64,000 nucleotides of DNA from Okamejei kenojei (taxonomy: Eukaryota): NCBI GenBank assembly GCA_035221665.1, contig CM069148.1, positions 45,880,001 to 45,944,000 on the forward strand, written 5' to 3'. Below are positions 1-64,000 of the stretch, one piece after another. Under the pieces are notes generated by a model. That model worked only from the letters and a program-made list of their open reading frames with translations, had not been told where the DNA came from and did not search any database. The translations under genes were made by a program, and so were the position numbers. Every line of letters starts with the position of its first letter. Positions within the stretch are counted from its first letter, which is position 1.

Positions 1-537
1 CATTTTCTGGTAACCTGAAGGTAGGAGATTATTGCATGATGCTGTTTAAATATGGTGTAAAAAGTATGCTCCTAGGGCATAGTTCTCAAAAAGCAGTGTT
101 AACACGTCCAATTGCTAATTAGACTCCTTCAAATGCCACCAAATCACCACAGCTCTGCAACCAGCTCATGCAGTTATTCTGAGGCAAATACATTTCCCTC
201 AAAGCATCTGGGAAAAAACACTGCAAAAAAATATGATGGAACCCAACAAAAATCAAGCAGCAGGTTGCTCCATTTAATCTCAGTGAATGGCCAAGAACAA
301 CCATGTTGTCCCATTACTTAGCAAGCAGATGAGTAGCTCTGTAACCCTGACAGGAACGTAGAAATGAAGTTTCATATTTTTTGGCTTAGTAGATCCTTTA
401 GAATTGATTAAGATATCGATAAAACTATATTACACTGTTTAAAGAAGGTAGAAACTGTTTCAAACATTTATAGCTCATAACATATTTCTATTGGAAACAA
501 ATCAATTTCTCAGTTTCTGGCACCATTCAGGAAATCT

Positions 538-772
538 CTATCCTTCGTTCTTGATCAGTGTTTTTTGGGCTGTGGCACGAGCTGGGGGTTTCGCCAGTTG
601 TTTTATGAGTGGCTCACATTTTGTGGGCGTACATCCACACTTGGTGACGTAAGTGTAGGTGAACGTAGTTGTCGTACTGCCTGGACAAAGTAAGGTGATG
701 TTTTTCTTGCTGGTTTCCAACTCCTGACAGCAGCTACAGTTATGTGAAATCATATTTGCTTCTGAAGAATAC
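538..772 (-). CDS. Mucin terminal exon, C-terminal half of cystine knot
   Basis: cag acceptor at 773-775; YSSEANMISHNCSCCQELETSKKNITLLCPGS...VTKCGCTPTKC...NEG*. Confidence 0.93.
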
Positions 773-3700
773 CTGTTGTAGAATAAAAGAGGGAAGAATA
801 CTCAGAATACAGATTCTGGATAAACAAGGGCACAGTTCTCTAAAAACAACATGTTCACACATTCAAAACATGTGGAATTACTGGTAACACTCCTTCACAT
901 GCCACCACTCAGTCAATTACTCATTGAGGGATGCAAGGTGCTGGAGGTCAGACAGCAACTGGAGAGCATGGATAAGTGGCGTTTCGGGTCTGATTGTAGA
1001 GGAGGGAATGGAAGCTGAATGAGAGGAAGGGCAGGACAAGGCCTGGCAGATAATGGGATGAAACAGGTTAGGGGAAATTTTGATACTTGGATGGTGGGCG
1101 AAGGTCTGAGATGAAAAAACTAAAGGTATAAGTTTAGGTAAGTGTAAAGGTTGAAGAGTGGCAATTTGTGGAGCGAGGGGAAGGATGTAGGTGGAAGAGC
1201 AGAAATAGGCAGGGCCGGCCTTAAGCCAATTGGACCAATTGCTCCCAATTGGACCCCGCGCCTAAGGGGGCCCCGCACTAGAGTAATCTACTCTCAGCTC
1301 GATTAGATCTGTTTGGTCCATTAACTCGCATGCACTTTTTAAGCACACATTTTGATTACTTTCCCTTTTATCATAGAGATACAAAGTCTACAGTAGACTG
1401 TATTTATATTTCTATGATTCTACAGACCATGGCTGGGAACCTGGGGCTCACTAAATTGTTCTCAATTGGGCCCCGCACCTCCTAAGGCTGGCCCTGGAAA
1501 TAGGTGGTTACTGTTGCCCCTCTCGACTCCTAGCCACCCTCTTCACCCCACTCTCTCCCCCTACTGTGCCCCGCCTGGGTTTGCACCTATTTCTCCCCTT
1601 AAACACCTAAACATCTTTACAATAATAGTGAGCAGCTTTTTACAACTGAGGTGCATAGGAATATTTACAGGCAGAAGGTGAGGATTCTCTGGGACTCTCA
1701 CGCCTGGATGACTGTAGAGGCCGGATCAATGGAAGGAGTTAATGTGGAGGCAGATAATTTATAGAAACATTTGGGAATTGAGTTTGATGTGGAACTGGCG
1801 CAGAAGGGGAGTTGAGGCTGAGGGGAGATGAGCCATGATCACATTAAATGGTGTGACAGGTTTGAGGCGGTTTTCAAGCTTGCACAATGGGAGGTTGAAT
1901 GTAAAGGGAAAATGTATAAGTAATGGAAGACATTAAAACAACATTGATGTACAGAGGGATCTTGGGGTCCAAGTTCGTATCTCCTGGAAAGTGGCAAAAC
2001 AAATAGATAGCATAGTAAATAGTAATTAGTTGGGGGATTGAATATAAGAGTCTGGAAGCCATGCTACAGCTTTTTAGGACATTGGTTAGGCTGAATTTGT
2101 AGTATTGTGTGCCGTTCTGGTTGCCCGTTTACAGGGAGGACATGGAAGCTTTGGAGAGGGTGCAGAGGAGGTTTATCAGATTAATGCCTGCATTAGGGGT
2201 ATTAGCTATGAAAAAAGGTTGGACAGACGTGGATTGTTTTCACTGGAATGCCGGAAGTTCAGAGAAAACCTGATAGAAATGTATAAAATTATGAGGCGTA
2301 GATAGGGTAGGCAGTGAGAACCTTTTTTCCAAGATGGAAAGGGCATAGCTTTAAGGAGTGAGGGATAAAGTTTAAAGGAGAGGTACAAGGCAATTTATTT
2401 TTACAAAGTGGACGGTGAGCTGCCGGAGGTGGTAGTGGAGGAGGATAAGATCATGGGATTTTTGGATAGGCTGGGAAATAGGGGATATGGATTTTGTTCC
2501 TGTGTTGTACCGTTCTATATTCTATGAATTTAGTGCTGATACGTACACTGAAGAGGTCATACAGCGCCCTCCACAGGAGGTCATCGGCACTTCGTGTTGT
2601 GATCGGCATCCCTTGTGGTTGATGTGGGTCACGATCTTTTTAATACTGCATGTCTTTGGAATACCTGCAAATGCAATCAGAATTAAGGATCAACAAACGT
2701 GACTTAAGATTCACAAATAACTTCAACCTATGATGGAGCATGAGGGCTAAGGGAAGAATTTTAAGATCAGAATATCACCTGATTTTACATTGGTCAGATG
2801 TATTATTTTGCAGAGATTTTCTTTTTTTGTGGGGAGGCACAGGTGAAAAAAACTTTTTCCCTTCCATCCCTTTCTATAGTCACCTACATTGAACTCCAGA
2901 TATTCAGGAGCAGCGTAACTCCGCAGAAAGAAAAAGTTATATTGTTGCACCAGCCAAGCAGTGATGAGTTTTGTGATAAACATCTTAATGAAAATAATAA
3001 AGAACGGTATATTTGCCACAGCTGGTTGAGCTGCTGCCTCACAGCACCAGAGACCTGGGCTCAATCACGGCTGCTGTCTGTGTGGCGTATGCACGTTCTC
3101 TCTATGATCAATGTGCGCGCAAGGGTCACCCTCACCATAATCCGCTCTGTCTAATTCAAGAGCAGGGACTTATTCTGCAATTGTGTCAGTCTGCTACTTA
3201 CATGTCTGACAACAGCCATCCTTGTCCAAGTGTATTGTTCCCTGTCAAAGAGAATAAATGTAAGATGAAGATAATTGAAAGTTCAATGCAATATTATAGA
3301 ACAAATATTAATTCATGATCGGTCGAACTTACAGGTTCGCAGTTATCATGATCGAAACGAGGGCACCATTGGTTGTAGATGTTTGGAATAAAGTGCCTCC
3401 CTATTTTCTCACATTCGTATGTTGTACAGTTGTTTTTCCCCTCTGATGTTTTTTCTCCAGGCTGTGGAAAAAAGGGAAGATTAAAATAGACTTGTCTATT
3501 TAAATGTTCAAATCCGTGAAAATAATCAGACCGTTGATTCTTACATCTTATTAACTGTCCTGTTGCATTTCTCCCCGGTAATTTGGTTTACAGTGATGCT
3601 ACCATTAGTTCCCTTAACTTCTTTGCCTTACAAATGGTGGGTTTGCACAGTTTTCCTTTCACATTTGACTGAAGCATGCCCCCAATTAAGCTGCTCTGCA

Positions 3701-6700
3701 TCCAGTCCTCTGCCAATTGGATTGAAATCTCTCCCACAGCATCAGCAAAGATATTGGATGCATTCAGGTTTCAGGTACAACACACCCTGATGTACAGGTC
3801 CCACCTTCACTGGAGATGGTCAGAATGACCCAAAACTCTGCCTCCATCCTACACCATCCTGTCAGCCGTGTTTTTATTTGACCTGTCTTCCTGTTCCTAC
3901 ACTCGGGAGTGCATCATACTCTTTATTCACTGTACAACATTAGCCCTATCTTTAATCTCTGCCTGACTCCCTAAATTCACATTCCAGAACCTTGTTTGTT
4001 TATCTACCCATGTTATCTATCAAAGTGTTCAATGACTACTGATGTTCACTTTCCCCCTTTCAGATGTCCCTCATCTGACTCATCCATCAGTCTGGCCACG
4101 GGGAGGCAATTTATCATTTGAGTCCTATTTGTAGCTCCAGAAACACCATCTCCATCCTTATAGTTGAGTCTCTGAACTGTTAACTCACTGGGGTGCCATT
4201 CCTATGTTTCTTATAAGATGCCTGACCCAAATTGTCACCTATCCATGCTGTCCAGGGATGCTGACTGACCCACTGAGTTACTCAAGCACTTTTTGTCTTT
4301 TGTTATCAACCAGCATTTTCTTGTTTCTCCATTTTCCTTATAAACTCACTGGGATCCCATTCTTAGGCTCTTTATGAACTGACTTTATGAACCTTCCAAC
4401 ACTACTTAGAAAATTCCCAGGCTTTTTATAAACTCCATGGTTTTGTTTCCTGTATGCTCTTTAAATTCTCCTGGCACATTGCAAAATGTGTGATATTACT
4501 GTGTTCCAAGTAGGAAAAAGTGAATGAAACATTTCTTGGGGTACTAACAGATATGAACATCCAAGACTCTGGAGAATTTGTTTATTGAGCACCGACAAAC
4601 TCTCTGTGCTGGTTTATCAGAGCTTCACTGTGCACCATATAAATGTTGCACTCTCAAAGAAGTTCAATAACATTTTCAAACACCATTTTCTTTTCATAAA
4701 ACCACAGGCACAGCAGTAGAGTTACTGCCTCACAGCGCCAGAGATCCGGGTTCGATCTTGGCTGTGGGTGCTGTTTGTATGGAATTTGTATGTTCTGGTG
4801 AGAGCTGCGTGTGTTTTGGCTGGGTGCTCCGGTTTCCTCCCACACTCCAAAGATGTACATGTTTGTAGGTTAATTGACTTCAGTAAAATTGTACGTTGTC
4901 CCTAGTGTGTGTTGGATAGTATTAGCCTGCTGGTGGATAGGCCGGAGGTCTGTTTCCCCTCTATCTCTAAAGTCTAAAGTAAAGTCTAAAGTCACGGTTA
5001 CACTGCTTGATTGTCTTGCGATTTTCTCAACGTCTGGCTACTGTTTTTCTGCGGAGAGGTTCCAGCATTGTGCCAATGACAGTAGACAGGTTCTCTGGCT
5101 TCGCTATCTTCTTTGGCTACAGGTGTAACATTGGCTGTTCTTCAGCTTACCAGAATACAGAGGATTTATTTATGTTTAAGGGACATCTTTCAACCTAAGT
5201 TTCCAACTTAGAAACTGTGTGAGAAATTCTACCATTTTAGCAGCTGATGCTGGGTACTCCTTTGCTGTGCACTCAATAATTCTATCTCATTTATAAATCA
5301 CCAGATCTACAATTCAATTCAATTGTCTCCAATGAACTCTGTGAATATCCCCATGGCCAGCTTTGGTTTCTCCAATCTATGTGAAGTTTAAAGACATTCG
5401 TGATTATTTTTGTTTTGTTTCATTTAGTTTAGAATTGCAGTCCAGAAACAGGCAAATTGGCCCACCGAGTCCGTGTCGACCAGCGATCCCCATACACTAA
5501 CACTATCCTACACACACTAGGGACAATTTACAATTTACTAAGCCAATTGACCTACAAATTCTAGATCTTTGGGATGTGGGAGGAAACTGGAGCACCCAGA
5601 GAAAACCCACGCAGGTCATGCGGAGAATGTACATAGTCCATACTCTGTCCTTCAGTTGAGCTGCTGAGATTACTTCCTTTTCTTCATCTAAACTAATTCT
5701 ACATCTTGGTCTTCTGAATTAAGATCCTTTCTTGCAACCGTATCTTCCCTTCACACTTGTTAACAATGAAAATATTTATGATGCATAGGAAGGAACTGCA
5801 GATGCTTGTTTAAACCGAAGATGGACACAAAAAGCTGTAGTAACTCGGCAGGGCAGGCAGCATCTCTGGAGAGAAGGAATGGGTGACATTTCGGGTCGAG
5901 ACCCTTCTTCAGGCATAGTCACAGGAGAAGAAAACGAGAGATATCGACGATGATGTAGAGAGATAGAGAACAATGAATGAAAGATATGCAAAAAAGTAAC
6001 GATTATAAAGGAAACAGGTGATTGTTAGCTGTTTGCTTGGTGAGAATGAGAAGCTGGTGTGACGTGGGTGGGGGGAGAGAGAGAGAGAGAGGGAATGTAG
6101 GGGTTACTTGAAGTTAGAAAAATCAATATTGATACTATTGGGTTGTTAGCTGCCCGAGCAAAATATTTATGATAACTGGTCTCCAAGAAGTAAAATGCAT
6201 ACCTTAAGGATTATTGGTGGCCTGTTTGGCAGGTCAATTATACATGAAACCTGGGTACAATTTCCACAACATTGTCCTTCCAGCTTCTTATATTCATAGC
6301 CCTGTGGGGAAGATATCAATAATTAGTCCCATTTCATTGACTAGAATTGGAATAATGAGTGATTAGAGGGATAGATGGTTACCTGTGAACACTGAGTATC
6401 ACACTTAATGGGCGTGCATGCAATGGCATGGAGCCTGGTTAATGGATCCACATCTTCAGTACATTTGCAATCCTTGCATGTGTTCTGTGGCACTGTCATT
6501 CCCGGCTGAAACACAAGTAAAGTTTGAGTTGACATGTGGTTTAAATTTGTGCTGGGTTTTTAATACAATAGAATGAAACAGTTGGATTTCATGCAGTGAA
6601 GAAGATAAAACTCTGGAGGTTTATTTTTCTTGCAGCAAATTCCCAGAATCATGTACCCAAACATGGTGCAGGATTTTGCCATTTCCCCTTCTCTGAAATT

Positions 6701-9700
6701 CAAAGTAATCGTGGCTAATTAATATGGAGCCTCAACACATTCCATTCTATCCACTTCCTTTCTTATTGAGAATCTTATGTTACCATGACACTATCTACCT
6801 CTACCTTAAAAATAATCAGGCTGGTTCCACCTACCTTTGAGGAAGAGAATTTGGTGAGTGACTCCACATTGTTAAACATAAATCCTCAGTTCCCTCTTCA
6901 GAAGAAACATCTCCTCCCCACATCCACCCTCTCAAGAACACCCAGGCTCTGATCTGTTCCAGCCAAGCTCCCTCTCACTTCAAAACCGAACAGATACTAG
7001 CCCAACCTCCATCCTTTCATCATACAGCAACCCATTCATTTCAGATATTAACCTCTGATTGTTTCCAGTGCAGTGTCATCTTTTATATTAGGAGACTGAT
7101 GATGTGCATCCTGTCTTGATGTGACCTCACTAAAGCCCAGAGGGACTGAACTACATTTTCCCTGGCTATAAAGGACATTATAATATTAACTTCTCTCAAT
7201 ACTTGGCATAATACTAGCACAAATGGATCGTTTTACAGTTCAGAACTCTGCAATATTTCTCTATTTAAATAATATGTTTAGTCTAGTTCAGTTTAGGGAT
7301 GCAGCATGGAAACAGGCCCTTCAGCCCATTGAGCCTGTGCTGACCCACAATCCCCATACATCGTGATATATCCTACACATATTAAGGACAACATAATTTT
7401 ACCAAAGCCAATTAGCCTACAAACCCGTGCATCTTTGGAGTGTGGAGGAAACCAGAGCACCCGGAGAAAACTCACAAGGACACGGGGAGAATGGACAAAA
7501 TCTGTACATACAGCACCAGTAGTCAGGATTAAACCTGTGTCATTGGCACTGTAAGAGGCAGTATCTTTACTGTTGCTCCCACTGGACCTATCGATATCCC
7601 TTTGTAGCCTTCCTATATGCTCATAACTGACATTCCTGCCAATTAAATTCCAGCTATGATTTGATTTTTTTGCTTTGAAAACTAACATTGTATTGGCACG
7701 TGCTCTGCTCCAAATTCACCTCTTACTACATTTTTATGTTTTTCTACCATTTGCTCGTCCGAGTGCAAGCAACGTTTTGTCTACTGTGATTCTTGAATGA
7801 GAAAACAGGACAGAAACATGAAAAACTGTACACAGAGCAAATCAAAATATGTTGAGCACCCAAATCGCCGAGGAAGACAGGACCCTGGGCCCATTGGTCT
7901 GTGTGGATGAGTTAGGCCAAATGTCATGTTTCTATGCCATAAAACTGTAATTAGTAACTCAGCATATGTCAGTAGACCTTACCTTGTATTCAGTGTCATT
8001 GAACACACAGACTGATTTTGGGTCTGAAAATGAAATAATATGCCATTAAGTTAAAAGTTCACATACTTTATACTGCAGGCATGCTCTTTAAATTATCACG
8101 ATAGTGACCATAAACTACTGTATCACTGATCAACATACTGTAAAAGCAACACTTACCACAAGTGTAAGTTAGGCAGCATTTATTATCTTTCATGTGGAGC
8201 ACTGGTGTGTATCCAGGTTTGCAGTCAAATTTCACAGTTGGACAGTGACTTATGTTACATTCTGAATAGGCAAAAAATGAAGTTAGTTAAGTAAAAGCTC
8301 TTTACTTATGACCATGGGTGATATTCATTAGAGAGTTTCATTTTAGGTTAAACAAAATGTTTCCACTAGTATTTCAATAAATCAAGGCCTGATCAGACCA
8401 ATTTCCCAATTTGCCACAAGTTTTGAGTTCCAACTAGACTGATTAACACCTGCCCATCCTCTTCAAAATTAATCCAGTGGTGAGCCTATCATTTCTGGTG
8501 GATCGTGATCAACCTCAGTTTACAACTGACAACCGCTGTTCACTCTTTGCAAACCCCCAGATCGGAAAAGGATTCCTTTGCTCCTCACCTTTCACACTAT
8601 CAGCGTCCGTAACAAACACACCATACCCTGACATTTCCATCACCTCCAATGTGATCCCACCATCACATATTTTCCCATCTTCTCTTTCCGCCTTCTGCAG
8701 AGGCCATTCTCTCCGCAACTCCTTGGTTCACTCATCCCTTCCCACGCAAATCACCGCCTCCCAGGTACTTTCCCCTGCAACCGCAGGAGATGCACCACCT
8801 GTCCCTATCTCCTCCCTCGCCTCCATCCAGGGACCCCAACAGTCCTTCCAGATGAGACAGAGGTTTACATGCACCTCTTCTAACCTCATCTACTGCATCC
8901 AATATACCAATATGGTCTCCTGTATATTGGCGAGACCAAGCTTGGATGAAGACTTGTCTTCAGTCCGCTAAGTCCTACTGGATCACCCGCTTGCTAACCA
9001 TTTAAATTCCACTTCCCAGTCCCATACTGACCTTTCTGTCCTGGGCCTCCTCCATTGCCAGAGTGAGGCCACCAACAAACTGGAGGAACAGCATATCATA
9101 TTCCGCTTGGGTAGCTTATAACCCAATAATATCAACACTGAATTATCTAATTTTAGATAACCTCTAAGAGCCTTCTTAATAAAAGAATGGTCCGGATCTG
9201 AAAAATTGTCTGTCCATTTCCCTTCACAGATGATGCCTGACACACTGAATTCCTCAGCCCTTTCTATCCTCTCTGAGAACACTGAATTTTTTAAAATTTC
9301 ACATCGGGGTACTTACATCTAGTAATTAAAATTGATCCTATGTGCTCTTCATGGAGTATTTTAAATGATTAATCTCCCAAGTTGTCATTTACCAGTAGAA
9401 CGTAATCTTCGCTAACTTAAGAATCATACAGCACAGAAACAAACCCTTTGGTCTATACTAACCTATCCCATTTAACATCTAGATTTGCTTAGAAATTAAT
9501 ATTTCTATAATCATTACATAAGTAAACACGATTCTCTCTTGGCAAAACTCATAATGCATATGATTTTGCTTTTAAATAATAGAAAATTGCATGCTGGATC
9601 TGTACAATGGAATATTCATACACCCTGACTTGGAAGATTAATAATCAAAATGTTGCAAAAGATGGAGAGAGAAATAGAATTGTTTTCAGGTCTATGATCC

Positions 9701-12700
9701 TTCCATAGAACTGGAAAGGACATTTCCAGTTCTGATCAAGGGGCAGTGAGGTGAAATGTTCACTGTACACCTTTGTCCACAGGCGCTGCCTGATCCGCTG
9801 TGTATTTCAAGCATTTTCTGTTTTTGTAAACGGAGAAAGTGTCCACTTACTGCACGTGGTTTCTGTACAACATAAGTCGTCTTGGTTCCTTTCAACAACT
9901 GGTACAAAGCCTTGTTCTTTACACACCACTGGAGGTGATACGGGGCATTTGTGGGGTTTGCAGATGATACTCAATGTTGCCTTGCTGCAAGAACAATCCT
10001 GACAATTGCTTTGCCATGTTTCACCGACCTGTCACAAACACAAGAACAGCAGGATGTTTTATAAATGCGGAAGCAGAAATTAATATCATTCTCAATGATA
10101 GATATTGGCTGCTCGCTTGATAAACCTACCTGCTTTGGTTTTCCATCAGGTCCAATACAATCTACAATGGACATAAAGAAAAGTCATAACTAAGGTGCTT
10201 ACTGACTGAATTTGAACCAAAATACTAAATGCTTCTTAATCAACAAAGAAACATAACATATAAAATACAAAGAAAGAAATCCGATGGATAAAATAAGTGA
10301 TTCCTGGTCAGAGGAGCCAGCATTGACTCAAGTGACGGTCAGTCAGTCAGTCACAAGCCAATTAACCACAATAATCACTGCAATAAAATGCACTTTTAGG
10401 TGAGTTACTTTCTTGGATTTTCTCTCATGATGTATTCCATCATTCCCAATGTGCGGAACTCTCCCTACAATTCTCACATGACATTATATCCCTTCTCTGC
10501 AGTTGTCAGGGTAGTTCTAGTTAAGATTCAATTGCAGGAACTTGGTAGTGGTGGTACCAGACCTTGTAGCGGTTGTACAGAAATATACTTACTACAGCTA
10601 TCTGTACAGATGTCTCCGGGCTCAAACAGGATCTTCCCATCAGGGCAGAAGCAGCCATCATCAAGCACACCCTTACCACTGGGTGTATTTTTGTCATCCG
10701 ATCTAATCACAAAAGGGAGCATTAATATTGTGCACTGGGTGAAGGGGAGAAGGAAAACGAGAGAATGATTTTTGAATTGTCAGTGAGAATGTTTTGCAAA
10801 ATAAATGCAACAAACCTGGACCCACAAGTTGGCTGCTCCTTTGATGCACATGGTTTATATTCCATATATGCAGGGCAGTGATATGCTGGATTAAAGTAAA
10901 CAAGGGAACGAGAAATTAGGTATCATATCTGAAATTCCATGATTGTCCAACTCTTTTGGTTAATGGTTACCATGCTGGATACTCTTTCTCACATTCCTGA
11001 TACTCTTCACTGTTTTAGGTCAGGATTCATAGATTCACAGAGTTATAGAGCTGTACAGAACAGAAACAGGCCCTTCGTCTGACCCTATCCATGCCAACCA
11101 AGTTCACTTAGTGGGCTAGTCCCATTTGCCTGAATATAGCCCATATCCCTCTCAGCATTTCATATCCACACATAAATCTTAAATATGTAATTATACTGCT
11201 TCTACAGCTGCCTCAGGCAACTTATTCCAGATACACTACTGAGTGAAAATCAAATAAAGAATTTGTTTGACACTAACTGCCTATTCTGCTCTTCTATGGA
11301 TTGGTTGCACTACGGAATTTGGTATTGCACTTATCTAGTGTTACAGTTATTCATTTATTTTATTGATAATATATTTATTCATATGTTATTGCCTTTATGA
11401 GCCTGTTAAGCCGCAACAAGTAGAATGTCATTGTTCCATTCCCAGTACATATGATAATCAAATATCCTTCACTCTTGATTCAATCAGTTTTGAAAAGAAT
11501 TTGGACAAATATTTGAAAACAGTTAACATATCAAGGCCATGGGGTGAGAAGGGCAATCTAAGCAAAAATGGAGAGTCAGAGCAGTCATGATAATCTGAAG
11601 AAACTCCTGTGCTAAATCATTCAATATTATGAGGAAATGATTAGTTGTCTGTTTCCTACCGCCTTATCTCTTTCCTCTACCACCCCCTACCCCCTCCCAT
11701 TGTGACCCTATTTTACTCTTCTCCCTACATTCATCTCCCACCCCTCCCATCCTCGAGTCTTGCATTTCCCATGTATTCCCTCTCTCCTCTCCCTGTCCCC
11801 TCTACCCACATCCCTTCCACCATCTTTACATTGCACCTCTCCTTTCTGAGAATTGTGACACCCTTTTGTCTCCTTTGCATCTTCAATGTTTGTCACTGTC
11901 GCCACCAACCTACCATACATTCCCCGTCACCTGTATCCACCTATCACTCTGCCACTCCTACCTTTCTTTTACAACTTTCTCCATCAGTCTGAAGAAGGGT
12001 CCTGACCTGAATCATTGTTCATTGTCCTCTACAGATGCTACCTGACCTGTCGAATTCCTCCAGCACTTTGATTCTTGATCAGTTACTTACAACATATTCC
12101 GTCGGTGTGATTCCGCCAATCCACACAGGTATCGCCTTTAGATCTGCACATCTTGGAATACATGTCTATACTGGAACATATTATTGTCTCATTCCTGACA
12201 TGGCATGCGTCATTCACACAGGCTTCATAGAATGGGCCTGGGGGTACCTTGTCATTGCATTTTGAGAAGATACTATGAAAAGAAGAACAATGTTAGAAAT
12301 GCAACATGTTCTGAGTGGAACAGTCTACCTTACGTAGTGATTGCAAGCCATCATTCCTTCATTGCCAGAGATAAGTGACAACCTCCCTCTCTATCCCCCA
12401 CCTCCTCTCATTCTCCTTTCTCTTCTAGCCCTCTCTGAGTGGTGACGATGAGGCCATTCATCTACTTCTGACAATAGTTGAACGAAATGAGGAAAAAATG
12501 TGATGTTGGTCAAACAATCGCGGTAGATGAGCAGGTTAGCTGGTCAGATGATAAATGTCCAGAAATCTATCAATCCCTGAGAACGACTTAGCATCTGAAA
12601 CCTTCAGAGGTAGACAGTTCCATAGGTTCACCACTCAGCGAGTGAAAATACTTCTACTCTTCACAAGTTCAATGGCGAACAAATGTGGCGGGAAAGTATA

Positions 12701-15700
12701 CAGTTAACGGCAGTAGCTTTGGTTTTCGAAGGTGCATTAATGGTTGATATTCCGAAGGTCGGTCACCAGGACCAGAGTCCACAGGAAATTGTTGCAATTG
12801 CATGGAGATTGTCACCAGGTGTGCATTATCCAGGTCAACTAGTTTGTTGGCATTCAAAAGGAAATTTAATGCATACCTTTAAGAATAAAATATTTAAACA
12901 GCATTCTGATTGTTAAAATGACTAAATAGCTGTGCCAACTGGTCACTTAGAAGATAGAAAAGAGAATGATTAACCATGAGTGCCCTCATCCCCAACATTA
13001 CCCAAATGGCTCCTTTACCCTGGGAATAAGACTTACGGGCCAAGGATGATCTTGCAAATATTTGATGCTGCACAAGGGGTAGTTGGCACAGTTGTCGGAC
13101 TGAGTGTGGATTTTGGAGAAGGTGTTGGTGAAGAAAGTATTGGCCCGGGGGTTGTAGTTCCGGCATCGCAATGTGCTTTGTTCTGATCCGTAATTTTCCA
13201 GTGAGACGCGGCTTGAGAGCACGAAGATACCACAGTTCTATCAGGCAGTGTGCAGTCATCTGTCTTGTTGTTGTTGCAGGTACCTGGGGAAGTGGAAATT
13301 GAGAATTGAGGCATTACTTAAAATGTACTTCCAATGTCATCGGATGCTCACAAGCAAAGAAGTCTTCCCAATGCGTTTTCACTTATCTCATTAACCTCCT
13401 CCACACCACCCCTCCACCGATTCATGGGCCCAAACCCCAACGCCTCCCCCCACAGTGTCTGAACTTAAACAATTAGGCCAAACATTCAAATGCATTTCTC
13501 TGAACAATGTATCAATGTAACATCCATTTGATACTCAACACGGATGCCATTCTTTAAAGAATGTCTTGATCTGCTTTACATTGTCCCTTTGGTTAAACCT
13601 CCCGCTGCCCCCACAGAGGAACGTCAAGTACATTCTGAGATACACCTCATTAGATCATCTCTCAGTCACCATATCCTCCCACAAAAATAACTTGTTTGTA
13701 AAGTTGGGATAGCAAAATGAAAAAAACATTAGAAAATATGACCACATGATCATAATTGTCCTTATTTTTTTTATCTCACAAGGCAAAAAAACATATTAAC
13801 AGAACAAATACAGATTTCCAACATCTCCATGTTCTGAAGGTAATGTATTGAAAGCCCTCGTGTTAATCCATGCATGGCGATATCCCAATTTAGATGCCGC
13901 ATTTTTACAATTCTGGAAACTGAAATGAAGAAGTCCAAATGATACATACCACACTGTCCCTCAACGTTTTTCTCAAAGATCTTGTTGGGAAGGTCTATAG
14001 TAAAGCCCAGGCCATCAAATGTAATAGTAATATTAAAGCTATCAATCTCAACCTTTTCCGTGATCCCTGAGGAACTGATCCTGATCCCATCATGGGAATA
14101 AGGTTGTATAATCGCTTCATCATTGACCAGGGCCTGTATAAGAAAAAGCAAGATGCTCCAGTTAGCTACTGTTTTATTTCTGTACTTTATAAACATGAGG
14201 AACATGTTGGCACCTGAGTCAGTCTAGAATCATGGAGCAAGTGGTGACCCCTAGGACCGCGGTTGACGGTTATGGTCTATTGCTGTGTGGAGGTAGGTGG
14301 TGGCTTTCCTGAGCAACACTGCCCAACCCTTCTCAATGAGCAGGGCAGTAGGAATTTTTTTCTGACTTTGGATGTTTCTCTGCCTTGAATCCAATCCTAC
14401 CTTAATTTCTGTTCAAATCCATTTTTGTCCCCCCCCCTTGAAAAACATATAGAACATGCAGCATAGAAACAGGCCCTTTGGCCCATGATGACTATGCAGA
14501 AGTTGATACCAAGTTAAACTGATCTCTTTTGTCTGTACATGTTCCATATTCCTCCATACCCTCTCGGTACATGTGCCTGTCTAAATAGCTCTTAAGTATC
14601 ACTATTAGGCGAGGGCTTCCACCACCTCACCGGTTAGCACATTATAGGCACCCACCATCCTCTTTCTAGTAAATCTCCTTTTAACTTTCCCCACTCACCT
14701 TAAAGCTATGTCCTCTTGTCTTTTACATTTCCACCCTGAGAAAAATTTCTATCTACTCCATCCATAGCTTTCAGAATCTATATTTTACTANNNNNNNNNN
14801 NNNNNNNNNNNNNNNNNNNNNNNNNNNNNNNNNNNNNNNNNNNNNNNNNNNNNNNNNNNNNNNNNNNNNNNNNNNNNNNNNNNNNNNNNNNNNNNNNNNN
14901 NNNNNNNNNNNNNNNNNNNNNNNNNNNNNNNNNNNNNNNNNNNNNNNNNNNNNNNNNNNNNNNCTAAATGGTACACTAGTGCTACAATTGTTGGACCGCC
15001 ATACTCACCATCATCCTGTGGTGTGTTGTATCAAGTTTCGTTCAGATTGATGGTATATTTTACAAGTTATTCACATTTTAAGCTTTAGAAATGTAACTTT
15101 TCACTTGACGTTTCACTGTAAGAAATCCAATTCCACTTGCTGCCCCTGCCCGTTACAAGGTTACAAATGACAAGACACTGGGGGTCCTGTCATTTGTAAT
15201 ATTGTAATGGGCAGGGGCAGCAAATGGAATTGGATTTTTGTTAATGATAAGTGAAGAGGGTGAAGAGGGAGTGGAGGGGGTGCTGGAGGATGAGGGGAAA
15301 TGAGCCGCATTGGGGGTTATTGGTGAGTGGTGGAATATTGCGTTGGTGGAACGGGTTGCGTTGGGGGGACGAGTGAGTGGTGGACTATTGCGTTGGGGGA
15401 ACAGGACCCAATGGATCCCACTTGGTCTAGTTTTATATATTTCTATCAGGGAGCGCCACAGTCTGTGGGACGAGTTGAGTCGGCAACTTGGTATACATAG
15501 CTTTGGCATACTTGGTAGACATTAAGTCAACGGGGAATATAAAGTTGGTCAATAGGTCTGTTTTTGTGCTAAAGAGCTCTATGACTGACATTGGAACCAT
15601 TTTCCTGTGTGCTTCCTTCCTTAGGTTTTTTCTTCTGGACATTCCTTCTATTTGATTGAAGCTTTGGTGAACTCTTTTCGATGGAACATTTGCACACAAT

Positions 15701-18700
15701 AGGAGTAAACGTTAAGTGCAGCAGGTAAATGACACCATCTTTACACGTTGACTATTTTCACGCTGTCCAATCTGGTAAAAGTTCCAAAAGCGGACCAACA
15801 GTGACTTGGTCTTACCACTTGAGGGCACCCTGGGCCAGTGGGAGGATTGAGATGGTTAGGCAGACACATCTTTGGCACACATATACACAATGGGATATTC
15901 CTAGTTTTCTGTTATTTCTAGGAGAGCATTGAGAACAGTGTGCCCAACACTGGTTTATTATTGTCATGTGCACTGGGATACTGAAACACTTTCTTTTGTG
16001 TGCTATCCAGGCAAATCTTATCATAGATGAATGTATCAGCTAGTGCAAAAAAGACAACAGAGTGCAGAATATAATGTTACAGCTGCAGAGAATGCTGTTA
16101 AAAATAATGCAATGGGATAGATTGGAAGATTGGAATACATCCTGGAATACATCCTTAGATTGAGAGGATCAGTGACATAGAGGCAACTTCACAGCCATCC
16201 CAGCCTTAACCCAATGGCTTTATTTGCAATGGACTTTCATCATGGACTTAAATCCAAACTGGTGGGCGAAGCTCTCTTTGCCAGTTGGCAGAAAGTGTAG
16301 AGACACTTACCTTGGCTTTGATTGAGTTGTTGACAATCACCCTAATCAATGTGATTACTGAAGATTTGTAGAATATTTTGAGGGCTATTGGCTGCGACAA
16401 TTCTGTCCCAATGTTGGCGTTGTCCAAGTAAACCTTGAAGTTTTCGATCTTTTCTGTTATTTGCTTCACCACGATGTAAGTACATTTCCCTTTGAATGTG
16501 TATTCTGTTCCATCAAAAGTAATGTAATGGGAACCTCCCCATCCCATGCAGGAACCTGGAATATCAAAGGCAGACAAAATATTTATTTAAGCTGAAAAAG
16601 CAAACATACAGATACTGGAAAATAGAAATAAAAACCTGGTTTGATCTGGTTTGACAGTGTCTATGGGGAGGAAGATAGGTTAACAGTTCAGGTAAATGAC
16701 CTTTTGTTAGTTCTTAATAAAATGAAAATACTGTATATATTATTTTTTTAAGCTAGAAGTCTAATCATTGTTTTTGGAAGAAAAATGTTTTTTAGCCAAT
16801 AAAGGAATAACCTTATGGTAATTTTAAACTCAGGCCTAAAATAAACCAGACTGTTGATGTATGAATCCCATTGTGTGCTGTCCGAATTGGCCAATTGCAG
16901 CATTTCTGGACAGCCCCAACCTATTGGCAAGGTCCTATCCGCCAAGGCACTTTTAACTTCCCATGAAATTGGCAGTGATAGCTTTGTTCTGTTGACCGAG
17001 ATTATGTCTCCAACTTGGAGAACGATAGGTTGAAGACCCACTTTCTCAAAATGTCACAGCCGAGATCCCAGTATGTCACTGGGAGATTGACTTCAAAGCC
17101 ACAGGTTAAGCAGGGAAGCTTGTTCAGTCATGAGATTGCAAAGTCCCATCGTACATGAGCAAGAAGTTCTTCAAAACTCACTCTTCAACCAAAAAACGAA
17201 CTTATTCTATTTGGCCATTTTTTTTACATTTCTAAGACAAGGCTGAGGCAGTTTCCTTCGCTGAGAGAAATGGCATGCTACACACTCCAAACACTACATC
17301 AGTTCGCAGTTGGTGAAATCTATGTCCATTTGCAAAGAATTACTTCCCGATTCCCCAAGAAATCCCCATTCCAAGTATATTTTGCAAATAGTTAAATTAA
17401 TATATATTTTTCATCTTACTATGAATCAGCATATACCAGAAATTTGCATATTTTTCAAGTAGTTAAATTACCAATAACTTCTTCCCAATAATTGTTTTGA
17501 AATATTTCTTCATGATGGTATCAATCACTGTTTGTTCAGCTAGATAATTCCCCAGAATCTTCTTTCCTCACCTAGGATCATGTCACTACACTCTGTGGTT
17601 GGTATTGTGTATGTTGCACAACTCTTATTCTGTTGTCCTTATGTGAATATTTTTCTGTTTTTATAAAATCTGATAACACCCATCACGCACAAACACTAAA
17701 AAAAAAATTCCATAAAAGTTTCTGTTGCAGTTATGGTCCACTCGAAATTAGCTCCTGGACAGACTTATTGGATTGTCTCTTTCTTTCAGGACTGAAGGGG
17801 AGAATGGCCTCTCATTTCTCCTCACCCCCAGACCCTGACTACTGATCTCTAATACTCATGGAATCATGCAGCATGGATGCAGGCCCTTTGGCCCAACTCA
17901 TCTCTGATGAGCAAGATTCCTATCTAAGCTAGACACTTTTGCCTGAATCCAAGTTCTGCCAGAACTCAATGAGTTGCCGACAAAAAAAGTTGAAAAATAA
18001 AGCTGGAGTAATTCTGGTGGTGAGACCTGTTGGGTTAATGTATTATCGACTCGTCAATTAACACAGTGAAATAATGAACTACGCGTTCCTTCAGCATGTT
18101 ACCTCCATCTTCCACCCATCTATTTAATCACATTTAATTTGGATAATGCATGCATATCCACAATACTCACAGCCACATTCTTGCTGATAGCAGCAGTTGG
18201 AATCGTCATAAACCTTTCTGGGTTGCAGTCCATTTTGACAAACGATTGGTTTAACACTTGGACATTTCACTGACTTCACGGAAACAGTGTCATTCCCTTT
18301 GCATGTTGCCTTTGTGCAATTGTCCAGTTTCCAAGTCTCATTCATCTATGGTTGGTGGGGGGGGGGGGGGGGGAATGAACAATTGTAAGAAGTTAAGGCA
18401 TTCACAGAATCCCTGAGGCTGGAGAAGGAGAAAACAACTACCACCCAACCAGACCTGAATCTCATTGTGCCAAGAACCCATTGAGATCTGACTTCAATTC
18501 CAGTAAGGTCAGAAATAGTGTGGGGATGTGGCAGGGCAATGAATCTCATGGGGATGGTTAAGAGACCTTCAATATATTATGGGGGTGTTCCCTTAAAATA
18601 TCTATACCATTTAGACCCATAAATGTGACACAGGGATGAAATCCAATTAGCTCATTAAAGTATTCTAAGGACATGTGTGATAAGTCTAATAGGTCAAGAA

Positions 18701-21700
18701 AACCAATAAGTTTAATCGAGGATGAACAAAAATTATTTGACAGGAAAAGGATGGCAAAACATGCTGATATTTTTCCGTTTTAATAAAATTGGATGACCCC
18801 CATCACCCATGAGTACTAAAAAACTTTCCTTAAAGGTTTCAGTACCAGTTATGGTGCACTTGAGATGAGCTCTAGTGATGAGCTCCTTTGGCTTTGGGGG
18901 AGGTGGACCTCAATGATATTTCGAGAAGAGAGGGAAGCTGTAGATGTTTGTAAGGGGAATGACAGAAAAATAGAAAGAATATCATGGAAGGGTTACATGG
19001 AGATTAGAAGGCCAGGGACAGCCAGGTAGGAGATATTCAGTAAAGAAGGGAAAGGGGAGAAGCAATAAGTAGAGGGCCAGAATGTAGCTGGACATGTTTT
19101 ATATCTCAGTAATCTGGGAATTCACTGGGTCTGGGGGAAACACTAAACCTTGGGGTTTCATCACCTGCTGCGTCTGTTGCAGCACAATCAAGAGCCTGAG
19201 CATCATATGTCACTGAGAGGCCCCTACAACATGTGGCGGGTAGACTGCACTGGTGCGGAATGCATAGAGGAAAGTCTTTGTCTGGGAATGAGTCCTGGTG
19301 GACTGTAGGTGAGGTGCGCCCCATTCAGGGGAGGGTTGTCCACAGGTGGCCAGTGTGTTTGGGATTAGATGGCCTACCAAAGCCTGGAACGATGGAGGAG
19401 GCACTAGGCTGCGGGGGGTGGGGGTGTACTTTCCTGATCCATGGTGAAGGGGTTTGTATAGGGACTGTCAGTAAGGCTGACTGCCAGTTGTTATGCTGCT
19501 GGCTGGGAGAGGTGCTGTAAAAATTCATGAAGTAATGAGATTTTAGAGGAATGAGTGACTTGGGTTCCCAGCTGGTTGGGGAAGCATCTCCTCACAGCAG
19601 CTGCAACTTAGAACAGTCCGCTCCAGTATCACAGGCAAAGTAATATTGGATCAGCTGGGCGTTAGGGTGGCATGGTGGTGCAGCGGTAGATTGTTGACTT
19701 ACAGCGCCAGAGACCCTGGTTCGAACCTGACTACGGGTGCTATTGTAAATTGTCTCTGGTGTGTAGGATAGTATTAGTGTACAGGGTGTTCGCTGGTGGA
19801 TGCGGACTTGGTGGGCCAAAGGGCCTGTTTTGATGCTGTATCTCTAAAACTAAAAACTAAAAAACTAATCGACCTTTGGATAGGCACATGGAAGTGCAGG
19901 GAATAGACTTTGGATATGGATCATGTACAGGTAGATGAGAACGGTTTTATTTGGCTTCATGTTTCGGCACTAACATTGGGGTTGAAGAGCTTGTTCCAAT
20001 GCTGTACTATTCTATGTTCGAAAGACCCCAGATGTCACAAGGATACTCACAGCTCTCGGTGGGTGCAGGTCTGGGCAACCACCTGCTGGTACTGTTGTTG
20101 TTGGTGCTGATGTGGTTGGTAAAACGGAAGTGGAGACTTCGCATGGTATGGTGTGCTTCACAATATCACACTTAGATGTACATAACCCAATGTAACACCA
20201 GCCAGCTTTATCACTGGTAAAGTAAATTTCCTCTCCTGCAAAGAAAAGGAAATGCGATCTCCGTAAGTCTTGACACACTGCAGGAATTCAGTGTTTAAGT
20301 AAAAAATACACTTGCTAGTGCTACATTTTTGGACAAACCATGGAAATTTATACATTGCCTCATGGGAAATGCACTATTTTATGTATTGCATCACGAGATT
20401 TAATTTGGCATATTTCTACCAAGAATCACACACACAGAAAATTAGAAATCTCACCTCTTCTTTAGGACAGTTGTTCCCCTGGTTGCAGTGGGAAGAGATA
20501 AACGATTGCATTAGTTATATCGTGGTCAGATATAACATGCAAAGGAGGGTTAAAAACAAACGTTACCCACATTTGTGCGGTCAGAACGGAAGGTTTTTGC
20601 TCTATTTTCCAGGTGAACATTGCAATAGTAACTGCGCAGAGTAGAGTTGCTGCCTTACAGCGCTTGCACGCCAGAGACCCTGGTTCGATCCCAACTATGG
20701 GTGCTGTCTGTACGGAGTTTGTACTGTGTGGGTTCTCTCTGAGATCTTCGGCTTCCTCCCACACTCCAAAGACGTACCGGTTTGTTGATTAATTGACTAC
20801 TTGGTATAAGTGAAAATTGTCATTGTGTGTAGACAGTGTTGGTGCATGGGGATCAGTGTGGACGCGGTTGGCCGAAGGGCCTGTTTCCACGCCTTGTAGA
20901 TTCTGTTGTATTGGATATAGCAATAGCAGTTGTTTTGCATTTTCCCATATGTATAAAGACCTACAGAATTCGCTGCATTCTGACCCAAAGGTCGAACAAA
21001 TGGAAATTGTAATTCAGAAGTAAAATACATTCTACCTGCCGGTGTTATTGGCATAGATAGACACAAAATACTGGAGTTACTCAGTGGGACAAGCAGCATC
21101 TCTGGAGAGAAGGAATGGGCGATGTTTCGGGTCGAGACGCTCTTCAGACTGCGAGTCTGGGGAGAGGAAGACTAGAGAGATATGGAAGGGTGAGGTGTGA
21201 AAACTACAGATCAAAGCAGACAGTGCTGAAGGAAATATAGAGTGGTTCATTGTTAGCAGAGGGCAAAATGACAGCGAGGCGTACAATCAGTAACATTAAT
21301 CAGGAGGATAGTGAAACTAGTCAGAGCACAGATTGTCTCTGATTTGTAGTTTAAACACCAATAGAAAGGTTACATGTTTATAATTACAGAATGGTACAGT
21401 TGAAAAATGTGTGGTTGGATATGTATATTACTACATTTTGAAACCATTTTGCCAGCTTATACTATACTCTAATATTTCATTGGTTTGTATATTCTTCGGA
21501 TTGAATTTGTTTTAGAATTGCACCAGAAGAATGGTTGAACAGATTTAATAAACATTGTTTTGCTTTGTACCTGCAGCCATAATATATTATCCATTTGACA
21601 AGTGGGAATGTTTTTTAAAACAATGTAAGCAAGAGTTCCAGTGATAGGGAAATGGAATGATGGCAAGATTAATGAACCTGTGATATGTTCTTTTATGGCT

Positions 21701-24700
21701 TGATTAGGGAACATAGTAATGGCAGGTACACCAACTGCAGTCAAGTGTTTTTCCTTGAGGAATATAGAGGGTATAGGAGAAACTGAGAACAAATGGAGGT
21801 GAGTAAATATTGTTAGTCTGAAGGAGGGTCTCGACCCGAAACGTCGCCTAGTTCCTTCGCTCCATAGATGCTGCCTCAACCGCTGAGTTTCTCCAGCATT
21901 CTTGTCTACCTTTGATTTTCCAGCATCTGCAGTTCCTTCTTAAACAAAATATTATTAGCAGGTAAGATATGCTGACTATCATTCTATATCTATATTAGAA
22001 GCAAGAGAGATAGACACAAAATGATGGAGGGACAAACAGCAACTTTGGATAGAAGGAATGGATTACGTTTCCGGTAGAGACCCTCCTTCAGACTGAGGGG
22101 AGAGGGAGACACAGAGATATGGAAGGGTAATGTGTGAAAATGAGATCAAAGGGGATGAAGCTCAAGGAAAATGTAGAATAGATCATTGACAGCTATGGAA
22201 AGGTAAATAGGATGGTGAAGAAAGCATATGTTATCGGTAACTTCTGTAGGTCAAGACGTGGAATATAAGAATCGGGACCTTATGGTGCACTCTAGAAAAC
22301 ACTGGTTACACCATAAGGAGTTATATGTGCAGTTTTGATACCCACACTATAGAAAGGATGTGGTTGCGCTGGAGAGAATGCAGAGGGGATTCACCAGGAG
22401 ACCTGGTGATCTGAATGAGGTATATACGATGAACAGAAGCAAAGATTGAGCATATTGTCCAAATCTTTTTCCCATGGCAGGGATATTGAAAATAAGAGGG
22501 CACATGTTTAAGATGAAATGAAGGAGTTTTGAAAGAGACGTGAGGGTTAGGGATAGCCAGACGAGGTGCTGGATGTAGCAGCCATTTATCTTAACTCAGT
22601 ATATTATAACTATAACCAGTTACCTTTAAATTTTATCTGCCTGTAATTATGTGGGTGGGATATATATGAGGCGTGTTTGTGGCTTGGATTCTCGCACAGA
22701 CTCCCTAGTAGTTAGATTAGTTTGACGAACGAGGCAACGGTCTTAGCTTCCGACCATGCACGAGCATGATCACGATTGAATTGAAATGTACTTATACAAG
22801 AAGAAGGGGTGGAAGATTGCAACCTTCACGTGGTCCGCCCTGTTTCGACTAATGCAATCAACTCGACTTGCAGAAGCAGAAGATCAAATAGAACAAGTTG
22901 TCCAACAACTTTAGGCTGTGCATGCCACACGGCAGAAGAAGAAGATACAAGAAGAAGTTTGGATGAATATCTTACTGTTTTTACTACTACAATAAAGAAA
23001 CTATTAATCAAGAGACTGTGTTTGGAAGATTTATCTTTCAGCGGCATTGAGTGTCTCGTGGAGAGCTCGTGAGTGCGTATCAATTATCTCCTGATCCCCT
23101 GTCTTCAATCATAGTGACTAAAGGAAATAATCCTTGAGACGATATAAAAATCTGTCATCATTTAGGTAGACTTAAGTAGGCAAGGCACAGAAGGATACAG
23201 TCCTAATGCTTCAAATGGGAATTGTGTACAGGGGCAAATACATGTTGTGGGCATATTGTGCCGAAGGGGCCATTTCTGTGCTGCACAAACGATGGTGTTG
23301 CTCATCGAGCAAATAAGGCTCTTATTACATCCTCAGTGATCTTTTCACATAGAACTGAATTTCTAGAATAAATCCGAGGTAGATGGTCTATAAACCATAT
23401 ATATTAAAAATACCACAAATAGAAAGACGAAATAAAAACAGAGAAATAAACGAGAAAGCTAACTTACAGTCCGACAGACATACAGATAGTACATTCTTTA
23501 CAAAAGGCCCTGTCCCACAATGCGAGTTCACCCAAGAGCTCTCCCAAGTTAAAAAAAAAATCTAACTCGTGGTAAGTATGTGGAATGTACGTAGCGGGTA
23601 TGTCGGAGCTCGTGGATGTCTCATAGTGGCTCGTAATGCTAACGGCAGGTACTCCGGAAAAGCGGAAACTCGTGAAGTTTTTTCCACAGTGTGAAAAATT
23701 ACCAAGAGTAAAAAAATACTCGTGATGTGTTTGATTTTTTTTTTTAACTCGGGAGAGTTAAAGTAGTAGTAAAAACTCTTGGGTAAACTCGCATCGTGGG
23801 ACAGGCCATAAAGAGGAGCACGAGCCACACCCTGCCCACTCCCTCTTCTCCCTCTCCCATCGGGCAAAAGGTATAGAAGTGAAAATGCACACCTTCAGAT
23901 TCAGGGACAGTTTCTTTCCAGCTGCTATCAGGCAACTGAAACATTCCACCACAACCAGCGAACAGTCCTGAACGACGATCCTGCTCATCCGTGACCCTCT
24001 GACTATCTTTGATTGGACTTTACTGGCTTTACCTTGCACTAAACGTTATTCCCTGATCATGTATCTGTACACTGTGAATGGTTCGATTGTAATCATGTTT
24101 TGTGTTTCCGCAAACTGGTTAGGACGCAACAAAACTTTTCACTGTACCTCGGTACATGTGATAATATACTGAACTGAAGAAGAAAAATTGGATATTTTAA
24201 CAAGCCACAGGTATTAGTGTGAGTGAACAAAGCAAGTGCACAGCAGCAAATGATCAGTACTGTAATTGCTTTGCTGGAAACACTAGGTTATGTACTGGTG
24301 TCAGTTTGGTGTCTGCGTCTCTATACCAGTTGATCAAGGGGAGATGGGGCCAAAGTCAGGGGTCTGGGCTAACTTGGGCTAGTAGCACATCAACAAGGAA
24401 GCCTGGGAACATCCTCACACATGGGAAGATTAGGAAGTGGCGCATTGATAAGAGGCCTGCTCTGGAACATGTGTGGAAGACCTGTGAAAGACATATACTG
24501 TACGTTTGTACCAACATTCGTATGGTGATTTGTATAAATTCACATGCTGAGCTTATACAGAGGTCTAACAAACACATTCATGGACTGTGAAACAAGCCAT
24601 GTAAAGGACTGGACTATCACTTCAATTATACAATTTAATGATTGATTTATACAGTCACATGTTATGAACAAGTGATACACTGACCTGCAGATATTACTTT

Positions 24701-27700
24701 CCCGTTGACTTTGCAGACGCAGGGTGTTGAAGCTGTGAAACCGGGAGTTGTTGCTTGCACTGTTGTGGTTTCAGCTGTACTGTGCTCGGTGATTGGAGAG
24801 GTGTTTTCACACTTTCTTGTATATGTCAAAATTTTGCAGCCCTCAGTGCACAGTGTGTAATTGCAGAGGCCTGATTTATCTTCGGAAATCACAGTGGATT
24901 GACCTGCATGTCAAAGCAACAGAAATTATGCTTCAACAATGTGTTGGATGGATATAAAAATGAACAAAAGTCATATTTCTAGCTGGGAATACACTAGGAG
25001 TCACCACTCACTCCACAGAAACGACATCACCACTACATTTCCACTGATATTATTAATGCCAAAATGTTTCTTCAGCCATACACTAGTTAGCTACTGTTAA
25101 ATCCTGTGGATTTTGGTGCTGTTTGCTGTCAAAATATATATAGTATACAAAGATATGTACAAATATGTATTGGACAATTCCTTTGCAAAGTTTGTAGACT
25201 GCTGTTGAACTGTGTTTTCTTCATCAGGCAAGCTCTATGCAACGGGAAGAGGACATCACAAACTAGAAAGAGCAGTGGGTCATTGACAGCATTGGATCCG
25301 CATCTCCACAGAACATGAGATGAAGGCCCAAGGAACTGCAGATTTTGGTTTACAAAAAAAGACTAAAAGTGTTGGAGTAACTCAACGAGTCAGGCAGAAT
25401 CTCGGGAGAACATGGATACGTGACATTTCAGATCAGGACTCTTATTCAGATTGATTGTGGTGGGTTTTTGAGATACAGATGTGTAGGCAAAGGTCTGATG
25501 AGTTGCAAATCGTGAGGCTAGAGGAAGAAATGTCAGTGGAAGTGGTAGAGATAAGTGCAAGTCTAGATGAGGCACGAAGGAGGGGGGGGATGAAAATGAA
25601 AGTGGAAGTGGCGTGAGAAAGGGGAGGGTGTCTCCAGGTCAGGCAAAGTGGTGCAGTTAAATCAGACATTTATAACTTTACTCTGTGTACTGTGGATTGT
25701 AAAGTTCTGAAGTACACAGGAAGATGTGAGCTCCAGTGTATATTGATGCCGCTGAAGTACAGATGGTCGAAAGTTTTAAGTTCTTAAGATTAAATATCGG
25801 CAACAATTTGTCATGGACTAACCACATTGACGCAATAGCCAAGAAAGAACATCAACTTCCTTAGATGGCTTAGGATGTTTGACATATCTCCAACAACCCT
25901 CACCAACTTCCACAGATGCGCCACAGAAAAATAAAATTGGCAATAGCTTCATCCAAAACCACAATAGATTGCAGAGAATTGTGGATGTGGGCCAAACCAT
26001 CATACAAACAAACTACCTTTCTATGGACTCCACCTACACCAAGCTGACTTGGCAAGGCCAAGCTTAATCAAAGAGCAGTCTCACCCCAGCCACTTCCTCA
26101 TCTCCCATCAGACAGATGCGCAGAAGTTTGAAAACACATACCTGCAGTTTCAGGGAATTTCTTCTAAGGAGTTATCAGGGAATTGAACCGTTCTCTCACC
26201 AGCTAGATTGTGGTCCCGACCTGCCATCTACCTTATTAGACATCTTTGAACTATCTTTAATCAGACTTTATCTTGCACTAAATGATATACCCTTTATCCT
26301 AAACTGTACACTGTGGAGGTTTGATGATAATCACGTCTAGTCTTTTTGCTGACCTTGGTACATGTGACAATAATAATCTAAATCTAAACTGAAAGGAATA
26401 TAACCAACAAATATCTTGATCTATGTTTTGGAATGAGATTCGTGTATTTCATATGTGCAATAAGGTTGAAAGAGTGTTAATATCATTTTACAGAGTAAGT
26501 GTCAAGAATCAGGAGGTTCTGAAGAACATTGAGCAAACGGAAGGATGTGTATCATATTGTAGAATGCCAGGCAAGGCAGCCACTGGTTGGCAGTATGTGT
26601 AAAGGAAATAGTGGAGAGGCTGGAAAATGCTTGAACAGTGTTTTCCGTTTGAGTTAATGTGATCAAAGTGCTTAATATCTCCAATGTGACCACAGGCTTC
26701 TTTCTTGCAACCACTGAGCTACAAGATATTTTTGGTTCCTGTGGTCCTTAAACCCAACAAAATGTGAGGAGATGACTATTTCCCCAGAAAGTACGTGATC
26801 GGACATGTACAATTAACCTTGGGGATGGGTGGACAGATGTTTTCCCAAGCAAAACCAAGAGTCTGTAATTATTTGCCATTCATTGCCAATGAATGCTGTT
26901 GCCATTCTCAGAGAGGGATCATGGATTACATCGCAATCTGATGTTGCTGCTGAGAACAACTTGAAACAGTTCTATCCTGGTGCTCAACAGTTGTAAGCAA
27001 GAAGCCTCTGGTCACGGTTGACGAATTAAAAACTTAAAAAAAAAAAAACTACTTAAAGAAAAAATCTAAGATAGAAATAAATTTCTACAAAGCCTTTGAT
27101 CATAGAAAGCTTTGTTAAATTGAGTCAAAGAGGGGTCCCTAAATATATTGTGAGAATACTGGCTTACTGGTATGCCCACCAGACTATGCAAATAAAATGG
27201 CGCAATAGGGTCTCAGCCCCATTTGGGATTAGCAATGGTGTTAGACAAGGGGGGATTTTGGCCCCGGTCCGTTTTAATCTTTATATTGATGATCTGTCCA
27301 AGCAATTGAAAGCCTGTAACACTGGGTGCGTGATTGGTAATATTTTAGTGAACCATATTATGTATGCAGATGATCTTGTGGTCTTTAGTCCATCTAGTGC
27401 TGGTCTCCTGTAGCTCCTTACTACATGTTATGTGTATGGTGTGGAACATGATATTAAATGTAATTAAAAGTGCTGTTATGATCTGTAGATCCAAAGAGGA
27501 TAAATGTCTAAAATGTCCTGATTTTAAATTGTCTGACATTAATCTTAGTGTCTGTAATAAGGTAAAATATCATGGGCATTTTATTACAGAACAAATGACA
27601 GATGATGAGGATATTTAAAGGCAAGTCATATGCTGTATGTACAGGCTAATATTCCCTTTTATAAGTTTGGTGCGTTTACAGTTGTAGTGAAGTCTATTTC

Positions 27701-30700
27701 AGAGCATATCGTACACCACTCTATACTGCACACCTGTGGTAAAACTACAGAAAAACAAGTTTACACAGATTTAAAATAGCGAATAATTATGCCATTAGAA
27801 TACTACTAAAGAAACCTACATGGTGTAGTGCAAGTGAAATGTTTGTGGCTGCAGGAGTCTGTACTTTACAAGCTATCCTAATAAATCATATGTATCAATT
27901 TATTGGCAGGATTAATGGCTCTGAAAAAGAAGTTATCTTGGTCTAATCAAACATAAGGTTTAGCACAACACGCTACCAATCACAGCTGTGGACATTGGTA
28001 TTGTTGTCTTGTTGTAGGACATGATCTTTCTTTTTATTCTGGATTTTAAATCATGTATTGTATTTTTGTGTATAATCTTTGATGCTCATAAGAAATTTAC
28101 TAAGCTTTTATATGTATTATGGTGTTTTTATATGCAATGTATTCTATGTAATGTCACCTTTTATTGGACCTTGAGTCTGAAACAAAATTTTAATTAGAAA
28201 ATTAAAACAATTGATTAATTAATTAATTGACACACTTACCAGGGAGCATTATTCGCCCGTCATTCTCACAGGTACATGCTGTAGTTCCTCTTGACGTTGG
28301 TGTTACTGTCACTGTTGTAGCTGATGTTGTGGTTTCTGCTGGTGTGGTTGTAGTTTCACATCTTCCGTGTACTTCAGAATTTCACAATCCTCAGCACACA
28401 GAGTAAAGTTACAGAGGCCTGATTTATCTGCAGAAGTCACAGTTGCCTGACCTGGAGGCAAAATAATGAAAATCAGGGTGAGTGAACCTGAATGTAATGA
28501 AACCATGAAATATCTTTATCTCCGCTAATGAAGCTTGTTCATATCCATCACTTGAGAAATAAGTCTTAAATTTGTGAATATTATTTAGCAGACTGTGTGT
28601 CAAGAATCAGGATGTTCTGAACCTCATCCGGTAAACACCAGGGTCTGGTTGTGAAGCTTAACATTTTGGCAAAGCAGCTTGCTGCTGACAGGCTGTGTAA
28701 AAGGAAATTGTGGAGTGAATGTAAAGGCACAATACAGGAATCAGCAGACAATAGCGCGGCAATTGCAGAACGGATACGCAGTTGCATGATTCATTATTGA
28801 GAGGGGATGGTGATATCTCCAGAATGTGCGAGATCAGGCGTGTACAATTAACTTTGGAGATGGGTGGACATACGTTTTCCCAAGGAAAAGCAAGTGTGTG
28901 TAATTATTTGCCACGCATTGCCAATCAATGCTGTTGCAATTTTCTGCATTGGGATTATGGATGACATCACAACCTGATGTTGCTGCTGAGGTCCACTTGA
29001 AACAATTTTATCCTGGAGCTCAACAGTTGCAAGCAACAAGCCTCTGATCACGTTGAAACAATTAAGAACTCAAACAAATTAATTCACTAGAAAATAAAGG
29101 TAGTATAGAAATACATTAGCACTATGTATTATCATGTTGAAATAAAGATTGGAGCAACACATTCACAATCTGAGGCACTTCTTGCATTCATCTTAAGATA
29201 GCAAGAGTCATTAAACAAAATATGTTTCTTTGCAATGTGCATGGAAGAGGTCTATGATAATTGACACACTTACCAGGTACCATTTTTCGCCCGTCATTCT
29301 CACAGGTACATGTGGTAGTTCCTACCCAAGAGACAGCTGTAAAGCTCTTTCTTTGAAATGTGAACAGAAGAGCACTTTGATTACTGACACACTTACCTGG
29401 TGACATTATATGTCCGTCAACATCACATGAACAGATTGTAGTTCCTTTTGACGTTGGTGTTACTGTCACTGTTGTAGCTGATGTTGTGGTTTCTGCTGGT
29501 GTGGTTGTACTTTCACATCTTCCTGTGTACTTCAGAACTTCACAATCCTCAGTACACAGAGTAAAGTTACAGAGGCCTGATTTGCCTGCAGACGTCACAG
29601 TTGCCTGACCTGGTGGCGAAGAAAAGAAAATCAGGTTGTGTACACTTGAAGGTGATGTAACTGATGACTATCTTTATGTTTGAGCCCACCTCCCCCATCC
29701 CGTCCTCACCACTTTCTACAGGGGCACCATAGAGAGTATTTTGACCAGTTGCATCTCTGTCTGGTTTGGGGACTGTTAAAACCTCCAACTGGAAGACCGT
29801 GCAGAGAGTGGTGAGGACAGCTGAAAAAATCGTCGAGACTTCTCTCCCCTCAATCGGGGATATTGCGACCAAACGTAGCGTGTCTAAGGCCAGCAGTATT
29901 ATAAAGGACCCCACACATCTCCATCACGGACCGTTCACTCTGCTGCCCTCGGGCAAAAGATATCGTAGCATAAGGAGCAGAACATCAAGGTTCTGCAACA
30001 GCTTCTTCCCACGAGCCATCAGACTCCTGAATGCCATGTAATGGGCTGCCACCATTGTCTATGTATCCTTTTATCCTTCTATCCATTTTATCCATTTTAT
30101 CCTTCTGTTTATTATCGTGTTGCACGGGGAGCCAGCAATGATGGATTTTAGAAATACATCGATGCATGTATCGATGTATTTCTAAATGACAATAACGTTT
30201 GTTTGACTTTGACTTGATATTGTAGCTGAATTATTGCGGTTGTGCAGAATTGTTGAGGAGGCTTTATTATAATTTCAAAGAATTTGTATAAATTCTCAAC
30301 AAATTCTCAACCACATCTGAGCAAAGACCAGTGTGTGATTTCATATCATAGCTTGCGGCTGGCAGGCCTTGTAAAAGACAATAGGAGAGAGAATGTAAAT
30401 CAGCGGAAGAGTGAGCGACAATTGCAGTAAGGTTGCTCTGTTGCTTAGTTCATTTTTGGGCAGAAATACCTTTTTTCAGGGGAGGTATGATCTGGCCCAT
30501 AACACAATACATGGGGTCGGGTGGACAACAACATTTCCAGTATAAAAGTGTAGGTCCACACTCGTGAGTAAACCTCTATGATCAGTGTTGCTGCCAATCG
30601 CAATGTTGGGGTGCTGAATTATATCGTAACAAGATGTTGCATTTTAGGATCATTTGCACCAAATATATCGTGTAGCTCAATGGTTCCATTGGAGCAACGA

Positions 30701-33700
30701 AAAACTTTGACCCAAACAGAAAAATCATTGAGAGAAATAAGATGCTATAATTTCTATTAACATTTATAGGATAATGCATTTGCTTCATAATCTGATGCAT
30801 TTCTGGCAGTCATCTACACGTAGCTAAAGACTGAGGTAAACCCCTTACTTTGAAATGTGACTGGAAGAGCACTTTGATAATTGACACACTTACCAGGTGA
30901 CATTATATGTCCGTCATCATCACAGGAACAGAGGGTAGTTCCTTTTGACGTTGGTGTTACTGTCACTGTTGTAGCTGATGTTGTGGTTTCTGCTGGTGTG
31001 GTTGTACTTTCACATCTTCCTGTGTACTTCAGAACTTCACAATCCTCAGTACACAGAGTAAAGTTACAGAGGCCTGATTTACCTGCAGAAGTCACAGTTG
31101 CCTGACCTGGAGGCAAATGAAAAAATATCAGGTTGTGTACACCTGAAGATGATGTAATTGATGACTATCTTTATGTATGATGTTGAAATTGGTTCATGTC
31201 TTTCACTTGGGAAATAAGTTTGAAATGTGTGAATATTATTTTGCCGACTGCATCAAGGATCAGGATGTTCTGAACCAAATCTGAGCAAACAGCATTGTCA
31301 GCTGCGATGCAAACAAACACAACTGTACAATGGGAGCTGGTTGGCAGCTTAAGGACTAATGTGGTTCTTTCCAGACTCTTTTAGATCCTTTTGAGATTTG
31401 GAACAACACCAACAGTCACCATGTAGACATACACACACTAGGAGCAGAAACTGCCTCTCAAATCCAATCCACCAGTCGTAGTGTTATACAGCATTGAAAC
31501 GCATCCAAGCTAACCAAATTACCTGATTGAATTTCCGATTTACCTGTGATTGGCCCATAATCATTTGAACCTTAGTACAGAGTAAAGTTACACAGCCCTG
31601 ATTTACCGGCAGACATCACCATTGCCTGACGTGGAGGCAAAGTAAAGAAAATCAGGGTTTGCGAACCTGCATGTTATATAATCATAAAATATCTTTATCT
31701 CTGCTGATGACGCTGGTTCATGCATTTCACTTAGTAAGTAAGTTTGAAATATGAGAATATTATTTTGTAGAATGCATCAAAGATCGGGACGTTCTGAACA
31801 ACATCTGTGTAAGTACCAGGGTCTAGTTGTGAAGCATAACATTTTTAGCAGAGGATTACTTGACAACTGCATAACGGATACTCATTTGCATGATTCATTA
31901 TTGCGAGGAATTGGCAATGTCTCCTGAAGATGCGTGATCAGGCGTGTACAATTAACCTTGGAAATGGGTGAACACACGTTTTCCCAATGAAAAGCAAGGG
32001 TGTGATTATTTGCCATCCGTTGCCAATCAATGCTGCTGCCATTTTCAGCTTTGGGATTATGGATTTCTTTGTCTTTTCAATGTGAACGGAAGAGCTCTGT
32101 GATAATTGACACACTTACCAGGTAACATTATTCGCCCGTCATTCTCACAGGTACATGTGGTAGTTCCTCTTGACGTTGGTGTTACTGTCACTGTTGTAGC
32201 TGATGTTGTAGTTTCTGCTGGTGTGCTTGTACTTTCACATCTTCCTGTGTACTTCATAACTTTACAATCTTCAGTACACAGAATGAAGTTACAGAGGCCT
32301 GATTTACCTGTAGACGTCACAGTTGCCTGACCTGGAAGCAAAGAAAAGAAAATCAGGTTGTAATTTCAAAGTGTTTGCATCAAGAATCAAGAAATGATGT
32401 ACCTCGTTTGATCAAACACAGTGCGTGACTTCATATCGTAGATTGTGGCTGGCAGGCCTTGTAAAAGGGAATTGTGGGGAGAATATAATATAGAAATAAG
32501 CAGAAGAGTGAGCGGCAATTGCAGTAAGGTTGCTCAGTTGCGAAGTTCATTTTTGGGCAGAAATAACCTTTTTCACGGAGGCATGATCTGGCCCACAACT
32601 GAAACCATGGGCGGACCACAAAATTTCCAGTATGAAAGTGTAGGTCCACATTGTGAGCAAACCTCTCTGATCAATGCTGCTGTCAAGCAGAATGAAGGGA
32701 TGTTGAACTTTGTCGTAACATGATGTTGCATTTAAGGAGCATTTGAATGAATTACATCCTGTAGCTCTATGGTTTGCAAGAAGAAGTATCCGGTGATTTT
32801 AAACTATTAAGAGCTTCAACCACATTAACTCAAATGGAAAAAACTAAGAAAGCAGAAAGATTCTATAATTTATGTTGACATGTTTAGAACTGTGCATCAA
32901 CTTCATAATTGGATGCATTTCTTGCTATCATCTGCACTTAGCAAGAAACAGATGAAGGTTCCATAGATGCTGCCTCACCCGCTGAGTTACACGAGCATGT
33001 TTGACTACCCAAGAGACAGCTGTAAAGCTCTTTCTTTGAAATATGAACAGAAGAGCACTTTGATTACTGACACACTTACCTGGTGACATTATATGTCCGT
33101 CAACATCACATGAACAGATTGTAGTTCCTTTTGACGTTGGTGTTACTGTCACTGTTGTAGCTGATGTTGTGGTTTCTGCTGTTGTGGTTGTACTTTCACA
33201 TCTTCCTGTGTACTTCAGAACTTCACAATCCTCAGTACACAGAGTAAAGTTACAGAGGCCTGATTTACCTGCAGAAGTCACAGTTGCCTGACCTGGAGGC
33301 AAAGAAAAAAATATCAGGTTGTGTACACGTAAAGGTGATGTAACTGATGACTATCTTTATGTATGATGTTGAAGCTGGTTCATGTCTTTCACTTGGGAAA
33401 TAAGTTTGAAATATGTGAATATTATTTTGCCGACTGCATCAAGGATCAGGATGTTCTGAACCAAATCTGAGCAAACAGCATTGTCTGCGTTTTTGGAGCT
33501 GGTTGGCAGCGGTTCATCCAAGATTCTTTTGAGATTTGGAACAACACCAACAGCCACCATGTAGACATACACACACTAGGAGCAGGAACTGCCTCTCAAA
33601 TCCAATCCACCAGTCGTAGTGTTATACAGCATTTTAACTCATCCAAGCTAACCAAATTACCTAATAGAATTTCCCATTTACTTGTGTTTGGCCCATAATC

Positions 33701-36700
33701 ATTTTAACCTTAGTACACAGAGTAAAGTTACACAGCCCTGATTTACCGGCAGACATCACCATTGCCTGACGTGGAGGCAAAGTAAAGAAAATCAGGGTTT
33801 GCGAACCTGCATGTTATATAATCATAAAATATCTTTATCTCTGCTGATGATGCTGGTTCATGCTTTTCACTTAGTAAGTAAGTTTGTAATATGAGAATAT
33901 GATTTTGCAGAATGCATCAAAGATCAGGACGTTCTGATCCACATTTGTGTAAGTACCAGGTTCTAGTTGTGAAGCATAACATTTTGGCAAAGCTGGTTGC
34001 TGCTGACAGGCAGTGTCAAAGGGAATTCTAGAGTGAATGTGAAAGCACAATACAGGAATGAGCAGAAGATTACTTGACAACTGCATCACGGATACTCATT
34101 TGCATGATTCATTTTTGCGAAGGGATGGCAATGTCTCCTGAAGGTGCGTGATCAGGCGTGTACAATTAAACTTGGAAATGGGTGAACATACGTTTTCCCA
34201 ATGAAAAGCAAGAGTGTGATTATTTGCCATCCGTTGCCAATCAATGCTGCTGCCATTTTCAGCTTTGGGATTATGGATTTATTTGTCTTTTCAATGTGAA
34301 TGGAAGAGCTCTGTGATAATTGACACACTTACCAGGTAACATTATTCGCCCGTCATTCTCACAGGTACATGTGGTAGTTCCTCTTGACGTTGGTGTTACT
34401 GTCACTGTTGTAGCTGATGTTGTAGTTTCTGCTGGTGTGGTTGTACTTTCACATCTTCCTGTGTACTTCATAACTTTACAATCTTCAGTACACAGAATGA
34501 AGTTACAGAGGCCTGATTTACCTGTAGACGTCACGGTTGCCTGACCTGGAAGCAAAGAAAAGAAAATCAGGTTGTAATTTCAAAGTGTTTGCATCAAGAA
34601 TCAAGAAATGATGTACCTCGTTTGATCAAACACAGTGCGTGACTTCATATCGTAGATTGTGGCTGGCAGGCCTTGTAAAAGGGAATTGCGGGGAGAATAT
34701 AATATAGAAATAAGCAGAAGAGTGAGTGGCAATTGCAGTAAGGTTGCTCAGTTGCGAAGTTCATTTTTGGGCAGAAATAACTTTTTTCACGGGAGGCATG
34801 ATCTGGCCCATAACAGAAACCATGGGCGGACCACAAAATTTCCAGTATGAAAGTGTAGGTCCACATTGTGAGCAAACCTCTCTGATCAATGCTGCTGTCA
34901 AGCAGAATGTAGGGATGTTGAACTTTGTCGTAACATGATGTTGCATTTAAGGAGCATTTGAATGAATTACATCCTGTAGCTCTATGGTTTCAAAGAAGAA
35001 GTCTCCGGTGATTTTAAACTATTAAGAGCTTCAACCACATTAACTCAAATGGAAAAAACTAAGAAAGCAGAAAGATTCAGGTTCCATTAATGCTGCCTCA
35101 CCCGCTGAGTTTCACCAGCATTTTTGACTACCCAAGAGACAGCTGTAAAGCTCTTTCTTTGAAATGTGAACAGAAGAGCACTTTGATTACTGACACACTT
35201 ACCTGGTGACATTATATGTCCGTCAACATCACATGAACAGATTGTAGTTCCTTTTGATGTTGGTGTTACTGTCACTGTTGTAGCTGGTGTTGTGGTTTCT
35301 GCTGGTGTGGTTGTACTTTCACATCTTCCTGTGTACTTCAGAACTTCACAATCCTCAGTACACAGAGTAAAGTTACAGAGGCCTGATTTTCCTGCAGAAG
35401 TCACAGTTGCCTGACCTGGAGGCAAAGAAAAAAATATCAGGTTGTGTACACGTAAAGGTGATGTAACTGATGACTATCTTTATGTATGATGTTGAAGCTG
35501 GTTCATGTCTTTCACATGGGAAATGTTTGAAATATGTGAATATTATTTTGCCGACTGCATCAAGGATCAGGATGTTCTGAACCAAATCTGAGCAAACAGC
35601 ATTGTCTGCGTTTTTGGAGCTGGTTGGCAGCGGTTCTTCCAAGATCATTTTGAGATTTGGAACAACACCAACAGTCACCATGTAGACATACACACACTAG
35701 GAGCAGGAACTGCCTCTCAAATCCAATCCACCAGTCGTAGTGTTATACAGCATTGAAACTCATCCAAGCTAACCAAATTACCTAATAGAATTTCCCATTT
35801 ACTTGTGATTGGCCCATAATCATTTGAACCTTAGTACACGAAGTTACACAGCCCTGAATTACCGGCAGACATCACCATTGCCTGACGTGGAGGCAAAGTA
35901 AAGAAAATCAGGGTTTGCGAACCTGCATGTTATATAATCATAAAATATCTTTATCTCTGCTGATGACGCTGGTTCATGCTTTTCACTTAGTAAGTAAGTG
36001 TGTAATATGAGAATATGATTTTGCAGAATGCATCAAAGATCAGGACGTTCTGATCCACATTTGTGTAAGTACCAGGTTCTAGTTGTGAAGCATAACATTT
36101 TGGCAAAGCTGGTTGCTGCTGACAGGCAGTGTCAAAGGGAATTCTAGAGTGAATGTGAAAGCACAATACAGGAATGAGCAGAAGATTACTTGACAACTGC
36201 ATCACGGATACTCATTTGCATGATTCATTTTTGCGAAGGGATGGCAATGTCTCCTGAAGGTGCGTGATCAGGCGTGTACAATTAACCTTGGAAATGGGTG
36301 AACATACGTTTTCCCAATGAAAAGCAAGGGTGTGATTATTTGCCATCCATTGCCAATCAATGCTGCTGCCATTTTCAGCTTTGGGATTATGGATTTCTTT
36401 TTCTTTTCAATGTGAACGGAAGAGCTCTGTGATAATTGACACACTTACCAGGTAACATTATTCGCCCGTCATTCTCACAGGTACATGTGGTAGTTCCTCT
36501 TGACGTTGGTGTTACTGTCACTGTTGTAGCTGATGTTGTAGTTTCTGCTGGCGTGGTTGTACTTTCACATCTTCCTGTGTACTTCATAACTTTACAATCT
36601 TCAGTACACAGAATGAAGTTACAGAGGCCTGATTTACCTGTAGACGTCACGGTTGCCTGACCTGGAAGCAAAGAAAAGAAAATCAGGTTGTAATTTCAAA

Positions 36701-39700
36701 GTGTTTGCATCAAGAATCATGAAATGATGTACCTCGTTTGATCAAACACAGTGCGTGACTTCATATCGTAGATTGTGGCTGGCAGGCCTTGTAAAAGGGA
36801 ATTGTGGGGAGAATATAATATAGAAATAAGCAGAAGAGTGAGTGGCAATTGCAGTAAGGTTGTTCCGTTGCGAAGTTCATTTTTGGGCAGAAATAACTTT
36901 TTTCACGGGAGGCATGATCTGGCCCATAACAGAAACCATGGGCGGACCACAAAATTTCCAGTATGAAAGTGTAGGTCCACATTGTGAGCAAACCTCTCTG
37001 ATCAATGCTGCTGTCAAGCAGAATGTAGGGATGTTGAACTTTGTCGTAACATGATGTTGCATTTAAGGAGCATTTGAATGAATTACATCCTGTAGCTCTA
37101 TGGTTTCAAAGAAGAAGTCTCCGGTGATTTTAAACTATTAAGAGCTTCAACCACATTAACTCAAATGGAAAAAACTAAGAAAGCAGAAAGATTCTATAAT
37201 TTATGTTGACATGTTTAGAACTGTGCATCAACTTCATAATTGGATGCATTTCTTGCTATCATCTGCACTTAGCAAGAGTCAGATGTAGGTTCCATTGATG
37301 CTGCCTCACCCGCTGAGTTTCACCAGCATTTTTGACTACCCAAGAGACAGCTGTAAAGCTCTTTCTTTGAAATGTGAACAGAAGAGCACTTTGATTACTG
37401 ACACACTTACCTGGTGACATTATATGTCCGTCAACATCACATGAACAGATTGTAGTTCCTTTTGACGTTGGTGTTACTGTCACTGTTGTAGCTGATGTTG
37501 TGGTTTCTGCTGTTGTGGTTGTACTTTCACATCTTCCTGTGTACTTCAGAACTTCACAATCCTCAGTACACAGAGTAAAGTTACAGAGGCCTGATTTACC
37601 TGCAGAAGTCACAGTTGCCTGACCTGGAGGCAAAGAAAAAAATATCAGGTTGTGTACACGTAAAGGTGATGTAACTGATGACTATCTATCTTTATGTATG
37701 ATGTTGAAGCTGGTTCATGTCTTTCACTTGGGAAATGTTTGAAATATGTGAATATTATTTTGCCGACTGCATCAAGGATCAGGATGTTCTGAACCAAATC
37801 TGAGCAAACAGCATTGTCTGCGTTTTTGGAGCTGGTTGGCAGCGGTTCTTCCAAGATCCTTTTGAGATTTGGAACAACACCAACAGCCACCATGTAGACA
37901 TACACACACTAGGAGCAGGAACTGCCTCTCAAATCCAATCCACCAGTCGTAGTGTTATACAGCATTGAAACTCATCCAAGCTAACCAAATTACCTAATAG
38001 AATTTCCCATTTACTTTTGATTGGCCCATAATCATTTGAACCTTAGTACACAAAGTTACACAGCCCTGATTTACCGGCAGACATCACCATTGCCTGACGT
38101 GGAGGCAAAGTAAAGAAAATCAGGGTTTGCGAACCTGCATGTTATATAATCATAAAATATCTTTATCTCTGCTGATGACGCTGGTTCATGCGTTTCACTT
38201 AGTAAGTAAGTTTGTAATATGAGAATATGATTTTGCAGAATGCATCAAAGATCAGGACGTTCTGAACCACATCTGTGTAAGTACCAGGTTCTAGTTGTGA
38301 AGCATAACATTTTGGCAAAGCTGGTTGCTGCTGACAGGCAGTGTCAAAGGGAATTCTAGAGTGAATGTGAAAGCACAATACAGGAATGAGCAGAAGATTA
38401 CTTGACAACTGCATCACGGATACTCATTTGCATGATTCATTTTTGCGAAGGGATGGCAATGTCTCCTGAAGGTGCGTGATCAGGCGTGTACAATTAACCT
38501 TGGAAATGGGTGAACATACGTTTTCCCAATGAAAAGCAAGGGTGTGATTATTTGCCATCCGTTGCCAATCAATGCTGCTGCCATTTTCAGCTTTGGGATT
38601 ATGGATTTCTTTGTCTTTTCAATGTGAATGGAAGAGCTCTGTTATAATTGACACACTTACCAGGTAACATTATTCGCCCGTCATTCTCACAGGTACATGT
38701 GGTAGTTCCTCTTGACGTTGGTGTTACTGTCACTGTTGTAGCTGATGTTGTAGTTTCTGCTGGTGTGGTTGTACTTTCACATTTTCCTGAGTACTTTGTA
38801 ACTTTACAATCTTCAGTACACAGAATGAAGTTACAGAGGCCTGATTTACCTGTAGACGTCACGGTTGCCTGACCTGGAAGCAAAGAAAAGAAAATCAGGT
38901 TGTAATTTCAAAGTGTTTGCATCAAGAATCAAGAAATGATGAACATCATTTGATCAAACACAGTGCGTGACTTCATATCGTAGCTTGTGGCTGGCAGGCC
39001 TTGTAAAAGGGAATTGCGGGGAGAATATAATATATAAATAAGCAGAAGAGTGAGCGGCAATTGCAGTAAGGTTGCTCAGTTGCGTAGTTCATTTTTGGGC
39101 AGAAATAACTTTTTTCACGGGAGGCATGATCTGGCCCATAACAGAAACCATGGGCGGACCACAAAATTTCCAGTATGAAAGTGTAGGTCCACATTGTGAG
39201 CAAACCTCTCTGATCAATGCTGCTGCCAAGCAGAATGTAGGGATGTTGAACTTTATCGTAACATGATGTTGCATTTAAGGCGCATTTGAATTAATTACAT
39301 CCTGTAGCTCTATGGTTGCAAAGAAGAAGTATCCGGTGATTTTAAACTATTAAGAGCTTCAACCACATTAACTCAAATGGAAAAAACTAAGAAAGCAAAA
39401 AGATTCTATAATTTATGTTGACATGTTGTGAACTGTGCATCAACTTCATAATTGGATGCATTTCTTGCTATCATCTGCAGTTAGCAAGAAACAGATGAAG
39501 GTTCCATAGATGCTGCCTCACCCGCTGAGTTACACGAGCATGTTTGACTACCCAAGAGACAGCTGTAAAACTCTTTCTTTGAAATGTGAACAGAAGAGCA
39601 CTTTGATTACTGACACACTTACCTGGTGACATTATATGTCCGTCAACATCACATGAACAGATTGTAGTTCCTTTTGATGTTGGTGTTACTGTCACTGTTG

Positions 39701-42700
39701 TAGCTGATGTTGTGGTTTCTGCTGTTGTGGTTGTACTTTCACATCTTCCTGTGTACTTCAGAACTTCACAATCCTCAGTACACAGAGTAAAGTTACAGAG
39801 GCCTGATTTACCTGCAGAAGTCACAGTTGCCTGACCTGGAGTCAAAGAAAAAAATATCAGGTTGTGTACATGTGATGTAACTGATGACTATCTTTATGTA
39901 TGATGTTGAAGCTGGTTCATGTCTTTCACTTGGGAAATGTTTGAAATATGTGAATATTATTTTGCCGACTTCATCAAGGTTCAGGATGTTCTGAACCAAA
40001 TCTGAGCAAACAGCATTGTCTGCGTTTTTGGTGCTGGTTGGCAACGGTTCATCCAAGATTCTTTTGAGATTTGGAACAACACCAACAGCCACCATGTAGA
40101 CATACACACACTAGGAGCAGGAACTGCCTCTCAAATCCAATCCACCAGTCGTAGTGTTATACAGCATTTTAACTCATCCAAGCTAACCAAATTACCTAAT
40201 AGAATTTCCCATTTACTTGTGTTTGGCCCATAATCATTTGAACCTTAGTGCACAAAGTTACACAGCCCTGATTTACCGGCAGACATCACCATTGCCTGAC
40301 GTGGAGGCAAAGTAAAGAATATCAAGGTTTGCAAACCTGCATGTTATATAATCATAAAATATCTTTATCTCTGCTGATGATGCTGGTTCATGCGTTTCAC
40401 TTAGTAAGTAAGTTTGTAATATGAGAATATGATTTTGCAGAATGCATCAAAGATCAGGACGTTCTGAACCACATCTGTGTAAGTACCAGGTTCTAGTTGT
40501 GAAGCATAACATTTTGGCAAAGCTGGTTGCTGCTGACAGGCAGTGTCAAAGGGAATTCTAGAGTGAATGTGAAAGCACAATACAGGAATCAGCAGAAGAT
40601 TACTTGACAACTGCATCACGGATACTCATTTGCATGATTCATTTTTGAGAAGGGATGGCAATGTCTCCTGAAGGTGCGTGATCATGCGTGTACAATTAAA
40701 CTTGGAAATGGGTGAACATACGTTTTCCCAATGAAAAGCAAGAGTGTGATTATTTGCCATCCGTTGCCAATCAATGCTGCTGCCATTTTCAGCTTTGGGA
40801 TTATGAATTTATTTGTCTTTTCAATGTGAATGGAAGAGCTATGTGATAATTGACACACTTACCAGGTAACATTATTCGCCCGACATTCTCACAGGTACAT
40901 GTGGTAGTTCCTCTTGACGTTGGTGTTACTGTCACTGTTGTAGCTGATGTTGTAGTTTCTGCTGGTGTGGTTGTACTTTCACATCTTCCTGTGTACTTCA
41001 TAACTTTACAATCTTCAGTACACAGTATGAAGTTACAGAGGCCTGATTTACCTGTAGACGTCACGGTTGCCTGACCTGGAAGCAAAGAAAAGAAAATCAG
41101 GTTGTAATTTCAAAGTGTTTGCATCAAGAATCAAGAAATGATGTACCTCGTTTGATCAAACACAGTGCGTGACTTCATATCGTAGATTGTGGCTGGCAGG
41201 CCTTGTAAAAGGGAATTGCGGGGAGAATATAATATATAAATAAGCAGAAGAGTGAGTGGCAATTGCAGTAAGGTTGCTCAGTTGCGTAGTTCATTTTTGG
41301 GCAGAAATAACTTTTTTCACGCGAGGCATGATCTGGCCCACAACTGAAACCATGGGCGGACCACAAAATTTCCAGTATAAAAGTGTAGGTCCACATTGTG
41401 AGCAAACCTCTCTGATCAATGCTGCCGTCAAGCAGAATGTAGGGATGTTGAACTTTATCGTAACATGATGTTGCATTTAAGGAGCATTTGAATGAATTAC
41501 ATCCTGTAGCTCTATGGTTTCAAAGAAGAAGTCTCCGGTGATTTTAAACTATTAAGAGCTTCAACCACATTAACTCAAATGGAAAAAACTAAGAAAGCAA
41601 AAAGATTCTATAATTTATATTGACATGTTGTGGTTCATCATAAATGCATTTCTGCCTCACCTGCTGAGTTTCACCAGCATTTTTGACTACCCAAGAGACA
41701 GCTGTAAAGCTCTTTCTTTGAAATGTGAACAGAAGAGCACTTTGATTACTGACACACTTACCTGGTGACATTATATGTCCGTCAACATCACATGAACAGA
41801 TTGTAGTTCCTTTTGACGTTGGTGTTACTGTCACTGTTGTAGCTGATGTTGTGGTTTCTGCTGTTGTGGTTGTACTTTCACATCTTCCTGTGTACTTCAG
41901 AACTTCACAATCCTCAGTACACAGAGTAAAGTTACAGAGGCCTGATTTACCTGCAGAAGTCACAGTTGCCTGACCTGGAGGCAAAGAAAAAAATATCAGG
42001 TTGTGTACACGTAAAGGTGATGTAACTGATGACTATCTATCTTTATGTATGATGTTGAAGCTGGTTCATGTCTTTCTCTTGGGAAATAAGTTTGAAATAT
42101 GTGAATATTATTTTGCCGACTGCATCAAGGATCAGGATGTTCTGAACCAAATCTGAGCAAACAGCATTGTCTGCGTTTTTGGAGCTGGTTGGCAGCGGTT
42201 CTTCCAAGATTATTTTGAGATTTGGAACAACACCAACAGCCACCATGTAGTCATACACACACTAGGAGCAGGAACTGCCTCTCAAATCCAATCCACCAGT
42301 CGTAGTGTTATACAGCATTGAAACTCATCCAAGCTAACCAAATTACCTAATAGAATTTCCCATTTACTTTGTTTGGCCCATAATCATTTGAACCTTAGTA
42401 CACAAAGTTACACAGCCCTGATTTACCGGCAGACATCACCATTGCCTGACGTGGAGGCAAAGTAAAGAAAATCAGGGTTTGCGAACCTGCATGTTATATA
42501 ATCATAAAATATCTTTATCTCTGCTGATGACGCTGGTTCATGCGTTTCACTTAGTAAGTAAGTTTGTAATATGAGAATATGATTTTGCAGAATGCATCAA
42601 AGATCAGGACGTTCTGAACCACATCTGTGTAAGTACCAGGTTCTAGTTGTGAAGCATAACATTTTGGCAAAGCTGGTTGCTGCTGACAGGCAGTGTCAAA

Positions 42701-45700
42701 GGGAATTCTAGAGTGAATGTGAAAGCACAATACAGGAATGAGCAGAAGATTACTTGACAACTGCATCACGGATACTCATTTGCATGATTCATTTTTGCGA
42801 AGGGATGGCAATGTCTCCTGAAGGTGCGTGATCAGGCGTGTACAATTAAACTTGGAAATGGGTGAACATACGTTTTCCCAATGAAAAGCAAGGTGTGATT
42901 ATTTGCCATCCGTTGCCAATCAATGCTGCTGCCATTTTCAGCTTTGGGATTATGGATTTCTTTGTCTTTTCAATGTGAATGGAAGAGCTCTGTTATAATT
43001 GACACACTTACCAGGTAACATTATTCGCCCGTCATTCTCACAGGTACATGTGGTAGTTCCTCTTGACGTTGGTGTTACTGTCACTGTTGTAGCTGATGTT
43101 GTAGTTTCTGCTGGTGTGGTTGTACTTTCACATTTTCCTGAGTACTTTATAACTTTACAATCTTCAGTACACAGAATGAAGTTACAGAGGCCTGATTTAC
43201 CTGTAGACGTCACAGTTGCCTGACCTGGAAGCAAAGAAAAGAAAATCAGGTTGTAATTTCAAAGAGTTTGCATCAAGAATCAAGAAATGATGAACATCAT
43301 TTGATCAAACACAGTGCGTGACTTCATATCGTAGCTTGTGGCTGGCAGGCCTTGTAAAAGGGAATTGCGGGGAGAATATAATATATAAATAAGCAGAAGA
43401 GTGAGTGGCAATTGCAGTAAGGTTGCTCAGTTGCGTAGTTCATTTTTGGGCAGAAATAACTTTTTTCACGCGAGGCATGATCTGGCCCACAACTGAAACC
43501 ATGGGCGGACCACAAAATTTCCAGTATAAAAGTGTAGGTCCACATTGTGAGCAAACCTCTCTGATCAATGCTGCCGTCAAGCAGAATGTAGGGATGTTGA
43601 ACTTTATCGTAACATGATGTTGCATTTAAGGCGCATTTGAATTAATTACATCCTGTAGCTCTATGGTTGCAAGGAAGAAGTATCCGGTGATTTTAAACTA
43701 TTAAGAGCTTCAACCACATTAACTCAAATGGAAAAAACTAAGAAAGCAAAAAGATTCTATAATTTATGTTGACATGTTGTGAACTGTGCATCAACTTCAT
43801 AATTGGATGCATTTCTTGCTATCATCTGCAGTTAGCAAGAAACAGATGAAGGTTCCATAGATGCTGCCTCACCCGCTGAGTTACACGAGCATGTTTGACT
43901 ACCCAAGAGACAGCTGTAAAAGCTCTTTCTTTGAAATGTGAACAGAAGAGCAGATTACTGACACACTTACCTGGTGACATTATATGTCCGTCAACATCAC
44001 ATGAACAGATTGTAGTTCCTTTTGACGTTGGTGTTACTGTCACTGTTGTAGCTGATGTTGTGGTTTCTGCTGTTGTGGTTGTACTTTCACATCTTCCTGT
44101 GTACTTCAGAACTTCACAATCCTCAGTACACAGAGTAAAGTTACAGAGGCCTGATTTACCTGCAGAAGTCACAGTTGCCTGACCTGGAGGCAAAGAAAAA
44201 AATATCAGGTTGTGTACATGTGATGTAACTGATGACTATCTTTATGTATGATGTTGAAGCTGGTTCATGTCTTTCACTTGGGAAATGTTTGAAATATGTG
44301 AATATTATTTTGCCGACTTCATCAAGGTTCAGGATGTTCTGAACCAAATCTGAGCAAACAGCATTGTCTGCGTTTTTGGAGCTGGTTGGCAACGGTTCAT
44401 CCAAGATTCTTTTGAGATTTGGAACAACACCAACAGCCACCATGTAGACATACACACACTAGGAGCAGGAACTGCCTCTCAAATCCAATCCACCAGTCGT
44501 AGTGTTATACAGCATTTTAACTCATCCAAGCTAACCAAATTACCTAATAGAATTTCCCATTTACTTGTGTTTGGCCCATAATCATTTGAACCTTAGTGCA
44601 CAAAGTTACACAGCCCTGATTTACCGGCAGACATCACCATTGCCTGACGTGGAGGCAAAGTAAAGAATATCAAGGTTTGCGAACCTGCATGTTATATAAT
44701 CATAAAATATCTTTATCTCTGCTGATGATGCTGGTTCATGCGTTTCACTTAGTAAGTAAGTTTGTAATATGAGAATATGATTTTGCAGAATGCATCAAAG
44801 ATCAGGACGTTCTGAACCACATCTGTGTAAGTACCAGGTTCTAGTTGTGAAGCATAACATTTTGGCAAAGCTGGTTGCTGCTGACAGGCAGTGTCAAAGG
44901 GAATTCTAGAGTGAATGTGAAAGCACAATACAGGAATCAGCAGAAGATTACTTGACAACTGCATCACGGATACTCATTTGCATGATTCATTTTTGAGAAG
45001 GGATGGCAATGTCTCCTGAAGGTGCGTGATCATGCGTGTACAATTAAACTTGGAAATGGGTGAACATACGTTTTCCCAATGAAAAGCAAGAGTGTGATTA
45101 TTTGCCATCCGTTGCCAATCAATGCTGCTGCCATTTTCAGCTTTGGGATTATGGATTTCTTTGTCTTTTCAATGTGAATGGAAGAGCTATGTGATAATTG
45201 ACACACTTACCAGGTAACATTATTCGCCCGTCATTCTCACAGGTACATGTGGTAGTTCCTCTTGACGTTGGTGTTACTGTCACTGTTGTAGCTGATGTTG
45301 TAGTTTCTGCTGGTGTGGTTGTACTTTCACATTTTCCTGAGTACTTTATAACTTTACAATCTTCAGTACACAGAATGAAGTTACAGAGGCCTGATTTACC
45401 TGTAGACGTCACAGTTGCCTGACCTGGAAGCAAAGAAAATAAAATCAGGTTGTAATTTCAAAGAGTTTGCATCAAGAATCAAGAAATGATGAACATCATT
45501 TGATCAAACACAGTGCGTGACTTCATATCGTAGCTTGTGGCTGGCAGGCCTTGTAAAAGGGAATTGCGGGGAGAATATAATATATAAATAAGCAGAAGAG
45601 TGAGTGGCAATTGCAGTAAGGTTGCTCAGTTGCGTAGTTCATTTTTGGGCAGAAATAACTTTTTTCACGCGAGGCATGATCTGGCCCACAACTGAAACCA

Positions 45701-48700
45701 TGGGCGGACCACAAAATTTCCAGTATAAAAGTGTAGGTCCACATTGTGAGCAAACCTCTCTGATCAATGCTGCCGTCAAGCAGAATGTAGGGATGTTGAA
45801 CTTTATCGTAACATGTTGTTGCATTTAAGGAGCATTTGAATGAATTACATCCTGTAGCTCTATGGTTTGCAAGAAGAAGTATCCGGTGATTTTAAACTAT
45901 TAAGAGCTTCAACCACATTAACTCAAATGGAAAAAAACTAAGAAAGCAAAAAGATTCTATAATTTATGTTGACATGTTGAGAACTGTGCATCAACTTCAT
46001 AATTGGATGCATTTCTTGCTATCATCTGCACTTAGCAAGAGACAGATGAAGGTTCCATAGATGCTGCCTCACCCGCTGAGTTACACGAGCATGTTTGACT
46101 ACCCAAGAGACAGCTGTAAAGCTCTTTCTTTGAAATGTGAACAGAAGACACACTTACCTGGTGACATTATATGTCCGTCAACATCACATGAACAGATTGT
46201 AGTTCCTTTTGACGTTGGTGTTACTGTCACTGTTGTAGCTGATGTTGTGGTTTCTGCTGGTGTGGTTGTACTTTCACATCTTCCTGTGTACTTCAGAACT
46301 TCACAATCCTCAGTACACAGAGTAAAGTTACAGAGGCCTGATTTACCTGCAGAAGTCACAGTTGCCTGACCTGGAGGCAAAGAAAAAAATATCAGGTTGT
46401 GTACATGTGATGTAACTGATGACTATCTTTATGTATGATGTTGAAGCTGGTTAATGTCTTTCACTTGGGAAATGTTTGAAATATGTGAATATTATTTTGC
46501 CGACTGCATCAAGGATCAGGATGTTCTGAACCAAATCTGAGCAAACAGCATTGTCTGCGTTTTTGGAGCTGGTTGGCAGCGGGTCATCCAAGATTATTTT
46601 GAGATTTGGAACAACACCAACAGCCACCATGTAGACATACACACACTAGGACCAGGAACTGCCTCTCAAATCCAATCCACCAGTCGTAGTATTATACAGC
46701 ATTTTAACTCATCCAAGCTAACCAAATTACCTAATAGAATTTCCCATTTACTTGTGTTTGGCCCATAATCATTTTAACCTTAGTACACAGAGTAAAGTTA
46801 CACAGCCCTGATTTACCGGCAGACATCACCATTGCCTGACGTGGAGGCAAAGTAAAGAAAATCAGGGTTTGCGAACCTGCATGTTATATAATCATAAAAT
46901 ATCTTTATCTCTGCTGATGACGCTGGTTCATGCGTTTCACTTAGTAAGTAAGTTTGTAATATGAGAATATGATTTTGCAGAATGCATCAAAGATCAGGAC
47001 GTTCTGAACCACATCTGTGTAAGTACCAGGTTCTAGTTGTGAAGCATAACATTTTGGCAAAGCTGGTTGCTGCTGACAGGCAGTGTCAAAGGGAATTCTA
47101 GAGTGAATGTGAAAGCACAATACAGGAATCAGCAGAAGATTACTTGACAACTGCATCACGGATACTCATTTGCATGATTCATTTTTGCGAAGGGATGGCA
47201 ATGTCTCCTGAAGGTGCATGATCATGCGTGTACAATTAAACTTGGAAATGGGTGAACATACGTTTTCCCAATGAAAAGCAAGAGTGTGATTATTTGCCAT
47301 CCGTTGCCAATCAATGCTGCTGCCATTTTCAGCTTTGGGATTATGGATTTATTTGTCTTTTCAATGTGAATGGAAGAGCTATGTGATAATTGACACACTT
47401 ACCAGGTAACATTATTCGCCCGTCATTCTCACAGGTACATGTGGTAGTTCCTCTTGACGTTGGTGTTACTGTCACTGTTGTAGCTGATGTTGTAGTTTCT
47501 GTTGGTGTGGTTGTACTTTCACATTTTCCTGAGTACTTTATAACTTTACAATCTTCAGTACACAGAATGAAGTTACAGAGGCCTGATTTACCTGTAGACG
47601 TCACAGTTGCCTGACCTGGAAGCAAAGAAAAGAAAATCAGGTTGTAATTTCAAAGTGTTTGCATCAAGAATCAAGAAATGATGAACATCATTTGATCAAA
47701 CACAGTGCGTGACTTCATATCGTAGATTGTGGCTGGCAGGCCTTGTAAAAGGGAATTGCGGGGAGAATATAATATAGAAATAAGCAGAAGAGTGAGTGGC
47801 AATTGCAGTAAGGTTGTTCAGTTGCGTAGTTCATTTTTGGGCAGAAATAACTTTTTTCACGCGAGGCATGATCTGGCCCATAACAGAAACCATGGGCGGA
47901 CCACAAAATTTCCAGTATAAAAGTGTAGGTCCACATTGTGAGCAAACCTCTCTGATCAATGCTGCTGTCAAGCAGAATGTAGGGATGTTGAACTTTGTCG
48001 TAACATGATGTTGCATTTAAGGAGCATTTGAATGAATTACATCCTGTAGCTCTATGGTTTCAAAGAAGAAGTCTCCGGTGATTTTAAACTATTAAGAGCT
48101 TCAACCACATTAACTCAAATGGAAAAAACTAAGAAAGCAAAAAGATTCTATAATTTATGTTGACATGTTTAGAACTGTGCATCAACTTCATAATTGGATG
48201 CATTTCTTGCTATCATCTGCAGTTAGCAAGAAACAGATGAAGGTTCCATAGATGCTGCCTCACCCGCTGAGTTACACGAGCATGTTTGACTACCCAAGAG
48301 ACAGCTGTAAAGCTCTTTCTTTGAAATGTGAACAGAAGAGCACTTTGATTACTGACACACTTACCTGGTGACATTATATGTCCGTCAACATCACATGAAC
48401 AGATTGTAGTTCCTTTTGACGTTGGTGTTACTGTCACTGTTGTAGCTGATGTTGTGGTTTCTGCTGGTGTGGTTGTACTTTCACATCTTCCTGTGTACTT
48501 CAGAACTTCACAATCCTCAGTACACAGAGTAAAGTTACAGAGGCCTGATTTACCTGCAGAAGTCACAGTTGCCTGACCTGGAGGCAAAGAAAAAAATATC
48601 AGGTTGTGTACATGTGATGTAACTGATGACTATCTTTATGTATGATGTTGAAGCTGGTTCATGTCTTTCACTTGGGAAATGTTTGAAATATGTGAATATT

Positions 48701-51700
48701 ATTTTGCCGACTTCATCACGGTTCAGGATGTTCTGAACCAAATCTGAGCAAACAGCATTGTCTGCGTTTTTGGAGCTGGTTGGCAGCGGGTCATCCAAGA
48801 TTCTTTTGAGATTTGGAACAACACCAACAGCCACCATGTAGACATACACACACTAGGAGCAGGAACTGCCTCTCAAATCCAATCCACCAGTCGTAGTGTT
48901 ATACAGCATTTTAACTCATCCAAGCTAACCAAATTACCTAATAGAATTTCCCATTTACTTGTGATTGGCCCATAATCATTTGAACCTTAGTACACAGAGT
49001 AAAGTTACACAGCCATGATTTACCGGCAGACATCACCATTGCCTGACGTGGAGGCAAAGTAAAGAATATCAAGGTTTGCGAACCTGCATGTTATATAATC
49101 ATAAAATATCTTTATCTCTGCTGATGATGCTGGTTCATGCGTTTCACTTAGTAAGTAAGTTTGTAATATGAGAATATGATTTTGCAGAATGCATCAAAGA
49201 TCAGGACGTTCAGAACCACATCTGTGTAAGTACCAGGTTCTAGTTGTGAAGCATAACATTTTGGCAAAGCTGGTTGCTGCTGACAGGCAGTGTCAAAGGG
49301 AATTCTAGAGTGAATGTGAAAGCACAATACAGGAATCAGCAGAAGATTACTTGACAACTGCATCACGGATACTCATTTGCATGATTCATTTTTGAGAAGG
49401 GATGGCAATGTCTCCTGAAGGTGCGTGATCATGCGTGTACAATTAAACTTGGAAATGGGTGAACATACGTTTTCCCAATGAAAAGCAAGAGTGTGATTAT
49501 TTGCCATCTGTTGCCAATCAATGCTGCTGCCATTTTCAGCTTTGGGATTATGGATTTATTTGTCTTTTCAATGTGAATGGAAGAGCTATGTGATAATTGA
49601 CACACTTACCAGGTAACATTATTCGCCCGTCATTCTCACAGGTACATGTGGTAGTTCCTCTTGACGTTGGTGTTACTGTCACTGTTGTAGCTGATGTTGT
49701 AGTTTCTGCTGGTGTGGTTGTACTTTCACATTTTCCTGAGTACTTCATAACTTTACAATCTTCAGTACACAGAATGAAGTTACAGAGGCCTGATTTACCT
49801 GTAGACGTCACGGTTGCCTGACCTGGAAGCAAAGAAAAGAAAATCAGGTTGTAATTTCAAAGTGTTTGCATCAAGAATCAAGAAATGATGAACATCACCT
49901 CGTTTGATCAAACACAGTGCGTGACTTCATATCGTAGATTGTGGCTGGCAGGCCTTGTAAAAGGGAATTGTGGGGAGAATATAATATAGAAATAAGCAGA
50001 AGAGTGAGTGGCAATTGCAGTAAGGTTGCTCAGTTGCGAAGTTCATTTTTGGGCAGAAATAACTTTTTTCACGCGAGGCATGATCTGGCCCCATAACTGA
50101 AACCATGGGCGGACCACAAAATTTCCAGTATAAAAGTGTAGGTCCACATTGTGAGCAAACCTCTCTGATCAATGCTGCCGTCAAGCAGAATGTAGGGATG
50201 TTGAACTTTATCGTAACATGATGTTGCATTTAAGGAGCATTTGAATGAATTACATCCTGTAGCTCTATGGTTTCAAAGAAGAAGTCTCCGGTGATTTTAA
50301 ACTATTAAGAGCTTCAACCACATTAACTCAAATGGAAAAAACTAAGAAAGCAAAAAGATTCTATAATTTATGTTGACATGTTGTGAACTGTGCATCAACT
50401 TCATAATTGGATGCATTTCTTGCTATCATCTGCACTTAGCAAGAGACAGATGTAGGTTCCATAGATGCTGCCTCACCCGCTGAGTTACACGAGCATGTTT
50501 GACTACCCAAGAGACAGCTGTAAAGCTCTTTCTTTGAAATGTGAACAGAAGAGCACTTTGATTACTGACACACTTACCTGGTGACATTATATGTCCGTCA
50601 ACATCACATGAACAGATTGTAGTTCCTTTTGACGTTGGTGTTACTGTCACTGTTGTAGCTGATGTTGTGGTTTCTGCTGGTGTGGTTGTACTTTCACATC
50701 TTCCTGTGTACTTCAGAACTTCACAATCCTCAGTACACAGAGTAAAGTTACAGAGGCCTGATTTACCTGCAGAAGTCACAGTTGCCTGACCTGGAGGCAA
50801 AGAAAAAAATATCAGGTTGTGTACACGTAAAGGTGATGTAACTGATGACTATCTTTATGTATGATGTTGAAGCTGGTTCATGTCTTTCACTTGGGAAATA
50901 AGTTTGAAATATGTGAATATTATTTTGCCGACTTCATCAAGGTTCAGGATGTTCTGAACCAAATCTGAGCAAACAGCATTGTCTGCGTTTTTGGAGCTGG
51001 TTGGCAGCGGGTCTTCCAAGATTCCTTTTGAGATTTGGAACAACACCAACAGCCACCATGTAGACATACACACACTAGGACCAGGAACTGCCTCTCAAAT
51101 CCAATCCACCAGTCGTAGTGTTATACAGCATTTAACTCATCCAAGCTAACCAAATTACCTAATAGAATTTCCCATTTGCTTGTGATTGGCCCATAATCAT
51201 TTGAACCTTAGTACACGAAGTTACACAGCCCTGATTTACCGGCAGACATCACCATTGCCTGACGTGGAGGCAAAGTAAAGAAAATCAAGGGTTTGCGAAC
51301 CTGCATGTTATATAATCATAAAATATCTTTATCTCTGCTGATGACGCTGGTTCATGCTTTTCACTTAGTAAGTAAGTTTGTAATATGAGAATATGATTTT
51401 GCAGAATGCATCAAAGATCAGGACGTTCTGAACCACATCTGTGTAAGTACCAGGTTCTAGTTGTGAAGCATAACATTTTGGCAAAGCTGGTTGCTGCTGA
51501 CAGGCAGTGTCAAAGGGAATTCTAGAGTGAATGTGAAAGCACAATACAGGAATGAGCAGAAGATTACTTGACAACTGCATCACGGATACTCATTTGCATG
51601 ATTCATTTTTGCGAAGGGATGGCAATGTCTCCTGAAGGTGCGTGATCAGGCGTGTACAATTAACCTTGGAAATGGGTGAACATACGTTTTCCCAATGAAA

Positions 51701-54700
51701 AGCAAGGGTGTGATTATTTGCCATCCATTGCCAATCAATGCTGCTGCCATTTTCAGCTTTGGGATTATGGATTTCTTTGTCTTTTCAATGTGAATGGAAG
51801 AGCTCTGTGATAATTGACACACTTACCAGGTAACATTATTCGCCCGTCATTCTCACAGGTACATGTGGTAGTTCCTCTTGACGTTGGTGTTACTGTCACT
51901 GTTGTAGCTGATGTTGTAGTTTCTGTTGGTGTGGTTGTACTTTCACATCTTCCTGTGTACTTCATAACTTTACAATCTTCAGTACACAGAATGAAGTTAC
52001 AGAGGCCTGATTTACCTGTAGACGTCACGGTTGCCTGACCTGGAAGCAAAGAAAAGAAAATCAGGTTGTAATTTCAAAGTGTTTGCATCAAGAATCAAGA
52101 AATGATGTACCTCGTTTGATCAAACACAGTGCGTGACTTCATATCGTAGATTGTGGCTGGCAGGCCTTGTAAAAGGGAATTGTGGGGAGAATATAATATA
52201 GAAATAAGCAGAAGAGTGAGTGGCAATTGCAGTAAGGTTGTTCCGTTGCGAAGTTCATTTTTGGGCAGAAATAACTTTTTTCACGGGAGGCATGATCTGG
52301 CCCATAACAGAAACCATGGGCGGACCACAAAATTTCCAGTATAAAAGTGTAGGTCCACATTGTGAGCAAACCTCTCTGATCAATGCTGCTGCCAAGCAGA
52401 ATGTAGGGATGTTGAACTTTATCGTAACATGATGTTGCATTTAAGGAGCATTTGAATGAATTACATCCTGTAGCTCTATGGTTTCAAAGAAGAAGTCTCC
52501 GGTGATTTTAAACTATTAAGAGCTTCAACCACATTAACTCAAATGGAAAAAACTAAGAAAGCAGAAAGATTCTATAATTTATGTTGACATGTTTAGAACT
52601 GTGCATCAACTTCATAATTGGATGCATTTCTTGCTATCATCTGCAGTTAGCAAGAAACAGATGAAGGTTCCATAGATGCTGCCTCACCCGCTGAGTTTCA
52701 CCAGCATTTTTGACTACCCAAGAGACAGCTGTAAAGCTCTTTCTTTGAAATGTGAACAGAAGAGCACTTTGATTACTGACTCACTTACCTGGTGACATTA
52801 TATGTCCGTCAACATCACATGAACAGATTGTAGTTCCTTTTGACGTTGGTGTTACTGTCACTGTTGTAGCTGATGTTGTGGTTTCTGCTGTTGTGGTTGT
52901 ACTTTCACATCTTCCTGTGTACTTCAGAACTTCACAATCCTCAGTACACAGAGTAAAGTTACAGAGGCCTGATTTACCTGCAGAAGTCACAGTTGCCTGA
53001 CCTGGAGGCAAAGAAAAAAAATATCAGGTTGTGTACATGTGAATGTAACTGATGACTATCTTTATGTATGATGTTGAAGCTGGTTCATGTCTTTCACTTG
53101 GGAAATGTTTGAAATATGTGAATATTATTTTGCCGACTTCATCAAGGTTCAGGATGTTCTGAACCAAATCTGAGCAAACAGCATTGTCTGCGTTTTTGGA
53201 GCTGGTTGGCAGCGGGTCATCCAAGATTATTTTGAGATTTGGAACAACACCAACAGCCACCATGTAGACATACACACACTAGGAGCAGGAACTGCCTCTC
53301 AAATCCAATCCACCAGTCGTAGTGTTATACAGCATTTTAACTCATCCAAGCTAACCAAATTACCTAATAGAATTTCCCATTTACTTGTGTTTGGCCCATA
53401 ATCATTTTAACCTTAGTACACAGAGTAAAGTTACACAGCCCTGATTTACCGGCAGACATCACCATTGCCTGACGTGGAGGCAAAGTAAAGAATATCAAGG
53501 TTTGCGAACCTGCATGTTATATAATCATAAAATATCTTTATCTATGCTGATGATGCTGGTTCATGCGTTTCACTTAGTAAGTAAGTTTGTAATATGAGAA
53601 TATGATTTTGCAGAATGCATCAAAGATCAGGACGTTCTGAACCACATCTGTGTAAGTACCAGGTTCTAGTTGTGAAGCATAACATTTTGGCAAAGCTGGT
53701 TGCTGCTGACAGGCAGTGTCAAAGGGAATTCTAGAGTGAATGTGAAAGCACAATACAGGAATCAGCAGAAGATTACTTGACAACTGCATCACGGATACTC
53801 ATTTGCATGATTCATTTTTGAGAAGGGATGGCAATGTCTCCTGAAGGTGCGTGATCATGCGTGTACAATTAAACTTGGAAATGGGTGAACATACGTTTTC
53901 CCAATGAAAAGCAAGAGTGTGATTATTTGCCATCCGTTGCCAATCAATGCTGCTGCCATTTTCAGTTTGGGATTATGGATTTCTTTGTCTTTTCAATGTG
54001 AATGGAAGAGCTATGTGATAATTGACACACTTACCAGGTAACATTATTCGCCCGTCATTCTCACAGGTACATGTGGTAGTTCCTCTTGACGTTGGTGTTA
54101 CTGTCACTGTTGTAGCTGATGTTGTAGTTTCTGCTGGTGTGGTTGTACTTTCACATCTTCCTGTGTACTTCATAACTTTACAATCTTCAGTACACAGAAT
54201 GAAGTTACAGAGGCCTGATTTACCTGTAGACGTCACAGTTGCCTGACCTGGAAGCAAAGAAAAGAAAATCAGGTTGTAATTTCAAAGTGTTTGCATCAAG
54301 AATCAAGAAATGATGTACCTCGTTTGATCAAACACAGTGCGTGACTTCATATCGTAGATTGTGGCTGGCAGGCCTTGTAAAAGGGAATTGTGGGGAGAAT
54401 ATAATATAGAAATAAGCAGAAGAGTGAGTGGCAATTGCGGTAAGGTTGCTCAGTTGCGAAGTTCATTTTTGGGCAGAAATAACTTTTTTCACGCGAGGCA
54501 TGATCTGGCCCACAACTGAAACCATGGGCGGACCACAAAATTTCCAGTATAAAAGTGTAGGTCCACATTGTGAGCAAACCTCTCTGATCAATGCTGCCGT
54601 CAAGCAGAATGTAGGGATGTTGAACTTTATCGTAACATGATGTTGCATTTAAGGAGCATTTGAATGAATTACATCCTGTAGCTCTATGGTTGCAAGGAAG

Positions 54701-57700
54701 AAGTATCCGGTGATTTTAAACTATTAAGAGCTTCAACCACATTAACTCAAATGGAAAAAACTAAGAAAGCATAAAGATTCTATAATTTATGTTGACATGT
54801 TCAGAACTGTGCATCAACTTCATAATTGGATGCATTTCTTGCTATCATCTGCACTTAGCAAGAGACAGATGTAGGTTCCATAGATGCTGCCTCACCCGCT
54901 GAGTTACACGAGCATGTTTGACTACCCAAGAGACAGCTGTAAAGCTCTTTCTTTGAAATGTGAACAGAAGACACACTTACCTGGTGACATTATATGTCCG
55001 TCAACATCACATGAACAGATTGTAGTTCCTTTTGATGTTGGTGTTACTGTCACTGTTGTAGCTGGTGTTGTGGTTTCTGCTGGTGTGGTTGTACTTTCAC
55101 ATCTTCCTGTGTACTTCAGAACTTCACAATCCTCAGTACACAGAGTAAAGTTACAGAGGCCTGATTTACCTGCAGAAGTCACAGTTGCCTGACCTGGAGG
55201 CAAAGAAAAAAATATTAGGTTGTGTACATGTGAAGTAACTGATGACTATCTTTATGTATGATGTTGAAGCTGGTTCATGTCTTTCACTTGGGAAATGTTT
55301 GAAATATGTGAATATTATTTTGCTGACTGCATCAAGGATCAGGATGTTCTGAACCAAATCTGAGCAAACAGCATTGTCTGCGTTTTTGGAGCTTGTTGGC
55401 AGCGGTTCTTCCAAGATCTTTTTGAGATTTGGAACAACACCAACAGCCACCATGTAGACATACGCACACTAGGAGCAGGAACTGCCTCTCAAATCCAATC
55501 CACCAGTCGTAGTGTTATACAGCATTTTAACTCATCCAAGCTAACCAAATTACCTAATAGAATTTCCCATTTACTTGTGTTTGGCCCATAATCATTTTAA
55601 CCTTAGTACACAGAGTAAAGTTACACAGCCCTGATTTACCGGCAGACATCACCATTGCCTGACGTGGAGGCAAAGTAAAGAATATCAAGGTTTGCGAACC
55701 TGCATGTTATATAATCATAAAATATCTTTATCTCTGCTGATGATGCTGGTTCATGCGTTTCACTTAGTAAGTAAGTAAGTTTGTAATATGAGAATATTAT
55801 TTTGCAGAATGCATCAAAGATCAGGACGTTCTGAACCACATCTGTGCAAGCACCAGGTTCTAGTTGTGAAGCATAACATTTTGGCAAAGCTGGTTGCTGC
55901 TGACAGGCAGTGTCAAAGGGAATTCTAGAGTGAATGTGAAAGCACAATACAGGAATCAGCAGAAGATTACTTGACAACTGCATCACGGATACTCATTTGC
56001 ATGATTCATTTTTGCGAAGGGATGGCAATGTCTCCTGAAGGTGCGTGATCATGCGTGTACAATTAAACTTGGAAATGGGTGAACATACGTTTTCCCAATG
56101 AAAAGCAAGAGTGTGATTATTTGCCATCCGTTGCCAATCAATGCTGCTGCCATTTTCAGCTTTGGGATTATGGATTTCTTTGTCTTTTCAATGTGAATGG
56201 AAGAGCTATGTGATAATTGACACACTTACCAGGTAACATTATTCGCCCGTCATTCTCACAGGTACATGTGGTAGTTCCTCTTGACGTTGGTGTTACTGTC
56301 ACTGTTGTAGCTGATGTTGTAGTTTCTGCTGGTGTGGTTGTACTTTCACATTTTCCTGAGTACTTTATAACTTTACAATCTTCAGTACACAGAATGAAGT
56401 TACAGAGGCCTGATTTACCTGTAGACGTCACAGTTGCCTGACCTGGAAGCAAAGAAAAGAAAATCAGGTTGTAATTTCAAAGTGTTTGCATCAAGAATCA
56501 AGAAATGATGAACATCATTTGATCAAACACAGTGCGTGACTTCATATCGTAGCTTGTGGCTGGCAGGCCTTGTAAAAGGGAATTGCGGGGAGAATATAAT
56601 ATATAAATAAGCAGAAGAGTGAGCGGCAATTGCAGTAAGGTTGCTCAGTTGCGTAGTTCATTTTTGGGCAGAAATAACTTTTTTCACGGGAAAAATAACT
56701 TTTTTCATGATCTGGCCCATAACAGAAACCATGGGCGGACCACAAAATTTCCAGTATAAAAGTGAAGGTCGACATTGTGAGCAAACCTCTCTGATCAATG
56801 CTGCTGCCAAGCAGAATGTAGGGATGTTGAACTTTATCGTAACATGATGTTGCATTTAAGGAGCATTTGAATGAATTACATCCTGTAGCTCTATGGTTGC
56901 AAGGAAGAAGTATCCGGTGATTTTAAACTATTAAGAGCTTCAACCACATTAACTCAAATGGAAAAAACTAAGAAAGCAAAAAGATTCTATAATTTATGTT
57001 GACATGTTTAGAACTGTGCATCAACTTCATAATTGGATGCATTTCTTGCTATCATCTGCACTTAGCAAGAGACAGATGAAGGTTCCATAGATGCTGCCTC
57101 ACCCGCTGAGTTTACACCGAGCATGTTTGACTACCCAAGAGACAGCTGTAAAGCTCTTTCTTTGAAATGTGAAGAGCAGAACTGACACACTTACCTGGTG
57201 ACATTATATGTCCGTCAACATCACATGAACAGATTGTAGTTCCTTTTGATGTTGGTGTTACTGTCACTGTTGTAGCTGGTGTTGTGGTTTCTGCTGGTGT
57301 GGTTGTACTTTCACATCTTCCTGTGTACTTCAGAACTTCACAATCCTCAGTACACAGAGTAAAGTTACAGAGGCCTGATTTACCTGCAGAAGTCACAGTT
57401 GCCTGACCTGGAGGCAAAGAAAAAAATATTAGGTTGTGTACATGTGAAGTAACTGATGACTATCTTTATGTATGATGTTGAAGCTGGTTCATGTCTTTCA
57501 CTTGGGAAATAAGTTTGAAATATGTGAATATTATTTTGCTGACTGCATCAAGGATCAGGATGTTCTGAACCAAATCTGAGCAAACAGCATTGTCTGCGTT
57601 TTTGGAGCTTGTTGGCAGCGGTTCTTCCAAGATCTTTTTGAGATTTGGAACAACACCAACAGCCACCATGTAGACATACACACACTAGGAGCAGGAACTG

Positions 57701-59617
57701 CCTCTCAAATCCAATCCACCAGTCGTAGTGTTATACAGCATTTTAACTCATCCAAGCTAACCAAATTACCTAATAGAATTTCCCATTTTCTTGTGTTTGG
57801 CCCATAATCATTTGAACCTTAGTACACAGAATAAAGTTACACAGCCCTGATTTACCGGCAGACATCACCATTGCCTGATGTGGAGGCAAAGTAAAGAAAA
57901 TCAGGGTTTGCGAACCTGCATGTTATATAATCATAAAATATCTTAATCTCTGCTGATGACGCTGGTTCATGCGTTTCACTTAGTAAGTAAGTTTGTAATA
58001 TGAGAATATTATTTTGCAGAATGCATCAAAGATCAGGACGTTCTGAACCACATCTGTGCAAGCACCAGGTTCTAGTTGTGAAGCATAACATTTTGGCAAA
58101 GCTGGTTGCTGCTGACAGGCAGTGTCAAAGGGAATTCTAGAGTGAATGTGAAAGCACAATACAGGAATCAGCAGAAGATTACTTGACAACTGCATCACGG
58201 ATACTCATTTGCATGATTCATTTTTGCGAGGAGATGGCAATGTCTCCTGAAGGTGCGTGATCAGGCGTGTACAATTAACCTTGGAAATGGGTGAACATAC
58301 GTTTTCCCAATGAAAAGCAAGGGTGTGATTGTTTGCCATCCGTTGCCAATCAATGCTGCTGCCATTTTCAGCTTTGGGATTATGGATTTATTTGTCTTTT
58401 CAATGTGAATGGAAGAGCTATGTGATAATTGACACACTTACCAGGTAACATTATTCGCCCGTCATTCTCACAGGTACATGTAGTAGTTCCTCTTGACGTT
58501 GGTGTTACTGTCACTGTTGTAGCTGATGTTGTAGTTTCTGCTGGTGTGGTTGTACTTTCACATTTTCCTGAGTACTTTATAACTTTACAATCTTCAGTAC
58601 ACAGAATGAAGTTACAGAGGCCTGATTTATCTGTAGACGTCACAGTTGCCTGACCTGGAAGCAAAGAAAAGAAAATCAGGTTGTAATTTCAAAGTGTTTG
58701 CATCAAGAATCAAGAAATGATGAACATCATTTGATCAAACACAGTGCGTGACTTCATATCGTAGCTTGTGGCTGGCAGGCCTTGTAAAAGGGAATTGTGG
58801 GGAGAATATAATATAGAAATAAGCAGAAGAGTGAGTGGCAATTGCAGTAAGGTTGTTCAGTTGCGTAGTTCATTTTTGGGCAGAAATAACTTTTTTCACG
58901 GGAGGCATGATCTGGCCCATAACAGAAACCATGGGCGGACCACAACATTTCCAGTATGAAAGTGTAGGTCCACATTGTGAGCAAACCTCTCTGATCAATG
59001 CTGCTGTCACACACAATGTAGGGGTGTTGAACATTATCATAACATGATGTTGCATTTAAGGAGCATTTGAATTAATTACATCCTGTAGCTCTATGGTTGC
59101 AAGGAAGAAGTCTCCGGTGATTTTAAACTATTAAGAACTTCAACCACATTAACTCAAATGGAAAAAAACTAAGAAAGCAAAAAGATTCTATAATTTATGT
59201 TGACATGTTTAGAACTGTGCATCAACTTCATAATTGGATGCATTTCTTGCTATCATCTGCACTTGGCAAGAGACAGATGTAGGTTCCATAGATGCTGCCT
59301 CACCCGCTGTGTTTCACCAGCATTTTTGACTACCCAAGAGACAGCTGTAAAGCTCTTTCTTTGAAATGTGAACAGAAGAGCACTTTGATTACTGACACAC
59401 TTACCTGGTGACATTATATGTCCGTCAACATCACATGAACAGATTGTAGTTCCTTTTGACGTTGGTGTTACTGTCACTGTTGTAGCTGTTGTTGTGGTTT
59501 CTGCTGGTGTGGTTGTACTTTCACATCTTCCTGTGTACTTCAGAACTTCACAATCCTCAGTACACAGAGTAAAGTTACAGAGGCCTGATTTACCTGCAGA
59601 AGTCACAGTTGCCTGAC
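538..59617 (-). CDS. Gel-forming mucin (MUC5AC/MUC5B/MUC2-like), 5'-partial multi-exon gene, about 2900 aa visible
   Basis: 47 intact exons traced by hand with GT/AG boundaries and compatible phases. Domain order: repeated Cys/PTS modules, VWD (CMGWGGSHYITFDG...EGQCGTCNNNKTDDC), C8, TIL, VWC-like modules, CTCK, then TAG at 538-540. Confidence 0.93.
1210..1496. mobile_element. hAT-superfamily MITE
   Basis: TIRs cagggccggcctta.../...taaggctggccctg and an exact 8-bp TSD gaaatagg at 1202-1209 and 1497-1504. Confidence 0.85.
1880..2525 (+). mobile_element. CR1-type LINE, decayed 3' fragment
   Basis: Typical CR1 ORF2 C-terminal remnants (gtacagagggatcttggggtcc; ggagagggtgcagaggaggttt; SYEKRLDRRGLFSLECRKFRENLIEMYKIMR); boundaries approximate. 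Confidence 0.75.
2547..2664 (-). CDS. Mucin exon, N-terminal half of cystine knot
   Basis: 118 nt, cag/gtacgt; IPKTCSIKKIVTHINHKGCRSQHEVPMTSCGGRCMTSS; phase matches both neighbours. Confidence 0.9.
3202..3241 (-). CDS. Mucin exon (end of VWC module)
   Basis: 40 nt, cag/gtaagt; GTIHLDKDGCCQTC. Confidence 0.88.
3333..3461 (-). CDS. Mucin exon (VWC module)
   Basis: 129 nt, cag/gtaagt; PGEKTSEGKNNCTTYECEKIGRHFIPNIYNQWCPRFDHDNCEP. Confidence 0.9.
4705..4990 (+). mobile_element. tRNA-derived SINE
   Basis: A/B-box-like head (gcagtagag...ggttcgatc), ggtttcctcccacactccaaagatgtac core, (tctaaag)n tail. Confidence 0.75.
5425..5645 (-). mobile_element. tRNA-derived SINE fragment
   Basis: Reverse complement of the same family (tttgggatgtgggaggaaactggagcacccagagaaaaccc). 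Confidence 0.7.
5782..6165 (-). mobile_element. Penelope-like terminal repeat fragment
   Basis: gaaggaactgcagatgct...gacatttcgggtcgagacccttcttcag...gggttgttagctgcccgagcaaaatat; related copies at ~935-1200, 11640-12075, 21055-21320, 21815-21945, 22010-22200, 25330-25620. Confidence 0.55.
6203..6301 (-). CDS. Mucin exon (VWC module)
   Basis: 99 nt, cag/gtatgc; GYEYKKLEGQCCGNCTQVSCIIDLPNRPPIILK. Confidence 0.9.
6383..6505 (-). CDS. Mucin exon (VWC module)
   Basis: 123 nt, cag/gtaacc; PGMTVPQNTCKDCKCTEDVDPLTRLHAIACTPIKCDTQCSQ. Confidence 0.9.
7280..7580 (-). mobile_element. tRNA-derived SINE
   Basis: Reverse-strand copy of the SINE family (ctttggagtgtggaggaaaccagagcacccggagaaaact). Confidence 0.7.
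7983..8023 (-). CDS. Mucin exon
   Basis: 41 nt, cag/gtaagg; PKSVCVFNDTEYK. Confidence 0.87.
8157..8261 (-). CDS. Mucin exon (VWC/B-like module)
   Basis: 105 nt, cag/gtaagt; CNISHCPTVKFDCKPGYTPVLHMKDNKCCLTYTC. Confidence 0.9.
8560..9270 (+). mobile_element. Penelope-like element fragment (decayed GIY-YIG endonuclease)
   Basis: QGPQQSFQMRQRFTCTSSNLIYCI followed out of frame by LYIGETK, then KLEEQHIIFRLGSL-like sequence. Confidence 0.7.
9851..10028 (-). CDS. Mucin exon (VWC-like module)
   Basis: 178 nt, cag/gtaagt; VGETWQSNCQDCSCSKATLSIICKPHKCP...DDLCCTETTC. Confidence 0.9.
10130..10161 (-). CDS. Mucin 32-nt exon
   Basis: tag/gtaggt; CIGPDGKPKQ, matching the mucin C-x-GPDG-x-PK motif. Confidence 0.88.
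10593..10702 (-). CDS. Mucin exon (TIL, second half)
   Basis: 110 nt, tag/gtaagt; SDDKNTPSGKGVLDDGCFCPDGKILFEPGDICTDSC. Confidence 0.9.
10816..10885 (-). CDS. Mucin exon (TIL, first half)
   Basis: 70 nt, cag/gtttgt; YHCPAYMEYKPCASKEQPTCGS. Confidence 0.88.
12091..12272 (-). CDS. Mucin exon (C8 domain)
   Basis: 182 nt, tag/gtaagt; IFSKCNDKVPPGPFYEACVNDACHV...CVDWRNHTDGIC. Confidence 0.92.
13037..13283 (-). CDS. Mucin exon (end of VWD4 plus short PTS insert)
   Basis: 247 nt, cag/gtaagt; TCNNNKTDDCTLPD...HCDAGTTTPGP...PTTPCAASNICKIILG. Confidence 0.92.
13950..14133 (-). CDS. Mucin exon (VWD4)
   Basis: 184 nt, cag/gtatgt; ALVNDEAIIQPYSHDGIRI...LPNKIFEKNVEGQC. Confidence 0.92.
14791..14963. 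other. Assembly gap (173 N)
   Basis: Run of N inside an intron. The flanking VWD4 exons join in phase, so no exon need be missing. Confidence 0.99.
14964..15431. mobile_element. Probable non-autonomous Helitron/Helentron-like element end
   Basis: Short hairpin ggacccaatggatcc followed by acttggtCTAGt and T-rich flank; internal 54-bp inverted repeat. Confidence 0.4.
16311..16555 (-). CDS. Mucin exon (start of VWD4)
   Basis: 245 nt, cag/gtaagt; SCMGWGGSHYITFDGTEYTFKGKCTYIVVKQI... Confidence 0.93.
18171..18345 (-). CDS. Mucin exon (pre-D4 Cys-rich segment)
   Basis: 175 nt, tag/gtgagt; MNETWKLDNCTKATCKGND...DSNCCYQQECG. Confidence 0.92.
19660..19868 (+). mobile_element. tRNA-derived SINE (internally deleted)
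   Basis: ggtggtgcagcggtaga...ccctggttcgaacc head and (aaacta)n tail. Confidence 0.75.
20051..20235 (-). CDS. Mucin exon (last six-Cys module, phase 1-0)
   Basis: 185 nt, cag/gtgagt; EEIYFTSDKAGWCYIGLCTSKCDIVKHTIPC...GGCPDLHPPRA. Confidence 0.92.
20630..20905 (+). mobile_element. tRNA-derived SINE
   Basis: gtagagttgctgccttacagcgc...ccctggttcgatccc...cttcctcccacactccaaagacgtac...gggcctgtttcc. Confidence 0.75.
22205..22560 (+). mobile_element. CR1-type LINE fragment
   Basis: cactatagaaaggatgtggttgcgctggagagaatgcagaggggattcaccagg, a typical CR1 ORF2 remnant. Confidence 0.65.
22807..22944 (+). mobile_element. Short retroposon with (GAA)n tail and 13-bp TSD
   Basis: atacaagaagaag duplicated at 22794-22806 and 22945-22957; element ends ggcagaagaagaag. 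Confidence 0.65.
23506..23807. mobile_element. MITE with long TIRs (PIF/Harbinger-like termini)
   Basis: ggccctgtcccacaatgcgagttcacccaagag... and ...ctcttgggtaaactcgcatcgtgggacaggcc are inverted repeats, with internal A-run/T-run symmetry. Confidence 0.75.
23815..24178 (+). mobile_element. Rex1/Babar-type LINE 3' end
   Basis: cccctctcccatcgggcaaaaggtatagaagt...ttcagggacagtttctttccagctgctatcaggcaactgaa; (actga)n tail. Confidence 0.7.
24685..24903 (-). CDS. Mucin diverged repeat exon (219 nt, phase 1-1)
   Basis: cag/gtcagt; QSTVISEDKSGLCNYTLCTEGCKILTYTRKC...TPCVCKVNGKVISA. Confidence 0.88.
25735..26392 (+). mobile_element. Rex1/Babar-type LINE fragment
   Basis: FKFL...NNLSWTNHIDAIAKK and RLQRIVDVGQTII remnants; (aatcta)n tail. 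Confidence 0.65.
27095..28228 (+). mobile_element. Non-LTR retrotransposon RT fragment (RTE-X-like, clade uncertain), 5'-truncated and decayed
   Basis: NGVRQGGILAPVRFNLYIDDL and NHIMYADDLVVFSPS RT motifs with stops and frameshifts; AT-rich (attaa)n tail next to the donor of the 28240 exon. Confidence 0.8.
28240..28451 (-). pseudogene. Frameshifted repeat exon (212 nt), pseudo-exon or consensus error
   Basis: Splice sites intact, but there is a 1-nt deletion near 28366 (tcttccgtgt versus tcttcctgtgt) and a premature stop at 28309-28311. Confidence 0.75.
29397..29609 (-). CDS. Mucin repeat exon type A
   Basis: 213 nt, cag/gtaagt, open frame, 6 Cys. Confidence 0.82.
29682..30217 (+). mobile_element. 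Rex1/Babar-type LINE 3' fragment
   Basis: LTTFYRGTIESILTSCISVWFG...QRVVRTAEKI...LPSGKRYRSIRSRTSRFCNSFFPRAIRLLN; 3' stem-loop at 30147-30186; (gactt)n tail. Confidence 0.85.
30894..31106 (-). CDS. Mucin repeat exon type A
   Basis: 213 nt, AG/GT, open frame. Confidence 0.85.
32119..32331 (-). CDS. Mucin repeat exon type B
   Basis: 213 nt, AG/GT, open frame. Confidence 0.85.
33080..33292 (-). CDS. Mucin repeat exon type A
   Basis: 213 nt, AG/GT, open frame. Confidence 0.85.
34333..34545 (-). CDS. Mucin repeat exon type B
   Basis: 213 nt, AG/GT, open frame. Confidence 0.85.
35203..35415 (-). CDS. Mucin repeat exon type A
   Basis: 213 nt, AG/GT, open frame. Confidence 0.85.
36449..36661 (-). 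CDS. Mucin repeat exon type B
   Basis: 213 nt, AG/GT, open frame. Confidence 0.85.
37411..37623 (-). CDS. Mucin repeat exon type A
   Basis: 213 nt, AG/GT, open frame. Confidence 0.85.
38661..38873 (-). CDS. Mucin repeat exon type B
   Basis: 213 nt, AG/GT, open frame. Confidence 0.85.
39623..39835 (-). CDS. Mucin repeat exon type A
   Basis: 213 nt, AG/GT, open frame. Confidence 0.85.
40863..41075 (-). CDS. Mucin repeat exon type B
   Basis: 213 nt, AG/GT, open frame. Confidence 0.85.
41762..41974 (-). CDS. Mucin repeat exon type A
   Basis: 213 nt, AG/GT, open frame. Confidence 0.85.
43012..43224 (-). CDS. Mucin repeat exon type B
   Basis: 213 nt, AG/GT, open frame. Confidence 0.85.
43971..44183 (-). 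CDS. Mucin repeat exon type A
   Basis: 213 nt, AG/GT, open frame. Confidence 0.85.
45211..45423 (-). CDS. Mucin repeat exon type B
   Basis: 213 nt, AG/GT, open frame. Confidence 0.85.
46158..46370 (-). CDS. Mucin repeat exon type A
   Basis: 213 nt, AG/GT, open frame. Confidence 0.85.
47403..47615 (-). CDS. Mucin repeat exon type B
   Basis: 213 nt, AG/GT, open frame. Confidence 0.85.
48365..48577 (-). CDS. Mucin repeat exon type A
   Basis: 213 nt, AG/GT, open frame. Confidence 0.85.
49610..49822 (-). CDS. Mucin repeat exon type B
   Basis: 213 nt, AG/GT, open frame. Confidence 0.85.
50578..50790 (-). CDS. Mucin repeat exon type A
   Basis: 213 nt, AG/GT, open frame. Confidence 0.85.
51827..52039 (-). 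CDS. Mucin repeat exon type B
   Basis: 213 nt, AG/GT, open frame. Confidence 0.85.
52789..53001 (-). CDS. Mucin repeat exon type A
   Basis: 213 nt, AG/GT, open frame. Confidence 0.85.
54035..54247 (-). CDS. Mucin repeat exon type B
   Basis: 213 nt, AG/GT, open frame. Confidence 0.85.
54981..55193 (-). CDS. Mucin repeat exon type A
   Basis: 213 nt, AG/GT, open frame. Confidence 0.85.
56230..56442 (-). CDS. Mucin repeat exon type B
   Basis: 213 nt, AG/GT, open frame. Confidence 0.85.
57195..57407 (-). CDS. Mucin repeat exon type A
   Basis: 213 nt, AG/GT, open frame. Confidence 0.85.
58442..58654 (-). CDS. Mucin repeat exon type B
   Basis: 213 nt, AG/GT, open frame (STDKSG variant). Confidence 0.85.
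59405..59617 (-). CDS. Mucin repeat exon type A
   Basis: 213 nt, tag/gtaagt, open frame. Confidence 0.85.
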
Positions 59618-60807
59618 CTAGAGGCAAAGAATAAAATATCAGGTTGTGTACACGTAAAGGTGATGTAACTGATGACTATCTTTTTGTATGATGTTGAAGC
59701 TGGTTCATTTCTTTCACTTGGGCAAAATAAGTTTGAAATGTGTGAATATTAAATTTGCCGACTCCTTCAAGGATCAGGATGTTCTGAACCAAATCTGAGC
59801 AAACAGCATTGTCTGCGTTTTTGGAGCAGTTTGGCAGCGGTTCTTCTAGCTCTGTCATTAATGCAAACAAACACAACATTTTTCAACTGGGATGAATGGA
59901 TACAAAAAATGGGAATCAGTTATCCTTGATGGTGTTTGACATTGGTAGCTTTTAGACATCGATGCTTTCAGGGAACTGCTGGACTCATCATTTCCAGACA
60001 TTTCCCAGATATAGCGATGGCTCCTTAAGGACTCATGTGTATCTTCACATCAGTTCTCAAAATTCTCTTTCCAGATTCTTTAAGTTTCACAAGATTCTTT
60101 TGAGATTTGGAACAACCCCAACAGCCACCATGTAGACATACACACACTAGGTGCAGGAACTGCCTCTCAAATTCAATCCACCAGTCGTAGTGTTATACAG
60201 CATTGAAACTCATCCAAGCTAACCAAATTACCTAATAGAATTTCATATTTACTTGTGTTTGGCCCATAATCATTTGAACCTTAGTACACAAAGTTACACA
60301 GCCCTGATTTACCGGCAGACATCACCATTGCCTGACGTGGAGGCAAAGTAAAGAAAATGAGGGTTTGCGAACCTGCATGTTATATAATCATAAAATATCT
60401 TTATCTCTGCTGATGACGCTGGTTCATGCGTTTCACTTAGTAAGTAAGTTTGTAATATGAGAATATTATTTTGCAGAATGCATCAAAGATCAGGACGTTC
60501 TGAACCACATCTGTGCAAGCAACATGGTCTAGTTGTGAAGCATAACATTTTGGCAAAGCTGGTTGCTGCTGACAGGCAGTGTCAAAGGGAATTCTACAGT
60601 GAATGTGAAAGCACAATACAGGAATCAGCAGAAGATTACTTGACAACTGCATCACGGATGCTCATTTGCATGATTCATTTTTGCGAAGGGCTGGAAATAT
60701 CTCCTGAAGGTGCGTGATCAGGCGTGTACAATTAACCTTGGAAATGGGTAAACATACGTTTTCCCAATGAAAAGCAAGGGTGTGAATATTTGCCATCCGT
60801 TGCCAAT

Positions 60808-63800
60808 TTTACTTCGGAGTCACGTGAGTGACTTCGTGAAGACCCCGCCGGCACGCATGCGCGGCATATCGTCGCGCGCACTCGCACCGGCAGGCTGGGG
60901 GGGGGAGTGCGCTCTCTCCTCCGGCTCCTTCACAACACCGGCAGGTAAGTATTACCTATTTTCTTCACAGGGTGGACAAGGGCCGGAGGACGACGCTGTC
61001 GAGGAGCTGAGCTGCGGCCAGCCAACGGCCCTTGTCCCCGGAGCTGCAAGGAACGCCGGCAGCTTCAACGCATGGTGGGGGCAGGAATGCAGAAGTCGGG
61101 CGCTCCCGCTGATTCAGGGGCCGACTCACCCGAATGGGTTACCGCTCCGGAGCTGGATGCATCGGGTCCAGACTCAGAGCCCCCGTCCCCCAAGAGAAGA
61201 AGGGGGGATACAGGTACGTGTCAAGGGGTCTTGTTCTTCACAGGCAACCTCTCCCCGAGCTCCAGAAGACCCGAGGGGGCTGGGCCGGGGGACAGCCACA
61301 TGACAGGGGAGCCCTGAAATGTGCAATACGTACCACAGCCAGGGAATCTGCCGTAGTGCAGCCTGGCAACATCACTGCTGCGTCGAGTAGGCCTGCTGGA
61401 GCAGATACCGCCGACAACACACACCGTCAGGCTGCGGTCAAGGGCGGAGGTGGCAGCAGGAAGCGGTCGGTCAGCTCAGCTCTGTGAGCGGCCGACCTTG
61501 CGCCTCCACGCTAAAAGATGGGCAGGAGTGGAGTTAAGCCTGCACGGACTTCGGGGAGCCAGGTTCCGGGGGCCGGCGCCGATTCAACTCACCTGCCTTA
61601 TCAGACAGGTGGGCCGCCATAGTCTGGGAGAAGACAGACTAGCGGAGAGTCCGTGCGGGAGTCGTATGATCCTACTTGGGCTGTAGGTCACGACGACCTG
61701 CCATTGGACCCTAGACAGCACCCTAAGGGGGTGTGGTCCGATGGTGGAAGCCCCAGTGAGTTCGCAGGGCCTGGGGAAGTCGGCTTGTCCGCTGCGTATA
61801 GCAGGGACGGTCGCATAGAGCGGTTGGAGCTCTTAGTGGTGCAACGCCTCCAGCGGGACCGGGAACGAGAAGAGCGGGACTCGCGGGCATCCACTAGCCG
61901 TGCAAGGACACCACTCAGCACCTCATCGTCTCCAGCCAGAAGCATTAATGATTGCCCAGCTGCTGTGTTTGAAGACGACCCGGGACAGCCAGTGACCGCT
62001 GAGCCAGAGCATGAGGAGGATATGCTGGATGTGGTGAGTGAAGTTTGCCGTTTCCACCCAGACAGGTGAACACTCTGCACCACGAATTGGCGGGCACCAT
62101 TGATTGCCTAATTGCGCACCAACTCAGGAGTCAGGTTCTCAATAATACCTTGGAGAAAGGTTCTCCACGGGCATAACAGCGTTTGCTAGGACCCTGGTCG
62201 GGGATAATGTGTCCAGTAAACAGCAAGATGCACTGGCACTCCTATGCAACGCCCAGTATGAGATAAACTGCCTGCGTAAGAGCTCCATATAGCCCACACT
62301 CAACCCCAAATTCGCGGGGTTGTGCCGACCATTACCGCTCCACCGCCGCATCAGTTGTTTGGAGACCTGTCCAAACAGGTGAAGGGACTGGACAAAGGAG
62401 GCCAAAACAGCGGGCCTCATGAAACTCCATCAGCCAGAGTTCACCCATATCACCGGCAACAGCCTAATACAACCTGTGAACCAAGGCTGCCGGATAGGGC
62501 ACAAAGATCCTACCTACCTCCATCTCAACAAACACAACGACCTTTTAGGGCAAGGCCAACAGCGGCCAGCATGGGAAATGCGGCCGCCGGCCCGTCAACC
62601 TCCATAACGTCCACCCGAAGCACCGTATGTACGGAACTGCCGTTCACTATGGAGGTAAGGGGGTCTGGCTCCTCTCACGCCGTAGTATCCCTCCTGCACG
62701 AATAGGTGGGCGATTGCGGGCGGCCTTGGACATATGGGGAAAACTGTCACCACAGATGAGTTTATTTTACAAAGTGTTCAAGGGTATATAATTTGTTGGA
62801 GGTATAAATTCCCCTACCCAGCATTCGCCTCGTAGGAATTTACTCTATCCCAAAAAGAGGTGGAGGCAGGGCATGCTGAAATTATACGGCGAGCAGAAAA
62901 AGGGGTAATTGGCATAACCAAGCTTGGACCTATTGAGTTTGAGTCTAATATGTTCACCAGCAGTAAAAAATAAGGGGGATGTCGGATTATAATAGATTTA
63001 ACTGAGTTGAACACTTTTGTACAATATACCCATTTCAAAATGGATACTTATGGAACAGTTAGGCAGATGCTTTACCCAGGGTACTTTATGGCATGCATCG
63101 ATTTGAAAGAAGCATGCTATACGGTGCCCATCGCTGAGGCAGGGAATTCTGAAGTTGTCTGGAAGGGTGCATTGCCTAATGGAATCATCACAGCCCTAGG
63201 CTATTTACCAAATTGGTATTTACCTGTATTGGCTCTTCTCTGACATCAAGATTATAGTGATGGCATATTGGATGAAATCCTTGTAGTGGGGCAGACCCTC
63301 CAATTGGCAATTCAAGGAGTGGCTGCAACCAAGGCTCTGCTTGAGAAGCTGGGGTTGTAATCCATCCAGACAAATCAAAACTGCACCCGGTACGGGTTAT
63401 GGATTATTTGGGGTTCACCCTAGACACCAATTTAATGAAGTTTATCATCCCAACTAATAAAGCTACTGCTATAATAGAAGAGTGCCACAATCTTGCTTGC
63501 GCCAGGGTACCGACCATTCGGCAAACAGCAAAAGTTATTGGTATTGGTAACTCTACATTGGTAACTACATTCCCAGCTGCACGATTTGGACCGCTACACT
63601 ACCGAAATTTACAAAGATCAAAAATCACAGCATTAAAAAACAAATGCTGGCCGCTTTGATGGGCCAATTCGGTTACCACCAGAAGCTAGAAATGAGCTAC
63701 AATGGTGGGTAGATAATATTAAAGAATGTCATTGACCTATTATAGTGAGCAACCCTGATGTTGTGCTACTAACTGACGCAAGTGCACCAGGCTGGGGAGC

Positions 63801-64000
63801 AACTGGTACGATGTCCAGTTGTGGTGGCAGATGGAACTCTCATGAGTCTACATTCCTGGAGTCACATGGGATAAACTATATAGAAATGCTGGGGGCATTT
63901 CATGGACTGCGGGCTTACTGTACTAATTCACGGGATTACATGTCCGCTTTCGAATAGATAATGCTACAGTAGTGGCTTACATCAATCATATGGGTGGTAT
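60808..64000 (+). mobile_element. DIRS1-like retrotransposon, degenerate, continuing past the window
   Basis: Abrupt GC-rich start tttacttcggagtcacgtgagtgacttcgtgaag; gag-like region; RT motifs (GCRIIIDLTELNTFVQYTHFKMDT, ACIDLKEACYTVPI, MDYLGFTLDT); DIRS-type RNase H (LLTDASAPGWGA, INYIEMLGA, IDNATVVAYINHMGG); several stops and frameshifts. Confidence 0.88.

Follow-up and report, generated by a model that had tools for sequence, protein, structure and literature searches.

The 64,000-nt window analysed here raises the question of how an exon that carries the end of one cysteine module together with the beginning of the next could arise and multiply, and whether the encoded protein domain is itself rearranged. 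The first-pass annotation had read this repeat exon as a circularly permuted copy of the single Cys module that normally precedes D4. The relevant features of the window are:

577..16550 (range approximate), minus strand: exons for VWD4, C8, TIL, VWC domains and cystine knot (C8 E 1.7e-15; Cys_knot E 2.8e-4)
18164..18345 (ends approximate), minus strand: VWCN (D4N / A3uD4) exon (human MUC2 7qcl, E 3.8e-10)
20051..20235, minus strand: unique terminal exon, 185 nt, AG/GT, phase 1 to 0, encoding the C-half (4 Cys) of the last module, a short PTS3-like stretch and the first VWCN Cys
24685..24903, minus strand: last repeat exon, 219 nt, phase 1/1, a diverged copy at the array edge that supplies the N-half of the terminal module
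25654..25729, plus strand: inverted 76-nt repeat-exon fragment, 83% identity
28240..28451, minus strand: repeat exon copy, 212 nt, a pseudo-exon or sequence error
29274..29323, minus strand: orphan 3′ end of a B-type exon, with donor site
29397..59617, minus strand: array of 28 intact 213-nt phase-1/1 repeat exons with AG/GT ends and open frame
31577..60336, minus strand: 14 truncated relic exons (46–63 nt matched), a single one in every 2.2-kb unit, all with AC in place of the acceptor AG

The window contains the 3′ half of a gel-forming mucin gene on the minus strand, from an elasmobranch that is probably a batoid. Judged from the predicted C-terminal series VWCN-VWD4-C8-TIL-VWC-cystine knot, the gene is a gel-forming mucin of the MUC2/MUC5 type; three N-terminal VWD-C8-TIL assemblies and a PTS region are present in the array-bearing relatives P0007, P0019 and P0092, and their counterparts in this gene would lie beyond the window. 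Behind the array, in the 5′ to 3′ direction of the gene, the last six-Cys module is followed by a short PTS stretch, the VWCN exon and then D4, so that the module does not directly precede D4 as had been supposed. MUC5 is the most likely subfamily. The extra VWCN cysteine that marks the MUC2 subfamily (human C4379, numbering of PMC10082768) is replaced by Asp in the alignment of the window to 7qcl, and the post-D3 (N-terminal) module of a skate relative matched human MUC5AC with E 3e-19. In the D3 tree, the eight array proteins having D3 formed one clade (SH-aLRT 100). This elasmobranch clade was joined to two long-branched teleost Muc2-like sequences (SH-aLRT 94, unstarred), a link that counts against the MUC5 label.

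Both exons singled out by the annotation, 20051–20235 and 24685–24903, were recovered with exactly the boundaries it had given. The 28 array exons comprise 15 of type A and 13 of type B, alternating within the 2.2-kb unit, and all of them possess AG/GT ends, six Cys and no stop. As previously described, each codes for a C-half (four Cys), a 27-residue Ser/Thr/Pro linker and the N-half (CxC...) of the next module, the intron falling inside the domain, where it splits a Gly codon at the repeat-exon junction. In-silico splicing of the repeat exons with 24685 and 20051 yielded an open frame of 2122 residues with 29 complete six-Cys modules. The C-x4-C-x3-C-x8-C spacing, rightly reported as common to exon 20051 and the repeats, occurred 30 times on the minus strand of the window and never on the plus strand; pairwise BLASTP of exon 20051 gave E 1e-9 against 24685 and E 2e-6 against a B repeat. 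The DKxG motif, likewise claimed to be common to them, was found in 20051, 24685 and repeat 58654, whereas 27 of the 28 repeats read GKSG. Nucleotide identity amounted to 98.9% among A exons, 98.4% among B exons and 88.1% between the types; in neighbouring units, exons were 99.3/98.7% and introns 97.6/98.2% identical. The A–B comparison gave pN 0.095 versus pS 0.196, while the values within type B (pN 0.016, pS 0.020; few changes) indicated little constraint. The copy at 28240..28451 is one base short and would therefore be frameshifting if included.

The array was detected in 12/12 named shark and ray proteins from nine species (Heptranchias, Narcine, Pristis, Rhinoraja, two Chiloscyllium, Scyliorhinus, Cetorhinus and Carcharodon). 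Counting all elasmobranch-type proteins, adjacent modules were present in 12 of 13, the 13th being an unnamed single-exon fragment. None of 65 bony mucins had adjacent modules; the sample consisted of those of the best 120 of 2363 matches that were mucin-like, and it contained no holocephalan, cyclostome, human or mammalian MUC2 entries. The array is neither recent nor private to this genome and predates the shark–ray split. It has been homogenised lineage by lineage. The CysD domain (Mucin2_WxxW) was absent from all five elasmobranch relatives scanned and present in both bony controls, and no WxxW motif occurred in the 12 named elasmobranch proteins, eight of which span the PTS region. The central exon of the present gene lies beyond the window. 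CysD is not obligatory: according to PMC4948705, only 11 of 26 frog mucins carry it. What appears to be new is an array without CysD motif in every named shark and ray protein sampled versus 0/65 bony mucins (among the best 120 of 2363 matches). It already exists as automatic predictions in RefSeq shark and ray 'mucin-2-like' models (XP_067833067.1, XP_069776668.1, XP_051885680.1, XP_072448971.1), but there the module is unnamed and the architecture is absent from the names. No paper on the array was found in a literature search of openly readable papers and bioRxiv main texts; the domain drawings and elephant shark models that supplement PMC4948705 may bear on its novelty.

Bony-vertebrate mucins usually possess a module on either side of the PTS region, the first of them following D3. 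With two modules in 60 of 65 models (the mucin-like entries in the best 120 of 2363 matches), the notion of a single module did not hold. The proposed homology to the post-PTS Cys module was borne out, as the repeat-only profile placed that module first in 55 of the 59 bony-vertebrate mucins having one (median 9.9 bits versus ≤4.5 for non-module regions). Orthologous modules matching the repeat profile were seen in proteins of mammals, birds, reptiles, amphibians, the coelacanth and ray-finned fishes. On 50 FCGBP/zonadhesin-type controls, the general module profile did not exceed 11.0 bits (cut-off 30). C-x5-C instead of C-x4-C was seen in 31/62 bony modules, including MUC5B-named ones. By homology and six-Cys pattern, the repeat is assigned to the post-PTS (MUC11p15-type) module; the name itself, read from position, probably applies. 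In PMC6780288, 'MUC11p15-type domain' denotes the subdomain of human MUC5B/MUC5AC with which the 3′ region begins and which is followed by A3uD4 and D4; PMC4414189 applies the name to a domain ahead of the mucin domain. The window module shares the position after the central region and before VWCN/D4, but bony vertebrates have one post-PTS copy and elasmobranch models up to about 58. Pfam searches with exon peptides and modules returned no meaningful family, PDB sequence searches with exon 20051 and the exon-register profile gave chance matches only, word-based protein searches (weak tests) with exon 24685 and the VWCN exon gave no match, and the ESM Atlas search gave no usable match. Three unnamed invertebrate-like proteins (P0013, P0014 and P0021) contain arrays of a 4-Cys form with PTS linkers.

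The trees, computed from 31–44 columns, had long branches, and their root within the repeat clade was unstable; one module tree was built without C-x5-C and irregular modules and with at most three distinct repeats per protein. The repeats formed one clade (100/99) inside the post-PTS modules and apart from the N-terminal modules, and exon 20051 fell outside this clade, as predicted. The expectation that 24685 would branch next to the base fared less well: it was sister to the rest at 92/72 in one tree and lay among shark repeats in another, the rival placements having AU p 0.59 and 0.54. Its sequence did not prove intermediate either. The 31-residue C-half of 20051 shares 11 identical residues with that of 24685, 10 with repeat A, 9 with repeat B and 12 with a white-shark repeat; 24685 shares 19–20 residues with the window's repeats. 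On these alignments, 24685 is a diverged repeat and not a demonstrated intermediate. A C-half-only repeat profile scored four shark terminal exons at 13.6–17.0 bits and bony vertebrates at ≤8.1. Terminal exon 20051 aligned to white-shark mucin P0092 at 51%, and its C-half was identical to shark terminal C-halves at 16–18 of 31 residues. Complete models from rays and sharks show an N-half at the end of the long PTS region, immediately before the first repeat. Because the C-half profile favours shark terminal exons and the PTS region ends in an N-half, descent of the repeats from the terminal exon of the same gene is supported. Derivation from an N-terminal module was rejected (separate clade, lower profile score).

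The permutation claimed for the repeat holds for the exon, which is out of register; the spliced modules are not circularly permuted protein domains, being in normal register and colinear with single-copy orthologues. Structure prediction in module register gave pLDDT 83.2 and five strands, with the junction Gly between strands 2 and 3, versus pLDDT 58.9 in exon register; the two were made at unequal depth (10 and 7 rows), and the exon-register one includes the linker. The module is predicted to be a fibronectin-type-I-like five-strand domain with the intron between hairpin and sheet. Although Foldseek found no match at E 0.001, the top nine structural neighbours all contained FnI modules (best Z 5.9, rmsd 2.9, 48 aligned), which lends the predicted fold modest support (Z under 8). 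FnI, VWC N-leaf and VWF E modules, the nearest structural neighbours, have the same hairpin plus three-stranded sheet but differ by low sequence identity, Z ≤5.9, no Pfam match and four Cys in place of six. Across the junction, hairpin and sheet are as far apart as in single-copy orthologues (54/62 regular), while linker length differs between species. The junction Gly is the point at which six of eight irregular bony gene models break and at which two zebrafish Muc5.2 models begin to differ; the intron may be conserved in bony vertebrates.

We favour, at a probability of roughly 0.7, a tandem duplication in the shark–ray ancestor that created a hybrid symmetric exon, followed by amplification within a MUC5-type mucin. 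In this reading, jawed-vertebrate mucins have a single six-Cys FnI/VWC-N-leaf-like module downstream of the PTS region, and an intron would separate its β-hairpin, at the end of the central exon, from the three-stranded sheet that opens the next. A tandem duplication older than the shark–ray split, its two breakpoints lying in Thr-rich coding sequence at the end of the central exon and in the PTS3 of the terminal exon, would have produced the hybrid of C-half, linker and N-half. Each splice junction between such exons would restore the ordinary, unpermuted domain. Since gain or loss of whole exons preserves frame and Cys pairing, unequal crossing-over could amplify and homogenise the array in each lineage. 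The protein product would be a string of small disulfide-bonded beads with O-glycosylatable linkers of 27–29 residues in between. The linkers are too low in complexity for placing a breakpoint. Comparison of the last intron with the repeat introns revealed no usable homology (one internal 52-nt match; a 16-nt acceptor match, E 0.28).

The same end product would be reached if a larger block, comprising the central exon end, the intron and the whole terminal exon, had been duplicated and a later deletion or intron loss had fused the halves. A repeated N-module/post-module block is known from bony gene models (Discoglossus P0062), and the array edge in the window is rich in partial, rearranged copies. 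We nevertheless consider this route unlikely, as it requires more steps and the VWCN Cys of the terminal exon left no trace in the linkers, which are Cys-free in 29 of 29 cases. There is even less to recommend an array ancestral to vertebrate mucins that collapsed to its first and last modules in bony vertebrates. Such a collapse would account for modules flanking both sides of the bony PTS region and would accord with the 4-Cys arrays of P0013, P0014 and P0021, but the repeat C-halves resemble the terminal exons of elasmobranchs more closely than any module of bony vertebrates, the N-terminal modules are a separate clade, and adjacent modules occur in 0/65 bony proteins (among the best 120 of 2363 matches).

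It is very improbable that the protein domain itself is permuted, with the hairpin folding onto the sheet of the same exon and each exon forming an autonomous domain. Even though the strands of both halves are kept in the exon-register model, the module register is predicted far more confidently (83.2 versus 58.9), the junction spacing matches single-copy orthologues while linker length varies, and the first and last modules can form in normal register only. An assembly artefact or a non-coding satellite with chance open frames is just as hard to credit: the units are 96–98% alike and dead and partial copies are present, but differences between copies are scattered, AG/GT, frame and six Cys are kept in all 28 exons, A–B pN is half of pS, and the array recurs in nine other species.

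Half-domain exons are already known from the CN exons of progranulin (PMC4527844), where they encode the unrelated 12-Cys granulin; the linkers of the window gene, in contrast, are mucin-type. Xenopus MucXS/Otogl (PMC5789918) differs by a CCxxxxC repeat consensus and has no D4 described; identity with the MucXS repeat was rejected by the Cys pattern in the supplement of that paper. Mucin biology is not overturned by the array, half-domain exons and multi-exon Cys/PTS mucins being known. Nearly all of the jawed-vertebrate MUC2/MUC5 models examined retain the post-PTS module, but no Pfam family in the searched library covers it, and the MUC2 C-terminal construct whose structure is solved does not include it. 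VWC N-leaves self-associate in MUC2-C. It is conceivable, if doubtful, that an elasmobranch-wide gel-forming mucin lost CysD and that a long self-associating bead string of post-PTS modules replaces it functionally and sets the gel mesh, with a copy number tunable by whole-exon gain, loss and skipping. Multiplied tens-fold in an elasmobranch gene with no CysD shown, the module offers a natural experiment on its role, and as a small soluble unit it should be easily expressed. The array also provides a clean, old case of half-domain exon amplification with repeated higher-order units.

The mucin gene lies on the minus strand of the window, as do all 30 matches (30/30) found there in a scan for the pattern C-x4-C-x3-C-x8-C. 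The following exons were delineated:

59617 to 29397, minus strand: 28 repeat exons of 213 nt each, AG/GT ends, phase 1/1
24685-24903, minus strand: last repeat exon, 219 nt, AG/GT ends, phase 1/1
20051-20235, minus strand: terminal exon, 185 nt, AG/GT ends, phase 1/0

Each repeat exon carries the last four Cys of one six-Cys module (C-half), a linker and the first two Cys of the next (N-half), the intron splitting the junction Gly. Joined in silico, the 30 exons yielded 2122 stop-free residues with 29 full six-Cys modules, separated by Cys-free linkers of 27-29 residues with a Ser/Thr/Pro content of 68%. The repeat array is a real feature of the window. It is also a higher-order repeat, in which types A and B alternate within a 2.2-kb unit (identities of 98.9% for A-A, 98.4% for B-B and 88.1% for A-B). 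Every unit, at 31577-60336 (-), comprises exon A, exon B and a third copy that is shortened and whose acceptor is dead (14 such copies); since the dead copies share the same acceptor change, amplification acted on an older three-exon unit in which one exon had already died. Upstream, the array stops at about 60807, next to a GC-rich insertion (60810-64000), and the remaining 5' part of the gene lies beyond the window. A frame in this insertion (63345-63659, +) bears a motif that we take to be of a DIRS-like reverse transcriptase; a Pfam scan of three frames from the insertion gave no matches. At the decayed edge (24904-29396) lie an exon copy of 212 nt that shifts the frame, the orphaned end of an exon, an exon fragment in inverted orientation, and remnants of introns at ~80% identity. 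On the 3' side of the array follow a VWCN matching human MUC2 (7qcl, E 3.8e-10) and exons for VWD4, C8, VWC and a cystine knot.

A profile of four exon peptides matched 12 among 1.84 billion proteins, and eight of the ten examined were shark or ray mucins or similar (seven named). A D3-region search gave 2363 matches, the best 120 of which comprised, by our assignment, 65 bony-vertebrate mucins, three further elasmobranch mucins, two proteins already in the set, and 50 FCGBP/zonadhesin-type proteins that served as controls. Within this sample, 60 of the 65 bony mucins had exactly two modules, usually a five-Cys module after D3/E3 and a six-Cys module behind the PTS region, the latter being present in 59/65. 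A repeat-only profile ranked this post-PTS module top in 55 of the 59 (median 9.9 bits), with the N-terminal module at 3.8 bits and remaining regions at ≤4.5, supporting the homology proposed in the first-pass annotation. By position, the module is probably the MUC11p15-type domain (excerpts of PMC6780288 and PMC4414189), downstream of which PTS3 and VWCN follow (PMC12775068, in part). Zebrafish Muc5.1 and Muc5.2 possess the same single module and share the DKAGWC motif of exon 20051 (part of the PMC4200417 supplement). The solved MUC2-C construct (PMC10082768, in part) lies, in our own alignment, downstream of the module. The third Cys takes two alternative positions among the 62 bony post-PTS modules from the best 120 matches: C-x4-C in 31 and C-x5-C in 31, most mammalian MUC5AC-named proteins having the former and MUC5B-named and sauropsid proteins the latter. 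The spacing in the window is thus MUC5AC-like, not MUC5B-like, and the position is a possible paralogue marker. The post-PTS module is likewise present in a teleost Muc2-type gene whose VWCN bears an extra Cys (P0047, Scortum, 1873-2000); its gene model has an insertion at the same module junction.

In whole ray and shark models, CxC...PG closes a long PTS region directly ahead of the first repeat, and a terminal-type C-half, PTS3 and VWCN come after the last one; this is the order required by the out-of-register duplication that had been suggested. All repeats formed a single clade (100/99) inside the post-PTS modules. With a C-half-only profile, in which the common N-half plays no part, four shark terminal exons scored 13.6-17.0 bits versus 8.1 for the best bony module, and therefore, within the cartilaginous-fish line, the repeat derives from the gene's own terminal exon. 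The proposed origin is mostly right; the breakpoint itself is not visible because linkers are low-complexity and, among the window introns compared, the last shows no informative similarity to the repeat introns. The intron position may be conserved in bony vertebrates, on indirect grounds: eight of 62 post-PTS modules are irregular, six of them breaking at the junction Gly, where two zebrafish gene models also diverge.

Exon 24685 had been considered intermediate between terminal exon and repeats, a view that was not borne out. It shares 11/31 residues with the terminal half, other repeats 9-12, and was sister to all other repeats in one tree (92/72) and placed among shark repeats in another; an AU test rejected neither placement (p 0.59 and 0.54). 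An edge copy that escaped homogenisation fits, and four sharks, whose last repeat is close to their own array, agree.

The term "circularly permuted" holds for the exon only. A sawfish module in domain register was predicted with pLDDT 83.2 and five strands, the split Gly lying between strands 2 and 3, versus 58.9 for a window exon in exon register (from a shallower alignment that included the linker); therefore the domain is not permuted, and the exon is half plus half, as in the CN exons of progranulin (PMC4527844, in part). Fibronectin type I (FnI) modules occur in each of the nine top structural neighbours (best Z 5.9, rmsd 2.9, 48 residues). Foldseek gave no match at E 0.001, although VWF, vWC and FnI entries ranked high in its list; such evidence for an FnI-like fold is suggestive only. 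With the Cys lettered a-f, positions a and e are both missing from unnamed invertebrate-like proteins, and Gly occupies e in the N-terminal module. From these losses and the FnI disulfide pattern, bonds b-d, c-f and a-e are predicted, two of which would cross the intron. By sequence, the MUC5AC N-terminal homologue lies within PDB constructs, in a region too flexible for modelling (PMC11933400, in part). Four unnamed ENA proteins (P0013, P0014, P0021, P0022), probably secreted and invertebrate-like, array a four-Cys form of the same module with Pro/Thr linkers, and no VWD was seen in them; the module may predate vertebrates and have been arrayed independently there.

Adjacent modules occurred in 12/12 named elasmobranch proteins (nine species) versus 0/65 bony mucins from the best 120 of 2363 matches. 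The array, for which our literature search found no describing paper, is a trait of elasmobranchs as a whole and already figures in automatic gene models, namely of sevengill, bamboo, cat, basking and white sharks, sawfish, electric ray and skate; one Narcine model reaches 58 C-halves. The eight array proteins with D3 formed one clade divided into sharks and batoids. Window repeats clustered with those of sawfish and electric ray (97/97), which makes a batoid the probable source. Repeats grouped largely by lineage, the sign of concerted evolution. Two variants alternate over long stretches in P0005 (Heptranchias) and P0019 (Chiloscyllium punctatum) too, apparently independently of the A/B pair. 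The WxxW motif was absent from all 12 named elasmobranch proteins, and a CysD-like pattern was present in 65/65 bony mucins of that sample; Pfam agreed in the five elasmobranch and two bony proteins scanned. Loss of CysD alone is not unique, because only 11/26 Xenopus mucins have it (PMC4948705, in part). On the subfamily, the evidence points both ways. The window VWCN lacks the MUC2-type extra Cys and the N-terminal module of relatives is MUC5AC-like (E 3e-19), both in favour of MUC5; in the D3 tree, by contrast, an unstarred grouping points toward long-branched teleost Muc2-like sequences.

Judged from sequence, the array product is most likely a beaded, glycosylated spacer. A non-covalent cross-linker replacing CysD would also be plausible, because VWC N-leaves dimerise in MUC2-C (PMC10082768, in part). 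In architecture, Xenopus MucXS comes closest, with a module of another kind (PMC5789918, in part). Mucin-2-like and 5B-like proteins occur in shark skin mucus (PMC10707392, in part). Between A and B repeats pN was 0.095 and pS 0.196; from unit to unit, exons differed slightly less than introns, and the selection signal within B was weak.

Follow-up and report, generated by a model that had tools for sequence, protein, structure and literature searches.

The window (the whole 64,000-nucleotide stretch of Okamejei kenojei DNA analysed here) carries on its minus strand the 3' part of a Muc5-type gel-forming skate mucin gene, consisting of an array of repeated exons that encode six-cysteine modules, followed by an intact VWCN-VWD4-C8-TIL-VWC-CK tail. 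Taken together with the orthologous gene models, this gene probably encodes a Muc5-type mucin in which a long PTS is combined with an array of fibronectin-type-I/E-type (Fn1/E) modules, which would have arisen from a split module and would serve as a spacer. The window gene was read from DNA alone, while its orthologues are automatic gene models. Its own 5' part lies outside the window, and the N-terminus and long PTS described below come from the orthologue models.

Array exons were located by a splice-site scan of the minus strand, which returned 29 exons with starts between 59617 and 28451, 28 of them 213 nt long. All 28 are flanked by AG..GTAAGT, are in phase 1-1 and lack stop codons. The components of the array are:

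29397..59617, minus strand: array of 28 intact 213-nt exons, phase 1-1
59617, 58654, 57407, 56442, 55193, 54247, 53001, 52039, 50790, 49822, minus strand: intact exon starts, first part
48577, 47615, 46370, 45423, 44183, 43224, 41974, 41075, 39835, 38873, minus strand: intact exon starts, middle part
37623, 36661, 35415, 34545, 33292, 32331, 31106, 29609, minus strand: intact exon starts, last part
28240..28451, minus strand: 212-nt exon copy, splice sites intact, one base deleted
24685..24903, minus strand: 219-nt divergent last array exon (AG..GTCAGT), whose 3' end encodes the first part of the terminal module

An earlier sequence-only reading of this DNA had reported 28 intact 213-nt exons plus one 219-nt exon, and an array of about 2060 aa; the scan gives the same counts and these exons sum to 2061 aa (28x71+73). 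Each 213-nt exon opens with the second part of a module, continues through a 27-aa Thr/Ser/Pro linker and closes with the first part of the module that follows; the six cysteines fall at identical positions in all 28 intact exons. In-silico splicing, with exon 20235-20051 included, yields 29 full 44-aa modules with the spacing C-x-C-x22-C-x4-C-x3-C-x8-C (no adjacent Cys), 15 N-glycosylation sequons and no Trp in the array. Mucin2_WxxW (PF13330) was found neither in any of the four module-bearing exons searched nor in models P0001 and P0003, so that the earlier description of a six-Cys, Trp-free, non-CysD module holds. The linkers are Thr-rich and short, as had been described (69% Pro/Thr/Ser, 62% Thr+Ser), and 27 aa long in 27 of 28 cases instead of about 26 aa. 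As a control, neither of the two minus-strand AG-213-GTRAG frames outside the array is open with six Cys. Intact exons alternate between an A type (n=15) and a B type (n=13). In B-type exons (e.g. 58442-58654, minus strand), a GTGAG 183 nt from the exon start could serve as an internal donor, which would keep the phase and lose the context of two Cys.

The 212-nt exon has 6 substitutions of its own, where intact exons have 0-2, and translation would stop before VWD4 (and CK) if it were spliced in. It may be a skipped or dead exon, a null allele or an assembly error. Several of its residues are common to the Leucoraja erinacea model and absent from the homogenised copies, and its sequence suggests an older edge copy of the array.

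Downstream of the array, 18 exons form one open frame, all with AG acceptors and the 17 internal ones with GT donors, up to a stop codon at 540-538 (minus strand):

20051..20235, minus strand: first of the 18 3' exons, with the second part of the terminal module (has Trp), a short PTS and the start of VWCN
18171..18345, minus strand: VWCN (D4N) exon, E=1.1e-9 to MUC2 VWCN (7QCL)
12091..16555, minus strand: VWD4 and C8 exons (16555-16311, 14133-13950, 13283-13037 and 12272-12091)
538..10885, minus strand: TIL, VWC and cystine-knot exons, including a 32-nt exon (10161-10130)

The VWCN, VWD4 and C8 tail in this frame bears out the earlier assignment to a gel-forming mucin. In Pfam searches with single exons, VWD (E=2.6e-15) and C8 (E=7e-16) are above threshold and VWC is weak; the TIL and VWC labels come from position and from blastp to the orthologue models. 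The last exon alone reaches Cys_knot only weakly, at E=5.5e-4 (20.6 bits, under the cut-off of 24), the domain spanning two exons and its position fitting. A 173-N assembly gap (14791-14963) lies in the intron between the first two VWD4 exons, and the frame is continuous without it.

The gene looks, by sequence, Muc5-type rather than Muc2-type, because an orthologue N-terminus is nearest to MUC5AC/B (1709 bits for MUC5AC, 1581 for MUC5B with a shorter construct and 1420 for MUC2, scores that depend on construct length), the extra VWCN cysteine is missing and there is no GDPH. At the site of the extra cysteine of MUC2 VWCN, which we take to be the inter-chain C4379 from the available part of PMC10082768, the VWCN exon has Asp, and the VWD4/C8 region has GGSH where MUC2 has GDPH. 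Most orthologue models are named 'mucin-2-like' by NCBI.

The nearest protein to the window gene is that of Leucoraja erinacea (93%), and the array or fragments of it occur in named models from nine elasmobranch species (Leucoraja, Rhinoraja, Narcine, Pristis, Heptranchias, two Chiloscyllium, Rhincodon and Scyliorhinus); 12 of the 22 representatives from one search (unnamed, or Clytia, Cymbomonas and JGI entries) and two metaclust matches from another were left out. Over the main alignments, identity of the window tail is 61-66% with the models of Pristis, Scyliorhinus, C. punctatum and Rhincodon, and 33-37% with frog and Pristiophorus mucins. The layout of the orthologue models is D1-D2-D'-D3, a long Cys-free PTS, the module array, one terminal module, a short PTS and the C-terminal tail. 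Models P0002, P0008, P0026, P0047 and P0048 are visibly mis-joined. In P0002 of Narcine bancroftii, for example, a DHHC palmitoyltransferase fragment is fused to degenerate array modules, probably a mis-prediction across interleaved repeats.

For the PTS we counted the models with D3 and array separated by PTS, namely Pristis, Rhinoraja, C. plagiosum and C. punctatum; the Rhincodon model, although it has D3 and an array, was left out as it seems to include spliced-in pieces of another mucin. A Cys-free PTS runs straight up to the first module, over 643 aa in Pristis, 785 and 736 aa in the two Chiloscyllium and 464 aa in Rhinoraja (69-72% Pro/Thr/Ser, 60-62% Thr+Ser). No CysD was found in these four models, either as WxxW or as a Pfam match, and WxxW is absent from all six long models examined. 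As a PTS of 464-785 aa directly precedes the array in all four, the array was most likely added to the long PTS, with only CysD missing.

The bead itself is predicted, from profile comparison and fold modelling, to be a 44-aa all-beta Fn1/E-type module related to the end of D3 and to the module preceding VWCN; it is not new as a domain type. An AlphaFold2 model from a 10-sequence alignment (pLDDT 86) has five strands (6-8, 11-13, 18-23, 28-34 and 40-46) in a 2+3 pattern. Its best structural neighbour is the tPA finger (Z 6.1, rmsd 3.1, 48 aligned); others are fibronectin and factor XII Fn1 domains, NELL2, FCGBP and residues 1183-1238 of MUC2 D3 (Z 3.7), and the top 8 VIA rows are Fn1 domains. 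Foldseek gave no match to the model at E<=0.001, and the best structural Z is under 8. An Atlas structure search returned leads to mucin VWD, chordin/VWC and plasminogen-activator clusters, and an Atlas feature search no usable match. The sequence-only reading had proposed a Pfam scan and a structure prediction for the module: the former gave sub-threshold matches only, none of them fn1, and the latter the Fn1/E-like fold. Two Pfam assignments, Crisp (P0004) and DUF7210 (Xenopus models), were rejected as summed multi-repeat scores with no single stretch passing. In a two-module model (pTM 0.27), the beads are folded and the Thr-rich linkers disordered (pLDDT<50), in line with the folded beads and spacers proposed earlier and consistent with no fixed orientation between beads.

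Among 177,635 PDB sequences, a nine-module profile (array and terminal modules, no D3-end member) matched only MUC5AC, at the end of D3, with E=1.1e-5, ungapped over all 44 positions. An earlier MUC5AC match at E=9e-15 was set aside as circular, its alignment containing the D3-end module. When a profile was built from five array modules, no PDB mucin was matched, and elasmobranch array-only profiles do not reach the D3-end module, the link running via terminal and frog modules. Single-exon PDB searches found nothing meaningful, as the exon splits the module. Pairwise identities are 38% for array-terminal, 40% for terminal-D3-end and 23% for array-D3-end comparisons, array modules being 30-45% identical to elasmobranch terminal modules. 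The D3-end E module of MUC2/MUC5AC resembles the bead in its 44-residue length, its Cys register and the structural alignment of MUC2 D3 and Fn1, but it has Gly at the fifth Cys position, is single-copy and is 18-25% identical to array modules. The terminal module occupies the position of the MUC11p15-type domain of MUC5B, and is assigned to that type by position.

In a tree of modules (44 columns, 14 of 20 forks open, bootstrap unsettled), elasmobranch array modules form one clade (98/95); they are 61-80% identical between species, and a single origin before the split of sharks and rays is likely. Xenopus models with no published description (XP_017948876, F6RMB8 and XP_041445890) likewise carry a tandem module array before VWCN-VWD4, which has the same Cys spacing, is linked by short PT stretches and leads into a terminal module (hhalign probability 86%, E=4.7e-6). 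However, Xenopus array modules are 46-47 aa long, basic and only 23-37% identical to those of elasmobranchs. As they cluster with the terminal module of Xenopus (92/88, not starred), the tree, which is short and poorly resolved, suggests an amplification separate from the elasmobranch one. Read-through ends suggest that the Xenopus models share the mid-module intron, and also point, tentatively, to another intron within the linker. Some of the Xenopus models (P0013, P0014, P0039-P0042, P0045) are labelled kielin/chordin-like or uncharacterised. In a mucin model of another frog, Eleutherodactylus coqui, a long PTS is followed by one module, a short PTS and VWCN, which is likely the ancestral state; this module scores 10 bits against a shuffled maximum of 11 and was assigned by Cys spacing and position.

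A plausible starting point would be a single pre-VWCN module interrupted by a phase-1 intron. The Thr-rich sequences that flank the split module could have undergone unequal crossing-over, which would have produced a symmetric exon (second part, linker, first part). Such an exon could be amplified, skipped or lost without breaking the frame, and would have been amplified once in the shark-ray ancestor and then homogenised within species.

Further exon copies and an inserted element lie around the intact exons:

31577..60347, minus strand: 14 dead, truncated third exon copies, one per unit, with acceptor AG changed to AC in 14/14
29265..29323, minus strand: orphan 3' fragment of a B-type exon with donor site
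25634..25729, plus strand: inverted partial exon copy
60807..64000, plus strand: decayed reverse-transcriptase-like element, inserted in an array intron and bounding the array in the window

A and B exons sit in a genomic repeat of about 2.2 kb, each unit of which has a dead third exon copy, so that the unit would once have held three exons. Read-through sequence in the Rhinoraja model P0008 matches the dead third copy, which places the latter before the split of these skates. Across 13 units, divergence between units is 0.8% for A exons, 1.7% for B exons and 2.7-2.9% for introns; with introns differing so little, the similarity among copies reflects recent homogenisation. Indels are absent from the 13 A and 13 B exon copies, while introns show 3.2-3.7 events per kb, and pN/pS between A and B exons is 0.48 (13 units). 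The inverted partial copy and the orphan 3' fragment mark a decaying 3' edge of the array. The frameshifted 212-nt exon, the A/B alternation and the dead third copies had all been left out of the sequence-only reading, according to which the array was open to the window edge; it stops instead at the reverse-transcriptase-like element, and the next upstream exon therefore lies beyond the window. This GC-rich element starts at about 60807, 92 nt into an otherwise normal array intron. An Atlas lead points to reverse transcriptase (score 0.91, with RVT_1 in 33% of the members of the cluster), and Pfam found nothing in three fragments of the element (about 60807-64000). Its motifs would fit the DIRS type.

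The six Cys of each bead would form three internal disulfides, with no free thiol, and the linkers would be O-glycosylated, their Thr+Ser content being like that of the orthologue PTS. Most beads would also carry an N-glycan: of 67 array modules from seven named models, 64 have a sequon after their third Cys, and in the window only the A-type exon does. Assuming 2 nm for a module and 0.2 nm for a glycosylated residue (PMC7599080), 29 units are calculated to span about 215 nm, versus about 410 nm for pure PTS. The array could thus act as a jointed, protease-tolerant spacer, per residue about half as long as pure PTS, and polymerisation would still proceed through CK dimers and D3 links.

Other readings of the array have to be weighed against this one. 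According to the sequence-only reading, the array stands instead of a long PTS, and the backbone would consist solely of beads and short spacers. The window indeed contains no long PTS, the Narcine P0001 and Heptranchias P0004 models are pure array, and a partial X. tropicalis model (P0045) goes from D3 almost straight into modules. However, the pure-array models are fragments without VWD, and in all four elasmobranch models with D3 and array, including a skate, the long Cys-free PTS described above lies between the two, which makes replacement highly improbable. It is also very unlikely that the array is largely non-functional, as a recent tandem amplification, an assembly artefact or part of a gene that ends prematurely at the frameshifted exon. 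Identity between units is 97-99% with introns counted, so that copy number could be misassembled, and the 212-nt frameshift, the 14 dead copies, the orphan and inverted fragments and the retroelement insertion all look like decay. Yet there are 21 distinct DNA sequences among 30 exons, the Cys are invariant and intact exons free of indels while dead copies decay, 18 intact exons follow downstream, and the array is present in other elasmobranchs.

The beads might also do more than hold a distance. About 30 Fn1-like beads would make a putative multivalent binding rod, which self-associates in place of CysD or, in an alternative form, binds a partner or a microbial adhesin by edge-strand addition. 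Such a role would agree with the absence of CysD from the models, with the conservation across species of surface residues as well as Cys, and with the peptide-binding Fn1 modules among the structural neighbours. A CysD-like role has been proposed by its authors for the Cys-rich repeats of the Xenopus mucin MucXS (PMC5789918), and according to the available part of PMC4948705 CysD is limited to 11 of 26 X. tropicalis mucins, Xenopus being where arrays of the module also occur. On the other hand, the conserved N-glycan site and the dense flanking O-glycans would be expected to shield the bead, and the frog mucin model P0049 has neither WxxW nor an array, so that loss of CysD needs no array. We thus consider the binding rod, both forms taken together, unlikely. 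A broader version, with two independent amplifications of the module in CysD-less mucins, one in the shark-ray ancestor and one in Xenopus, and with the module serving there as a putative multivalent non-covalent cross-linker or ligand rod, also appears unlikely to us; if true, it would give an orphan domain a function and provide a second way to tune mucus mesh size. We retain the spacer as the simplest and probable role, the binding rod being its main rival.

The general picture of mucin polymerisation is left unchanged by the array. The array presents, in many natural copies, a small domain whose function we found nowhere described for mammalian mucins, and its 71-aa unit is small enough for expression and testing. 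It also shows how a split domain can turn into a self-amplifying symmetric exon. With no Pfam match to flag the array, mucins of this kind either pass for plain VWD-PTS proteins or stay uncharacterised fragments.

Full-text search, with most subscription papers beyond its scope, turned up no account of this module in a tandem array. Nothing on it appears in the available parts of PMC4200417, PMC11933400, PMC11765562 and PMC7177656, and no search term matched in PMC11912381; the main text of PMC4948705, as far as available, makes no mention of such an array, and its supplements could bear on the point. Shark skin proteomics detected mucin-2-like and mucin-5B-like proteins, whose architecture is not given in the available part of the paper (PMC10707392). 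Two candidates were rejected. The skate protein with 27 CysD belongs to a different family, as judged from part of PMC11765562. The hagfish (Myxine glutinosa) model P0011, 'mucin-5AC-like' and matched at E=3e-20, has another Cys repeat and gives nothing with the module profiles. It strings together about 19 tandem Cys modules through short Thr/Ser linkers and is another beads-on-a-string mucin-like protein, its bead presumably resembling chitin-binding type 2 repeats.

The closest known design is MucXS of Xenopus tropicalis (formerly Otogl), a gel-forming, multi-exonic skin mucin with 39 Cys-rich repeats alternating with 34 short PTS, from which peptides were recovered almost only in the Cys-rich parts (PMC5789918). 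As in the skate gene, many non-CysD Cys modules alternate with short PTS over many exons. However, MucXS has a CCxxxxC consensus while the bead lacks CC, and orthologues of the window gene keep a long PTS (both compared by eye); moreover, MucXS is described with three N-terminal VWD and CK and without VWD4, which is present here. The novelty suggested by the sequence-only reading is thus partial: the beads-on-a-string design is already published and the module is of known type, while an array of the Fn1/E-type module across sharks and rays, and its apparently separate counterpart in Xenopus mucin models, seem not to be in print as far as our search extends. Chicken MUC2, from the available part of its description, shares a central region spread over many repeated exons, but its multi-exon PTS is built of 69-aa pure-PTS cassettes with four CysD interspersed (PMC3549977), whereas the skate exons encode Cys modules without CysD. 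Finally, the 3' region of human MUC5B, as far as its available description goes, comprises 18 exons of 32-781 bp, with the MUC11p15-type domain first (PMC6780288). The skate gene likewise has 18 exons, the smallest also of 32 nt, and a Cys domain ahead of VWCN, but the pre-VWCN module, listed once in MUC5B, is repeated about 30-fold, and CysD is absent from the orthologue models.
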